This document shows positions 1-40,000 of a stretch of 40,000 nt of DNA, piece by piece (positions within the stretch are counted from its first letter, which is position 1; each line of letters starts with the position of its first letter). The notes beneath the pieces were generated by a model. The model was given only the letters and a program-made list of their open reading frames with translations. It had not been told where the DNA came from and did not search any database. The position numbers and the translations under genes are program-made. The DNA comes from Dolichospermum flos-aquae CCAP 1403/13F (GTDB lineage: Bacteria; Cyanobacteriota; Cyanobacteriia; Cyanobacteriales; Nostocaceae): positions 4,243,334 to 4,283,333 of the forward strand of contig NZ_CP051206.1 in NCBI RefSeq assembly GCF_012516395.1, in the 5' to 3' direction.

Positions 1-3000
1 ATGAGTAATACTGAATCAAATCAAGAGCAAACAACCTCATTACAAAGGTTACTCCACGCCCTAAAACAAGCTCGTACCCAAATCGAAAATACAGAACGAC
101 AAAAAACTGAACCCATAGCGATTATTGGTATGGGGTTTCGATTTCCCGGTGGAGTGAAAGACCAAGAGACATTTTGGCAACTATTAGATCAGGGAGTAGA
201 TGCTATTACTGAAGTTCCTAGCGATCGCTGGGATGTTGAGCGTTATTATGATCTTAATCCAGATGCACCAGGAAAAATATATACCCGTTATGGCGGGTTT
301 TTAGAACAAGTAGACCAATTTGATCCGCAATTTTTCGGTATTGCTCCCCGCGAAGCCATGGATATGGACCCCCAACACCGATTGTTATTAGAAATGACCT
401 GGGAAGCCATAGAAAATGCCGGCATTGCCCCAGAGCGACTGAAAGGCACGCAAACAGGCCTATTTGTCGGCATGAGTTCCGATGATTATTCCCAACTCAG
501 TTTGAATTTTGAGGATTTAAACAGCGTCGAAGCCTACAGAGGATTAGGGAGCGCTCGCAGTATAGCCGTTGGTCGTTTGGCGCATATTCTGGATTTACAG
601 GGCTTAACGATGCAACTAGATACATCTTGCTCATCTTCCCTATTAGCCATTCATTTAGCCTGTCAAAGTCTGCGTTCCGGTGAATCTCATCTGGCTATAG
701 CTGGTGGTGTGAATTTAATTCTTTCCCCCATGAACACCATCTTGGGATGCAAACTTCGCGCTTTATCAACCGATGGCCGTTGTAAGACCTTTGACGCTGC
801 GGCGGATGGTTATGTCAGAGGAGAAGGGGGTGGTATGGTGTTACTAAAGCGGCTATCTGAGGCAGAAGCTGATGGTGACAACATCCTAGCATTAATTCGG
901 GGTTCTGCCGCCAATCATGATGGTAAAAGTAATGGACTAACAGCCCCTAACGGCTTGGCTCAAGAGGCTGTAATTAAACAAGCTTTAACCAATGCACGTG
1001 TAAAACCAGAACAGATTCAATATGTAGAAGCACATGGTACAGGAACACCTCTAGGAGATCCAATTGAAGTATTGGCATTAGGGAAAGTTTTCTGTCAAGG
1101 TCGCTCAGAGCAAGAACCGTTAATCATTGGTTCAGTTAAAACTAACTTTGGTCACTTGGAAGCCGCAGCGGGAATAGCCAGTTTAATTAAAGTAGTCCTG
1201 TGTTTACAACATCAGCAAATACCGCCCCATTTACACTGCCAAAATCCTAATCCTTATATACCTTGGGATCAACTAGCGATCGCTATTCCCACCGAATTAA
1301 CTCCATTATCTCCCCAAGATAGCCATTTAGCCGGAATTAGCTGCTTTGGCATGAGTGGCACAAATGTACATATTATTGTCGAATCACCCGCAACTCCAGT
1401 CAAAAGTGAGGATGATCCACAACTGCATCTTTTGACCCTTTCCGGCAAAACTGAACAGGGTTTGCGAGATTTAGCCCAAAGTTATGAAGAATTTTTAAAT
1501 CAGCATCCTGACATCTCCATTGCGGATATATGTTTTACTGCAAATACAGGGCGATCGCACTTTGATCATAGACTAGGGATTATTGCCCAATCACATCATC
1601 ACCTGCACCGACAACTAGAGGATTTCCGACAACAGACACCAATTACCTCGGTAATCAGTGGGCAACTGACCAGCAAAAAACGCCCAAAAATTGCCTTTTT
1701 ATTCACAGGACAAGGTTCGCAATATGTGAACATGGGCAAAGAACTATACCAAACCCAACCAGTTTTTCGCCAATCCCTAGACCAATGCGCCCAAATTCTC
1801 AGTTCTGAATTAGAGTATCCACTTTTGGAAATTCTCTATTCACAAACAAGGGAAAATCCTCTAATTAATCAAACAGCATGCACCCAACCAGCCCTATTTG
1901 CCCTAGAATATGCCCTCACCCAACTTTGGCAATCCTGGGGAATTAAACCAGATATAGTCATGGGTCACAGTGTCGGCGAATACGTCGCCGCTTGTGTAGC
2001 CGGGATTTTCAGCCTAGAAGACGGACTCAAACTGATTACCCACCGGGGACGGTTGATGCAGCAGTTACCAGAAGACGGAGAGATGGTAGCAGTCATGGCA
2101 TCAGGGGGACAAGTACAACCAATTATTACCCCCTACAAAGACCAAATAGCGATCGCTGCCTACAACACAGCCAACAGCATAGTCATTTCCGGGGCGAAAA
2201 CAGCCATCAGAGACGTTTGTAACCAATTAGAATCCCAGGGAATCAAAACCAAAAATCTCCAGGTATCTCACGCCTTCCACTCCCCACTCATGCAGCCAAT
2301 GCTGGCAGAGTTTGCCACTGCTTCCGCCCAAATTACCTACAAGCAACCGCAAATTCCCTTAATTTCTAACCTCACAGGAAAACCAGCCACCGCAGACATT
2401 ACCACTGGGCAATACTGGGTAAATCATATCTGCGACCCCGTGAAATTTGCGGATAGTGTCACTACATTAAATCAACTGGGTTATAAAATCTACTTAGAAA
2501 TTGGACCCCAACCCATCTTGTTAGGGATGGTAAATCAACAGGAATCTCCAGTAGTGCCTTTAACCTTACCTAGCCTATATCCAAAACTTCCTGACTACCA
2601 ACAATTACTGCAAAGTCTCGCCACCCTGTATACTCATGGTGTGTCAGTGAATTGGCCAGAATTTCACCAAACTGACACCAACCGTCGCAAAGTTGCCCTA
2701 CCTACCTATCCATTTCGAAGAGAACGCTACTGGATCAATAGACATCTCCAAGGCAAAAATCAGGTCACTCATTCCCCATTCTCTCAAGATCAACAACGAC
2801 ACCCCATTTTAGGATATCGTTTGAGTAATGTAGCAACCTTGCCCCATACTTACATTTGGGAAACACCAATAGATGAATTTTATCTCTCTTGGTTAAAAGA
2901 TCATCAAGTCTGGGATACCGTGATCATGCCCCATACTGGGTATCTGCAAATAGCTTTTGAAGCCACTCAAGCAGCCTTTGGTCAGCCAGGGAATGAAATT

Positions 3001-3231
3001 ACTAATTTAAAACTTTACTATCCTCTGTTTTTGTCAACAGCAGAAGAGCAAAAGATTCAAGTGATTCTCTCCCCCCAATCGGAAAGTAAGATGTTACTGC
3101 AAGTGTATAGCTGTCGCCTCAGTAAATCCTCTTCCACATCAGAGTGGACTTTATACGCAGATGCACAAGTTTCGTCTTCACCAACCTATCCAGAACAAAC
3201 AGATAATTCACGGAGGTTAATAGAAGTATGA
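1..3231 (+). CDS. Type I polyketide synthase subunit: KS-AT-(N-terminal half of DH)
   Basis: 1076-aa ORF beginning at window base 1. KS motifs DTSCSSS (Cys codon 628-630), EAHGTGT, NFGHLEAAAG. AT motifs GHSVGE and HAFH. The C-terminus has HPILG and LKDHQVWDTVIMP (HxxxGxxxxP-type DH His motif). A ~35-aa leader before the KS looks like an inter-subunit docking element. The stop overlaps the next start (ATGA). Confidence 0.9.
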   Translation: MSNTESNQEQTTSLQRLLHALKQARTQIENTERQKTEPIAIIGMGFRFPGGVKDQETFWQLLDQGVDAITEVPSDRWDVERYYDLNPDAPGKIYTRYGGFLEQVDQFDPQFFGIAPREAMDMDPQHRLLLEMTWEAIENAGIAPERLKGTQTGLFVGMSSDDYSQLSLNFEDLNSVEAYRGLGSARSIAVGRLAHILDLQGLTMQLDTSCSSSLLAIHLACQSLRSGESHLAIAGGVNLILSPMNTILGCKLRALSTDGRCKTFDAAADGYVRGEGGGMVLLKRLSEAEADGDNILALIRGSAANHDGKSNGLTAPNGLAQEAVIKQALTNARVKPEQIQYVEAHGTGTPLGDPIEVLALGKVFCQGRSEQEPLIIGSVKTNFGHLEAAAGIASLIKVVLCLQHQQIPPHLHCQNPNPYIPWDQLAIAIPTELTPLSPQDSHLAGISCFGMSGTNVHIIVESPATPVKSEDDPQLHLLTLSGKTEQGLRDLAQSYEEFLNQHPDISIADICFTANTGRSHFDHRLGIIAQSHHHLHRQLEDFRQQTPITSVISGQLTSKKRPKIAFLFTGQGSQYVNMGKELYQTQPVFRQSLDQCAQILSSELEYPLLEILYSQTRENPLINQTACTQPALFALEYALTQLWQSWGIKPDIVMGHSVGEYVAACVAGIFSLEDGLKLITHRGRLMQQLPEDGEMVAVMASGGQVQPIITPYKDQIAIAAYNTANSIVISGAKTAIRDVCNQLESQGIKTKNLQVSHAFHSPLMQPMLAEFATASAQITYKQPQIPLISNLTGKPATADITTGQYWVNHICDPVKFADSVTTLNQLGYKIYLEIGPQPILLGMVNQQESPVVPLTLPSLYPKLPDYQQLLQSLATLYTHGVSVNWPEFHQTDTNRRKVALPTYPFRRERYWINRHLQGKNQVTHSPFSQDQQRHPILGYRLSNVATLPHTYIWETPIDEFYLSWLKDHQVWDTVIMPHTGYLQIAFEATQAAFGQPGNEITNLKLYYPLFLSTAEEQKIQVILSPQSESKMLLQVYSCRLSKSSSTSEWTLYADAQVSSSPTYPEQTDNSRRLIEV
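109..1383 (+). other. KS domain (module 1)
   Basis: EPIAIIGMGFRFPGG ... DTSCSSS ... EAHGTGTPLGDPIE ... KTNFGHLEAAAG ... GTNVHIIVE. The Cys-His-His triad is present. Confidence 0.9.
1687..2580 (+). other. AT domain, malonyl-type (module 1)
   Basis: FLFTGQGSQ, GHSVGE, VSHAFHS. The HAFH motif is associated with malonyl-CoA selection in established AT motif rules. Confidence 0.8.
2800..3180 (+). other. DH domain, N-terminal hot-dog half only
   Basis: HPILGYRL entry motif and DHQVWDTVIMPHTGYLQIAFEA (catalytic His and Pro retained, Gly replaced by Asp). The ORF ends before any YGP or DxxxQ/H motif. Confidence 0.7.
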
Positions 3232-4247
3232 AATTTGGTTTAATGTTCTTTGCCAGCAGTGAAGATGCCCTGGTAGGTGATAAATACAGCCTAGTGATTG
3301 ACAGCGCCCGATTTGCCGATCAGCACGGCTTTAGTAGTATTTGGACACCAGAGCGGCACTTTACTCAATTTGGTAGTTTATACCCCAATCCAGCGGTTTT
3401 GAATGCAGCTTTAGCTAGGGAGACCCAACGGATTCGTTTACAAGCAGGTAGCGTGGTTATGCCTCTGCACCATCCCCTAGAAGTAGCAGAATCATGGTCT
3501 TTAGTAGATAACCTGTCCAATGGACGAGTGGGTATATCTTTAGCGCCGGGTTGGAATCCTGGTGATTTTGCCACCTCTCCAGACAAGTATAGCGATCGCC
3601 ACCAAGCCGTTTTTACCAACTTAGAGATTTTACGCAAACTCTGGCAAGGAGAATCTCTAAAAGTTACCGACGGCAAAGGACAACCCACAGAAGTCCGCAT
3701 TTATCCCACCCCCATACAGCCCCAATTGCCCATTTGGATCACAGCAGCAGGTAATCCCCAAACATACATCAAAGCCGGAGAAGTGGGGGCAAATCTGCTA
3801 ACGCACCTTCTAGATCAAGAGGTGGAAACATTAGGAGAAAAAATCGCCCTCTACCGTCAAGCTAGAGCTAGAAACGGTCATGATCCAGAAGCAGGAATAG
3901 TCTCACTCATGCTGCATACCTTTGTTGGTCAAGATTTTGAGCTAGTCCGTGAACAAGCAAGACTACCTTACTGTAATTACCTCAAAGCCAACATTGGACT
4001 TCTCAAAGGACTAGCCCAAAGTCGAGGTCACGATGTTGATATTAGTACATTGCCTGAGCGAGACTTGAATGATTTTGTTAACTTTTTGTATGATCGCTTT
4101 GCGACATCAAGAGGCTTAATTGGCACTCCTGAGACTTGTCAGAACTTACTAGCACAGTTGGATAGAATTGGTGTTAATGAAGTAGCGTGCTTACTGGATT
4201 TTGGTTTAAGTAAAGAACTGATTCTCCAACAGTTACCTGATCTCAAT
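3228..4247 (+). other. LLM-1: luciferase-like (FMN-type) monooxygenase domain
   Basis: Paralogous to 10378-11430 and 25711-26760. Shared blocks: M.F.L..F, (W)(T/L)PERHF, PNP.V, AGSVV.P.HH/Q, RVAE.W, DN(L/I)S.GRVGIS.A.GW.P.DF, LHTFVG, GTP..C, IGV(N/D)E(V/I)(A/G)CL(L/I)DFG. Confidence 0.85.
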
Positions 4248-6851
4248 CAATTACGAGAAGAGGATCAGGGAATGGGGAACAGGGAACTCTTAACAGGGAA
4301 CAGGAAGCAGGAGTTAGTAACTTCGCACCAGTCCGTTATTCCTGTAGAGTCCCTAGAAACTATTCGTTTGCGTTGTCAAGATCAGAGAAACGCCCGCGAA
4401 TTTTATCAACTACTGCAAGGACATGGGTTACAGTTACAAGCAACCTATCAGGGTATTCAAAATCTGTGGTTAGGTGAACGAGAAGCCTTAGCCCAAATTA
4501 AATTATCAGGTGAGGTAGCCTTTGGTAATGGGTTTCAAGTGCGAGCGGCGGTATTAGATGCCTGTCACCAAGTCTTAGGGGCAACATTACTGGGTAAAAT
4601 CCTATCGGGAGGAATGGAGACTGATACTCAGACTACCCCAGAGAAAATGTCCCTCTATTTACCCACAGGACTCAAGAGTTTTCAAATTTATGAATCTCTA
4701 GGAACGGAAGTTTGGAGTCATGCTGTCCTGCGTCACCATCAAAGCAGTAATTCTAGTGTCGCTGCTCAAGAGATGATAGAAGGAGATATTTATATTTTTA
4801 ATAGTACAGGTAATCTGGTGGTGAAAGTATCTGGTTTGCAGATGCAAAGTACCACGGTTGCAGGTCAATCAACCAGTCAAAAACAGCAAGATCCGAATTT
4901 GTTGTATGAGTTACAATGGCAACCTCAGCCTTGGGTAGAAGTTGCGTCAACCACAACCGAGCCAGGTGTGTGGTTAATATTTGCAGACCAATCTGGAGTT
5001 AGTCAGAATGTAATTGAGTTATTAGAAGCCCAAGGTGATACCTGTTGGATTATTAATCACAGTGAAAACTCCCAGAATCAACCCCAACAGCAAATTGTTG
5101 TGACTCCTGGGGATCAAACCCAGATGCAACAGTTAATGAGTCAGGCTTTAGCGCCAGGACATCCTCTCTGTCGCGGTATACTGCATCTGTGGAGTTTAGA
5201 TGTTACTCCCAGTCAAGCCACCACGTTGCCATCTCTGCAACAGGATCAAACCCTAACTGTCACCAGTTTTTTACATCTAGTGCAAGCAGTTAGCCAAACT
5301 GCTCAGGCTCAAATTCCCCCCATCTGGATTGTGACTCAGGACGTGCAGCAGGTGGGATCAGAAACAACTCCCCGTTCTATTGCTCAAGCTCCGATTTGGG
5401 GTTTAGGACGAGTTGTAGCCACCGAATTGCCCAAGGTGTGGGGAGGATTGGTAGATTTAGATGGAGATAATACACCTGAAGTATCTGCGAAACAATTACT
5501 GCACATATTACAAACAAGCGATCGCGAAGATCAGATTGTTCTCCGTCAAGGACATCCCCATATTCTCCGCCTAGTCAAGAGTCAAAAAACACCAGTTTCA
5601 CCCCAATCTATCCAACTGCAACCAGAAGCTACTTATGCAATTACCGGAGGATTTGGGCATTTTGGACTAGAAAGTGCGAAATGGTTGGCAAAAAAAGGCG
5701 CGAAATCCCTAGCTTTAATCGGCAGACGCACCCCATCCAGTCCAGTCCAGTCCGCCATTAAGGAATTAGAAAAAACTGGAGTTCAAGTCCTGGTTGTTGA
5801 AGCAGATGTGTCCGATGTAACGGGCATGACCGAGGCGATCGCTACCATCCAATCTACCTGTCCACCCTTAAAGGGAATTTTCCACATAGCAGGTTTGAGT
5901 CAACAAAACCTATTGACAAATATCACAACTAATGATATGGATGCCATGTTGCGTCCTAAAGTTTTTGGCACCTGGAACTTACATCAACTCACATTGGATC
6001 TCCATCTCGATTTCTTCTTCAGCACCTCTTCCATGTCTCCCGTATTTGGATCTCAAGGACTAGGACATTATGCTGCGGCTAATTACTTCCTAGATATTTT
6101 TGCCCACTATCGTCACAGTTTAGGACTACCAGCATTAACCGTCAATGTTGGGGCTTTAGCAGGTGGTGGTATGGCTTTAGCTTCACCGGCAGGGGAGAAA
6201 TATACTACCCAAATAGGTTTAAATTTAACTCACCCTAGTGATTTACTAGATGTGGCTGGAGGCTTTTTCTCACAAGCAGATGTAGCGAATATGGTCATTG
6301 CCGATATGGATTGGTCACTATTCAAACCCCTTTATGAAGGGACTACTGGTAAACTGCTTTTAGGACAAATAGAGGCACAAAATAGCGCAACTCAGGCAAA
6401 AATAGGACAACGAGATATCCTTTGGCAACAGTTGGAGACATTACCGGAAAGTGAGCGTTACCAACAAGTAGTGACTCATTTACAACAAGAAGTAGCCAAC
6501 ATCCTCGGTTACTCTGCCAATCAGCCATTGTTTAACCCAGAGGTAGGGTTCTTTGATTTAGGCATGGATTCTTTATTAGCCGTCGCCTTTAAGAATAAGC
6601 TGGAAAATAGCTTAGGTTCTTCTTTGCCAACCGTGTTGATTTTTGAACACCCTAATGTTATTAGTTTAACTGAGTACATCATCACAGAGGTACTTCAGTG
6701 GGAATCTGCAATAGATGATGATAATGTCCAACCAGTGTCACAACCATCAGGCTTGGAAACGGAACTTTCCCAAACAATCCAGGAATTATCCGAACAGACA
6801 TTAGAGGATTTGATTAATCAAAAATTAGCCAGAGCTTTGGAGGATGACTAA
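3228..6851 (+). CDS. PKS subunit: LLM monooxygenase domain-(C-terminal half of DH)-KR-ACP
   Basis: 1207-aa ORF. ATG overlaps the previous stop, with GGAGG at 3211-3215. N-terminus MKFGLMFFAS...FADQHGFSSIWTPERHF...RLQAGSVVMPLHHPLEVAESWSLVDNLSNGRVGISLAPGW is luciferase-like. Then DH-like FYQLLQGHG.../LDACHQVL, KR YAITGGFGHFG...GHYAAAN, and ACP LGMDSLL (Ser codon 6570-6572). Confidence 0.9.
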   Translation: MKFGLMFFASSEDALVGDKYSLVIDSARFADQHGFSSIWTPERHFTQFGSLYPNPAVLNAALARETQRIRLQAGSVVMPLHHPLEVAESWSLVDNLSNGRVGISLAPGWNPGDFATSPDKYSDRHQAVFTNLEILRKLWQGESLKVTDGKGQPTEVRIYPTPIQPQLPIWITAAGNPQTYIKAGEVGANLLTHLLDQEVETLGEKIALYRQARARNGHDPEAGIVSLMLHTFVGQDFELVREQARLPYCNYLKANIGLLKGLAQSRGHDVDISTLPERDLNDFVNFLYDRFATSRGLIGTPETCQNLLAQLDRIGVNEVACLLDFGLSKELILQQLPDLNQLREEDQGMGNRELLTGNRKQELVTSHQSVIPVESLETIRLRCQDQRNAREFYQLLQGHGLQLQATYQGIQNLWLGEREALAQIKLSGEVAFGNGFQVRAAVLDACHQVLGATLLGKILSGGMETDTQTTPEKMSLYLPTGLKSFQIYESLGTEVWSHAVLRHHQSSNSSVAAQEMIEGDIYIFNSTGNLVVKVSGLQMQSTTVAGQSTSQKQQDPNLLYELQWQPQPWVEVASTTTEPGVWLIFADQSGVSQNVIELLEAQGDTCWIINHSENSQNQPQQQIVVTPGDQTQMQQLMSQALAPGHPLCRGILHLWSLDVTPSQATTLPSLQQDQTLTVTSFLHLVQAVSQTAQAQIPPIWIVTQDVQQVGSETTPRSIAQAPIWGLGRVVATELPKVWGGLVDLDGDNTPEVSAKQLLHILQTSDREDQIVLRQGHPHILRLVKSQKTPVSPQSIQLQPEATYAITGGFGHFGLESAKWLAKKGAKSLALIGRRTPSSPVQSAIKELEKTGVQVLVVEADVSDVTGMTEAIATIQSTCPPLKGIFHIAGLSQQNLLTNITTNDMDAMLRPKVFGTWNLHQLTLDLHLDFFFSTSSMSPVFGSQGLGHYAAANYFLDIFAHYRHSLGLPALTVNVGALAGGGMALASPAGEKYTTQIGLNLTHPSDLLDVAGGFFSQADVANMVIADMDWSLFKPLYEGTTGKLLLGQIEAQNSATQAKIGQRDILWQQLETLPESERYQQVVTHLQQEVANILGYSANQPLFNPEVGFFDLGMDSLLAVAFKNKLENSLGSSLPTVLIFEHPNVISLTEYIITEVLQWESAIDDDNVQPVSQPSGLETELSQTIQELSEQTLEDLINQKLARALEDD
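4254..4313 (+). repeat. In-frame GGGAACA-type short repeat block forming the LLM-to-DH linker
   Basis: ggaatggggaacagggaactcttaacagggaacaggaagcagga, translated as EDQGMGNRELLTGNRKQE. It resembles the intergenic heptamer repeats elsewhere in the window. Confidence 0.6.
4335..4862 (+). other. DH domain, C-terminal hot-dog half (degenerate YGP motif)
   Basis: EFYQLLQGHGLQLQATYQGIQNLW (at the position of the Y..YGP.F motif), AAVLDACHQVL (DxxxQ/H motif), LYLPTGLKSFQIY, GDIYIFNSTGNLVVKVSGLQMQ. Confidence 0.6.
4959..6347 (+). other. KR domain (module 1), catalytic Tyr present
   Basis: GVWLIFADQSG structural subdomain, WGLGRV, YAITGGFGHFG Rossmann motif, RPKVFGTWNL, SSMSPVFGSQGLGHYAAAN (Tyr codon 6069-6071). 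No LDD motif (HIAGLSQQNLL). Confidence 0.8.
6450..6692 (+). other. ACP domain (module 1)
   Basis: VVTHLQQEVANILG...FFDLGMDSLLAVAFKNKLE...LIFEHPNVISLTEYI. Followed by an acidic helical C-terminal tail (docking-like). Confidence 0.85.
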
Positions 6852-9800
6852 AATGACTGCTGTTACCGATAACGTTAAAAATCTGTCCTCTTTACAACGG
6901 TCTGTTTTACTCATCGAAAAACTGGAATCTCAAGTTAATCGGCTGAAGTATGCTAAAACAGAACCAATTGCCATTATTGGTATGTCCTGTCGGTTTCCAG
7001 GAAGCGCAAATGATCCTCAAGCCTTTTGGGAAATCCTGAAATCAGGTACAGACGCGGTAACAGAAATCCCTTCCCAACGCTGGAATATTGCTGACTACTA
7101 TGACGAAAATCCCCAGACTCCTGGCAAAATATATACTAAATCAGGGGGATTTTTACCAGAAGTAGACAAATTTGATCCCCAATTTTTTGGCATTTCCTCC
7201 CGTGAAGCCGTAAGTATTGACCCCCAACATCGGTTACTTTTGGAAGTAACTTGGGAAGCCTTAGAAAATGCCGGACATATCCCCCAACGGAATCAGGGTA
7301 GTTCCACAGGGGTTTTTGTCGGTATCACCCTGAATGATTATGGTTCTATTGCTAAACAATCACATTCAGATGTTAGTGTAGAGGCCTATGGAGTCACGGG
7401 ATCACCTTCCTATGCGGCAGCAGGACGGATTTCCTATACCTTCGGGTTTACAGGCCCTTGTATGGCTATTGATACCGCTTGTTCATCTTCCCTGGTAGCG
7501 ATTCATCAAGGGTGTCAAAGTTTACGACAACAAGAATGTCAAATGGCTGTAGTGGGGGGAGTAAATTTGATTTTGCTTCCTGACAGTATGATTGCGACTT
7601 CCAAAGCAAATATGTTGTCTAGCGATGGTCGTTGTAAAACCTTTGATGCTAGTGCTGATGGGATTGGTCGTGGTGAAGGATGCGGGATTTTAGTGATCAA
7701 ACGTCTATCTGATGCAGAAGCTAATGGTGACAAAATTCTGGCAGTAATTCGCGGTTCAGCAGTTAATCAGGATGGTCCTAGCAGTGGGTTGACAGTTCCC
7801 AATGGCAATTCCCAGCAACAGGTGATGCTTCAGGCTTTGAAGATGGCTAAGATAGAAGCGGCTGAGGTAAGTTATGTGGAGGCACATGGTACGGGTACAC
7901 CTCTAGGAGATCCGATTGAGTTGCGATCGCTTGCCAAAATTTACGCTGCTCATCATTCCCAGGATAACCCCTTATTTATCGGTTCGGCTAAAACCAATAT
8001 CAGCCATGTGGAAACTGCTGCTGGGGTAGCAGGAGTAATCAAAGTTATTCTCCAATTACAGCATCAACAAATTGCCCCCCATTTGCACCTAAAAACTCCC
8101 ACAACACACTTCAATTGGCAGGATTTTTCGGTTATAGTCCCTACTAAAATTACCCCCTGGTCTGTCCAATCTGGCAGTCGCATTGGAGTGGTAAACTCTT
8201 TTGGAGCAACAGGAACTAATGCTCATATTATTTTAGCAGAAGCACCTCCACAATTAAAACCTGCCCATTCTTCCCTAGAGAGACCCCTACATTTATTAAC
8301 TCTTTCTGCTAAAACAGAACCAGCATTAAAGGATTTGGTGAAGCGTTATCAGTCTTGGTTAGATATCAATGCCGATTTAAAAATTGCGGATATCTGCTAC
8401 AGTGCGAATACAGGTCGCGGTCATTTCAAGCATCGTTTAGCATTACTTGTTTCTGAAACTCAAGAACTAGCTACAAAACTGGAGAATTTGACCTCACCAC
8501 AGGAACAGATGACAGGAGTATTGCATGGGCAATTATCATCGAATGGTGGTAATCCTAAAGTTGCTTTTTTGTTTACAGGCCAGGGTTCTCAATATGTTGA
8601 TATGGGTCGGGAACTCTATGAAACCCAACCTTTATTTCGTAAGATTATAGAACAGTGTGACACCATTGTGCGATCGCACTTAGAAAAATCACTATTAGAA
8701 ATTCTCTATCCTCAAAATCCCCACGAGTCGGAAACTTCTTTCCTTGATCAAACAAATTATACTCAACCTGCCTTATTTGCCTTAGAATATGCCCTAGCTC
8801 AATTGTGGATCTCCTGGGGCATCAAGCCTAACGCCGTCATGGGGCATAGTGTAGGGGAATATGTGGCAGCTTGTATAGCCGGAGTATTCAGCCTGGAAGA
8901 TGGGTTAAAATTGATTGCCACCCGCGCTCGCTTGATGCAATCTTTACCTGATAATGGGGAAATGTTAGCGGTATTTGCGGATAAAGATCGAGTGATGCAA
9001 GCGATCGCCTCCCATGAAGATAAAGTAGCGATCGCCGCCTATAATGGTTTAGAAAATATCGTCATTTCCGGTGAAAAACAAGCAATTGCAGCAATTAAAA
9101 CCAAGCTGGAAAATGCGGGAATAGATAGCCGCCCCCTCAACACCTCCCATGCCTTTCACTCACCCCTAGTAGACCCCATTCTCAACCAATTAGCACAAGC
9201 TGCTAATCAGATCAAAATCCATCCTCCCCGTATCCCTATCATTAGCAATTTAACGGGACAGACCCTATCAGCAGGTCAACGCTTAGATGGGCAGTATTGG
9301 CAACAGCATAGCCGAGAAGCCGTGAAATTTACGGACGGGTTGAGAACATTAGTAGAACAGGGTTATGAAACTTTTTTAGAAATTGGACCAAAACCGATTT
9401 TATCGAAATTGGGAAATAGGTGTCAATTGGGGGATAACCTATTGTGGCTTCCTTCCCTGGTAACAGGACAACCAGCCCATTCGATATTATTGAATAGTCT
9501 CGCCGAATTATATGTGCGTGGTGCAGACGTAAATTGGTCAGGATTTGACGAAAATTACCCCTTTCAACGGCTGATTTTACCCAATTATCCCTTTCAACGT
9601 CAGCGTTACTGGTTTGAAACACCAGCTTTAGAGAATCGGGAGCAGGAGGTAGGGGTTATTAAATCCGTACCTGCGGTTTTACAAGCAGATACCGCACTCT
9701 CTTCACAACGAGTACAAATTCTTAAAAGCTTGCAATTTCTCATTGGTCAAGCGTTGCAAATTTCCCCAGATGAAGTAGATATTCAGATTCCCTTGGTAGA

Positions 9801-12800
9801 AATGGGGGCTGATTCTATCGTTTTCATGGAAACAGGTCAGAAGTTAGAAACCACTTTTGGGGTGAGAATTCCCATTCGCAAATTATTTGAAGACCTATCT
9901 ACCTTAAATGCGTTAGGTACTTATATTAACGAACATCTTCCCGCAGGATTTGTATTTACTCCACCTGCACAAAATAATAGTCAAGAGGTGGTATTAGCAG
10001 CAGAAGCAACTACCCCCAATGTCGAAACAAAGAAAAATGAATCTTTATCAGCTAATTCATCTCCACAAACTCCAGCACTTGAGCAAATTGGTACTAATGC
10101 CATAGAACGGATTATGAGCCAGCAGTTACAGGCCATGTCTGATCTCATGTCCCAACAATTAGCAGTCCTCCGGGGAGAAACAACATTATCACAAACACAA
10201 CAACATATTTCCCATCTTGTTTCCCCACCTGAAAATTCCCCTGTTAACTTTGCACAAACGGGAACTAAGAACTCTAAACGCCAAGAATTTTGGGAACGAC
10301 GGGAATTTAAACCCAGATTAAGTGAACTAGAAAAATCCGCTGCTGATTTTCCCATAAATGTTCCAGCTAATAAAGAAATGCAATTCAGTCTTTATTATTT
10401 CGGCAGTTATGACGCAGAATTTGCCAGCGATAAATATAGCCTTCTCTTTGCTGGAGTCAAATATGCAGACGAGAATGGCTTTACATCTGTGTGGCTACCA
10501 GAACGCCACTTTCACGCCTTTGGCGGTTTTTCCCCTAATCCCTCAGTTCTTTGTGCTGCCCTAGCTAAAGTCACCAGCCAAATTCATCTACGGGCAGGTA
10601 GTGTGGTATTACCTATCCATCATCCTGTACGCGTCGCCGAAGATTGGGCAATTATAGACAACATTTCCCAAGGACGGGTGGGAATTTCCTTCGCTTCCGG
10701 TTGGCATCCCCATGACTTTATATTTGCCCCTCAAGACTATGACGACCGCCGGGAAATTATGTTCGAGGGCATAGAAACAGTCCAAAAACTGTGGCGAGGA
10801 GAATCAATTCAATTGCCCAGTGGGTCTGGTAAACTAGCAGAAATTCGCACATTTCCCATGCCCCAACAACAGGAATTACCTGCTTGGGTGACAATAGTTA
10901 ATAACCCAGATACTTATATTCGAGCCGGGGCAATGGGAATAGGAGTTTTGACCAACCTTATGGGTCAAACTGTAGATGATTTAGCCCGCAATATTGCCCT
11001 CTATCGGGAATCTCTAGCACTTCATGGTTATGATGCCAGCGTTGGTCAAGTTACAGTGTTACTACATACCTTTGTCGGCACTGATCTTCAACAGGTACAA
11101 GAACAAGCTCGTCAACCATTTCAGGATTATCTCACCTCATCTATTGGTCTTTTTCAAGCCTTAGTGAAAAGTCAAGGTTTGGAAGTGGCAGATTTTGAAA
11201 AGATGACAGAGGATGACAAAGACTATATTCTGTCAGCAGCATATCAACGTTATATTCAAACCAGCGCCTTGATTGGGACACCAGATTCTTGTATTGAGAT
11301 TGTGGAAAAACTCCTAGCAATTGGTGTTGATGAAATTGCCTGTTTAATTGACTTTGGGGTGGAAGAAGCCGCTGTATTAGCAAATTTACCTCACTTAAAA
11401 ACTTTAAAAGAACGGATAAATCAACTAAAAACGGCTGATTGGCTTTATACCCTGGATTGGCAACAACAGCCCTGTGATGTTTCTGCACTTTCACCCGCAG
11501 AACCTGGACATTGGTTAATTTTTGCTGATAAACAAGGTGTGGGAAATGCTTTAGCAAATCAACTTCGTTCCCATGATCAAACCTGTGCGCTAATTTATCC
11601 TCAAGGTAGTGACACAACTTTACCTAAATCAGATTTGGAGCTTAATCCTACTGACCCAACGGCTTTTAATCAGCTTCTACAAAATCAAATTGCAGCTAGT
11701 GAACTTCCTCTCCAGGGAATTATTCATCTTTGGAGTCTCGACAGTCCATTATCTGACCAATTGACAGTTGATTTACTCCATCAATCTCAACAAATGGTCT
11801 GTGCTAGTGTGCTGCATTTGGTTCAAGCAGTAGATCAACATCCTGACTTAAAAAATGCTTGTCCACAACTGTGGTTAATCACCCAACAAGCAATTATGGC
11901 GGAAAACAATGCGCCAACTGGAATCGCTCAATCATCACTATGGGGTTTAGGTCGTGTAGTGACTATAGAACATCCAGAAATGTGGGGTGGTTTAATTGAT
12001 ATTGATGCTCAAAGAACGGCTTTTGAAGTTTCCCAGCAGCTATGGTTAGAAATCAGAGCGCAGCAAGGGAAGGGAGAACAAGCGGAAGATCAGGTTTTGC
12101 TACATCAAGAAAAACGTTATGTTGCCCGTCTAGCCCGTCATAGCGTCAGTAATGCTGATATTGTCCCTGTGAACTTGGGCTTAGAAGGAACTTATTTGAT
12201 TACTGGTGGACTGGGTGCATTGGGGATTCGGTTGGCAAAATGGTTAGTTGACCAAGGGATAGGTCATTTAGTCCTCTGTGGGCGTTCTGTCCCCTCTGCT
12301 AAGATTCAAACCCAGATTAGACAGTTGCAGCAACAGGGTATACAGGTGATGGTGGCTCAGTTAGATGTGTCTAATTCTGCTGATTTATCCGCGTTATTAC
12401 GAAAAGTACAAGAACGAACTAAAGACAATTGGCCGCAGCTTCAGGGCATTTTTCACTTGGCTGGGTTGTTAGATGATGGTGTATTATTTCAGCAGACCTG
12501 GGAACGCTTTGAGACGGTATTTAATCCTAAAGTTTTAGGAACTTGGAATCTTCATATTTTAACCCAAGACTTGCCAATCAAACACTTTGTGCTGTTCTCT
12601 TCCATTGCTTCCTTATTGGGTTCTCCTGGACAAAGTAATCATGCGGCTGCAAATGCTTTTATAGATGCTTTGGCTCATCTTCGTCGAGCTAAGGATTTGC
12701 CAGCAGTGAGTATAAATTGGGGATCTTGGACAGAAATCGGTAAAGTTACCCGATTAGAAGGAGCGCAGAAACAACGCTGGCAAGAGTATTTTGATAAACT

Positions 12801-15800
12801 TTGGCGCAGTTATGGTATGGAAGCGATCGCTCCCAGAGAGGGTTTTCACGCCCTGGGACAACTGTTAAATCAACCTCCTGTGCAAGTTGGGGTATTTCCC
12901 ATTGATTGGCCGAAGTTTTGTCAATCCCTCAATGTGCAACACAAGCCTCTATTGTTGAACTTAACGCAGCCACAAACACCCTCTGCTCATTTGAGAATAC
13001 CCTTAAGTGAAGCCCAAAAGCAACTATGGCTATTGTCGGAAATTGTTAGGGAGGGGTCTATTGTCTATAACGATAATGTCAACTTAGAATTACGTGGTGA
13101 TTTACAAGTAGAGATTTTAAAACAGTCAATCCAGACTGTGATTCAACGGCATGAATCACTGCGGACTGTGATTGACCCCCAAGGAGAATGGCAAGAAATT
13201 CTGCCTACCCTAGTCATAGAAATCCCCCTGATTGACCTCTCCAGTGTCCAGGGTGAACAGGATGATAAATTGCGGGATTGGTTGGTTAAACGTAGCCAAA
13301 AACCCCTGAATTTAGTCAAAGATCCTTTATTGCAAGTGGAAGTATTGAAACTGGAACAACAGCGTCATGTTCTAGTGATTACCATTCATCACATTATTTC
13401 TGATGGTTGGTCTGTGGAAAATATTCTCAAAGAAATTGCACAGATATATTCTGATTTAAGCAACGGTTCAGCAGTTACCCTAGATAGTCCCCTCCAATTT
13501 CGGGAATTTCTCAACTGGCAAAACAACCGCAGCCAAACTGAAGAAATGCTCAATCATGAGTCCTTTTGGCTAGAACAGTTTGCTAATTCTATACCAGTTT
13601 TAGAACTACCCACAGACCGCACTCGTCCCCTAAGTAAAACCTATCATGGTCATCGCCAAACTAGGGAGACTGATCCTAGTTTACGTGAACAATTACGACG
13701 GTTAAGCCAGGGTCAAGGATGTACCCTATTTATGACCTTGCTGGCGGCTCATTTCGTATTTTTGCATCGTCTCAGCAGACAGGAAGAAATAGTGCTGGGG
13801 ATTCCCACATCTGGGCGTTTTCTCTCTGGTGGTGAAACAATGGTCGGATACGCAACGCACCTATTACCTATCCGTAGTTGTTTCCAAGAGGATTTGACTT
13901 TTCTGGCTTATTTGGCGGAAATTCGCAGGACATTATTGACGGCTTATGAACATCAGGATTATCCCTTTTCCCAATTATTAAAGCGGCTGAATCTTAAATC
14001 TGATCACAGTCGTACACCTTTGGTATCTGTGACGTTTAACTTGCAGCCACCAGTACCCACTACTCAATTGAGGGATTTGCAGACAACTTTGGTAGAGCGG
14101 CCTGTGAGCTTTACTCACTTTGATCTGCATTTTATCGTTATTGATATGGGCGATCGCTTAATATTAGAGGCAAAATACAATACAGATTTGTTTAATGATG
14201 CCACTATTGAGCGTTGGCTAGATCATTTCCACACTTTATTACAGGAAATTATTGCCCAGCCAAATCAGTCTGTGGCGACTGTACCATTGTTGACTCACCA
14301 GCAGCGTCAGCAGTTGTTGGTTGGGTGGAATCCTCCTGCATCAAAGTTAGAACAGGATTGCATTCATCACCGTTTTCAGGTACAGGTTGATCAGACTCCT
14401 GATGCCATCGCTGTGGTCTGTGAAGAGGAGAAGTTAACGTATTATGAGTTAAATGCCCGGTCAAATCAACTCGCTTGTTTGCTTGGTGGTGAGATCAGAT
14501 ATGATTTAATGAACCACGAAGGCACGAAGGTCACGAAGGAGGAGGGGAAGAAGGAGGAGGGGAAAATTGACGGTTTTCCTGTTAGGTCTGGTGATCTAGT
14601 GGTGCTTTATGTTGGCCGCTCTGTTGTGTGTTTAGTTGGTATATTGGGAATATGGAAGGCGGGAGGTGTTTATGTGCTGTTGGATGCCTCTACTACACCT
14701 CCTCACCGTCTAGCGTTACTGCTTGCAGATATTCAACCGGCAGTGCTGTTAACTCAAGCCGAATACAGCGCCAATCTACCTGATTCTCTCTCATGCCCTG
14801 TGGTATTGCTGGACAGGGAATTGAGTACCAGTTCTGAAAATAGTCCCTGTCTAGTAAAATCTGATGATCTGGCATACATCATTTTTACATCCGGTTCAAC
14901 GGGTCAGCCCAAGGGGGTAGCTATTGAACATGGCAATCTCGCTGCTTATACTACAAGTATTATTGAATGTCTCGACTTGCAACCCGGTCGGAGTTTTGCT
15001 ACGGTTTCCACTTTTGCGGCCGATTTGGGTTATACCGCCATTTTTCCCACACTTTGTACTGGTGGTGTCCTGCACATTATTACACAGGAAACTTCTACTG
15101 ATCCTCGGTCTTTAGCCGCATACTTTAGCCAACATCAAATTGATTACCTGAAGATTGTTCCTGCTCACCTCAACGCTCTATTAGATGGTGAACAATCGCT
15201 ACAGGTATTACCGCGACATACTCTGATTTTGGGTGGAGATACTCTTGCTTGGGATTTAGCCCAAAAGATGCAAAATTTAGCACCTCAATGCCGGATTTTC
15301 AATCACTATGGACCGAGTGAAACAACAGTAGGAGTTTTAACTTTCTGCGTTCCTCAAGACCAGCAGCAGTTAGAATATCTATCTAAGACAGTTCCTTTAG
15401 GTCGTCCCCTTCCCCATGCCCAGGTTTATATTTTAGATCAGTATCAGCAACCTGTCCCCATTGGTGTACCTGGGGAAATTTATATTGGGGGTGCAAGTGT
15501 AGGTTCAGGATACTTTAATCGCCCGGAATTAACGGCGGCAAAGTTTGTCTCTCATCCCTATTCACATACCCCCGACTCTGAGCGGTTATACAAAACTGGA
15601 GATTTAGCTCGTTATCTGCCAGATGGTAATATTGAGTTCTTAGGAAGAATTGATAATCAAGTAAAAATACGGGGATTTAGAATTGAGTTGGGTGAGGTAG
15701 AATCTATCCTCAGTCAACATCCAGGGGTACAACAAGTAGTTGTCTTGGTAGAGGAAGAACGTCTCATAGCTTACTGGGTGGCGGTGCAAATAGTAGGTGT

Positions 15801-18800
15801 TAATGTTCCTTCTGCTCAGGAATTGCGCCAGTATTTGCAAGGGCAATTACCTGATTATATGATACCGAGTTTCTTGATCAACTTGGAGGGTATTCCCTTA
15901 ACAGCGAACGGGAAAGTAAATCGTCAGGCTTTGCCTCTGCCAGCACAGGATTTGAGCCAAGTAGCCGATTTTATTGCCCCGCGTACTCCTACGGAACAAG
16001 CGATCGCAGATATATTTACTACTGTTTTACGGTTGGAGTCCATAGGTATTGACAACAACTTTTTTGAGCTAGGGGGACACTCCCTGTTAGCTACTCAGGT
16101 AATCTCTCGCTTGCGGGAAACTTTCCAAATTAACCTCCCCTTGGTTAGCTTATTTGCAGCACCTACGGTGGCTGGAATTGACTCAATTATTCATCAGCAG
16201 TTGCAACAGGGTTTAGGAAAACTTGCCCCACCTATTCAGGCTGTAGAGCGGACTCCTGATCTAGAATTACCCCTAAGCTGGTCTCAAGAACGACTGTGGT
16301 TTATTGACCAACTGGAAGAGGCTAATGCAACCTATAATATGCCAGCGGCAGTTCGTCTTCAGGGTAATCTCCACGTTCCAGCTTTAGAACGGGCTTTGGC
16401 GGAAATTGTTCAACGCCATGAAGTGCTAAGAACGGGCTTTCAAACTAGAGATGGTCAAGCTGTACAAGTTATCTCACCGGCAGCTAGGCTAACTTTACCG
16501 ACAATTGATTTACAGTCTTTGTCCGTTGATCAACAGCAAATTAGTGTTCAAAAACACATCCTTGAGGCAGCGCAAACTCCTTTTAATTTGTCTCAACCTC
16601 CCTTGATGCGGGCTACCTTATTACTGATTAGTCCTAAAGAATATGTGTTATTAATTACAATGCACCATATTGTTTCTGATGGTTGGTCAGTGGGTGTTGT
16701 CGTGGGAGAATTATCCACTCTCTATCAAGCTTTTAGCCAAAACCGCATTTCTCCATTGACAAACCTGAATATTCAATATGCAGATTTTGCGATTTGGCAA
16801 CGTCAATGGTTGACAGGTGAGGTATTACAAACCCAACTCAGCTATTGGCAAACTCAGTTAGGGGGTAATTTACCAATTCTCAATCTTCCCCTGGATTATG
16901 GCTTATCTGCGGGACAAGATCATCGGGGTGTGGGGGAACATCTATCCATAGAGCGATCGCTTACTCAATCTTTAAAAGCACTCAGTGATCAAGAAGGGGT
17001 AACTTTATTTATGACCCTGTTCGCAGCTTTTAATGTGCTTTTGTCTCGTCACACAGGGCAAGAAGATATCATTGTCGGTTCACCCATAGCCGGTCGTCAT
17101 CATTTTGGTTGTGAAGATTTGGTCGGCTTCTTTATCAACACCTTGCCTCTTCGCACTAATTTAGCCGACAATCCCAACTTCCGACAATTATTAAAGCGGG
17201 TTCGGGAAGTAACACTAGGGGCTTATACCCATCAAGATATTCCCTTGGAAAAGTTGGTGGAAGAATTACGTCCAGAACGAGTCTTAAATCGCCATCCTTT
17301 GTTTGATGTGCTTTTTAACTTTGTGAACACCCCAGAGGCAGTTCTGGACTTGGGAGATTTGACCTTTGAACGGTTAACCCAACCCGAACCTTATGCTAAA
17401 TTCTGGCTAACCTTTTATATTCGTCAAGTTGGTGAAGCCTTAAATGTGGAACTGGTCTATCGTCAGGGTTTATTTGCCCCGTCACGGATGACCGCTTTAC
17501 TGGAGCAGTTTGTCTTTTTATTAACACAAGTGGTTGATCATCCTGATCAGAAGATTCAATCCTATTCCCTCTTATCTCCTCAATCTGCGGCTTTATTGCC
17601 TGATCCTGCCATGCCCTTGGTAGAGCCAGACTATGAGCTTGTATCCACATCATTTATCAACTGGGCAAAACAAACCCCTGCACAAATAGCAATTTGTCAA
17701 CATGGGCGAAATTGGACCTATGGAGAATTGGCGACAGTCTCCCGAAAAATAGCCCAAATGCTGATTCATCATGGATTACAGCCAAAGGATGCAGTCGCAT
17801 TGTCAGGCGATCGCAGTTTCGGTGTAATTGCTAGTATTTTGGGTATCCTTTTGAGTGGAGGCGTGCTAGTAATTATTGATCCCCACCTACCACCACAGCG
17901 TCAAAACCTGATGCTTGAGCAAACCCAAGCTCGTTATGTAATTACCATTGGTAATCCCTCAACAGTGTGGGAAAAGGAACTGAAAATCATCGCCATAGAT
18001 CCTCATACTGGGGCAATTGGGGAAGAAATGGCTACTGATGATATCCCCTTACCTGCCCTTGCACCCAATGATCCAGCCTACATCTTTTTTACCTCTGGTA
18101 GCACGGGAACGCCTAAAGGAGTATTGGGAACGCACAAAGGTATTGCCCATTTTATCCATTGGCAACGTCACACCTTTGAGATTACACCGAGCGATCGCAT
18201 TGCCCAACTAATTGGACTGGCCTTTGATGCCATTCTCAGAGATATTTTTCTCCCCTTAACCAGTGGTGCAACCCTTTGTTTACCAGATCCAGACTACATT
18301 CCCGGCTCACCTCAGATTTTGTCTTGGCTAGAAACAGAAAAAATCTCCCTATTTCATACCGTTCCCGCAGTTGCCCAATCTTGGTTACAACAAATTCCCG
18401 AAACAATCACATTAAGTTCATTGCGGTGGGTATTCTTTTCTGGAGAACCATTAACTCATTCCCTCGTTCAAAAATGGCGGCAAAACTTTCCAGCAGCCGG
18501 AAATATTGTTAATCTTTATGGTGCTACCGAAACCACAATGGTGAAGTGCTTTTATCAAGTACCTCCAGAAATTTCCGTGGGAGTTCTCCCTGGAGGTTGG
18601 CCTTTACCTGACACTCAAATTCTGATTTTCAATACTCAAAACCAACTTTGTGGTATTGGTGAAATTGGGCAAATTGTCGTGCGAACACCATTTCGGACAT
18701 TGGGGTACATTAACCCAATTCCCTCGCCATTTGTACTCAATCCATTTCGTCAAGATATGCAGGATTTGCTGTACTATACAGGCGATAATGGACGCTATCG

Positions 18801-19530
18801 TTCTGATGGGGCAATTGAAATTTTAGGCCGTTTAGATCATCAAATTAAAATTCGAGGAGTTCGTGTTCAACCAGGAGAAATTGAAGCCATTTTAAACCAA
18901 CATCCAGCAGTCGGAGAAGGTGTAGTCATTGCTAAACAAAAAACCTCTGGAGAGGATGATATTGTTGCTTACATAGTTGTTAAATCAGGACAATCTGTAA
19001 CTACTCAAGAGATCCGAAAGTTTCTCAAAAACCAACTACCAGAATATATGATTCCGTTGTTTTTTGTAGAGTTAGACAGTCTACCTCTAACGGCAACAGG
19101 TAAAGTAAATCGTCAATTACTACCCGAACCTAATTATAGTCCAAATCAGGCTTCTGAGCGGCGAGAACCTCGAACACCCATGGAAATTAAAGTAGTGGCA
19201 ATCATTTGCCAAATTCTTGATTTGCAACAAATTAGTATTGATGATAATTTCTTTGCATTGGGAGGACATTCCTTATTAGCTGCTCAAGTTATTTCTCGAT
19301 TGCAAAAAGAGTTTCAGGTCAATATTCCTCTCAAATCCTTATTTGAGATGCCTACTGCGGCTGAACTTGCTACTTTAATTGAAAAGCTGCAATTAGAAAC
19401 AACTGGTGAATCTATAATTCCCAAAATCACCAAAATATCTCGAAAACGTCATCAAGCCAAAGTATCTTCTGAAGGTAAATTGGCACTATCTGAGGAATTA
19501 AAAGACGAAAATTTCAAGCCTAATCAATAG
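6844..19530 (+). CDS. Hybrid PKS-NRPS: KS-AT-ACP-LLM-KR(Tyr->His)-C-A-PCP-C-A-PCP
   Basis: 4228-aa ORF. ATG 6844 overlaps the previous stop and directly abuts GGAGG (6839-6843). The second in-frame ATG at 6853 has better RBS spacing and may be the true start. Domain motifs are listed in the domain features. Confidence 0.9.
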   Translation: MTKMTAVTDNVKNLSSLQRSVLLIEKLESQVNRLKYAKTEPIAIIGMSCRFPGSANDPQAFWEILKSGTDAVTEIPSQRWNIADYYDENPQTPGKIYTKSGGFLPEVDKFDPQFFGISSREAVSIDPQHRLLLEVTWEALENAGHIPQRNQGSSTGVFVGITLNDYGSIAKQSHSDVSVEAYGVTGSPSYAAAGRISYTFGFTGPCMAIDTACSSSLVAIHQGCQSLRQQECQMAVVGGVNLILLPDSMIATSKANMLSSDGRCKTFDASADGIGRGEGCGILVIKRLSDAEANGDKILAVIRGSAVNQDGPSSGLTVPNGNSQQQVMLQALKMAKIEAAEVSYVEAHGTGTPLGDPIELRSLAKIYAAHHSQDNPLFIGSAKTNISHVETAAGVAGVIKVILQLQHQQIAPHLHLKTPTTHFNWQDFSVIVPTKITPWSVQSGSRIGVVNSFGATGTNAHIILAEAPPQLKPAHSSLERPLHLLTLSAKTEPALKDLVKRYQSWLDINADLKIADICYSANTGRGHFKHRLALLVSETQELATKLENLTSPQEQMTGVLHGQLSSNGGNPKVAFLFTGQGSQYVDMGRELYETQPLFRKIIEQCDTIVRSHLEKSLLEILYPQNPHESETSFLDQTNYTQPALFALEYALAQLWISWGIKPNAVMGHSVGEYVAACIAGVFSLEDGLKLIATRARLMQSLPDNGEMLAVFADKDRVMQAIASHEDKVAIAAYNGLENIVISGEKQAIAAIKTKLENAGIDSRPLNTSHAFHSPLVDPILNQLAQAANQIKIHPPRIPIISNLTGQTLSAGQRLDGQYWQQHSREAVKFTDGLRTLVEQGYETFLEIGPKPILSKLGNRCQLGDNLLWLPSLVTGQPAHSILLNSLAELYVRGADVNWSGFDENYPFQRLILPNYPFQRQRYWFETPALENREQEVGVIKSVPAVLQADTALSSQRVQILKSLQFLIGQALQISPDEVDIQIPLVEMGADSIVFMETGQKLETTFGVRIPIRKLFEDLSTLNALGTYINEHLPAGFVFTPPAQNNSQEVVLAAEATTPNVETKKNESLSANSSPQTPALEQIGTNAIERIMSQQLQAMSDLMSQQLAVLRGETTLSQTQQHISHLVSPPENSPVNFAQTGTKNSKRQEFWERREFKPRLSELEKSAADFPINVPANKEMQFSLYYFGSYDAEFASDKYSLLFAGVKYADENGFTSVWLPERHFHAFGGFSPNPSVLCAALAKVTSQIHLRAGSVVLPIHHPVRVAEDWAIIDNISQGRVGISFASGWHPHDFIFAPQDYDDRREIMFEGIETVQKLWRGESIQLPSGSGKLAEIRTFPMPQQQELPAWVTIVNNPDTYIRAGAMGIGVLTNLMGQTVDDLARNIALYRESLALHGYDASVGQVTVLLHTFVGTDLQQVQEQARQPFQDYLTSSIGLFQALVKSQGLEVADFEKMTEDDKDYILSAAYQRYIQTSALIGTPDSCIEIVEKLLAIGVDEIACLIDFGVEEAAVLANLPHLKTLKERINQLKTADWLYTLDWQQQPCDVSALSPAEPGHWLIFADKQGVGNALANQLRSHDQTCALIYPQGSDTTLPKSDLELNPTDPTAFNQLLQNQIAASELPLQGIIHLWSLDSPLSDQLTVDLLHQSQQMVCASVLHLVQAVDQHPDLKNACPQLWLITQQAIMAENNAPTGIAQSSLWGLGRVVTIEHPEMWGGLIDIDAQRTAFEVSQQLWLEIRAQQGKGEQAEDQVLLHQEKRYVARLARHSVSNADIVPVNLGLEGTYLITGGLGALGIRLAKWLVDQGIGHLVLCGRSVPSAKIQTQIRQLQQQGIQVMVAQLDVSNSADLSALLRKVQERTKDNWPQLQGIFHLAGLLDDGVLFQQTWERFETVFNPKVLGTWNLHILTQDLPIKHFVLFSSIASLLGSPGQSNHAAANAFIDALAHLRRAKDLPAVSINWGSWTEIGKVTRLEGAQKQRWQEYFDKLWRSYGMEAIAPREGFHALGQLLNQPPVQVGVFPIDWPKFCQSLNVQHKPLLLNLTQPQTPSAHLRIPLSEAQKQLWLLSEIVREGSIVYNDNVNLELRGDLQVEILKQSIQTVIQRHESLRTVIDPQGEWQEILPTLVIEIPLIDLSSVQGEQDDKLRDWLVKRSQKPLNLVKDPLLQVEVLKLEQQRHVLVITIHHIISDGWSVENILKEIAQIYSDLSNGSAVTLDSPLQFREFLNWQNNRSQTEEMLNHESFWLEQFANSIPVLELPTDRTRPLSKTYHGHRQTRETDPSLREQLRRLSQGQGCTLFMTLLAAHFVFLHRLSRQEEIVLGIPTSGRFLSGGETMVGYATHLLPIRSCFQEDLTFLAYLAEIRRTLLTAYEHQDYPFSQLLKRLNLKSDHSRTPLVSVTFNLQPPVPTTQLRDLQTTLVERPVSFTHFDLHFIVIDMGDRLILEAKYNTDLFNDATIERWLDHFHTLLQEIIAQPNQSVATVPLLTHQQRQQLLVGWNPPASKLEQDCIHHRFQVQVDQTPDAIAVVCEEEKLTYYELNARSNQLACLLGGEIRYDLMNHEGTKVTKEEGKKEEGKIDGFPVRSGDLVVLYVGRSVVCLVGILGIWKAGGVYVLLDASTTPPHRLALLLADIQPAVLLTQAEYSANLPDSLSCPVVLLDRELSTSSENSPCLVKSDDLAYIIFTSGSTGQPKGVAIEHGNLAAYTTSIIECLDLQPGRSFATVSTFAADLGYTAIFPTLCTGGVLHIITQETSTDPRSLAAYFSQHQIDYLKIVPAHLNALLDGEQSLQVLPRHTLILGGDTLAWDLAQKMQNLAPQCRIFNHYGPSETTVGVLTFCVPQDQQQLEYLSKTVPLGRPLPHAQVYILDQYQQPVPIGVPGEIYIGGASVGSGYFNRPELTAAKFVSHPYSHTPDSERLYKTGDLARYLPDGNIEFLGRIDNQVKIRGFRIELGEVESILSQHPGVQQVVVLVEEERLIAYWVAVQIVGVNVPSAQELRQYLQGQLPDYMIPSFLINLEGIPLTANGKVNRQALPLPAQDLSQVADFIAPRTPTEQAIADIFTTVLRLESIGIDNNFFELGGHSLLATQVISRLRETFQINLPLVSLFAAPTVAGIDSIIHQQLQQGLGKLAPPIQAVERTPDLELPLSWSQERLWFIDQLEEANATYNMPAAVRLQGNLHVPALERALAEIVQRHEVLRTGFQTRDGQAVQVISPAARLTLPTIDLQSLSVDQQQISVQKHILEAAQTPFNLSQPPLMRATLLLISPKEYVLLITMHHIVSDGWSVGVVVGELSTLYQAFSQNRISPLTNLNIQYADFAIWQRQWLTGEVLQTQLSYWQTQLGGNLPILNLPLDYGLSAGQDHRGVGEHLSIERSLTQSLKALSDQEGVTLFMTLFAAFNVLLSRHTGQEDIIVGSPIAGRHHFGCEDLVGFFINTLPLRTNLADNPNFRQLLKRVREVTLGAYTHQDIPLEKLVEELRPERVLNRHPLFDVLFNFVNTPEAVLDLGDLTFERLTQPEPYAKFWLTFYIRQVGEALNVELVYRQGLFAPSRMTALLEQFVFLLTQVVDHPDQKIQSYSLLSPQSAALLPDPAMPLVEPDYELVSTSFINWAKQTPAQIAICQHGRNWTYGELATVSRKIAQMLIHHGLQPKDAVALSGDRSFGVIASILGILLSGGVLVIIDPHLPPQRQNLMLEQTQARYVITIGNPSTVWEKELKIIAIDPHTGAIGEEMATDDIPLPALAPNDPAYIFFTSGSTGTPKGVLGTHKGIAHFIHWQRHTFEITPSDRIAQLIGLAFDAILRDIFLPLTSGATLCLPDPDYIPGSPQILSWLETEKISLFHTVPAVAQSWLQQIPETITLSSLRWVFFSGEPLTHSLVQKWRQNFPAAGNIVNLYGATETTMVKCFYQVPPEISVGVLPGGWPLPDTQILIFNTQNQLCGIGEIGQIVVRTPFRTLGYINPIPSPFVLNPFRQDMQDLLYYTGDNGRYRSDGAIEILGRLDHQIKIRGVRVQPGEIEAILNQHPAVGEGVVIAKQKTSGEDDIVAYIVVKSGQSVTTQEIRKFLKNQLPEYMIPLFFVELDSLPLTATGKVNRQLLPEPNYSPNQASERREPRTPMEIKVVAIICQILDLQQISIDDNFFALGGHSLLAAQVISRLQKEFQVNIPLKSLFEMPTAAELATLIEKLQLETTGESIIPKITKISRKRHQAKVSSEGKLALSEELKDENFKPNQ
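6961..8245 (+). other. KS domain (module 2)
   Basis: EPIAIIGMSCRFPG, DTACSSS (Cys codon 7480-7482), EAHGTGTPLGDPIE, KTNISHVETAAG, GTNAHIILAE. Confidence 0.9.
8557..9460 (+). other. AT domain, malonyl-type (module 2)
   Basis: VAFLFTGQGSQ, GHSVGE (Ser codon 8848-8850), TSHAFHS. Confidence 0.8.
9700..9938 (+). other. ACP domain placed directly after AT (module 2)
   Basis: ILKSLQFLIGQALQISPDEVDIQIPLVEMGADSIVFMETGQKLETTFGVRIPIRKLFEDLSTLNALGTYI. Ser codon 9814-9816. This is the only carrier domain between the AT and the first C domain. Confidence 0.8.
10378..11430 (+). other. LLM-2: luciferase-like monooxygenase domain between ACP and KR
   Basis: MQFSLYYFGSYD...YADENGFTSVWLPERHFHAFGGFSPNPSV...RAGSVVLPIHHPVRVAEDWAIIDNISQGRVGISFASGWHPHDF...LHTFVG...IGVDEIACLIDFG. 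Confidence 0.85.
11434..12920 (+). other. KR domain (module 2) with catalytic Tyr replaced by His
   Basis: GHWLIFADKQG, WGLGRV, YLITGGLGALG, LDD motif (HLAGLLDDG), NPKVLGTWNL, SSIASLLGSPGQSNHAAAN. The codon at the canonical YAAAN Tyr position is CAT (12640-12642). Confidence 0.75.
12997..14290 (+). other. C domain 1 (acyl-acceptor, PKS/NRPS interface)
   Basis: IPLSEAQKQLWLL, RHESLRTVI, HHIISDGWS (13387-13413). It follows the KR directly with no intervening carrier domain. Confidence 0.85.
14365..15940 (+). other. A domain 1, hand-extracted code DLTKIGHVGK (Asp-like)
   Basis: LTYYELN, IIFTSGSTGQPKGV, FAADLGYT, NHYGPSETTV, GEIYIGG, YKTGDLARY, KIRGFRIELGE, NGKVNR. The code was aligned by eye to GrsA-PheA positions 235-331. 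From memory, the canonical Asp code is DLTKVGHIGK. Confidence 0.65.
14491..14580 (+). repeat. In-frame repeat-derived ~30-codon insertion between A-domain cores A1 and A2
   Basis: cacgaagg occurs three times (14515-14539) and gaaggaggaggggaa twice (14536-14565). Translated as EIRYDLMNHEGTKVTKEEGKKEEGKIDGFP. The equivalent segments of the other A domains in the window are about 28 aa shorter. Confidence 0.75.
15975..16200 (+). other. PCP domain 1
   Basis: FFELGGHSLLATQVISRL, Ser codon 16081-16083. Confidence 0.9.
16267..17590 (+). other. C domain 2
   Basis: LPLSWSQERLWFIDQLE, RHEVLRTGF, MHHIVSDGWS, IQYADFAIWQR. Confidence 0.85.
17640..19130 (+). other. A domain 2, hand-extracted code DARHFSLMVK (DxRH class)
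   Basis: WTYGEL, IFFTSGSTGTPKGVLGTH, LAFDAILRD, FHTVPA, NLYGATETT, YYTGDNGRY, KIRGVRVQPGE, TGKVNR. Arg at position 239 and His at 278 are the pair I recall from the microcystin iso-linked MeAsp/Glu modules (McyB2 DARHVGIFVK, McyE DPRHSGVVGK). Confidence 0.5.
19165..19390 (+). other. PCP domain 2
   Basis: FFALGGHSLLAAQVISRL, Ser codon 19270-19272. Confidence 0.9.
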
Positions 19531-19531
19531 G

Positions 19532-19548
19532 ATTGGTAATTGGTAATC
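19532..19548. repeat. TTGGTAA heptamer (STRR-like) in the NRPS-racemase spacer
   Basis: attggtaattggtaatc. It contains the TTG used as the ORF-track start of the racemase ORF. Confidence 0.5.
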
Positions 19549-19569
19549 AACTTAGTAAATAAGGATGAA

Positions 19570-20328
19570 ATGGATAAGATGGATAAAATTTTAGGTATTT
19601 TGGGAGGAATGGGACCTTTAGCATCAGCAGAATTTGTGAAAACTATTTATGAGTACAATATTGCCGGAGACAAAGAACAAACCGCACCCAGAATTATGCT
19701 CAATTCTAATCCTTCCATTCCTGATAGAACAAGTTTTCTGCTCAAAGGGAATTATGATTTATTGTTGAGGAATTTGATTGAATCAGCCCATCAATTGAGC
19801 GATTTACAAGTTTCTAAGATTGTTATTTGTTGTTTTACATCTCATTATTTATTGCCATACTTACCCAGCAACATCAGGGAAAAAATCATTTCTTTAGTTG
19901 ATGTTTGTTTACAAGAAGTGTGGAGTTGTAAAGGTCGTCATTTGCTTTTATGTACAAATGGAACTTATCAACTAAAAATATTCCAAAGTAGTGAATTATG
20001 GCAGATGACGGCGGATAATATTATTATTCCCGATGAACAAGACCAAAATGCCATCCATAATATGATTTATCAAATCAAGGTTAATAAACAAAGCTTTGAT
20101 TCAGCTACTATTTTCTTGAAAACTCTTATGAATAAATATCATGTAAATTCCCTTATATCCGGTTGCACAGAAATCCACTTACTCAACCGCTATATTCACT
20201 CTCAAAACCATCAAAATCAAGAATATTTTGATCATAGTATTTTCTTAGATCCTCTGATGATTATTGCCACCAGATTAGAGAAATTCCTGGGTGAAAATTC
20301 ATTCAATCTCACTACAATTTCTGCCTGA
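19570..20328 (+). CDS. Aspartate/glutamate racemase family protein (McyF-like stand-alone racemase)
   Basis: ILGILGGMGPLASAEF N-terminal motif and two Cys motifs (VICCFTSHY and ISGCTEIHL) typical of PLP-independent two-thiol racemases. The ORF-track start TTG 19540 lies in a heptamer repeat. ATG 19570 is preceded by AAGGA (19561-19565); ATG 19579 is an alternative. Confidence 0.8.
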   Translation: MDKMDKILGILGGMGPLASAEFVKTIYEYNIAGDKEQTAPRIMLNSNPSIPDRTSFLLKGNYDLLLRNLIESAHQLSDLQVSKIVICCFTSHYLLPYLPSNIREKIISLVDVCLQEVWSCKGRHLLLCTNGTYQLKIFQSSELWQMTADNIIIPDEQDQNAIHNMIYQIKVNKQSFDSATIFLKTLMNKYHVNSLISGCTEIHLLNRYIHSQNHQNQEYFDHSIFLDPLMIIATRLEKFLGENSFNLTTISA

Positions 20329-20391
20329 GTTAATAAATATTCTGACTGCTAACTAGTACAACCCTGAAAAACCTAAATTGTATTTTTAGAA

Positions 20392-23300
20392 ATGACTGAT
20401 AATACCTTACTCTCAACCGCATCAGAAACCTTTGTTTTTCCCTTGTCCTTTTCCCAAGAAAGACTATGGTTTCTTAACCAACTTGAAGGAGCTAATGCTA
20501 CCTACAATATGTCTGCGGCAATTCGTTTAAGTGGAAAAATTAATATTCAAGTTCTAGAAAAAGCTATAAACGAAATTCTTCAACGTCATGAGGTGTTAAG
20601 AACGAGTTTTCAGATTCTCGATAGTCAAACAGTACAGGTAATTTCTACAGATGTAGATTTCACCCTACATTGTATTAATTTAGAAGATTTGCCCGCAACT
20701 GAACGGGAGATAAACGTTCAAAAATGGATGAAAAAGGAAGCTATCACACCTTTTGATCTATCTCAATCTCCCTTAATCAGAGCTACACTTTTACAAACTG
20801 ATATTCAAGAATATGTACTGTTGGTGACAATGCACCATATTATCTCAGATGCTTGGTCTGTGGGTATTGTCATTCGAGAGTTGTCTATAATATACCGAGC
20901 TTTTATTGAAAGTCAGCCCCATGCGCTGCCAGAATTAGATATTCAATATGCTGACTTTTCCCAGTGGCAAAGGGAATGGCTGCAAGGAGACAGATTAGAT
21001 AAACAGCTTACCTATTGGAAGAATTACTTAGCTGGTGTGTCGCCATTTCTCAAATTACCTACAGATCATCCTCGTCCACCAATTCAGACATTCTCAGGAC
21101 AGAATCAGCGATTTGCAATTGGGGCTGATTTGAGCATTGCCCTGAAACAATTGGCACAGGAGAATGGTTGCACCTTATTTATGGTTTTGTTTGCGGCCTA
21201 TGCCACATTACTCCATCGTTACAGTAATCAGGAAGATGTGGTGGTGGGTACATCTGTGGCCAATCGCAGCCAACCTGAACTAGAAACATTAATTGGCTTT
21301 TTTGTCAATACTTTAGTTCTCCGGGCAAAGTTTGAGCAAAATCTCACTTTCCTGGAACTGTTACAACAGGTAAAACAAGGGGCGCTAGAAAGTTACACCC
21401 ATCAAGATTTACCCTTTGAACAAATTGTCGAAGCATTACAACCAGAACGAAATTTAAGCCATTCCCCGATTTTTCAGGTGTGGTTTGTGTTACAGAATAC
21501 TCCCACTGAAACCTTACAACTACCAGATGTCACATTAACACCCTTGTTGTCTGAAACTCAGGTAGCTAAATTTGATTTAGCCTTATCAATGTCAGAAACC
21601 AAGTCAGGTTTGACAGGAATGTGGCAATATAACACAGATTTATTCGATGCTGATACCATAGCGCGGATGGTCGGGAATTTTCAGGTGTTGTTGGAGGCGA
21701 TCGCTACCCAACCCCAGGAAAAGATTAACCTGTTACCACTGTTAACGACACAAGAACAACAACTGTTAAATAACTGGAATCATACAGCCGCTCCCTATCC
21801 ACAAGATGTTTGCATTCATCAAATATTTGAAAAACAGGTGATGCTGACACCGGACGCTGTGGCGGTAGTATACGGAGAACAGCAACTCACATATCAACAA
21901 TTAAACGATCGCGCAAACCAATTAGCCCATCATTTACAAAGTATAGGGGTTGGTGCAGAAGTATTAGTAGGACTTTGTGTACATCGTTCTCTGGAAATGA
22001 TTGTGGGTTTGTTAGCAATTCTCAAAGCTGGTGGGGCTTATGTTCCCTTAGATCCCAATTATCCAGAAGAACGTTTAGCATACATCCTTAAAGATGCTGC
22101 GGTTTCCGTGTTGTTAATCCCCGAATCACTGGAGGAAAATTTGCCTCCCTCCTATGCCTTGGTAGTCTATTTAGATAGTGATTGGCAGGAAATTGCTACC
22201 CAAAGCTGTGAAAATCCTGTCCCCACAGTCCAACCCCACAACTTGGCCTATGTGATTTATACATCCGGTTCTACTGGTCAACCCAAGGGCGTTTTAGTAA
22301 CTCATCAGGGTATTGGTAATCTGGCTCTAGCTCAACAAAACTTATTTAAAGTAGAAAGTGATAGTCGCGTCCTGCAATTTGCGGCTTTTGGTTTTGATGC
22401 TTCCGTTTCCGAAATCTTCATGGCCTTGGTATCTGGCGCTCAACTGGTATTAGCACCATCACAACAAATAATGCCCGGTGTAGATTTGCAACGGACGATT
22501 GCTCATCATGGTATTACTCACATTACCTTACCCCCTTCAGCCTTAGCAATTTTGCCCCCAGAGCAGATACCAACACTAAAACAGGTAATTGTCGCTGGAG
22601 AAGCCTGTCCTGAACCTCTGGCTCGAATTTGGAGTCAAGGGCGGCATTTTTTCAACGCCTATGGACCGAGTGAAGCTACAGTTTGCGCCACCGTGGCGGA
22701 AGTTTGTTTCCCAGCAGCGGACAACACTAATGCAGTAGTTCCCATTGGTAGAGCGATCGCTAATACACAAATTTATATTCTTGATAACGCCTTACAACTT
22801 GTACCAGTAGGAGTACCAGGGGAAATATATATTGGTGGTGTCGGTATAGCTAGGGGATATTCCCACCAACCGCAACTGACAGCCGCAAAATTTATCGAAA
22901 ATCCCTTTCAAGCGGGAAGACTATATAAGACAGGGGATTTAGCCCGATATTTGCCCGATGGTAACATCGAATTTTTAGGTCGTCTTGACCGTCAAGTGAA
23001 AATTCGCGGGTTTAGAATTGAACTCTCAGAAATAGAAGCCCATTTAAGTCAGCATCCTCAAATACAGGAAACCACCGTTATTACCCGTGAAGACCCTTCG
23101 GGAAATCAACGATTGATAGCATATTTAGTGTCTAAAGACAATACCTTAACTACATCAGAATTAAGGCAGTTTCTCAAAAACAGGCTACCAGATTACATGG
23201 TGCCAAATATCTTTGTCATGTTGGACGTAATGCCATTAACACCAAATGGCAAAATTGATCATCGCAGCCTACCCTCTCCTGAACAAGATTTAATAGAGGA

Positions 23301-26300
23301 AAACAATTTTGTTGCGCCCCGTACACCGACAGAACAGCAAATTGCTGATATATTTGCGGCTGTTTTAAAAATAGAACAGGTAGGTATTTACAATAACTTC
23401 TTTGAACTCGGCGGACATTCGCTTTTAGCCACTCAAATTATCTCTCGATTTCGAGAAACTTTTCAAATCGAACTACCTTTAGAAACAATATTTAAATCAC
23501 CAAATGTTGCTGATTTGGATGTAATTATTCAGGAATGGTTAAATAATAATTCCGGGACAGATTCACCTCTAAATCAACCTTTACCGCCTGTAGTTGCACT
23601 ACCAAGGGATAGTTCCTTACCTCTAAGTTGGGGACAAGAACGTTTGTGGTTCTTAGATCAGTTAGAAGGGAGTAGAGTAGCGTATAACATTCCGATGGCA
23701 ATTCAGTTGCAAGGAGATTTAAATATTCAGGCTTTAGAACGGGCATTTCAAGAGATTGTCCACCGTCATGAAATATTGCGAACTCACTTTGCCACTGTTG
23801 ATGGCCAGCCCATACAAGTAATTGCCACAGCATCAAATTTTGGTTTAATTCAAGACAGCCTAAAAATAAGTTCTGGTGATAAATTAGCTATTGAAATTAA
23901 GCAAAGACTCATCCAAGAGGCGCAAACACCCTTTGATTTAACTCAGTCTCCTTTAATTCGGGCGTTACTACTGCACACAGGTGAAAATAACTATATTCTC
24001 CTTGTCACCATACATCACATTGTTAGCGATGGCTGGTCTATCAGAGTCATGGTAAACGAGTTATCCAGGCTCTATACTGCCTTTGTCCAGGGGTTGCCCT
24101 CTCCTTTACCACCTTTAACCATCCAGTACGCAGATTTTGTCCAGTGGCAACGTCAATGGTTACAGGGGGACATTCTGGAACGGCAGTTAACCTACTGGAA
24201 AACATACCTTTTAGGCGCTCCTCCAGTGCTGGAATTGCCTACTGATTATCCCCGTGCTGGGGTGCAAACCTTTCGCGGCTCACAGCAATCTTTTCAACTG
24301 TCTGGTGAATTGATTCATCAACTTAAACAACTTACCCAAACTACAGACACGACATTATTTATGGTGTTGTGTAGCACTTTCCTGATTTTACTCAATCGTT
24401 ATAGTGGTCAGGATGACATGATAGTGGGAACTGTCATGGCTAATCGTAATCGCACTGAGATTGAACCTTTAATTGGTTTATTTGTGAATACGTTGGTGCT
24501 GCGAACTCAGTTTGGAGAAGATGCCACTTTTATAGATATTTTGAGGCAGGTACAGCAAGGAACACTTGGAGGATATGCCCATCAAGATGTACCATTTGAA
24601 AAAATTGTGGAAGTATTGCAACCAGAACGAAATCTCAGCCATTCACCTCTATTCCAGGTGATGTTTTCGTTGCAAAATGCAGCCAGCACTTCACTAGATT
24701 TACCAGATGTTGTTTCTACTCCCCTGAAGTCGGAAATCCTCACAGCAAAATTTGATGTCACTGTTTCAATGGTAGAAACTGAGTCTGGATTGTCTGGCTT
24801 TTGGGAGTACAACACAGATTTATTTAAACCAGAAACCATCGCTGGCATGATCGGCCATTTCCAGATATTGTTGGCGGAGATTGTCACCAATGCTCAAGAG
24901 TGTGTCAGTAAATTGCCCCTATTGACACCACAGGAAACACACCAGCTATTAGTTAGCTGGAATCATACAGAAGTTGACTATAACCCAGATCATTGTTTGC
25001 ATCAACAGTTTGAACAACAGGTAGAGCGAACACCAGAAGCGATCGCCCTAATTTGCCAAAATCAGGAGTTAACTTACCGAGAACTCAATCACCGAGCAAA
25101 TCAATTAGCACATTACTTACAGCGTCAAGGCATCAGACCAGAAATGTTAGTGGGTATTTGTGTAGAGCGATCGCTAGAAATGATGGTGGGGTTATTAGGA
25201 ATTCTCAAAGCCGGCGCAGCATACATTCCCCTTGACCCACAGTATCCCCCAGAACGATTAGCTTTTATCCTCTCAGATAGCCAATTACCACTGTTATTAA
25301 CCCAGGAACGTCTCCAGGGGAATTTACCTAGTCATGGGGCTAAGGTCATCTGTTTAGATACTGATTGGGCTGACATTGCCCAGGAAAATCACACTAATCT
25401 GGGGACATCGGTAAAAGGTGAAAACCTAGCCTATCTCATCTACACTTCTGGTTCAACTGGACAACCCAAAGGGGTGATGATTGAACATCGTCAAGTTGCT
25501 AATTTCTTTGTGGGCATGGATCAGCGACTAGGCACACAAAGCAGTTCTCACTCGACAAAAACCTGGCTGGCTGTGACAACTATTTCCTTTGATATCTCGA
25601 TTCTGGAATTATTCTGGACATTGGCACGGGGGTTTAAGGTAGTTATTCAACCAGAGCCAGAGAAAACCATTGCGGCTACAGTTCCAGCGACACGGATACC
25701 AGAAAAAACAATGGAGTTTTCCCTGTTCTATTTTGCCAATGACAATGATACAGGCAATGATCAAAGAGAAAACCGTTACAAGTTGTTGATTGAAGGGGCT
25801 AAATTTGCTGATGGACATGGATTTACGGCAGTTTGGACACCAGAACGTCATTTCCATGAGTTTGGGGGGATTTATCCTAATCCGGCGGTGGCGAGTGCCG
25901 CGATCGCCGCAGTAACTAAACAGGTAAAAATTCGGGCTGGTAGTGTGGTTCTACCACTACATCAAGAAATTCGCGTCGCCGAAGAATGGGCTTTTGTAGA
26001 TAATTTATCTCATGGTCGAGTGGGAATTTCTTTTGCCAGTGGTTGGCAACCCAATGACTTTGTACTATCTCCCGACAATTATCAACGTCGTAAATCACTC
26101 CTCGTGGAACAGATCGAAACTGTCCGCAAACTTTGGCGAGGGGAATCTATCACCCTCAAAAATGGCAATGGTATTCCCACAGAAGTTAGAACTTTCCCTA
26201 AACCAATTCAAGCCGAATTACCAAGTTGGTTAACTGCTGCTGGTAATCCCGAAACCTTCCGATTAGCAGGAGAGTTGGGTTTAAATGTGCTGACACATCT

Positions 26301-28719
26301 TTTAGGACAAGGTGTGGAAGAACTGGCAGAAAAAATTAAAATTTATCGTCAGGCCTGGCAACAACAAGGACATCCGGGTAATGGTCATATTACTTTGATG
26401 CTACATACCTTTGTTGGCGATGACGAAGACACAGTGCGGGAACAGGTACGTATTCCCCTGTATAATTATTTAGAGCAATCTATGGAACTAATTCAAAAGA
26501 TGCTCAAAGGAACTCAATTTGAGGCGCAGCTTGATGAATTTGCCCCAGAGGATCGAAAGACTTTGCTATCCCATGCCTTTGAGCGTTATTTTGCCACCAG
26601 TGGACTATTAGGAACTCCTGCCAAATGTTTGACGATGATTGACAATCTTAAAGCCATTGGTGTTGATGAAGTGGGATGTTTAATTGATTTTGGCGTAGAT
26701 GTTAATTCGGCCTTATCTAGTTTAGAAAAGCTCAATCAAGTCAAAAAACTGAGTAATAGTGGTGTTAATCCTGAAGATTATGGTATTTTGAACCAAATTC
26801 AGCGCTATCAAGTATCCCATCTTCAATGTACTCCTTCTTTAGCCAGAATGATGACGTTGATGCCCAATGGTATTGAGAGCTTGAGTTGTTTACAATATTT
26901 AATGTTGGGTGGAGAAGCGTTACCACCAACTTTAGTTAAACAGTTGGGAACATCTATCAATGCCCATATTTACAATATGTATGGACCAACTGAAGCGACT
27001 ATTTGGTCATCTACGGCAATTGTGAATCACAATGATCCGAAAACCAGTATTACCATTGGTAAACCCATAGCCAATACTCAGATTTATATTTTGGATCAAT
27101 GGTTAAATCCTCTGCCTGTGGGAGTTCCAGGAGAGTTATATATTGGAGGCAGGGGTTTAGCTAGGGGATACTTAAACCGTCCTGAGTTGACAGCAAAGCA
27201 ATTTATACAGAATCCTTTTGAGAGCGATAGGCAAGCTCGTCTTTATAAAACAGGTGATTTAGCCCGATATTTAGCTGATGGAAATATAGAATTTTTGGGG
27301 CGTGTTGACTATCAAGTTAAGCTGCGAGGATTCCGCATTGAATTAGGGGAAATTGAAGCGGTACTGAGTCAACATCCCCAGGTTCAGCAAGCGGTGGTCG
27401 TCCTAGACGGAACAGAGGAAAATCAGCGCCTTGTGGGTTACATTGTTCCCCATTCCCCATTGTCTTCACCCACTCCCCATGAGTTATCTCAATTCCTCCT
27501 CAAGACCCTACCTGATTACATGATGCCGAGTATTTTTGTCTCACTTGAGCAAATGCCCTTAACCCCCAATGGCAAAATTAACCGTCGGGCGTTACCAGCA
27601 CCATCGGCTCAAAGTCCGTCATTAAAGTATATTCCTCCTCGTACTCCTGTAGAAAGACAATTAACTCAAATTTGGTCTGAGGTTTTACATCTGGACTGGA
27701 TTGGTATTCGTGATAATTTCTTTGAACTAGGTGGACGCTCCCTACTGGCAGTACAATTGATGTCACGGGTGCAAAAGGTATTTGGTCAACAATTACCCCT
27801 GGCTACCCTCTTCCAAGCCCCAACCATAGAGAATTTAGCCCGGCAATTAGTTCGCTCAGATAGTACCCAGCAATCATCTTGCTTAATACCCATTCAACCC
27901 CAAGGCTCAAAATTGCCCCTATTTTTTATTCCAGGGTCAGGGGGTAGTGTGGTACAATTCTATGAACTCTCTCGTTGTTTGGGGTTAGAGCAGCCTTTCT
28001 ATGGCTTACAGGCTCAAGAATTAGATGATCAATCTCAACCTTTAAGTCGGGTTGAGGATATGGCCATTAGGTATCTTGAAGCTATTCGATCTGTCCAACC
28101 CCAAGGTCCTTATATTTTGGGTGGTCATTCCTTGGGGGGTAAGGTGGCTTTTGAAATCGCCCGACAACTGTTAGCGCAAGGACAAGAAATTAAATTCTTG
28201 GCCATTGTTGATGCTACTGCTCCTGTGCCTATTCAGCAAGTTTTCACCCCTGGGGATTGGCATGATGCTGAGTGGTTAAATGCGATCGCCTCTGGAGCAG
28301 CAGAAGCCTTGGGAATCACCTTGGATATCTCCTCTGAAATGTTAAATGGTTTATCTCCAAAAGAGCAGTTTAGCCACGTGGAAAATCAGTTTGTCCAAAA
28401 TGGTATTTTAGCACCTGAAGACAGTGAAACCCAGTTAAAAAAATTGATTGAACTGACGAAAATTCAACATACAAGTGCTGTAAATTATCAATGTTCAGAA
28501 CGGTTGGCTTTGCCAATTACACTCTTTAAGTCTGCTGAACGAGTAAATAATTCTATCATCTTTGCAGGTAATTCACTGCTAAATGAACCTACCCTGGGTT
28601 GGGATCAATTTTCCACCGAACCTGTGGTCTGTCATCTGATTCCGGGAAGTCATTATTCCATCATGGCTAATCCTCATGTCAAGGAATTAGCAGCACATTT
28701 ACAAGGCTACTTAAATTAA
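20392..28719 (+). CDS. NRPS: C-A-PCP-C-A(LLM inserted)-PCP-TE
   Basis: 2775-aa ORF. Motifs are listed in the domain features. A terminal thioesterase marks the end of the assembly line. Confidence 0.9.
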   Translation: MTDNTLLSTASETFVFPLSFSQERLWFLNQLEGANATYNMSAAIRLSGKINIQVLEKAINEILQRHEVLRTSFQILDSQTVQVISTDVDFTLHCINLEDLPATEREINVQKWMKKEAITPFDLSQSPLIRATLLQTDIQEYVLLVTMHHIISDAWSVGIVIRELSIIYRAFIESQPHALPELDIQYADFSQWQREWLQGDRLDKQLTYWKNYLAGVSPFLKLPTDHPRPPIQTFSGQNQRFAIGADLSIALKQLAQENGCTLFMVLFAAYATLLHRYSNQEDVVVGTSVANRSQPELETLIGFFVNTLVLRAKFEQNLTFLELLQQVKQGALESYTHQDLPFEQIVEALQPERNLSHSPIFQVWFVLQNTPTETLQLPDVTLTPLLSETQVAKFDLALSMSETKSGLTGMWQYNTDLFDADTIARMVGNFQVLLEAIATQPQEKINLLPLLTTQEQQLLNNWNHTAAPYPQDVCIHQIFEKQVMLTPDAVAVVYGEQQLTYQQLNDRANQLAHHLQSIGVGAEVLVGLCVHRSLEMIVGLLAILKAGGAYVPLDPNYPEERLAYILKDAAVSVLLIPESLEENLPPSYALVVYLDSDWQEIATQSCENPVPTVQPHNLAYVIYTSGSTGQPKGVLVTHQGIGNLALAQQNLFKVESDSRVLQFAAFGFDASVSEIFMALVSGAQLVLAPSQQIMPGVDLQRTIAHHGITHITLPPSALAILPPEQIPTLKQVIVAGEACPEPLARIWSQGRHFFNAYGPSEATVCATVAEVCFPAADNTNAVVPIGRAIANTQIYILDNALQLVPVGVPGEIYIGGVGIARGYSHQPQLTAAKFIENPFQAGRLYKTGDLARYLPDGNIEFLGRLDRQVKIRGFRIELSEIEAHLSQHPQIQETTVITREDPSGNQRLIAYLVSKDNTLTTSELRQFLKNRLPDYMVPNIFVMLDVMPLTPNGKIDHRSLPSPEQDLIEENNFVAPRTPTEQQIADIFAAVLKIEQVGIYNNFFELGGHSLLATQIISRFRETFQIELPLETIFKSPNVADLDVIIQEWLNNNSGTDSPLNQPLPPVVALPRDSSLPLSWGQERLWFLDQLEGSRVAYNIPMAIQLQGDLNIQALERAFQEIVHRHEILRTHFATVDGQPIQVIATASNFGLIQDSLKISSGDKLAIEIKQRLIQEAQTPFDLTQSPLIRALLLHTGENNYILLVTIHHIVSDGWSIRVMVNELSRLYTAFVQGLPSPLPPLTIQYADFVQWQRQWLQGDILERQLTYWKTYLLGAPPVLELPTDYPRAGVQTFRGSQQSFQLSGELIHQLKQLTQTTDTTLFMVLCSTFLILLNRYSGQDDMIVGTVMANRNRTEIEPLIGLFVNTLVLRTQFGEDATFIDILRQVQQGTLGGYAHQDVPFEKIVEVLQPERNLSHSPLFQVMFSLQNAASTSLDLPDVVSTPLKSEILTAKFDVTVSMVETESGLSGFWEYNTDLFKPETIAGMIGHFQILLAEIVTNAQECVSKLPLLTPQETHQLLVSWNHTEVDYNPDHCLHQQFEQQVERTPEAIALICQNQELTYRELNHRANQLAHYLQRQGIRPEMLVGICVERSLEMMVGLLGILKAGAAYIPLDPQYPPERLAFILSDSQLPLLLTQERLQGNLPSHGAKVICLDTDWADIAQENHTNLGTSVKGENLAYLIYTSGSTGQPKGVMIEHRQVANFFVGMDQRLGTQSSSHSTKTWLAVTTISFDISILELFWTLARGFKVVIQPEPEKTIAATVPATRIPEKTMEFSLFYFANDNDTGNDQRENRYKLLIEGAKFADGHGFTAVWTPERHFHEFGGIYPNPAVASAAIAAVTKQVKIRAGSVVLPLHQEIRVAEEWAFVDNLSHGRVGISFASGWQPNDFVLSPDNYQRRKSLLVEQIETVRKLWRGESITLKNGNGIPTEVRTFPKPIQAELPSWLTAAGNPETFRLAGELGLNVLTHLLGQGVEELAEKIKIYRQAWQQQGHPGNGHITLMLHTFVGDDEDTVREQVRIPLYNYLEQSMELIQKMLKGTQFEAQLDEFAPEDRKTLLSHAFERYFATSGLLGTPAKCLTMIDNLKAIGVDEVGCLIDFGVDVNSALSSLEKLNQVKKLSNSGVNPEDYGILNQIQRYQVSHLQCTPSLARMMTLMPNGIESLSCLQYLMLGGEALPPTLVKQLGTSINAHIYNMYGPTEATIWSSTAIVNHNDPKTSITIGKPIANTQIYILDQWLNPLPVGVPGELYIGGRGLARGYLNRPELTAKQFIQNPFESDRQARLYKTGDLARYLADGNIEFLGRVDYQVKLRGFRIELGEIEAVLSQHPQVQQAVVVLDGTEENQRLVGYIVPHSPLSSPTPHELSQFLLKTLPDYMMPSIFVSLEQMPLTPNGKINRRALPAPSAQSPSLKYIPPRTPVERQLTQIWSEVLHLDWIGIRDNFFELGGRSLLAVQLMSRVQKVFGQQLPLATLFQAPTIENLARQLVRSDSTQQSSCLIPIQPQGSKLPLFFIPGSGGSVVQFYELSRCLGLEQPFYGLQAQELDDQSQPLSRVEDMAIRYLEAIRSVQPQGPYILGGHSLGGKVAFEIARQLLAQGQEIKFLAIVDATAPVPIQQVFTPGDWHDAEWLNAIASGAAEALGITLDISSEMLNGLSPKEQFSHVENQFVQNGILAPEDSETQLKKLIELTKIQHTSAVNYQCSERLALPITLFKSAERVNNSIIFAGNSLLNEPTLGWDQFSTEPVVCHLIPGSHYSIMANPHVKELAAHLQGYLN
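20437..21770 (+). other. C domain 3 (HHxxxDA variant)
   Basis: FPLSFSQERLWFLNQLE, RHEVLRTSF, MHHIISDAWS (20830-20859; Gly of HHxxxDG is Ala, codon 20851-20853). Confidence 0.85.
21815..23280 (+). other. A domain 3, hand-extracted code DASTIAAVCK (Tyr-type)
   Basis: LTYQQLN, VIYTSGSTGQPKGV, FGFDASVSE, ITLPPS, VIVAGEA, NAYGPSEATVCA, YKTGDLARY, KIRGFRIELSE, NGKIDH. From memory, one canonical Tyr code is DASTVAAVCK (one conservative difference). Confidence 0.6.
23310..23540 (+). other. PCP domain 3
   Basis: FFELGGHSLLATQIISRF, Ser codon 23419-23421. Confidence 0.9.
23617..24950 (+). other. C domain 4
   Basis: LPLSWGQERLWFLDQLE, RHEILRTHF, IHHIVSDGWS, IQYADFVQWQR. Confidence 0.85.
24997..27600 (+). 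other. A domain 4, interrupted by LLM-3; hand-extracted code DILQMGMIWK (Gly-type)
   Basis: N-part: LTYRELN, LIYTSGSTGQPKGV, ISFDISILE (A4). C-part after the insert: HLQCTPS, LMLGGEA, NMYGPTEATIWS (A5), GELYIGG, YKTGDLARY, KLRGFRIELGE, NGKINR. From memory, the canonical Gly code is DILQLGLIWK. Confidence 0.75.
25711..26760 (+). other. LLM-3: luciferase-like monooxygenase domain inserted between A4 and A5 cores
   Basis: MEFSLFYFANDND...FADGHGFTAVWTPERHFHEFGGIYPNPAV...RAGSVVLPLHQEIRVAEEWAFVDNLSHGRVGISFASGWQPNDF...LHTFVG...IGVDEVGCLIDFG. Confidence 0.85.
27630..27850 (+). other. PCP domain 4 (GGRSL variant)
   Basis: FFELGGRSLLAVQLMSRV, Ser codon 27739-27741. Confidence 0.85.
27913..28716 (+). 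other. Thioesterase (TE) domain
   Basis: LFFIPGSGGS, GGHSLGG (Ser codon 28129-28131), VDA, IPGSHYSIM. Confidence 0.85.
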
Positions 28720-28741
28720 ATTTTTCTTAAGGAGAAAATTC

Positions 28742-30337
28742 ATGTCAGATGAAAAGTTTTACCTCAAACAAAATGTGGTTTTAGAACCGTTAGTTAATCA
28801 GTGGCACGCTTGGTCTTATTTGATAGCTCCAGCTACGGCAGCTATGTATATTCTCAATTCCCATTTAAAGATTATGCAGTCTTTTGTGTCTGCCCCAAAA
28901 GTGCATATTTCCGCCCTCAAATCACCAAAGATGATGGCGGGACCTTTTGTTAATCATGATGAAAGTGCTGCTAGTGATATTAAGGATTTGATTGAATACT
29001 TGAGGACAAAACAAGCACATATGTTAGAGCTTGCTGAAGCTATTAAAATCCTGAATGAATATCTAGAGACAGAAGCTAGTGGTTTTTCTTTAGAAGAAAT
29101 ATATGCAAAAATTCCTCAGTCTCTTCAGGGATTTGTTGAACTTAATTATGATTTAAATAATCATCCAGCGATGCGTTTAATGGAGGGGCTTTTGTACCAC
29201 AGTGTTTATTGTAATCAGGTTTCCCAAAGTATTGCAATGTATGTTGTTGAACAGGATCAACGACCTTTTATTTTTAGCACGCCTAGATTAAAGCAAGCTG
29301 ATAATTTACATCTGCATATCCCATTCAAACATCAGATTTTAGATCAACTATCGAAAATGAAATATGTTCCTGGTGATTTGCAAGAAATTAAAGAGAAATT
29401 AGATATTGATGATCAAGATGAAACACTATTTGTAAGTTTCTTTACACAAGAGCCTCCCCATCAGCAACCCCGTCAATTTGATCAAGATGGTGTCAGAGTC
29501 CGTTATTTTGGCCATGCTTGTCTGTTGATAGAATCAAAAGATGTGAATATCCTCTGCGATCCACTTATCAGTTATAATTACCCCAATGCCAGCGATCGCT
29601 ATACCTACGCTGATTTACCTCCCATTATTGACTACATTGTGATTACTCACCACCATCATGATCACTGTGTAATTGAAACATTATTACAGCTAAGACATCG
29701 GGTGAAAACTGTGATTGTTCCTAAAAATAATGGCGGAAGTCTGGCTGATCCTGCCATGAAACTTATTTTACAGAGTATTGGTTTTAAGGATGTGAGAGAA
29801 ATTGATGAAATGGAAGAGATAGATATTACAGGGGGTAGCATTACTGGGTTGCCATTTTTGGGTGAACATGGAGATTTAAATATTAGAAGTAAAATCGCTT
29901 ATTTAATCACTTTGTTAGGTCGCTCAGTCATGGTTTCAGCGGACTCTAGAATTCGTGATCCTCATGTTTGTAAAAATATATGCAATTCAGTTAATAAGAT
30001 TGATGCTTTATTTTTAGGACTACAATCTGATGGAGCACCTTTGAGTTGGGCTTATGGTTCATTATTATGTAAACCTTTAAGTCGCAAAATGGATAATGAT
30101 AGACAAGTGGGAGGAGCTAACTTTGAAATTGCCAGTAGTATGGTTGAACAGTTGAAACCTAACTCTATGTATGTCTATGCAATGGGCTATGAACCTTGGT
30201 TAAGTTATATGATGGTTCCTGATTTTGACGGACCTATGGCAGAGTCGAAGAAGTTAATTGACGAATGTAATAGCAAGGGAATTTTTTCAGAACAATTGTT
30301 TGGTTACAAGGAAATTTTGTGTCGGCTCAATAAGTAG
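28742..30337 (+). CDS. CmlA-like beta-hydroxylase (N-terminal accessory domain + metallo-beta-lactamase-fold, probable di-iron oxygenase)
   Basis: 531-aa ORF, 22 nt after the NRPS stop, with AAGGAGA RBS (28729-28735). C-terminal half has MBL motif ITHHHHDH (HxHxDH, aa 303-308) followed by LGEHGD (E375) and SADS (D401). It has a ~250-aa N-terminal domain without MBL motifs. Length and two-domain layout match my recollection of CmlA, the carrier-protein-dependent di-iron beta-hydroxylase of chloramphenicol biosynthesis. Confidence 0.6.
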   Translation: MSDEKFYLKQNVVLEPLVNQWHAWSYLIAPATAAMYILNSHLKIMQSFVSAPKVHISALKSPKMMAGPFVNHDESAASDIKDLIEYLRTKQAHMLELAEAIKILNEYLETEASGFSLEEIYAKIPQSLQGFVELNYDLNNHPAMRLMEGLLYHSVYCNQVSQSIAMYVVEQDQRPFIFSTPRLKQADNLHLHIPFKHQILDQLSKMKYVPGDLQEIKEKLDIDDQDETLFVSFFTQEPPHQQPRQFDQDGVRVRYFGHACLLIESKDVNILCDPLISYNYPNASDRYTYADLPPIIDYIVITHHHHDHCVIETLLQLRHRVKTVIVPKNNGGSLADPAMKLILQSIGFKDVREIDEMEEIDITGGSITGLPFLGEHGDLNIRSKIAYLITLLGRSVMVSADSRIRDPHVCKNICNSVNKIDALFLGLQSDGAPLSWAYGSLLCKPLSRKMDNDRQVGGANFEIASSMVEQLKPNSMYVYAMGYEPWLSYMMVPDFDGPMAESKKLIDECNSKGIFSEQLFGYKEILCRLNK

Positions 30338-30703
30338 GTGTTACGGTTCGCAAACATAAACACTCCGGCTTGCAAACAAGACAATTTTTGGCTCAAATTA
30401 ATTGCAAATAAGATTGCACTTGGCATCACCGTGCCACTGGAGTTTAGACTAAGGCATGACAAAATGACCCAGAAGGACTGAGTTGACAAATTACATAGCT
30501 CAAACTAGAAAAACTAAGAGGTTAGGCTGATTTAGGTTGTTCCTTCTTTGGTCTAGGAGTAGTTTTTTTGACTGTAGGGTAGCGAATTCTGCGTAAGCGG
30601 ATTCTCCCAGTAGGGCCAGCCAGGAGACTTTCCACGGGGTTTGGGGGTTTCAGCCGGTGTACCAATCAGGGTTAGCGCATCTCAAACGCTATTGACAGAA
30701 GAA

Positions 30704-31168
30704 TTACAGTAGAGGAGAATAGTTTGCTATGGATGCTGCTAACACAGAAACCATGTATTGATCATTCATGGCAGCTCGTCGTGATTTTTGTCGAATACTG
30801 CGACGAAAAGTTGGTTCTCTGTCTAAGGCATTGAGGGCAATACGACGTAGTAAGGCAAAGTTTTGTGGACTGTGCATGGAACGAATTCGACATTCATCTT
30901 CATGGAAAGTGACATCCAATGTCCAATGAACAGAGTTTTCAATCCCCCAATGCTGTCGAATTGCACTACCAATTTTGTTAGCATCACTATCAAGACTAGT
31001 AATATAAAATTGAATTTCATGGGTAGTTTTATTCCAATGCTGAACCTTACGAACTACCATGACTACTGTTGTTAATCCTGCCCATTGGTTTTGTTCATAA
31101 AGTGCTGGTAATTGTGAAATTGGAACAGTATAAACTGTCCGATTTTCGATGCGGTGATGTCCTTCCTT
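30704..31168 (-). pseudogene. ISAs1-family transposase, 5'-truncated remnant (C-terminal ~150 aa only)
   Basis: Minus-strand reading ...KEGHHRIENRTVYTVPISQLPALYEQNQWAGLTTVVMVVRKVQHWNKTTHEIQFYITSL...IRQHWGIENSVHWTLDVTFHEDECRIR...FALLRRIALNAL. The GH.RIE.R and HWGIEN..HW.LDV.F.ED motifs are typical of ISAs1/H-repeat transposases. The frame continues upstream of the ORF-track Met without a start and runs into the 9-bp repeat array. The N-terminal ~250 aa are absent. Confidence 0.75.
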
Positions 31169-31340
31169 ACTTCCCCTACTTCCCCTACTTCCCCTACTTC
31201 CCCTACCTCCCCTACCTCCCCTACCTCCCCTACCTCCCCTACCTCCCCTACCTACTCCCTGCCTCCCCTACCTCCCCTACCTCCCCTACCTACTCCCTGC
31301 CTCCCCTACCTCCCCTACCTCCCCTACCTACTCCCTGCCT
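31163..31340. repeat. 9-bp tandem repeat array with 38-bp higher-order period
   Basis: TTCCCCTAC x4 (31171-31206), CTCCCCTAC x5 (31207-31251), then CTACTCCCTGC + (CTCCCCTAC)x3 with landmark ...CTACTCCCTGCCT ending at 31264, 31302 and 31340 (period 38). Confidence 0.9.
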
Positions 31341-33256
31341 GGACAGAATTCTCGCACCTTTTGGGGAAGTTGCCGACAGACTTGTGAGAATGATTGGGGA
31401 GATAATTGCCACCAAGCAAATAAACCGACAGTGGTACTTCCCAGCAACAAAACTAATAATCTCGCAAATAGTCCCAAACCTTTGCTTCTAGATGGTTTTA
31501 TCGGTGCTGTCTGTGCTTCTGTCAGACTTAAATCAAGCAGGGCTTGGGAACTTGCGGCTAAATCTGTTTCTATGGATGCTGTGATAATTAATGCTTCTGA
31601 ATCGGGAACAGCTAAGGGTTGGGGAGGAATAATTTCTGCCGGAGGTGCGGGGATAATTGCCATTGAGGATGGTTTGGCCACACGACAAAGGGTCAATACT
31701 ACAGATATATTATCTTGGCCATTCTTTTCATTGGCGAGTTTAATTAATTCCTGGGTAGCATCTGCTATGTCTAAATCGCCTGTAAGCACGGGAATTGCGT
31801 AGTCTTGCCAGGATTGTTCGACTAAATTGCGATCGCTTAAACCATCGGAACACAGCAATAAAATCCCATCTTCTTCTATGATAAATCGTTGAATCGAAAA
31901 GTTGAGAAATTCGGCTTCTTTTGTGCCTAGTGCTTGGGTCAAGGCTTTGACTTCTGGGATTTGCAATGCTTGACGATATAAAGTTTTCCCTAAACCAACT
32001 TTTCGTTTTACCATATCATCATCTACAGTCAGAAGTTGACAATAATTCTGGGTTATCCAATAAGCCCGACTATCACCAATATGGGCTAAATAAAGTTCGT
32101 GGGAATTTTCTAATTGTTCTCCTCTTTGGGGGATTTGCAAGGACATGATTAAGGTTGTGGCCATGCGTTCTTTGCCCTGGCGTTTTTGCTCGTCATTGCG
32201 CGACCATACCACATTATTAACGACTCGCAAACAAGACTCTATTTGTTGATATAATAAATCCGGGGTTAATAGTTCTGTTTGTTGTCCTATCTCTGTTAAT
32301 AAAGCCCGCATTTGCAATTTGAGAGACTGCAAAGCTAATTGACTCGCAACTTCACCACCTTCATGGCCACCAATACCATCACAAATAATTGCTAGTCGTG
32401 GTTGTAATTGATCATCTATATCTCTCGGATGACTGGGATAACAGGCATCTTCATTATGTTTAATAACATTTCCAGGATCTGTTGCCCCGGCTATGGTTAA
32501 ATATAAAGGTAAGTCGGCGGCTGTTGTTAGCAATAATTCATTAAGTTGAGTATTGATGATCTGTAAATCAATTTCTGGTTGACACATTAACTCAACTATG
32601 ATGTTTAGTTTTTCGGCAATTGTGGTTTTGGCTATTGTCACCCAGTTCCGCCAAGAATTACCTAAATCTTGTAAAGTTGGTGGTTCTGTACTTTGATGCA
32701 GTTCTAATAACCGAATACACCAACCTTGCACACATAAATTATCTGCTAATAGTAAGCTTTGGGCAACTCCTAATTTTGATAAATGTGTCCATAGTTGGAG
32801 AATTTGCCATAACCAGTAAACTTGTCTGATGGGAGATGCTTGTTCCCAGGAGTCGGTAATTTTCGGGTAAATGCAGCCTATTTCATCTATGGGGGCATTT
32901 TCTAGCAGTAAAATATCACCATATATTTCTGCTAAGGAAGTAAACCCATAAGCTTGGGGAATATGTAAACGTTGTGAATATAAGCTGAGATAGGGAATAA
33001 CGATATTTGGCAGTGGGGCAGGTATATGTGGTAAGGTTGCAGGTTTGGTATCTAGCCAAATTTGTGGTTTGATGACTTCATATCTGTCTGCTACTTTTGT
33101 TCCTGGGGGAATTTCTGCTACTTGGTTGCCAGTTGCCCGGAGATAGCGGTAAATTAGGGGAGTGTGACAGCGATCGCAAATAGTATCCCCCACAGAGTTA
33201 ATTGGTTGATCACATTCGGAATTTGGGCAATTAATAATCCGTTGATTAGAAAGCAT
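31328..33256 (-). CDS. PP2C (PPM) family Ser/Thr phosphatase with N-terminal zinc ribbon and C-terminal membrane anchor
   Basis: 642 aa. CPNSEC...CDRCHTPL zinc ribbon. PPM motifs NEDACYP, ICDGIGGHEGGEVAS, IGDSRAY, LLLCSDGLSD, GQDNISVV. Hydrophobic GLGLFARLLVLLLGSTTVGLFAWW near the C-terminus. The last codons and the stop (31328-31330) lie inside the tandem array. Confidence 0.85.
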   Translation of the reverse strand: MLSNQRIINCPNSECDQPINSVGDTICDRCHTPLIYRYLRATGNQVAEIPPGTKVADRYEVIKPQIWLDTKPATLPHIPAPLPNIVIPYLSLYSQRLHIPQAYGFTSLAEIYGDILLLENAPIDEIGCIYPKITDSWEQASPIRQVYWLWQILQLWTHLSKLGVAQSLLLADNLCVQGWCIRLLELHQSTEPPTLQDLGNSWRNWVTIAKTTIAEKLNIIVELMCQPEIDLQIINTQLNELLLTTAADLPLYLTIAGATDPGNVIKHNEDACYPSHPRDIDDQLQPRLAIICDGIGGHEGGEVASQLALQSLKLQMRALLTEIGQQTELLTPDLLYQQIESCLRVVNNVVWSRNDEQKRQGKERMATTLIMSLQIPQRGEQLENSHELYLAHIGDSRAYWITQNYCQLLTVDDDMVKRKVGLGKTLYRQALQIPEVKALTQALGTKEAEFLNFSIQRFIIEEDGILLLCSDGLSDRNLVEQSWQDYAIPVLTGDLDIADATQELIKLANEKNGQDNISVVLTLCRVAKPSSMAIIPAPPAEIIPPQPLAVPDSEALIITASIETDLAASSQALLDLSLTEAQTAPIKPSRSKGLGLFARLLVLLLGSTTVGLFAWWQLSPQSFSQVCRQLPQKVREFCPGRE

Positions 33257-33359
33257 AATTAAATTGATGATTAGTTTTTTCTGTAAATATTCACTGTATT
33301 GATGTATCTAATCTCAAGTTAAGATGGAACTGCATGGAATCAGATTTTAAGAATATTTG

Positions 33360-33390
33360 AACGCAGATAAACGCAGATAAACGCAGATAA
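33360..33390. repeat. AACGCAGATA x3 tandem decamer in divergent intergenic region
   Basis: aacgcagataaacgcagataaacgcagataa, read directly. Confidence 0.85.
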
Positions 33391-33471
33391 GGATGGATGA
33401 ATAGATTTCATGATTCTTTGCAGTCTCTCATAAAATTAGTACGAGTAAATCTATTGTAAGGGAAAAGCGTT

Positions 33472-33903
33472 ATGCCAAGTTTTACCTTAATTTGGCTGTT
33501 AGCAGGGTCGGTTCTGTGTTTAACGGAACTTTTTTTACCATCAGCTTTTGTTTCTTTCATGATGGGTATTAGTGCCTTGATGGTGGGATTATTATCTTAC
33601 TTGGGGATAGGAAATTTGTGGATACAAGTTACAGCTTGGCTTTTATTTTCCACAATTCTGATTATCCTGTCTCGGCGGTTTTTGCAACCACGACGACGGA
33701 AATCAAAAATTCAAGATGCAGTCATAGCTGAAACTTTAACGGAAATTTTGCCGGGACAGGTGGGCAGGGTACTATACGAGGGTAACTCTTGGCGAGCAAA
33801 ATGTGATGACGACAAAATCAGCTTACCACCTCAGCAAACTGTTTATGTGGTGAGAAGGGAAGGGACGACTTTAATTGTCATTCCAGATAATTTTTTGAGT
33901 TAG
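33472..33903 (+). CDS. NfeD-family membrane protein
   Basis: 143 aa. Two or three N-terminal hydrophobic helices and a C-terminal OB-like segment GRVLYEGNSWRAKCD...VYVVRREGTTLIV. Located immediately upstream of an SPFH/band-7 gene, the classic NfeD-stomatin pairing. Confidence 0.75.
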   Translation: MPSFTLIWLLAGSVLCLTELFLPSAFVSFMMGISALMVGLLSYLGIGNLWIQVTAWLLFSTILIILSRRFLQPRRRKSKIQDAVIAETLTEILPGQVGRVLYEGNSWRAKCDDDKISLPPQQTVYVVRREGTTLIVIPDNFLS

Positions 33904-33987
33904 TTGTCAGTAGGGGCGAAGCATTTGGAAGATAAATTATCGGTCATTGCCAAAAATAGTTCTCCAAATGCTTCGCCCGTACAGTTG
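33904..33987 (-). mobile_element. 84-bp MITE-like palindromic element, copy A
   Basis: ttgtcagtaGGGGCGAAGCATTTGGAaga...ttcTCCAAATGCTTCGCCCgtacagttg. It has 16-bp perfect terminal inverted repeats. Its reverse complement is identical, by my base-by-base comparison, to 35977-36060. Confidence 0.85.
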
Positions 33988-34036
33988 TTAGTTCTGGCTT
34001 TAATGGTCAATACCTGTAAATTAGGAGAAAATTATT

Positions 34037-35014
34037 ATGGAACAGTTTTTTTTACTGGTCTTTTTGGCGCTGGGTGGTTCTGCTGTTGCTGGATCTGTGC
34101 GTGTTGTTAATCAGGGAAATGAAGCTTTGGTGGAAAGATTGGGTAGTTATAACAAAAAAATGCACCCAGGGCTAAATTTTGTGATCCCGTTTATTGATAA
34201 AGTTGTCTACCAAGAAACTATTCGGGAAAAAGTTCTCGATATTCCGCCTCAAAAGTGTATCACCCGCGATAATGTGGGCATTGAGGTAGATGCGGTGATT
34301 TATTGGCGGATTGTAGATATGGAAAAAGCCCGCTATAAGGTCGAGGATCTGCAATCGGCGATGGTAAATTTGGTGTTGACTCAAATTCGTTCGGAAATGG
34401 GACAATTGGAGTTAGATCAAACTTTTACTGCCCGTACCCAAATCAATGAATTGTTATTACAGGAATTGGATGTTTCTACTGATCCTTGGGGTGTAAAGGT
34501 GACGCGAGTGGAGTTGAGGGATATTATTCCTTCTCAAGCAGTCCGGGAAGCAATGGAATTACAAATGTCGGCGGAACGTCGCAAACGGGCATCTATTTTA
34601 ACTTCGGAAGGTGATAGGGAATCTGCGGTTAATAGTGCCAGAGGTAAGGCTGATGCCCAACTTTTGGACGCTGAAGCTCGACAAAAATCAGTAATTATGC
34701 AGGCAGAAGCTGAACAAAAAACAATCATTCTCAGGGCGCAAGCAGAACGCCAACAACAGGTTTTAAAGGCACAAGCGATCGCTGAATCTGCTGAAATTAT
34801 TGCCCAAAGAATCAAAGCTAACCCTGATGCTCAAAAAGCTCTGGATGTGCTGTTAGCATTAAATTATTTGGATATGGGGACTACTATTGGTAAAAGTGAT
34901 AGCAGCAAGGTGATGTTTATGGACCCCCGCAATATTCCCGCTACTTTAGAAGGTATTCGTTCTATTGTTTCAGATAATACTTCTGATCCCAAACCTCTCT
35001 TTCCCAGCAATTAA
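34037..35014 (+). CDS. SPFH/band-7 (stomatin/HflKC-like) family protein
   Basis: 325 aa. N-terminal TM helix, then [18 protein letters not shown]...[12 protein letters not shown]...ITRDNV...[10 protein letters not shown]...VTRVELRDI, followed by an Ala/Gln/Glu-rich coiled-coil. AGGAGA RBS upstream. Confidence 0.9.
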
Positions 35015-35020
35015 ATAATT

Positions 35021-35115
35021 CCTTCTTTCCTTGTTTCTTTCTTCATTCCTTCTTCCTTCTTCCTTCTTCCTTCATTCTGACTCCTGACTCCTGACTCGGT
35101 GACTCCTTGACTCGA
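35021..35115. repeat. Heptamer STRR-type repeats (TCTTCCT)n and (GACTCCT)n
   Basis: cattccttcttccttcttccttcttccttcattctgactcctgactcctgactcggtgactccttgactcg. It fills the 28-nt gap between convergent genes and extends into the 3' end of the Fur-family ORF. Confidence 0.85.
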
Positions 35116-35486
35116 CATTTTGTACACAGTCCAAAAAACTCTAGAGTGTGATAAAACACTTTAAATTGATGGCTGGTTTGTAATTGGTTTTCGAGTTCAT
35201 GGACAGGACATTGATGAATGGGAATAGAAATACCGCATTGTAGGCAGGTGAGATGGTGTTTATCCTGTTGTGTTAAGCTATATAAGGCTTCCCCATTTGC
35301 CAAAGTTCGCACTTGCACTAAGCCTTCTAATTTGAGAGCATCCAAGGAACGGTAAACTGTTGCTAAACCCATGCTTTGTTTGAGATTACGTAATTCTACG
35401 TAAATATCCTGGGCAGAAATGCCTTGTTTAAGATTTTGTAACAGGTTTAAAATCCGTTCTTGACTACGAGTATGTATGGCTCTCAT
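35043..35486 (-). CDS. Fur-family metalloregulator (Zur/FurB-like)
   Basis: 147 aa. Winged-helix part ISAQDIYVELR...GLATVYRSLDALKLEGLV, HHLTCLQCG and GLCTKC (two CxxC pairs). The C-terminal ~23 aa (KESPSQESGVRMKEEGRRKKE) are encoded by heptamer repeats. Confidence 0.85.
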   Translation of the reverse strand: MRAIHTRSQERILNLLQNLKQGISAQDIYVELRNLKQSMGLATVYRSLDALKLEGLVQVRTLANGEALYSLTQQDKHHLTCLQCGISIPIHQCPVHELENQLQTSHQFKVFYHTLEFFGLCTKCRVKESPSQESGVRMKEEGRRKKE

Positions 35487-35511
35487 AAATGTTTGTTAAA
35501 TTTGTATCTAT

Positions 35512-35538
35512 GTAGGGGGAATTCATGAATTCCCCTAC
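35512..35538. repeat. Near-perfect 27-bp palindrome between divergent fur-like and purS genes
   Basis: GTAGGGGGAATTCATGAATTCCCCTAC (5 G versus 4 C). The central GAATTCATGAATTC is perfectly palindromic. It contains the ATG used by the ORF track for the extended purS ORF. Confidence 0.8.
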
Positions 35539-35611
35539 TCCTCATTATATTTTCACTCAGTTAGACCATAAAAGTTATAGGATAGCGATCGCAGCATTCA
35601 GCAAAAAGCCT

Positions 35612-35890
35612 GTGCAAATAAAATATATAGCTAAAATTTTCGTGACCCTGAGAACTTCAGTTTTAGATCCTGCTGGTGTGGCTGTACAATCTGGCCTCAA
35701 ACAAATGGGATACGACAACGTGGAACAGGTGAGAATTGGTAAGTACATTGAGTTAACTATTGTCGCACCTGATGAGATGAAAGCGCGTCGAGACTTAAAT
35801 CAAATCTGTGATCAAATGTTATCAAATCCTGTCATCGAAAATTATCGCTTTGACTTGATTGAAGTAGAATCACAAACTGGCGTATTTTGA
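35612..35890 (+). CDS. purS: Phosphoribosylformylglycinamidine synthase subunit PurS
   Basis: (V)QIKYIAKIFVTLRTSVLDPAGVAVQSGLKQMGYDNVEQVRIGKYIELTI...NPVIENYRFDL is a typical ~90-aa PurS. The ORF track extends to ATG 35525, but that ATG lies inside a palindrome and the extra 29 aa are not PurS-like. In-frame GTG 35612 is the proposed start. Confidence 0.8.
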   Translation: MQIKYIAKIFVTLRTSVLDPAGVAVQSGLKQMGYDNVEQVRIGKYIELTIVAPDEMKARRDLNQICDQMLSNPVIENYRFDLIEVESQTGVF

Positions 35891-35935
35891 AATGGGTAAT
35901 GGGTAATTGGTGATTGGTGATTGGTAATGGGTAAG
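35891..35935. repeat. Heptamer STRR-type repeats (AATGGGT/GATTGGT)
   Basis: aatgggtaatgggtaattggtgattggtgattggtaatgggtaag. Confidence 0.85.
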
Positions 35936-35964
35936 AGGGAAAATTATTGCCTTTTGCCTATTCC

Positions 35965-36087
35965 CTGACAACTGACAACTGTACGGGCGAAGCATTTGGA
36001 GAACTATTTTTGGCAATGACCGATAATTTATCTTCCAAATGCTTCGCCCCTACTGACAACTGACAACTAACAACTGACAACTGACAA
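35965..36087. repeat. (CTGACAA)n heptamer array interrupted by MITE copy B
   Basis: ctgacaactgacaactg (35965-35981) and ctgacaactgacaactaacaactgacaactgacaa (36053-36087) flank the element. Confidence 0.85.
35977..36060 (+). mobile_element. 84-bp MITE-like palindromic element, copy B
   Basis: caactgtacGGGCGAAGCATTTGGAgaa...tcttCCAAATGCTTCGCCCCtactgacaac. Reverse complement of copy A. Confidence 0.85.
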
Positions 36088-36090
36088 ACA

Positions 36091-36762
36091 ATGAAATTCG
36101 GTATTTTAGTTTTTCCAGGTTCTAATTGTGATCGTGACGTTGCCTATGTTACTAGAGATTTACTAGGACAACCAACGCGCATGGTTTGGCATCAAGAGAC
36201 AGATATTAGTGATATAGATGTAGTGATTGTCCCCGGTGGCTTTAGTTATGGGGATTATTTGCGTTGTGGGGCGATCGCTCGCTTCTCTCCTGTGATGCAG
36301 CAGGTGATTAATCATGCACAACAGGGTAGATTTGTTATCGGTATTTGCAACGGGTTTCAGGTATTAACTGAGGCTGGTTTATTACCGGGAGCATTGGCGA
36401 GAAATCAGGATTTGCACTTTATATGCGATCGCTCTCCCTTGAAAGTTGAGCGTAATAATTTACCTTGGACTCAAGGTTATGCGGAAGGGGAAATCATCAC
36501 TTTACCCATTGCCCACGGAGAGGGGCGATTTTACGGTGACGAAACCACTTTAGCAGAAATCGAAGCCAACGGACAAGTTTTATTTCGTTATCAAACAAAT
36601 CCCAACGGTTCACTCAATAACATTGCGGGGATTTGTAATCTGCAAGGTAATGTTTTGGGCATGATGCCACATCCAGAAAGAGCAGCAGATTCCGCGTTAG
36701 GGAATAGCGATGGTTTGCGTTTGTTTGAGGGGTTGTTGGGGAAGGTAGCGGCTTTGGTGTAA
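36091..36762 (+). CDS. purQ: Phosphoribosylformylglycinamidine synthase subunit PurQ (glutaminase)
   Basis: 223 aa. MKFGILVFPGSNCDRD, VVIVPGGFSYGDYLR, GICNGFQVL (nucleophile Cys), MMPHPER. Class I glutamine amidotransferase layout typical of PurQ, adjacent to purS. Confidence 0.9.
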   Translation: MKFGILVFPGSNCDRDVAYVTRDLLGQPTRMVWHQETDISDIDVVIVPGGFSYGDYLRCGAIARFSPVMQQVINHAQQGRFVIGICNGFQVLTEAGLLPGALARNQDLHFICDRSPLKVERNNLPWTQGYAEGEIITLPIAHGEGRFYGDETTLAEIEANGQVLFRYQTNPNGSLNNIAGICNLQGNVLGMMPHPERAADSALGNSDGLRLFEGLLGKVAALV

Positions 36763-36775
36763 CTGACTGATAAAC

Positions 36776-36825
36776 AGATCCCTGACTTTTTGGAAAAGTT
36801 GGGGATCTATAATTTATTTTTTATT
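36776..36825 (+). terminator. Rho-independent terminator after purQ
   Basis: AGATCCCTGACTTTT-tgg-AAAAGTTGGGGATCT: a 15-bp stem (two G-U pairs in RNA) with a 3-nt loop at 36776-36808, followed by ataatttattttttattt. Confidence 0.7.
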
Positions 36826-36833
36826 TATATATC

Positions 36834-36863
36834 TTGACTTGTCAAATCGCAAGGCATTATTAT
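36834..36863 (+). promoter_or_regulatory. Possible sigma70-type promoter for the 1014-aa ORF
   Basis: TTGACT (36834-36839), 18-nt spacer, TATTAT (36858-36863). The -35 region is part of the palindrome TTGACttGTCAA. Pattern match only. Confidence 0.25.
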
Positions 36864-36903
36864 TTATAGTAATTAATTTTAGAACCAACAAGGAAGGGTG
36901 CAA

Positions 36904-39900
36904 ATGAACAAAATAACCATAAATCCAGACTTAGCCCATGTTGATTATACTGATTTATTGGTGAAGATCTTAAAAATTCTCAAAGAAAAGCAAATATTCA
37001 CAATTTCTCCAGATAATCAAAGGGTACTGATTAATATTAATCAAGTAGTGAATGAAGTTATTGATTTACAACCATATAATCCTTTAGGAAATGAGAGATC
37101 AGTGCGTACTGCTACTCTAAATTTTAGTTCCGGTTCTCAAGATTCATTTAGTCAACAAATTAAAGAAATTACTGCTGATATTCAGCAACATTTAACAGCA
37201 GCTATTCAGAAAAATCCTGAAAATCACTCAACAAATAGAGTTGAATTTATTAAAAAATTAATGACTGATTTGCAGACATTCAAAGGAGAATATAAGAAAG
37301 ATGAGAAAACTAAAACACCAATTTTAGATTTTACCTATCCATTTCCTCCTGCGACAAATTTGGAAAAGCAAAGATTGACAGTTAACAGAAACGAAAATAG
37401 CCAACAGAAACAACTATTAAAAGCGCATAATGTCAAATTTTCTGTAGATAAACCTCGTGATTTTCAATCAACCCTATTAACAGGAATTAATAATTTTATT
37501 GATATAAAATTTGCTGGGATAAATTCTCAAGATCGAGAAGATTTAGAGGATATTATTGATAACTTAGAAAAAAATACCAACTCGGATATTTACAGCTTAG
37601 AAAATCTAGTTAACCAAGAAACATTAGGAAAATTAAAAAAATTAGCTAAAATCAAATATTTAGAATTTCTCTCAGAAAACATTGATAAAAATGCTAGTGA
37701 TGACAACTTAAAAGGGAAGATATATTTAGAAGATCTAATTAGAAGATTGAACCTATTAGAAGATCATATCAACGATAGCAATAAAGCAGATGGAGAATAT
37801 CAAGTTAGTTATGCGGGAATATCAGTTAATTATCAAACCATGTTTTCTCGCAGTGAAGCATATGATATCTTACCGATTATTCCCAACATTGAAGGTTATT
37901 TAGGAGAAACAGAAGATCCAAATCGAGAGAAAATAGAATTTACCTTGGGGTTGAAATTAAAATTTGATGGTAAAGTTCAAGCTTATGGAGGTAAAACAGT
38001 TTTTGATTATCATCTCAATCTTTTAAATCCAGATAGTCAAGAACATAAAACTGAAATTGCAGATGATTCAAGAAAATCTAATTTTGTCTATAAAATTCTA
38101 AAAATAGCCTTTTTATATTATTTCATATTTGCATCTCGTCAAAATTCCCAAGCAGAAAATTATCACCCCCAAAGCGAGTTAGAATATAATCCTCTTGAAA
38201 AATTTGAAAAAGATGTACTTCCAGTATTAAGAGGGAGTGATGATGAAGCTAAAAAGAAACTATTTAAAAGTTGGATAGCGGGTTTTACTAAATTGAACGT
38301 TAGGGAAAAAATCAAAACTCTCAAAAAAGTTTTAATAAGTTTGATCAAAAGAGAAACTCCATTTCCCAGTAGAGACTATCCTGTACATATTTCCGTGAAG
38401 AATAGTATTTTAGAAGATGACATTGACACTATTAACGAAAGAGAGACAATCTTTAAAGATGCGTTGCGAAGAAATTTTAAAGATTGTTTGAAATATATCA
38501 ACATAGGAAATGCAACCACGCAGAAAAACTTACTGATTACTCTTCCCGCAAAAATAAGTATTAGTGAAATTCATTTTTTAGAGACAGAAGATAAAGAAAC
38601 TTTCGAGATGGAATATGATATTCCTCAAGGTATTGAGGTTTTACCAGTCATATTTTTAGCAATGAAAGAAGGGAGTGAATTTTATAACAAAAACTTACAA
38701 CATCGGAAATTACTAATTTTCCCCCAACGTTCAGAAAATGACAAACTAGAAATCCATCAAGAAATTATTTACAAAATAACATATAGCTTACTAGCGTATA
38801 TTTGTCTTCACGTCATCCTTGAAAAACAAAGCAAAGTATTTATTCCTCTTTTAAGAATACATCTTAAAGAAAAAACCGACAACGCACCAATAGAAAAATT
38901 TATAGTTTCCTTAACTAAAGTATTATCTCATTTATTTAATGATGGATATCGCAGTAATGAACAGGGAATAGTTATTACTAATAAGGTTACATATAAAATC
39001 CCTAATGTTCTGAGTTCCTTGTATTCAGTTGTCCCCAAAAAATTTCAGTTATCAGAAAGTGATAAATTTGCATTTCAGGAACTTGATAAAATTGCAATTA
39101 TCGTAGTTTCCAGTCGAGAAACTGATAGTACATGGGTAACAAAAGCGAAGAAATCTAACCTCATGGGAGAAATTATTACCTTACAAATGAAACCCAAATG
39201 TGTGAGATTTCAGCTTTTGAAAACCTTCTCAGAAAACTTTGATGATCATGATAAGATGTTTGAATATCCTACCGTAGTAGTTGATAATGTAGACAAACTT
39301 TATCAAAAAGGGTACAGACACTTTATTTATATCGCAAAAGTTCCCTATAGCAGCACATTACATATTACCCAAACTGAAAAAGATGAAGAATTATTTTTTA
39401 TGTCGAAAAATGTTATTACCGCATTAACAAAAGAAAAACATGATATCAAAATTTATCCGATGTTTTTTGAAAAATACTACGCAGTAAAAGTTTCCGGGAT
39501 AAAATCAACATCATTATATATTCAAGACACCCTGGAACTTACCAACTTAGCAGAAGATAAGAATAAAAAATCTGTCATCTTTTTTAACTTATTCAATGGC
39601 ATCGCACTTTCTGAAGATAATCATTATCATGGAGTCATGTCTTATGCGACATTATTAAACATTTACGATGGTATTTTAGATGATAAAGATATCAGAAACG
39701 GATTAATTTATGATGATAGTCAATTAAAAAATGAAATTTTGCAATGTTTAACCTTGTTTCATTTTTCTCGTTATGAAAAGTCGAGAGATATTCAATTAAA
39801 ATTAGATCCCTATCAAAATTTAATCGGAGATGAATCAGTTAGTCAAGTTGCGTTATTTCCCCATAGTCGCAGCAAAGGAAATTTCAACTCCCTAGCATTT

Positions 39901-39942
39901 TTAACTCACATCAAACAAATACTCAACAAACAAGACAAATAA
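36904..39942 (+). CDS. Large hypothetical protein (about 1012 aa), AT-rich, no recognisable motif
   Basis: Uninterrupted ORF. The ORF track starts at GTG 36898, but ATG 36904 has GGAAGG about 6 nt upstream. Lys/Asn/Ile/Glu-rich. I found no P-loop (GxxxxGK[ST]), HD, DEAD, HNH, PD-(D/E)xK or other signature by eye. Confidence 0.7.
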   Translation: MNKITINPDLAHVDYTDLLVKILKILKEKQIFTISPDNQRVLININQVVNEVIDLQPYNPLGNERSVRTATLNFSSGSQDSFSQQIKEITADIQQHLTAAIQKNPENHSTNRVEFIKKLMTDLQTFKGEYKKDEKTKTPILDFTYPFPPATNLEKQRLTVNRNENSQQKQLLKAHNVKFSVDKPRDFQSTLLTGINNFIDIKFAGINSQDREDLEDIIDNLEKNTNSDIYSLENLVNQETLGKLKKLAKIKYLEFLSENIDKNASDDNLKGKIYLEDLIRRLNLLEDHINDSNKADGEYQVSYAGISVNYQTMFSRSEAYDILPIIPNIEGYLGETEDPNREKIEFTLGLKLKFDGKVQAYGGKTVFDYHLNLLNPDSQEHKTEIADDSRKSNFVYKILKIAFLYYFIFASRQNSQAENYHPQSELEYNPLEKFEKDVLPVLRGSDDEAKKKLFKSWIAGFTKLNVREKIKTLKKVLISLIKRETPFPSRDYPVHISVKNSILEDDIDTINERETIFKDALRRNFKDCLKYINIGNATTQKNLLITLPAKISISEIHFLETEDKETFEMEYDIPQGIEVLPVIFLAMKEGSEFYNKNLQHRKLLIFPQRSENDKLEIHQEIIYKITYSLLAYICLHVILEKQSKVFIPLLRIHLKEKTDNAPIEKFIVSLTKVLSHLFNDGYRSNEQGIVITNKVTYKIPNVLSSLYSVVPKKFQLSESDKFAFQELDKIAIIVVSSRETDSTWVTKAKKSNLMGEIITLQMKPKCVRFQLLKTFSENFDDHDKMFEYPTVVVDNVDKLYQKGYRHFIYIAKVPYSSTLHITQTEKDEELFFMSKNVITALTKEKHDIKIYPMFFEKYYAVKVSGIKSTSLYIQDTLELTNLAEDKNKKSVIFFNLFNGIALSEDNHYHGVMSYATLLNIYDGILDDKDIRNGLIYDDSQLKNEILQCLTLFHFSRYEKSRDIQLKLDPYQNLIGDESVSQVALFPHSRSKGNFNSLAFLTHIKQILNKQDK

Positions 39943-40000
39943 AAAATTGTCGGTTGGATTGAGTTTTCGCTTAAACCAACATATCTGAAAATAACCAACA

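Follow-up and report, generated by a model that had tools for sequence, protein, structure and literature searches.

A FAAL-primed hybrid PKS-NRPS cluster of Dolichospermum flos-aquae with luciferase-like monooxygenase domains in three contexts and a predicted lipopeptide amide product

In mupirocin biosynthesis, MupA, the enzyme after which the protein family model TIGR04020 is named, alpha-hydroxylates an ACP thioester in vitro (PMC10952193). In cyanobacteria, the 2-hydroxyl group of the puwainaphycin fatty acid was assigned to the Ox domain of PuwE (PMC4219810). Occidiofungin contains 3-amino-5,6,7-trihydroxystearic acid (PMC9792986) as well as beta-hydroxy-Tyr, and in the gene table of the ocf cluster ocfI is annotated as 'flavin-dependent monooxygenase' (PMC9494966). 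For myxothiazol, a glycine-dependent amidation mechanism has been summarised (bioRxiv 10.1101/2024.10.28.620694).

Here we describe a hybrid PKS-NRPS cluster of the cyanobacterium Dolichospermum flos-aquae, the larger part of which occupies positions 1-30337 of the window, the stretch of 40,000 nucleotides that was analysed (Table 1). It is an intact, FAAL-primed line without a described product. The full cluster combines a FAAL-ACP with two PKS and four NRPS modules and further encodes a McyF-like racemase, one CmlA-like and one JmjC hydroxylase and an MFS protein; it starts just upstream of the window with the JmjC/cupin-8 hydroxylase, the MFS exporter and the FAAL-ACP. Gene 1 is a 100% match to a Logan contig, on which the FAAL-ACP gene overlaps the start of gene 1. 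All nine genes, the three luciferase-like monooxygenase (LLM) domains and an unusual His in KR2 are kept at ~78-80% identity in Scytonema hofmannii and Cylindrospermum sp. FACHB-282, where the JmjC and MFS genes are relocated to the opposite cluster end. By motif check, the carrier serines, the KS Cys-His-His, the HHxxxDG of the C domains and the GxSxG of the TE are intact. An earlier note, made from the sequence alone, had found the gene order unlike that of any characterised cyanobacterial cluster, and our literature search found no publication on this cluster. The novelty lies in how known LLM arrangements are combined, the machinery itself being of a known kind; two features look new, namely the module order ACP-LLM-KR-C and the replacement of that KR's catalytic Tyr by His in three genera.

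Table 1. Features of the cluster within the window (nucleotide positions; aa, residues of the encoded protein)
Feature	Position	Strand	Basis or remark
Gene 1, PKS module 1, first part	1..3231	+	Pfam, motifs
KS (gene 1)	109-1239	+	active site DTSCSS/HGTGT/NFGH
AT (gene 1)	1696-2622	+	HAFH, malonyl
DH N-terminal hotdog half	2800-3111 (aa 934-1037)	+	Pfam PKS_DH_N; HxxxDxxxxP
LLM1	3228..4247	+	N-terminus of gene 2, between DH halves; TIGR04020
Gene 2, remainder	4350..6851	+	DH_C, KR1, ACP1; Pfam and motifs
DH C-terminal hotdog half	4350-4868	+	LDACHQ (DxxxQ)
KR1	5628-6161	+	Tyr/Ser/Lys retained; without LDD motif
ACP1	6480-6680	+	LGMDSL
Gene 3, PKS module 2	6844..9927	+	Pfam, motifs
KS (gene 3)	6961-8091	+	DTACSS
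AT (gene 3)	8566-9411	+	HAFH, malonyl
ACP2	9730-9927	+	MGADSI; PP-binding aa 963-1028
LLM2	10378..11430	+	PuwE-type OX after ACP2, via ~150 aa linker; TIGR04020
KR2, structural and catalytic subdomains	11446..12735 (catalytic 12187-12735)	+	Pfam KR aa 1782-1964
Gene 3, NRPS modules 1 and 2	12997..19380	+	Pfam; A codes vs GrsA
C1	12997-14319	+	
A1	~14386-15915	+	code DLTKIGHVGK, Asp
PCP1	15997-16176	+	
C2	16264-17595	+	
A2	17659-19104	+	code DARHFSLMVK
PCP2	19189-19380	+	
Gene 4, stand-alone PLP-independent Asp/Glu-type racemase, McyF-like	19540..20328	+	Pfam, TIGR00035
Gene 5, NRPS module 3	20392..23517	+	Pfam; code
C3	20437-21768	+	
A3	21826-23253	+	code DASTIAAVCK, Tyr-type
PCP3	23335-23517	+	
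Gene 5, NRPS module 4, first part	23617..25665	+	Pfam on fragments
C4	23617-24951	+	
A4, N-terminal part	25009-25665	+	AMP-binding profile positions 1-242
LLM3	25711..26760	+	within the A4 domain, flanked by core motifs A4 and A5; TIGR04020
Gene 5, module 4, end	26788..28719	+	Pfam, code, sequence
A4, C-terminal part	26788-27576	+	AMP-binding profile 249-384 plus AMP-binding_C
PCP4	27658-27846	+	GGRSL
TE	27916-28704	+	GHSLG
Gene 6, CmlA-family non-haem diiron beta-hydroxylase	28742..30337	+	CmlA_N and metallo-beta-lactamase fold; HHHHDH aa 303-308

The three segments that the earlier note had singled out as LLM domains matched TIGR04020 (the MupA/Atu3671-type FMN-dependent LLM model; cut-off 244.45 bits) from end to end, with 488.5 bits for LLM1, 517.8 for LLM2 and 524.1 for LLM3 (E-values 1e-147 to 1e-157), and Pfam Bac_luciferase with E-values of 1e-45 to 1e-49. 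Their pairwise identity is 46-49% (46% and 49% to LLM1), with at least 130 invariant columns, including the blocks PERHF (His44), PNP, AGSVV.P.H, GRVGIS, LHTFVG and IGV.E..CL.DFG; the motifs listed in the note are present, save that LLM1 has EVAE in place of RVAE. The Pfam layout likewise agrees with the three contexts it gave, i.e. a split DH, between ACP and KR, and inside an A domain. Its view that only the last of these has a precedent had to be abandoned: each of the three contexts has precedent in other pathways, the first in OcfJ/OcfI, while LLM2 resembles PuwE OX. Nor are the domains recent paralogues, as the note's wording suggested, since in sequence comparison each is nearer to same-context LLMs of other organisms than to its two cluster neighbours.

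In gene 3, LLM2 stands between the PP-binding domain and KR2, and a Pfam domain search found no carrier domain between KR2 and C1. Against the OX domain of PuwE, which has been crystallised (PDB 6KET), LLM2 reached 560 bits, and it is 63-69% identical to the C-preceding LLMs of Microcystis and other cyanobacterial synthetases. Module 2 (KS-AT-ACP-LLM2-KR2) would add the second malonate and LLM2 would place a hydroxyl group on C2, after which C3 may be reduced by KR2 or stay as it is. This step is uncertain because KR2 lacks the catalytic Tyr, which is replaced by His (GQSNHAAAN) here and in the Scytonema and Cylindrospermum orthologues. It is quite possible, although we lean the other way, that KR2 is not a reductase at all, its fold being a mere scaffold in the place that the aminotransferase takes in PuwE-type lines, and that module 2 hands a 2-hydroxy-3-oxo-acyl (or further oxidised) chain to C1. 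The substitution is shared by three genera while Tyr is kept in 62 of 63 related KR motifs, and the position of KR2 after the ACP is the AMT/Ox slot of PuwE-type lines. Reduction is favoured by the retained Rossmann motif, Lys, Ser and LDD motif and by clear purifying selection, and the His could serve as general acid. We know of no experimental precedent, either way, for a KR with this exchange.

The first PKS module is divided over two polypeptides, gene 2 (3228-6851; LLM(1-340)-PS-DH(375-547)-KR-ACP) sharing an ATGA overlap with gene 1. This architecture recurs in 178 of 208 database relatives. LLM1 itself scored 397 bits against PuwE OX (6KET). A predicted model of DH_N, LLM1 and DH_C had a mean pLDDT of 82 and 6KET as best PDB fold match (TM-score 0.93, target-normalised). 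In Burkholderia, a locus (L007) is divided at the same point, FAAL-ACP-KS-AT-DH_N / LLM-DH_C-KR-ACP, and shares the ATGA overlap and the MKFGL start; its gene sizes are those published for ocfN, ocfM, ocfK, ocfJ and ocfI (PMC9494966). In the occidiofungin lipid, the C6-OH falls on an alpha position and the C7-OH on the beta position of the first extension; the same split module would there act at the position matching C6/C7 of the 5,6,7-triol, with OcfI as the putative source of the C6-OH.

For the locus studied here, the FAAL would charge its own ACP with a fatty acid, module 1 would add a malonate, KR1 would reduce C3 and LLM1 would hydroxylate the ACP-bound thioester at its alpha carbon, so that a vicinal diol results. 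The malonyl motif HAFH is present in both ATs, in agreement with the two malonate extensions predicted before. The DH halves probably serve mainly as scaffold and docking interface. We consider it unlikely that this DH is catalytic and that LLM1 does not hydroxylate an enolate, in which case either KR and DH would produce a 2-enoyl thioester for epoxidation by the flavin peroxide and epoxide opening to the diol, or the DH would remove water from the 2,3-diol and leave a 2-oxoacyl chain. The DH His is present both in gene 1 (HxxxDxxxxP) and, within the canonical motif HxxxGxxxxP, in OcfJ, the LDAC.Q motif of DH_C is conserved in the LLM-DH family (Asp in 161 and Gln in 146 of 182 members), and the insertion of an LLM into a DH is ancient and widespread, which fits functional coupling. 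However, two single-chain DH_N-LLM-DH_C proteins (P0122 and P0123) lack the catalytic-site His, the family does not retain the GYxYGPxF motif, MupA acts directly on a saturated thioester, and both hydroxyls remain in occidiofungin.

The A-domain codes of NRPS modules 1 to 3 agree with the Asp, DARH-code and Tyr-type assignments of the earlier note. The stand-alone racemase, from which a D-residue had been expected, has both catalytic Cys (C98, C209) and is McyF-like by its best PDB match (1e-44; next an Asp racemase, 7e-21). Counting against a D-residue, no E domain was found in the cluster, and each of the four C domains clusters with references of the LCL type. A domains whose codes follow D-x-R-H/T have McyF-like racemases next to them in Microcystis (McyE, DPRHSGVVG), at four Nostoc loci (DARHLSLMT) and in Polyangium (DARTVAFMT); this co-occurrence and the resemblance of the codes suggest that A2 probably takes a D-acidic residue, for which Asp, MeAsp and Glu are candidates. 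A 2,(3),4,5-oxygenated acyl chain would thus be passed to L-Asp, then to the acidic D-residue, supplied by the racemase, activated by the DARH-type A domain and probably D-Asp joined via its side-chain carboxyl, and then to Tyr.

In module 4, LLM3 cleanly splits the AMP-binding profile, and the code assembled from both parts, DILQMGMIWK, is that of Gly. All 13 A-embedded LLM relatives examined share a Gly-type code and the same insertion point. The primary amide expected on the Tyr-type residue is kept, but LLM3 is hosted by a fourth, Gly-specific A domain, so that the amide nitrogen would come from a sacrificial Gly, as in myxothiazol. The last module would add Gly and LLM3 would hydroxylate its alpha carbon, whereupon the hemiaminal would collapse to the C-terminal primary amide of the peptide and a glyoxylyl-PCP, to be cleared by the TE.

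The carrier-dependent beta-hydroxylation anticipated earlier would find its enzyme in the last gene, a full-length CmlA-family hydroxylase (Pfam CmlA_N 3.5e-90; PDB CmlA 5e-107 and 8a90 4e-127) that is 43% identical to a 1617-bp gene at the ocfG position of a Burkholderia ocf cluster. It probably beta-hydroxylates PCP-bound Tyr, although CmlA-family enzymes also act on non-aromatic residues, and the JmjC enzyme would hydroxylate another position.

Read from the observed domains by homology and colinearity, as is every chemical step above, the predicted product is polyhydroxy-acyl-Asp-(D-iso-Asp)-(beta-OH)Tyr-NH2. We hold the whole proposal, i.e. a FAAL-primed line of undescribed product, the assembly course outlined and a small anionic polyhydroxy-lipopeptide amide, to be probable, if by no means assured. 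A metallophore chelating through alpha-hydroxy acid or beta-hydroxy-Asp, on which the earlier note had speculated, seems distinctly improbable compared with a surfactant-like or inhibitory lipopeptide. The alpha-hydroxy-carbonyl functions and the two acidic residues of the predicted product would suit it, as would the two additional hydroxylases and a Fur-family gene 5 kb downstream, but that gene sits with purS/purQ and is not kept next to the clusters of the other genera, and no Fur box of the E. coli-type consensus was found upstream. The visible flanks, and the surroundings of the cluster in all three genera, lack a TonB-dependent receptor, an ABC siderophore uptake gene and a TauD/SyrP-type Asp hydroxylase, whereas described cyanochelin clusters have a TauD-type Asp beta-hydroxylase and that of cyanochelin C an adjacent transporter cassette. 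That the cluster is a decaying, non-producing remnant, as a transposase fragment abutting it (30704-31060) and one metagenomic variant with a truncated FAAL and the MFS gene lost might suggest, is hardly credible given six long uninterrupted ORFs (~30 kb in total) whose stops and starts overlap or lie close together, the catalytic and carrier motifs checked being intact except for KR2 Tyr to His and DH_N Gly to Asp, identical proteins on many metagenome contigs and intact orthologues in other genera.

Compared with known systems, the LLM domains share the NCBIfam family TIGR04020 with MupA, a demonstrated ACP-thioester alpha-hydroxylase, but MupA is free-standing and recruited to the KS0-ACP bimodule of a trans-AT PKS, whereas those described here are fused into cis-AT PKS/NRPS modules. 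Module 1 resembles OcfJ and OcfI of the Burkholderia occidiofungin/burkholdine synthetase, with FAAL-ACP-KS-AT-DH_N in one protein followed, after an ATGA overlap, by an MKFGL-starting LLM-DH_C-KR-ACP; that cluster also has a CmlA-like hydroxylase and a Tyr module, and its product an alpha,beta-diol at the position matching module 1. Gene 2 is only 39% identical to its occidiofungin counterpart, the FAAL-ACP is a separate gene here and fused in OcfJ, DH_N here has Asp for the Gly of OcfJ, and the later part of the occidiofungin line is different, with KR-only and aminotransferase modules and a cyclic octapeptide as product. Module 2 resembles PuwE OX and microginin-type lines in placing an LLM after the last PKS ACP and ahead of the first NRPS C domain; those lines lead through (aminotransferase)-LLM-C to 3-amino-2-hydroxy acids, whereas the present cluster has no aminotransferase and, between LLM2 and C, a KR with His for the catalytic Tyr. 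As with microcystin McyF and McyB/McyE, a stand-alone two-Cys racemase (48% identity over the aligned part) lies beside a D-x-R-H-code A domain, the code of McyB module 2 being, as we take it, DARHVGIFVK, although A2 and the McyE A domain are only ~34% identical. The terminal C-A(LLM)-PCP-TE module, in which the LLM lies between motifs A4 and A5 of a Gly-specific A domain, agrees with the described MtaG/MelG module of myxothiazol and melithiazol; leaving the orthologues aside, the closest A-embedded relatives are ~60% identical and lack the TE, and the residue upstream is a Tyr-type amino acid here and a polyketide acid in MtaG/MelG.

The three luciferase-like monooxygenase (LLM) domains LLM1, LLM2 and LLM3, which an earlier note had claimed from sequence alone, each matched TIGR04020 end to end in a profile search (model positions 1-338/341), scoring 488.5, 517.8 and 524.1 bits against a curated cut-off of 244.45. 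TIGR04020 is the model for FMN-dependent LLMs of the MupA/Atu3671 type in natural-product synthesis, and for MupA the FMNH2/O2-dependent alpha-hydroxylation of a carrier-bound thioester has been demonstrated (PMC10952193). The sequence blocks listed in that note are common to all three segments, except that LLM1 has EVAE where RVAE had been read, and the three contexts are as it described them: inside a split DH, between an ACP and a KR, and inside an A domain. His44 of the PERHF motif is invariant across the three domains, and the predicted LLM1 model has the TIM-barrel luciferase fold of the PuwE OX structure (PDB 6KET; target-normalised TM-score 0.93). The domains are 46-49% identical to one another, and same-context LLMs of other organisms are nearer to each of them than its two neighbours are, with median identities of 58-65% for LLM1 compared to N-terminal LLM-DH-KR proteins, 57-68% for LLM2 compared to the LLM-C class and about 60% for LLM3 compared to A-embedded LLMs. 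The three are therefore not products of local duplication, and the line brings together three context-specific lineages that existed before it.

Ten plus-strand ORFs of at least 150 aa were found in the window, six of which are tightly packed over positions 1-30337 (genes 1 to 6, see table). A protein of Dolichospermum flos-aquae in NCBI is 100% identical to that of gene 2, and the cluster genes were found again on ENA, JGI and Logan assembly contigs, on which three further genes lie upstream of the window: one for a JmjC/cupin-8 protein on the opposite strand, one for an MFS transporter and a 764-aa FAAL-ACP gene whose stop overlaps the start of gene 1. Orthologues of about 77-82% identity occur in Scytonema hofmannii, Calothrix and Cylindrospermum sp. 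FACHB-282; Scytonema and Cylindrospermum carry the whole set of FAAL-ACP, genes 1-6, JmjC and MFS. As JmjC and MFS accompany the cluster there despite a moved position (after gene 6, versus before FAAL in Dolichospermum), both are counted as cluster members. This distribution rests on protein searches, a scan of a genome collection with the racemase not having returned the Scytonema, Cylindrospermum and Dolichospermum orthologues. A population variant of the cluster on an ENA contig (ERZ1283870, positions 236-6777) has a called FAAL gene of 497 instead of 764 aa, lacks the MFS gene and has a DDE transposase, a PPTase and an alpha/beta hydrolase upstream.

Features of the window and their positions
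Feature	Position	Strand	Content
Gene 1	1-3231	+	KS-AT-DH_N (Pfam)
DH_N of gene 1	2800-3111		N-terminal hotdog half of DH
Gene 2	3228-6851	+	LLM-DH_C-KR-ACP (Pfam)
LLM1	3228-4247		LLM domain
Gene 3	6844-19530	+	KS-AT-ACP-LLM-KR-C-A-PCP-C-A-PCP (Pfam)
ACP2-LLM2 linker	9928-10377		Gln/Ser/Leu-rich
LLM2	10378-11430		LLM domain
KR2	12187-12735		ketoreductase of gene 3
Gene 4	19540-20328	+	Asp/Glu racemase (Pfam)
Gene 5	20392-28719	+	C-A-PCP-C-A(LLM)-PCP-TE (Pfam)
LLM3	25711-26760		LLM domain
Gene 6	28742-30337	+	CmlA_N/metallo-beta-lactamase protein (Pfam)
Transposase fragment	30704-31060	-	DDE transposase, 118 aa
PP2C phosphatase			beyond 30337
NfeD/SPFH pair	33472-35014	+	NfeD-like gene, then SPFH/band-7 gene
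Fur	35043-35486	-	Fur-family regulator
purS	35525-35890		
purQ	36091-36762		
Unknown ORF	36898-39942	+	1014 aa

The window genes beyond 30337 are not repeated beside the Scytonema and Cylindrospermum clusters and lie outside the cluster. The transposase fragment, directly 3' of the last cluster gene, holds only the C-terminal part of its domain; the NfeD-like and SPFH/band-7 genes are a usual pair, unrelated to the cluster; and the 1014-aa ORF, within a low-GC stretch (30-35%), matched nothing when compared with Pfam, NCBIfam, PADLOC and PDB sequences. Scanning the window for Rfam families and tRNAs also gave no matches.

In the first context, gene 1 ends and gene 2 starts exactly at the boundary of DH_N and LLM1, with an ATGA overlap, so that gene 1 ends in DH_N and gene 2 encodes LLM, DH_C (the C-terminal hotdog half), KR and ACP; the same split-DH layout is present in the Burkholderia ocf (occidiofungin) locus and in a further fetched locus, L009. 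The gene 2 protein found 3691 proteins at E <= 1e-30, and the best 120 of these, from cyanobacteria, Burkholderia, myxobacteria, Ktedonobacteria and Acidobacteria, are nearly all LLM + PS-DH + KR + PP-binding proteins of 1100-1350 aa. Local mapping of 208 fetched relatives gave the order LLM-DH_C-KR(-ACP) in 178, with the LLM starting at most 30 residues from the N-terminus in 181. Two of the 208 (P0121 and P0123) are single-chain DH_N-LLM-DH_C-KR-ACP proteins and P0122 shares their DH_N-LLM N-terminus; given that such single-chain relatives exist, the LLM is truly inserted between the two hotdog halves. Like the window, the Burkholderia locus of relative P0113 has a DH_N-ending gene (FAAL-ACP-KS-AT-DH_N) ahead, an ATGA overlap and an LLM protein starting MKFGL, and its gene sizes of 720, 951, 987, 4428 and 3324 bp are those published for ocfN, ocfM, ocfK, ocfJ and ocfI. 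Context 1 is thus a module that is both widespread and named.

In the occidiofungin cluster table ocfI is listed merely as 'flavin-dependent monooxygenase' (PMC9494966), and occidiofungin contains 3-amino-5,6,7-trihydroxystearic acid (PMC9792986), whose triol is consistent with the vicinal alpha,beta-diol expected from such a module. By colinearity, OcfJ/OcfI would be the first extension module, in which the KR would set the C7-OH (beta) and the oxygenase the C6-OH (alpha). We infer that OcfI may be the source of the C6-OH; no biochemical proof for OcfI came out of the literature searched.

The DH_N of gene 1 keeps its His within HxxxDxxxxP, whereas that of OcfJ has the canonical HxxxGxxxxP, and P0122 and P0123 have no His at this catalytic position. 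Across 182 family members the LDAC.Q motif of DH_C retains its Asp in 161 and its Gln in 146, and the canonical GYxYGPxF motif is not kept. These motif states favour a scaffold or docking role, and catalysis by the halves is kept as the competing reading. When gene 1 aa 925-1076 was joined to gene 2 aa 1-565 and modelled with AlphaFold from a 70-row alignment, mean pLDDT reached 82 (35 for the same region from a single sequence), with predicted hotdog-type secondary structure on both sides of the TIM barrel; a fold search with the DH_N+LLM1+DH_C model returned LLM matches only.

LLM2 is an LLM of the PuwE clade (560 bits to PuwE OX, compared to 414 for LLM3 and 397 for LLM1) and follows the last PKS ACP (aa 963-1028 of gene 3). 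In PuwE, an aminotransferase and a monooxygenase between the PKS module and the first NRPS module are credited with making the puwainaphycin 3-amino-2-hydroxy acyl unit (PMC4219810), and the annotation of microginin micD includes a like domain (PMC9594780). LLMs placed directly ahead of C domains in proteins of Microcystis and other cyanobacteria share 63-69% identity with LLM2, and many of these proteins carry an aminotransferase before the LLM. Unlike this ACP-AMT-Ox-C arrangement, gene 3 has no Pfam match to Aminotran_3, and LLM2 and C1 are separated by about 520 residues of KR, whereas in relatives the HH motif of the C domain stands about 140-185 residues past the LLM. This makes context 2 a variant of the PuwE-type junction. 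The linker of about 150 aa that joins ACP2 to LLM2 (…IERIMSQQLQAMSDLMSQQLAVL…) had no Pfam match.

The interposed KR2 is complete, with structural and catalytic subdomains and an LDD motif, and has His in place of the catalytic Tyr (GQSNHAAAN; SSIASLLGSPGQSNHAAAN). This His is kept in the Scytonema and Cylindrospermum orthologues, and Tyr is kept in 62 of the 63 KR motifs of fetched relatives. No carrier domain was found after the KR of gene 3, the ACP ahead of LLM2 being the sole carrier of PKS module 2. Of about 480 fetched relatives, a sample ranked by similarity and not exhaustive, only members of this cluster family showed the order ACP-LLM-KR-C. It is conceivable, though we consider it doubtful, that modules 1 and 2, by on-line LLM alpha-hydroxylations only, give a fatty chain a sugar-acid-like head that is contiguously 2,3,4,5-tetra-oxygenated, that module 2 (KS-AT-ACP-LLM-KR[Tyr->His]-C, no post-KR carrier) represents an undescribed module type with a His-variant KR fold in place of the PuwE-type aminotransferase, and that the product is a new class of polyol lipopeptide amide from bloom-forming Dolichospermum.

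Read against GrsA, the codes of the adenylation domains are DLTKIGHVGK (Asp) for A1, DARHFSLMVK for A2, DASTIAAVCK (Tyr-type, identical to that of a microginin-like Microcystis protein) for A3 and, with the LLM removed, DILQMGMIWK (Gly) for A4. LLM3 cuts the AMP-binding profile of A4 cleanly at 242/249, between core motifs A4 and A5, with FDISILE ahead of the insert and NMYGPTE behind it. The LLM of MtaG has the same insertion point, between the A4 and A5 core motifs. All 13 A-embedded LLM proteins examined have Gly-type codes, with the insert 82-103 residues past motif A3, and the terminal C-A-PCP-TE layout is present here as well, PCP4 (GGRSL) and TE (GHSLG) following the Gly-specific A4. 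This is the layout of the amide-release module of myxothiazol, in which Gly is condensed and the embedded monooxygenase cleaves the C-alpha-N bond to give the amide and glyoxylyl-PCP (bioRxiv 10.1101/2024.10.28.620694). By this analogy context 3 is a glycine-dependent amidation module. The earlier expectation of a Tyr-type residue ending as primary amide stands, with a different route: given the Gly code, the LLM insert and PCP-TE, the amide would arise through a fourth, sacrificial Gly module.

The closest solved relative of the gene 4 racemase is McyF (1e-44), followed by an Asp racemase (7e-21), and its two catalytic cysteines, C98 and C209, align with those of McyF, as in the two-cysteine PLP-independent type. 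Scanning genomes with the gene 4/McyF alignment recovered the Microcystis mcy loci, where the adjacent McyE A domain has the code DPRHSGVVG. The scan also found the racemase beside a D-A-R-H/T-type A domain at one Polyangium and four Nostoc loci. A2 of the window is likewise a D-x-R-H/T-type neighbour of its racemase. The pairing supports, and does not prove, a D-acidic residue in the product. The search with A2 against all protein representatives was dominated by giant multi-A NRPSs and useful only after local re-analysis. Module 2 of McyB has the code DARHVGIFVK, which our literature search did not return. Microcystin contains a D-Asp-type residue joined through its side-chain carboxyl, and by analogy the residue here is probably D-Asp linked in the same way. 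In C-domain typing all four fell among the LCL references, and an E domain is absent; for a side-chain-linked residue this typing is uninformative, neither proving nor excluding a D-residue. In Nostoc, a different small cluster (loci L012, L014, L015 and L021, about 1200-20600 in each) repeats the Asp/DARH/Tyr trio (DLTKVGHVG, DARH, DASTIAAVC), with a McyF-like racemase, a stand-alone DARH-type A-PCP, a Tyr A domain with TE, two WelO5-like halogenases and an asparagine synthase, and a LanM-type gene next door.

Gene 6 encodes a full-length CmlA-family diiron hydroxylase (CmlA_N 3.5e-90; CmlA 5e-107 over residues 5-519) with a metallo-beta-lactamase fold and the metal motif HHHHDH at aa 303-308 (HxHxDH). 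It shares 43% identity with a 1617-bp gene that occupies the ocfG position in a Burkholderia ocf cluster and, because occidiofungin contains beta-hydroxy-Tyr (PMC9494966), Tyr is its likeliest predicted target. A Nostoc flagelliforme plasmid match to gene 6 belongs to a different cluster.

The idea of a metal chelator, raised in the earlier note, gained no positive support, since TonB-dependent receptor and uptake genes are absent from the window and from the flanks of all three orthologous clusters, as is a TauD/SyrP-type Asp beta-hydroxylase, and an E. coli-consensus Fur-box search upstream of the operon gave no match. The Fur-family gene of the window, 5 kb from the cluster and adjoining purS and purQ, is absent beside the orthologous clusters.

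A full-text literature search turned up neither the cluster nor a compound that would match it. The cyanochelin A/B/C clusters were rejected as a known match (their modules differ, they have a TauD hydroxylase, and that of cyanochelin C has an adjacent transporter cassette), as was the lusichelin cluster: its strain encodes an A2-like domain, but the A domains of lus itself are all Cys-type. The predicted product is an undescribed, polyhydroxylated lipopeptide amide, probably strongly anionic, and may be environmentally abundant, as the cluster occurs in bloom-forming Dolichospermum, other Nostocales and many freshwater metagenome contigs. With three lineages of one oxygenase domain in three predicted jobs (forming a diol, 2-hydroxylating at the PKS/NRPS junction and releasing the amide), the line offers a compact natural test bed; it also connects OcfI, a poorly annotated 'monooxygenase', with a split-DH/LLM module that is very widespread, and brings to light a conserved KR variant (Tyr to His). 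Compared to known systems it reveals no new kind of system and is best regarded as an orphan FAAL-PKS-NRPS line built from known module types, with one module-level variant, ACP-LLM-KR(His)-C.

Follow-up and report, generated by a model that had tools for sequence, protein, structure and literature searches.

The tyrosine of the YAAAN motif is the canonical proton donor of polyketide synthase (PKS) ketoreductases (KRs). In a 40,000-nt stretch of the genome of Dolichospermum flos-aquae CCAP 1403/13F (GCF_012516395.1, NZ_CP051206.1:4243334-4283333; hereafter the window), a PKS module carries histidine at this position, in a KR placed between a luciferase-like monooxygenase (LLM) and a condensation (C) domain and downstream of the only carrier domain. 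This raises the question of whether such a KR can still reduce its substrate, and therefore what acyl chain the module delivers. The reading we favour, with a probability of about 0.65, is that of a working PKS module of unusual domain order, in which an active His-type KR takes part in forming a 2,3-dihydroxyacyl chain that is passed to Asp.

The module is encoded by an ORF at 6844-19530, where it is followed by an A-T-C-A-T series (all features described here lie on the plus strand). Pfam and local HMMs identified, in this order, KS (6961..8100; aa 40-419), AT (8560..9408; aa 573-855), ACP (9742..9927; aa 967-1028), a linker (9928..10377), LLM-2 (10378..11412; aa 1196-1500), KR (11461..12963, with the catalytic half at 12187-12741, aa 1782-1966) and, directly after it, a C domain with the motif HHIISDG (12997..14307; aa 2052-2488). 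This agrees with the order and single carrier reported in the initial annotation, whose listed features were all recovered in place, and a cut-off as loose as E ≤ 0.01 still revealed no second carrier between KR and C. The same arrangement, with one carrier after the AT and a C domain following the tailoring domains without a second carrier, occurs in 8 homologous loci. The attachment residue Ser991 (TCT, 9814-9816) lies within EMGADSI of the motif VEMGADSIV (aa 985-993), and the ACP motif is kept in 8 homologues. The linker, variable, ~150 aa long and without a family match, had been described as Gln/Ser-rich; its composition is better described as that of a polar sequence of low complexity (E 10%, S 10%, A 9%, Q 9%). 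An amphipathic helix, IERIMSQQLQAMSDLMSQQLAVL (aa 1087-1109, nt 10102-10170), is the only conserved part of the linker, and P0103 and P0042 have a comparable one. LLM-2 scored 517.8 bits against TIGR04020 (cut-off 244.45; model positions 1-341), which places it among the FMN-dependent LLMs of the MupA/Atu3671 family, and is a putative alpha-hydroxylase, consistent with its earlier designation as a candidate for that role. Two further LLMs in the window, LLM-1 (479 bits) and LLM-3, also exceed the TIGR04020 cut-off.

The KR is a full two-subdomain type I PKS domain (PF08659, 213 bits) that reads GQSNHAAAN at 12628-12654, with His1933 encoded by CAT at 12640-12642. In a phmmer comparison with the PDB, this residue was paired, without gaps and with top posterior probability, with the EryKR1 catalytic Tyr (2fr0; E 5e-52; KR query residues 115-494), confirming the replacement of Tyr by His. 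An offset of the His from the catalytic position, with a Tyr available nearby, was looked for as a refutation of this assignment, and neither was seen in the 2fr0 alignment. In an AlphaFold model of the domain (pLDDT 87.5, pTM 0.90), the His (query residue 394) is located at the start of helix 392-410; the best PDB match of the model is again 2fr0 (TM 0.73/0.80), which supports the fold, while the residue equivalence rests on the sequence alignment. The remainder of the site is intact. K1896, S1919/S1920 and N1937 align with EryKR1 residues, and the motifs GGLGALG, NPKVLG and LLDD are all present, the last (aa 1875-1878, 55-58 residues ahead of His1933) identifying the domain as B-type (D-hydroxyl). 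The NADPH motif ITGGLGALG (aa 1786-1794) is shared unchanged by the window and three orthologues, and its Gly is invariant in 231 of 233 KR homologues. The Rossmann motif, Lys, Ser and LDD had been listed as intact from the outset, and all of these (the Lys and Ser being Lys1896 and Ser1919/1920), together with Asn1937, also proved identical across the three orthologues. The domain thus departs from type I PKS KRs in lacking the Tyr of YxxxN, whose column is filled by His1933, but shows neither the degenerate NADPH site nor the lost Asn of C-type KRs; it belongs instead to a His-type subgroup with His in the Tyr column and all other active-site residues intact. Among the 233 nearest KRs, the catalytic column contains Tyr in 218 and His in 11.

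The CAT codon is kept in three orthologous genomes (73-74% identity) in which flanking codons differ synonymously, and His1933 is therefore not a sequence error. These orthologues came from genome and metagenome scans, protein searches having returned mainly LLM-DH-KR-ACP and KR-ACP fragments. Conservation of the exchange, which the initial annotation had proposed to check, holds among these orthologues but not in sister clusters of the same layout: Aetokthonos hydrillicola and three metagenome contigs with KS-AT-ACP-LLM-KR-C (~50% identity) read GQSNYGAAN, so that a single architecture can have either residue, Tyr or His. The dN/dS of the KR catalytic half (0.08-0.15) resembles that of the catalytic domains C1, AT and A (0.08-0.18), with linkers at 0.2-0.35, and these ratios indicate purifying selection on all other catalytic and cofactor motifs of the window KR. 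Some purifying selection would likewise be expected on a KR retained solely to hold ACP, LLM and C in their arrangement, which counts against the active-KR reading.

A genome scan showed that the His-type KR motif occurs in at least 120 loci from many phyla. Among the matches listed, His-type modules with a visible start contained a DH in 53 of 59 cases and an ER in 37 of 59, compared with 64 and 8, respectively, of 78 Tyr controls; these DH/ER calls are domain matches, and a strict HxxxGxxxxP motif preceded only 41 of 61 KRs. Modules with DH or ER need a reduced beta-carbon, and the His-type KRs within them therefore read as active, although this reasoning is indirect. His-type KRs are widespread and, judged by the DH/ER context and by HMWP1 (compared below), appear to be active elsewhere. 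Tyr and His forms are intermingled on a tree built from 341 KRs, with ~26 parsimony changes. A full-text literature search for His-type KRs returned a single passing remark, in a review stating that the PKS KR tyrosine is 'sometimes replaced by histidine' (PMC7327777), and two KR-motif papers, one of them PMC11228615, do not mention the variant. Some named assignments were set aside: the identification of Chrysosporum bergii L009, a His-type MT-KR-ACP, as cylindrospermopsin CyrB was dropped because the homologue search returned no such name, the His-type P0254 of Moorena producens JHB sits in a multi-module reducing PKS that is not recognisably the jamaicamide cluster, and P0253 ('McyG' per JGI), whose genomic context is uninformative, was left out of the evidence.

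His-type modules also differ from Tyr modules in their partner domains, as a C-MT was present in 52 of 59 of the former and 1 of 78 of the latter among the matches listed, an association that may be phylogenetic and not functional, the His and Tyr sets having been drawn from different taxa. It is on this association that an alternative draws, in which the KR is competent but has a shifted role, as a gatekeeper for alpha-substituted substrates after the LLM, as an epimerase-like domain or on another carbonyl, with the His reflecting altered chemistry. HMWP1 is similarly a KS-AT-MT-KR module, and the KR partner in the window is a putative alpha-hydroxylase. The window module is the only LLM case among the 59 His-type modules listed and has no MT, and thus lacks the C-MT residence typical of this group. 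Against this alternative, LLM-containing KRs elsewhere carry Tyr, including 104 of 104 in the LLM-DH-(MT-)KR-ACP family, and His is thus not needed for alpha-hydroxylated substrates, a point that weighs on the favoured reading as well; the sister clade of identical layout likewise has Tyr. We therefore consider a shifted role unlikely. A broader version, in which His-for-Tyr KRs form a functional subclass tuned to alpha-substituted beta-keto substrates (mostly C-methyl, here alpha-hydroxyl) and the window clade represents an independent, recent Tyr-to-His switch (TAT to CAT) in an LLM context, can be offered as a tentative suggestion. Triad-based KR annotation rules generally require Ser/Tyr/Asn and, if there were such a subclass, would systematically mis-score His-type KRs as inactive.

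The initial annotation had instead proposed that the exchange abolishes ketoreduction and leaves the KR as a structural spacer, with the LLM acting on a persisting beta-keto group by alpha-hydroxylation or oxidative rearrangement and a 2-hydroxy-3-oxo or rearranged chain passing to Asp. In its favour, the canonical proton donor is missing from the window and the three orthologues, Y-to-F mutants of PKS KRs are inactive (PMC7327777), and the present layout physically requires the KR as a bridge from LLM to C. We regard this proposal as improbable, as the loss of the NADPH site or of Asn that is typical of reductase-incompetent (C-type) KRs (PMC7327777, PMC11228615) is not seen here, where both are intact and conserved, selection on the KR matches that on catalytic domains, DH/ER loops contain many His-type KRs, a variant acknowledged in the review cited above, HMWP1 has His at the same position, sister clusters retain Tyr, the LLM+KR module of CcsC yields a diol, and the relatives P0119 and P0110 fuse LLM straight to C, so that no KR is needed as a spacer.

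With an active His-type KR, the KS and AT would assemble a beta-ketoacyl chain on Ser991 of the only ACP, after which the FMN-dependent LLM would hydroxylate the activated alpha-carbon. The KR would then reduce the beta-keto group with B-type (LDD) stereochemistry, His1933 serving as proton donor beside the intact Lys, Ser and Asn and the NADPH site, and the C domain fused to the KR would accept the 2,3-dihydroxyacyl chain from the ACP ahead of it and pass it to Asp. The order of the two tailoring steps, the role of His as general acid and the diol product are inferred; most likely the module makes an ordinary 2,3-dihydroxy acyl unit and performs no new chemistry.

The neighbouring genes suggest the setting in which this unit would be used. 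Upstream, ORF1 (1..3231), cut at the window start, encodes the KS, AT and N-terminal half of a DH-like double hotdog of the preceding module, with the motif HQVWDTVIMP (HxxxDxxxxP), and ORF2 (3228..6851) encodes LLM-1, the C-terminal DH-like half, a KR and an ACP. The ORF2 KR reads GLGHYAAAN (YAAAN at aa 948), in agreement with the earlier observation that the previous module retains GHYAAAN, and ORF2 groups with CcsC in the LLM-DH-KR-ACP family, which has many such homologues. Downstream, A1 and T1 (14371..16197) follow the C domain, and the A1 code DLTKIGHVG, read by hand in GrsA numbering, supports Asp as the next residue, as initially predicted; an Asp/Glu racemase (19540..20328; PF01177) probably supplies D-Asp. 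A second NRPS (20392..28719) has the order C-A-T-C-A-T-TE, with a Tyr-type code (DASTIAAVC, likewise read by hand) in its first A domain and a Gly-type code in the second, into which LLM-3 is inserted (25711-26670; TIGR04020). No biosynthetic ORF was found in the window beyond a CmlA-like diiron beta-hydroxylase (28742..30337; PF18456). If the favoured reading is correct, the product of the cluster would be a lipopeptide with vicinal diols in its acyl head. The two successive LLM+KR modules would then give at most a 2,3,4,5-tetrahydroxy chain, which would be linked to Asp, one further residue and beta-hydroxy-Tyr and end in a terminal amide, a plausible metal-binding or protease-targeting scaffold. 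A literature search found no matching cyanobacterial compound. The module does not of itself open a long-standing question, but for annotation it suggests that inactivation should not be concluded from a His in the 'Tyr' position of a KR, and that a KR, as well as an aminotransferase, can reside in carrier-first modules.

Among known systems, the closest in chemistry is the cyanochelin B synthase CcsC of Leptolyngbya sp. NIES-3755 (BAU16015, P0077), in which a MupA/Atu3671-type LLM (51% identical to that of the window) and a KR (35%) likewise tailor one beta-ketoacyl-ACP within a single module with one ACP. Cyanochelin B owes its 2,3-dihydroxy-2-methyl acyl unit to the CcsC module (PMC12628792); by this precedent a 2,3-dihydroxyacyl product is likely here too, and no keto intermediate needs to be invoked. 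CcsC differs in its canonical Ox(LLM)-cMT-KR-ACP order with the ACP last, in the DH-like region and C-MT between LLM and KR, and in the Tyr of its KR, whereas the window module has the ACP ahead of LLM-KR, a C domain fused to the KR, and His. What is new here is the domain order; the LLM+KR logic is already known.

In layout, the module resembles the KS-AT-ACP-AMT-Ox-C modules for 2-hydroxy-3-amino acids of the puwainaphycin, nostophycin and tychonamide type (kin of iturin/mycosubtilin MycA and microcystin McyE), in which the carrier also follows the AT, tailoring comes next and C has no second carrier; the pairing of aminotransferase and monooxygenase in such ACP-first modules has been described (PMC4219810, PMC13252402). 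The closest relatives of LLM-2 reside in ACP-AMT-LLM-C proteins (LLM 59-68%, ACP 43%, C domain 44-47% identical), one of them labelled 'iturin family lipopeptide synthetase A', which substantiates the likeness to the iturin/mycosubtilin layout noted initially. In those proteins a PLP aminotransferase lies between ACP and LLM, and the LLM abuts C, whereas in the window PF00202 has no match in the module, the 150-aa linker replaces the aminotransferase and a full KR separates LLM from C. With the aminotransferase absent and a KR present, the beta-position would become a hydroxyl rather than an amine.

For the active site itself, C-type KRs such as PikKR3 and DEBS KR3 also depart from the canonical S-Y-N triad, but have lost the NADPH site and/or Asn (PMC7327777, PMC11228615), whereas the window KR retains GGLGALG, Lys, Ser and Asn. 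A nearer parallel is offered by HMWP1 (Irp1; KS-AT-MT-KR-ACP), which in the intact 3163-aa protein of E. coli Nissle 1917 reads GAPGQSAHALAC, with its His gap-free against His1933 and the KR region present in 2266 E. coli genomes. As in the window, His occupies the SDR Tyr position while Lys and Ser-Ser are conserved. The substrate of the HMWP1 KR is an alpha-substituted beta-ketoacyl-ACP, and the synthase to which it belongs is a PKS/NRPS hybrid that makes a siderophore. The secondary alcohol of yersiniabactin is made by this KR. HMWP1 is nevertheless distant (55 bits over the catalytic half), reads HALAC rather than HAAAN, and has a C-MT instead of an LLM as partner and its ACP at the canonical position.

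The PKS/NRPS cluster in the window (about 42% G+C) lies on the plus strand and comprises ORF1 (1-3231; KS-AT, then an N-terminal DH half), ORF2 (3228-6851; LLM, DH-like region, KR and ACP), ORF3 (6844-19530; 4228 aa; KS-AT-ACP-LLM-KR-C-A-T-C-A-T), an Asp/Glu racemase (19540-20328), an NRPS (20392-28719; C-A-T-C-A-T-TE with an LLM inserted in the second A domain) and a CmlA-like diiron beta-hydroxylase (28742-30337). The closest genome to ORF3 in the species-representative set reaches about 74%, and the exact CmlA-like protein occurs only on short contigs in three Logan assemblies (SRR32266736-38; loci L001-L003). The ORFs downstream of the cluster, among them PP2C-like, Band 7 and glutamine amidotransferase-like proteins and one large ORF without a family match, contain no PKS or NRPS domains. 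A Pfam search at E<=0.001 gave no match for a 1014-aa ORF at 36898-39942, which starts with GTG in a stretch of 30-35% G+C.

All three luciferase-like monooxygenases (LLM-1 to LLM-3) are MupA/Atu3671-family FMN monooxygenases (TIGR04020). LLM-1 interrupts a DH-like double hotdog between its halves (region 2800-4900), and the gene is split at the same point by an ATGA overlap (3228-3231). ORF1 ends in a PKS_DH_N half with HxxxDxxxxP rather than HxxxGxxxxP, while ORF2 continues with the LLM, a PS-DH half (DACHQ) and KR-ACP; unsplit DH_N-LLM-DH_C-KR-ACP chains exist among the homologues (e.g. P0004 and P0006). By analogy, this DH-like domain is probably non-dehydrating, because the beta-hydroxyl survives in CcsC, a PKS of the cyanochelin B pathway. 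In the last NRPS module (C-A-T-TE), LLM-3 (about 25711-26670) interrupts an A domain with a Gly-type code (..QMGMIW), separating its FDxS region from the remainder, as in the MtaG/MelG layout. In MtaG/MelG a sacrificial glycine yields a terminal amide, and the product is therefore predicted to end in an amide on a beta-hydroxy-Tyr-type residue.

The ORF3 PKS module is organised as the initial annotation described, with the carrier Ser991 at 9814-9816 (TCT), His1933 at 12640-12642 (CAT) and the C domain starting at 12997. Local HMMs at permissive thresholds placed the sole carrier ahead of the LLM (aa 967-1028) and found none between KR and C, as was also the case in all homologous proteins examined. 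The reported ACP-LLM linker helix is present, but the linker is less rich in Gln and Ser than had been described. This amphipathic helix (ALERIMSQQLQxMSxLMSxQLAVL, 10102-10170) is the only conserved island of a variable linker, occurs in all five homologues, resembles helices in P0103 (KS-AT-ACP-LLM) and P0042, and could serve in dimerisation or docking.

The initial annotation had proposed that the KR may be redox-inactive through replacement of its catalytic Tyr by His, the preceding KR in ORF2 retaining Tyr (GHYAAAN). The predicted structure has the two-subdomain KR fold (pLDDT 87.5, pTM 0.90), with the characterised ketoreductase EryKR1 (2fr0) as best match. In a phmmer search against PDB the catalytic segment aligned without gaps to EryKR1, so His1933 lies exactly at the catalytic Tyr position, with no Tyr in its vicinity. 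The substitution is thus genuine, yet six lines of evidence make inactivity unlikely. Three orthologous clusters (73-74% identity; Cylindrospermum FACHB-282, Scytonema hofmanni UTEX 2349 and Calothrix anomala FACHB-343) retain the CAT codon amid synonymously varying flanking codons, together with GGLGALG, LDD, Lys, Ser-Ser and Asn. The dN/dS of the KR catalytic half (0.08-0.15) matches that of the C1, AT and A domains and is well below that of linkers. The identical layout, but with GQSNYGAAN, is found in Aetokthonos hydrillicola and on three contigs from metagenomes (49-54% identity); a single T/C transition thus separates Tyr from His within this architecture, and a 341-KR tree has the two residues mixed among each other. 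Nor is His uncommon at this column: it occurs in about 9-11 of about 230 nearest KR homologues, and an exact-motif search with one genome for each species gave at least 120 loci across many phyla. The KR of the yersiniabactin PKS HMWP1, which forms an alcohol, has His at the same position.

The sixth line is module context. A DH or ER is useless unless ketoreduction came first, and among the matches listed, His-KRs lay overwhelmingly in reductive loops: modules with a visible start contained a DH in 53/59 and an ER in 37/59, a domain presence that argues indirectly for active His-type KRs; a control scan with TAY (Tyr) replacing CAY (His), drawn from different taxa, gave 64/78 and 8/78 among the matches listed, all domains being called with locally built HMMs. 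A C-methyltransferase was present in 52/59 of the listed His-KR modules (L008-L127), mostly KS-AT-DH-MT-ER-KR-ACP, and in 1/78 of the listed GQxNYAAANAF modules (L132-L250). HMWP1 (KS-AT-MT-KR) agrees with this association, which may be functional, through alpha-substituted substrates, or purely phylogenetic; our literature searches gave no account of it. A review remarks in passing that the catalytic Tyr is 'sometimes replaced by histidine' (PMC7327777).

An active His-type KR that would make a 2,3-diol is the best reading, with a probability of roughly 0.65. LLM-2 shares 51% identity with the LLM of CcsC (P0077, BAU16015), whose Ox-cMT-KR-ACP module gives a 2,3-dihydroxy-2-methyl acyl unit (PMC12628792); the LLMs nearest to LLM-2 (59-68% identity) come from 2-hydroxy-3-amino acid-type proteins with the order ACP-AMT-LLM-C. 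By analogy, LLM-2 would hydroxylate C-2 of the beta-ketoacyl-ACP and the KR would then, in the presumed order, carry out a B-type reduction at C-3 with His1933 as putative general acid, before the C domain passes the predicted 2,3-dihydroxyacyl chain to Asp. The A1 domain carries an Asp code (DLTKIGHVG). It also contains about 28 additional in-frame residues (GGEIRYDLMNHEGTKVTKEEGKKEEGKIDGF, about 14479-14580) that none of the four homologues has. This insert consists of short, purine-rich tandem repeats (CACGAAGG x3, AGGAGG-type) and probably arose by recent expansion of the repeats within a surface loop. A2 (18500-18540 region, aa about 3780-3900) has LYGATE replacing YGPTE and an unusual code, DARHFSLMV, from which no substrate match was assigned.

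The KS-AT-ACP-LLM-KR-C layout has so far been found in the window and eight related loci in cyanobacterial genomes and metagenomes, and the accessible literature yielded no description of it. Compared with ACP-AMT-LLM-C modules, it has the linker in place of the AMT and an additional KR between LLM and C, whereas LLM-KR-ACP modules (P0018, P0116) place the ACP last rather than in front. As ACP-LLM-C (P0119) and KS-AT-ACP-LLM (P0103) layouts are also known, it adds a further combination to a modular family. The secondary alcohol of yersiniabactin is the product of the HMWP1 KR (LILYSSAAATLGAPGQSAHALAC), whose His aligns without gaps to His1933 (intact gene, E. coli Nissle 1917) and whose region was found in 2266 E. 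coli genomes. This domain has been described as the NAD(P)H-dependent KR of the yersiniabactin line (PMC9547227), and although it shares His at the Tyr position with the window KR, the two are only distantly related.

Follow-up and report, generated by a model that had tools for sequence, protein, structure and literature searches.

The 3′ end of the window, the 40,000-nucleotide stretch of Dolichospermum flos-aquae CCAP 1403/13F contig NZ_CP051206.1 that was analyzed, carries a long forward-strand gene, here called X, directly downstream of purQ. The ORF caller assigned it a GTG start at 36898 (36898..39942, + strand, 1014 aa); because the N-terminal consensus among homologues reads MNxIxxNxDL... 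and because of the ribosome-binding site AAGGAAGG, the start was placed at ATG 36904, giving a product of 1012 aa. The purQ terminator noted in the first-pass annotation was confirmed at 36776-36808. The features of the locus, with residues in the 1014-aa numbering, are as follows.

36776..36808, + strand: terminator-like hairpin closing the purS-purQ unit, 5′ of X (15-pair stem, 3-nt loop, T-rich tail)
36834..36863, + strand: promoter-like site TTGACT-18-TATTAT for the X(-Y) unit (10/12 consensus positions, assigned by consensus match alone)
36890..36897, + strand: ribosome-binding site AAGGAAGG, ~7 nt 5′ of ATG 36904
36904..39942, + strand: gene X, Argonaute-like, 1012 aa (ORF call, homologue consensus, ribosome-binding site, dN/dS)
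36904..38352, + strand: N-terminal half of X, residues ~3-485, predicted mixed alpha/beta with long helices (full-length model, pLDDT mostly 70-93)
38353..39939, + strand: C-terminal half of X, residues 486-1013, predicted MID-PIWI module (AlphaFold2 and Foldseek)
38635..39027, + strand: MID-like Rossmann-type subdomain, residues ~580-710 (secondary structure and conservation; approximate boundaries)
39037..39939, + strand: PIWI-like RNase H-fold subdomain, residues ~714-1013 (model, Foldseek and conservation; approximate boundaries)
39943..40000, + strand: first part of the spacer between X and the next gene, Y, which begins ~66 nt past the window end

X is a functional gene under strong purifying selection, with a dN/dS of ~0.15 (0.13-0.16 against 85%-identical orthologues). 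As first described, it is an AT-rich ORF of ~3 kb set off from purQ by a sharp change in composition: its GC content is 0.298, versus 0.422 in the remaining window, and GC at codon positions 1, 2 and 3 is 0.41/0.26/0.23, versus ~0.55/0.40/0.37 in purQ and the Band7 gene. X is more AT-rich than its flanks in 60/60 orthologous loci, indicating that AT-richness is a family trait, and since the first two codon positions account for most of the shift, its source is the composition of the protein and not a recent import; recent horizontal transfer was rejected as its cause on these two grounds. The ORF is indeed free of HIP1 (GCGATCGC), all 30 sites of the window lying at or before 36432 and none within X. 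Within this one window the absence is non-significant (2.5 sites expected, 0 found, Poisson P(0)=0.084) and was rejected as a signal; across the 60 orthologous loci, HIP1 density is 0.27 sites/kb in X versus 0.72/kb in the flanks, and this depletion is real.

The supposition that X is an orphan did not hold. A word-indexed homologue search with X returned 361 matches in 244 clusters at 50% identity, and a similar search with a profile of distant members returned 3; the gene is encoded by at least 195 species. Its hosts are overwhelmingly filamentous cyanobacteria, including the main bloom-forming toxic genera Dolichospermum, Aphanizomenon, Cylindrospermopsis, and Nodularia, and the small-genome, streamlined Cylindrospermopsis and Raphidiopsis have kept it. 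X lies directly 3′ of purQ in 46 Nostocales species, the upstream Band7-Fur-PurS-PurQ block has the same order in the window and in relatives, and X identity correlates with PurQ identity (Spearman rho 0.71); X is vertically retained at the purQ site in Nostocales. The first-pass annotation had taken X for a foreign gene gained by horizontal transfer and marking an island edge, and had named orthologues at the same locus in most relatives, with the same composition, as the mark of a native gene; comparison of the purQ-downstream locus across Nostocales revealed this native pattern, the 46 post-purQ orthologues sharing the AT-rich, HIP1-poor composition.

Sequence searches with X were essentially empty, in keeping with the earlier statement that it bears no recognizable motif: no meaningful match was found in Pfam, PADLOC, NCBIfam, or PDB sequences. 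Matches to SOUL, GIT1_C, and STING (E>0.01) were dismissed as chance, no family recurred when 30 distant members were compared with Pfam at E<=10, and neither Piwi (PF02171) nor a pPIWI-RE family was matched in 30+ members. PADLOC-DB v2.0.0 gave no match to X in four members, and sequence and profile searches of PDB gave no link to the Argonaute family. With hhalign, the C-terminal-half profile gave no significant match to the single TtAgo sequence or to a profile of 14 Thermus Ago sequences (E 0.47), the latter being shallow because the homologue search for TtAgo gave only close Thermaceae relatives. The literature searched contained no account of the X family or its locus tags, nor of an Argonaute-like/helicase pair in cyanobacteria; among cyanobacterial Argonautes, only a long-A pAgo with ACE1 has been described.

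Structure prediction gave a different result. An AlphaFold2 model of X residues 486-1013, based on an alignment of 98 sequences, reached a pLDDT of 87.7 and a pTM of 0.86, and a Foldseek search of PDB with this model returned 69 matches at E<=1e-3, the best being AaAgo (4.4e-8). All of the best 50 of these 69 matches (50/50) are Argonaute or PIWI proteins at a probability of 1.00, and the matches include AaAgo, Siwi, MILI, RsAgo, the SPARTA/SPARDA short pAgos, PfAgo, and hAGO2. The alignments span 440-590 columns and nearly all 529 residues at 8-12% identity, with TM-scores of only 0.3-0.46. An independent, lower-quality model of full-length X again matched the Argonaute family, and a control search of BFVD with the X model gave only partial, generic RNase H matches. 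As modelled, the C-terminal half of X has the Argonaute (MID-PIWI) fold, which places the protein in that superfamily by structure; the AlphaFold and Foldseek check proposed in the first-pass annotation is what exposed this relationship, and the alternation of strands and helices it had read in the second half corresponds to the modelled Rossmann-like and RNase H-like parts of MID-PIWI. The N-terminal half could be the counterpart of the N/L1/PAZ or APAZ lobe.

Conservation among the 98 diverse sequences is deep in the MID-like region (H655, Q689-G690, N703, and S707-L-Y709) and continues just past it at P713 and K715, where the PIWI-like part starts. Judged from this conservation, H655, Q689-G690, N703, S707/Y709, P713, and K715 are candidates for a pocket that would hold the 5′ end of a guide. 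The sole hhalign patch, itself non-significant, sets X S688-Q689...N703...K714/715 on TtAgo S432-Q433...N449...K457. In the PIWI-like part, S738-S739-R740, D743, Y811/A813/K814, and H955/R958 are conserved, with roles that can be proposed by position. When the DEDX tetrad was mapped by eye on secondary structure, D743 and H955 proved conserved, and the end of beta-4, where Asp is expected, reads Y811-I-A813-K814; because A813/K814 seem to occupy the position of the third catalytic Asp, X is probably not a slicer. The conserved residues of X also include R740 and R958/E960, which may or may not be the counterparts of the invariant Arg and Glu that pPIWI-RE proteins have in a PIWI beta-sheet extension.

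The gene next to X begins at ~40066, as placed via another contig (L087) that carries the final 101 nt of the window unchanged. There, 124 nt separate the X stop from the start of the following ORF, which a GGAGG precedes and which is 79% identical to the N-terminal end of Anabaena PCC 7108 Y. Y lies on the same strand 3′ of X in ~70 loci, with gaps of -4 to ~500 bp, and the X-Y linkage is near-universal. In Anabaena PCC 7108 loci a gene for a 2TM protein lies 3′ of Y; none of the other gene tables examined lists it. The Y protein has ~1200 aa, with a 400-aa N-terminal domain before the Walker A motif (GNPGIGKTT, near residue 419), a Walker B motif (MIDEITGD), and a Helicase_C match above the Pfam cut-off (E 2.6e-8) at ~750-860; the P-loop region also scores weakly against nSTAND3, ATPase_2, and AAA_22. 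From its sequence, Y appears to be a divergent ATPase resembling helicases, extended at both its N- and C-termini by large conserved regions. Sequence and profile searches of PDB gave only weak P-loop/RecA2 matches (SMUBP-2, DNA2, and SrmB), with the N- and C-terminal regions unmatched, and PADLOC-DB v2.0.0 gave only weak matches to mad8 (E 9e-6 and 2e-3) and to type IV DinG/Csf4 (E 0.014-0.03). A manual search of Y for a PD-(D/E)xK motif gave no convincing candidate. Because a nuclease domain was found in neither X nor Y, no effector chemistry was identified for the pair; Y may still hide a cryptic nuclease fold in its terminal regions.

The forms of the operon vary among X-Y, X-Y-X′, X alone, and a fusion, the last represented by an X-Y fusion protein (P0163). 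The pair is kept in Firmicutes-like contigs (X identity 24-27%; Y identity 29%, E 2e-89) and is divergent and non-syntenic in Nostoc NIES-4103 and CCY 9925; Thermosporothrix has X without Y, and Y is absent within 10 kb of X in three retained loci. Members of the X family occur in Chloroflexota and Firmicutes-like contigs, with a patchy distribution across phyla. In close relatives, the purQ site is occupied by two deep X-Y cassette lineages, mobile and toxin-antitoxin insertions were found around and within the pair, and a single X-Y locus, on a Firmicutes-like contig, adjoins a complete type II Wadjet system. Defense-like cassette dynamics are supported by the in-situ swap for a divergent lineage, the spread across phyla, and, at one locus, the adjacency to Wadjet. 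The earlier suggestion of a conflict-type component with its partner beyond base 40000 has gained from these data, with Y starting 66 nt past the window, an Argonaute fold predicted for X, and such dynamics of the cassette; overall, the earlier interpretation is partly supported.

Because the C-terminal half of X has an Argonaute-like fold and Y is nearly always next to it, X-Y is probably an Argonaute-plus-helicase system. The interpretation favored here, which we hold to be somewhat the likelier, is that this is an undescribed system against foreign DNA in which X forms a new, divergent branch of the Argonaute/PIWI family. By analogy with DdmDE and pPIWI-RE, we infer that the MID pocket of X would bind a short nucleic-acid guide; a guided X would then recognize complementary invading DNA or RNA from a plasmid, phage, or other mobile element and, being presumably inactive itself, would recruit or activate Y, whose ATP-driven action would be to unwind the target, translocate along it, or contribute to its destruction.

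The long vertical retention of X-Y at one housekeeping locus is unusual for a defense system and counts against this role. The pair might instead be an Argonaute-fold/helicase module for housekeeping genome maintenance, with chromosome decatenation or replication-termination processing, repair, and R-loop or RNA handling as candidate tasks in these polyploid filamentous cyanobacteria, an explanation that seems unlikely but keeps appreciable weight. Roles in chromosome decatenation and in tolerating topoisomerase poisons have been ascribed to some pAgos, a topic that has been reviewed, and a maintenance role would suit the post-purQ position in 46 Nostocales species, the tracking of PurQ identity (rho 0.71), the retention in small-genome Cylindrospermopsis and Raphidiopsis, the strong purifying selection on X, the overwhelmingly filamentous cyanobacterial hosts, and the searches, in which neither a nuclease or toxin effector nor a convincing match in PADLOC was detected. 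It fits poorly with the in-place replacement of the X-Y cassette by a divergent lineage among close relatives, the patchy occurrence across phyla with Chloroflexota and Firmicutes-like members, the locus that abuts Wadjet, the variable operon composition, the divergent, non-syntenic pair in Nostoc NIES-4103 and CCY 9925, and the three retained loci without Y within 10 kb.

A conflict system of another kind can also be envisaged, in which X is a guide-free structural or sensor scaffold, like the PIWI-like module of Med13, and Y is the real sensor or effector, for example a STAND-like or translocase ATPase triggering abortive infection. The seemingly incomplete DEDX tetrad of X, the lack of statistical support for matching its MID pocket to TtAgo, the weak nSTAND3, ATPase_2, and AAA_22 scores of the Y P-loop beside the helicase models, and the 2TM protein 3′ of Y in Anabaena PCC 7108 would agree with it. 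However, conservation of X is deepest in the MID-like region and in the H955/R958 PIWI helix, as in guide-binding Argonautes, the Helicase_C match of Y exceeds the Pfam cut-off, and the 2TM gene is confined to the PCC 7108 loci among the gene tables examined, leaving the scaffold explanation quite improbable. The first-pass view of X as a recently acquired foreign orphan at the edge of a genomic island drew on the drop in GC from 0.42 to 0.30, the lack of HIP1 sites in the ORF, and the lack of a match in any curated library. It is refuted because synteny is conserved and the composition is family-wide, and it can now be given hardly any credence: at least 195 species encode X, 46 Nostocales species have it at the same locus, 60 loci share its composition, the AT shift lies mainly at codon positions 1 and 2, dN/dS is ~0.15, and the HIP1 absence in this window is non-significant (P=0.084).

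Within the favored Argonaute-plus-helicase interpretation, a more far-reaching and tentative proposal is that X-Y may be a new class of Argonaute-based system, in which an Argonaute lineage that sequence methods do not see is coupled to a new helicase-like motor. Filamentous cyanobacteria would have domesticated it for genome surveillance as a near-core module passed on vertically, and it would also be horizontally distributed in Firmicutes and Chloroflexota. If true, many multicellular cyanobacteria, among them bloom-formers, carry a guide-directed pathway of nucleic-acid surveillance missed by current pAgo and defense catalogues. Argonaute surveys use sequence profiles, to which the X family is invisible; the family shows that whole branches of the superfamily are still hidden and that predicting structures from deep alignments can recover them. 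Such a resident system of Argonaute and helicase could hinder plasmids, conjugation, and cyanophages in bloom-forming genera and genetically stubborn filamentous strains, and therefore could be an obstacle to genetic engineering and phage-based control. Occupation of one housekeeping locus across an order, yet with in-place lineage swaps, is an unusual pattern for an immune-type module, and it makes the question of a defense or a housekeeping pAgo directly testable. If X is guide-programmable, X and its motor partner might also offer a new tool scaffold.

Classical pAgos comprise long-A forms (e.g., TtAgo and the cyanobacterial SeAgo with the Cas4-family ACE1), long-B forms, and the short SPARTA, SPARDA, and SPARSA systems. 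X shares their MID-PIWI fold as modelled, its best structural matches being AaAgo, RsAgo, and the SPARTA and SPARDA pAgos, and inactive pAgos are typically associated with an accessory effector gene, which the X-Y linkage would parallel. In contrast, X lacks Pfam Piwi, PAZ, and MID matches, whereas TtAgo relatives all carry PF02171, and its partner is a helicase-like ATPase rather than TIR, SIR2, DREN, Mrr, or Cas4.

A parallel in architecture is pPIWI-RE, a divergent bacterial PIWI protein of ~1000 aa with a large non-PAZ N-terminal region, MID, and PIWI, which is encoded in an operon with an SF2-type helicase, exists in active and inactive versions, has been reported from cyanobacteria and other phyla, and has a predicted role in the restriction of invading DNA (Burroughs, Iyer and Aravind 2013; PMC3702460). 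X likewise has ~1000 aa, a large N-terminal region before its MID-PIWI part, and an adjacent helicase-like gene. The families differ in that 30+ X members had no match to DUF3893/RNaseH_pPIWI_RE, DUF3962, or MID_pPIWI_RE, and in gene order: pPIWI-RE loci strictly follow REase, DinG-type helicase, pPIWI-RE (PMC3702460), whereas here X precedes Y (sometimes X-Y-X′) and there is no REase gene. Because only two of its cysteines are nearly invariant, Y lacks the Fe-S cysteine cluster of DinG. The modes of inheritance differ as well: pPIWI-RE occurs sporadically and spreads by horizontal transfer, and X-Y descends for the most part vertically within Nostocales.

The two-gene DdmDE system of Vibrio cholerae, which defends against plasmids, offers a mechanistic model. 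DdmE, a catalytically dead "long-C" pAgo of ~700 aa, uses a DNA guide and recruits the helicase-nuclease DdmD, in which an SF2 helicase with its Walker A motif at K55 forms the N-terminal part and a PD-(D/E)xK nuclease the C-terminal part. Neither X nor Y has sequence similarity to any PDB chain (DdmD and DdmE included if deposited), and no DdmE was among the best 50 of the 69 Foldseek matches to X. X is also longer, with ~1010 aa and a ~480-aa N-terminal region, and Y has its Walker A motif at ~419 after the 400-aa N-terminal domain, with no nuclease detected, whereas the nuclease of DdmD is C-terminal. DdmDE is borne by a pathogenicity island; the X-Y pair, in contrast, keeps a fixed place next to purQ across an order. 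Both systems nevertheless pair an Argonaute-fold protein that is hard to detect by sequence with a helicase-type ATPase of ~1200 aa, and both Argonautes lack the canonical DEDX tetrad, as shown for DdmE and inferred for X. On balance, X-Y would seem to work like DdmDE and pPIWI-RE while being a sequence member of neither; by this analogy, an Argonaute that finds the target and a motor that is then recruited are likely to be the common logic.

The AT-rich open reading frame at the right edge of the window, referred to here as X (gene and protein), follows Band7, Fur (minus strand), PurS and PurQ genes, and its features are as follows:

36776-36808, terminator-like hairpin after purQ
36834-36863, promoter-like site ahead of the X reading frame
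36898-39942, plus strand, uninterrupted X reading frame, 1014 aa when begun at the mechanical start GTG 36898
Just upstream of 36904, plus strand, ribosome-binding site AAGGAAGG
36904, plus strand, likely ATG start of X, giving 1012 aa

Homologue N-termini and ribosome-binding-site spacing were compared over 36898-36906. Because the homologue consensus begins MNxIxxNxDL and AAGGAAGG stands just upstream, ATG 36904 is almost certainly the true start, and GTG 36898 is probably wrong. The first-pass annotation had described an uninterrupted, AT-rich, HIP1-free frame after a purQ terminator, and this description holds: GC is ~0.42 over the first 37 kb but 0.30 within the X frame, and all 30 HIP1 octamers of the window lie at or before 36432. 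For this window alone, the count of zero across the 3-kb frame is not significant (2.5 expected, P=0.084). Positions 19001-21000 and 29001-30000 are likewise AT-shifted (GC 0.35-0.36 vs ~0.43).

No match to X was obtained in Pfam, PADLOC, NCBIfam or PDB sequence searches. X is nevertheless not the orphan it had been called, since it occurs in at least 195 species (scan with one genome per species) and an exhaustive HMMER search yielded 244 clusters (50% identity), in which full-length members range down to ~24% identity; full-length homologues number in the hundreds overall. A word-indexed search gave 361 matches spanning 99% to 52% identity in Anabaena, Dolichospermum, Cuspidothrix, Nodularia, Cylindrospermopsis, Sphaerospermopsis, Aphanizomenon, Tolypothrix, Scytonema, Stigonema and Calothrix, while Oscillatoriales carriers (Moorena, Microcoleus, Limnoraphis, Phormidium, and Argonema) stand at 44-49%. 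The family crosses phyla, being found in Thermosporothrix and one other Chloroflexi genome, as well as on contigs with WxL, PTS and Mga genes, which are gene types typical of Firmicutes. The Thermosporothrix hazakensis member (L088:8001-11210; L numbers denote X loci in other genomes or metagenomes) stands alone, with no Y-like (partner) gene within 8 kb, and its GC barely differs from that of its flanks (0.51 vs 0.52).

Structure prediction indicates, with high confidence, that X carries the Argonaute (MID-PIWI) fold. An AlphaFold2 model of full-length X built on 45 homologues was of moderate quality (pLDDT 71.5, C-terminal third weak), and almost all of its best 50 PDB matches were Argonaute/PIWI proteins, though weak (best E 1.6e-3). 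A second model, of residues 486-1013 from a 98-sequence alignment with members down to ~23% identity, was confident (pLDDT 87.7, pTM 0.86). Searched against the PDB with Foldseek, this model had 69 matches at E<=1e-3, the best 50 of which were all Argonaute/PIWI with probability 1.00, including AaAgo (4.4e-8), Siwi, MILI, MIWI, RsAgo, TtdAgo, PfAgo, Drosophila Piwi, hAGO1/2, AtAGO10, and the short pAgos of SPARTA, SPARDA and SPARSA. The alignments covered essentially the whole query (440-590 columns, 8-12% identity, TM-scores up to 0.46), and a control viral structure library without Argonautes returned weak partial RNase H-fold matches alone (130-260 columns). Secondary structure places the domains as follows:

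X residues ~580-710, MID, Rossmann-like
X residues ~714-1013, PIWI, RNase H-like

Sequence methods miss this relationship: no family recurred across 30 divergent X members in Pfam at E<=10, and hhalign of the X profile against a TtAgo-family profile was non-significant (E 0.47).

For residue comparison, TtAgo was taken from plasmid pTT27, in which R418/K422/Q433/K457 and D478/E512/D546/D660 were all found as expected. The single patch that hhalign repeatedly recovers, non-significantly, sets X S688-Q689...N703...K714/715, invariant in the family, on TtAgo S432-Q433...N449...K457, the 5'-phosphate pocket; this match is suggestive only. The most conserved positions in the deep alignment are H655, Q689-G690, N703, S707, Y709, D743, P816, P854, Y916 and H955. 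At the end of strand beta-4, where the third catalytic Asp is expected, stands Y811-I-A813-K814; the presence of A813-K814 there tentatively suggests that X may not be a canonical slicer.

Y, a gene for a helicase-like protein of ~1200 aa, comes next after X on the same strand in ~70 loci, at a distance of -4 (overlapping ATGA) to ~500 bp. The motifs of Y are:

Walker A, FLTGNPGIGKTTAI
Walker B, MIDEITGD
Motif V-like, FMTASxSRGLSFP
Motif VI-like, QVIYRGRG

Pfam assigns Helicase_C to Y (E 2.6e-8), and nSTAND3, AAA_22 and ATPase_2 score below threshold on the P-loop; PDB sequences gave no relatives past weak SF1B P-loop and DEAD-box RecA2 matches. Strong conservation also marks ~400 aa at the N-terminal end and ~340 aa at the C-terminal end, neither of which could be assigned a fold or a nuclease motif. 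A metagenomic contig that is 99% identical matches the final 101 nt of the window exactly, and on it an ORF preceded by GGAGG and 79% identical to the N-terminus of the Anabaena PCC 7108 Y begins 124 nt after the X stop. By this sequence match, the predicted Y of this genome lies just outside the window, 66 nt past its end, lending support in substance to the earlier proposal that X is part of a conflict system whose partner is encoded outside the window. X and Y very likely form a functional module. This link is supported by P0163, a 2028-aa protein from an ENA metagenome in which X residues 11-989 are fused to Y sequence comprising its N-terminal and P-loop portions (AAA_22 1423-1484); P0163 is either a Rosetta-stone link or a product of contig-end read-through. 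It is also supported by Microcoleus-type X-Y-X' operons with 4-bp stop/start overlaps (L055:9968-19670; likewise L056, L057, L059, L062 and L080), in which X' is a paralogous Argonaute-like gene of ~1010 aa, and by the pairing kept on Firmicutes-like contigs, where Y (29% over 1126 aa, E 2e-89) comes after X even at X identities of 24-27%.

The proposal of recent horizontal acquisition is contradicted by the relatives, which carry orthologues of the same composition at the same locus, the pattern that the first-pass annotation itself had named as the sign of a native gene. X lies directly downstream of purS-purQ in 46 Nostocales species (gap <=500 bp in 36/46), its identity follows that of PurQ (Spearman rho 0.71, p 3e-8), and the window has the wider block NfeD-Band7-Fur-PurS-PurQ in common with Anabaena PCC 7108 and Cylindrospermopsis. 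Values of dN/dS of 0.13-0.16 against 85%-identical orthologues indicate purifying selection. Together, these sequence data point to X being native to Nostocales by mostly vertical descent. The compositional anomaly is a trait of the X family: GC of X and Y is ~7 points under that of the flanks in 60/60 loci (0.343 vs 0.413, Wilcoxon p 1.6e-11), and HIP1 density is 0.27/kb in X, 0.38/kb in Y and 0.72/kb in flanks across these loci. GC at codon positions 1/2/3 is 0.44/0.29/0.30 in X vs 0.53/0.39/0.36 in flanking ORFs, and the shift, greatest at positions 1 and 2, thus reflects protein make-up (rich in K/N/I/L/F/Y, poor in A/G/R/P) more than foreign origin. Recent import as the reason for AT-richness is rejected on the basis of this family-wide shift and its codon positions.

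Anabaena catenula and Sphaerospermopsis aphanizomenoides (L053 and L061, 10001-16700) have PurQ 91-95% identical to the Anabaena/Dolichospermum group (L001, L010, L022), but X-Y cassettes just 54-58% identical to it and closest to the Nostoc/Tolypothrix type (69-78%), so that two deep cassette lineages occupy one purQ-adjacent site in close relatives, through either in-situ cassette replacement or ancient polymorphism. Separately, Nostoc sp. CCY 9925 and NIES-4103 (L063, L064) carry an X-Y pair away from purQ (X ~47%, Y ~51% identical) whose identities place it with Oscillatoriales-type cassettes, a hint of horizontal transfer among cyanobacteria.

As to function, we lean toward X-Y being guided against foreign nucleic acid in the manner of DdmDE or pPIWI-RE. 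Counted for a conflict role are the cross-phylum spread, the two cassette lineages, insertions at the locus and Wadjet adjacency. The Wadjet case comes from a Firmicutes-like metagenomic contig (L089:1-14866), where a distant X-Y directly follows a complete type II Wadjet operon (JetA2-D2; E<=1e-108 for JetB2, JetC2 and JetD2); GC of this X-Y is 4-5 points under that of its neighbours. Between purQ and X, an MS-channel gene, as in Anabaena PCC 7108 (L001:7923-9566, with a small 2TM-domain protein after Y at 17101-17469), or a Uma2 gene is inserted; in Calothrix NIES-4071 (L003:13007-22021), X and Y are separated by a 9-kb block that encodes two-component regulators, a Gp49/HTH toxin-antitoxin pair, and an SsdA-like deaminase toxin accompanied by Imm5. 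The main rival, a role in housekeeping genome maintenance, appears less likely. Counted on its side, or against a conflict role, are that X-Y is kept order-wide at one housekeeping locus, is present in streamlined genomes, and has neither recognisable effector chemistry nor a convincing PADLOC match, and that the Wadjet adjacency is one case.

If X-Y is indeed guide-directed, its nearest functional analogues would be DdmDE and pPIWI-RE. DdmE, a catalytically dead pAgo identified chiefly by its structure, recruits the DdmD helicase-nuclease by means of 5'-phosphorylated DNA guides, and pPIWI-RE are divergent PIWI proteins of ~1000 aa whose genes accompany those of a DinG helicase and an REase (PMC3702460). 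Like both, X-Y pairs an Argonaute fold with a large helicase-type ATPase. It has no sequence-model match to either family, and Y differs from their partners in its 400-aa N-terminal domain, with Walker A near residue 419. Y shows no detectable nuclease and lacks the cysteine cluster of DinG, and X-Y differs from pPIWI-RE in gene order and in having no REase gene; by these tests X-Y belongs to neither family. The known cyanobacterial pAgos, long-A enzymes partnered with Cas4-family ACE1, are unrelated to X at the sequence level, and no description of the X family or any of its locus tags was found in open-access papers and bioRxiv. X is a family overlooked by sequence-based catalogues, within the Argonaute plus helicase systems.
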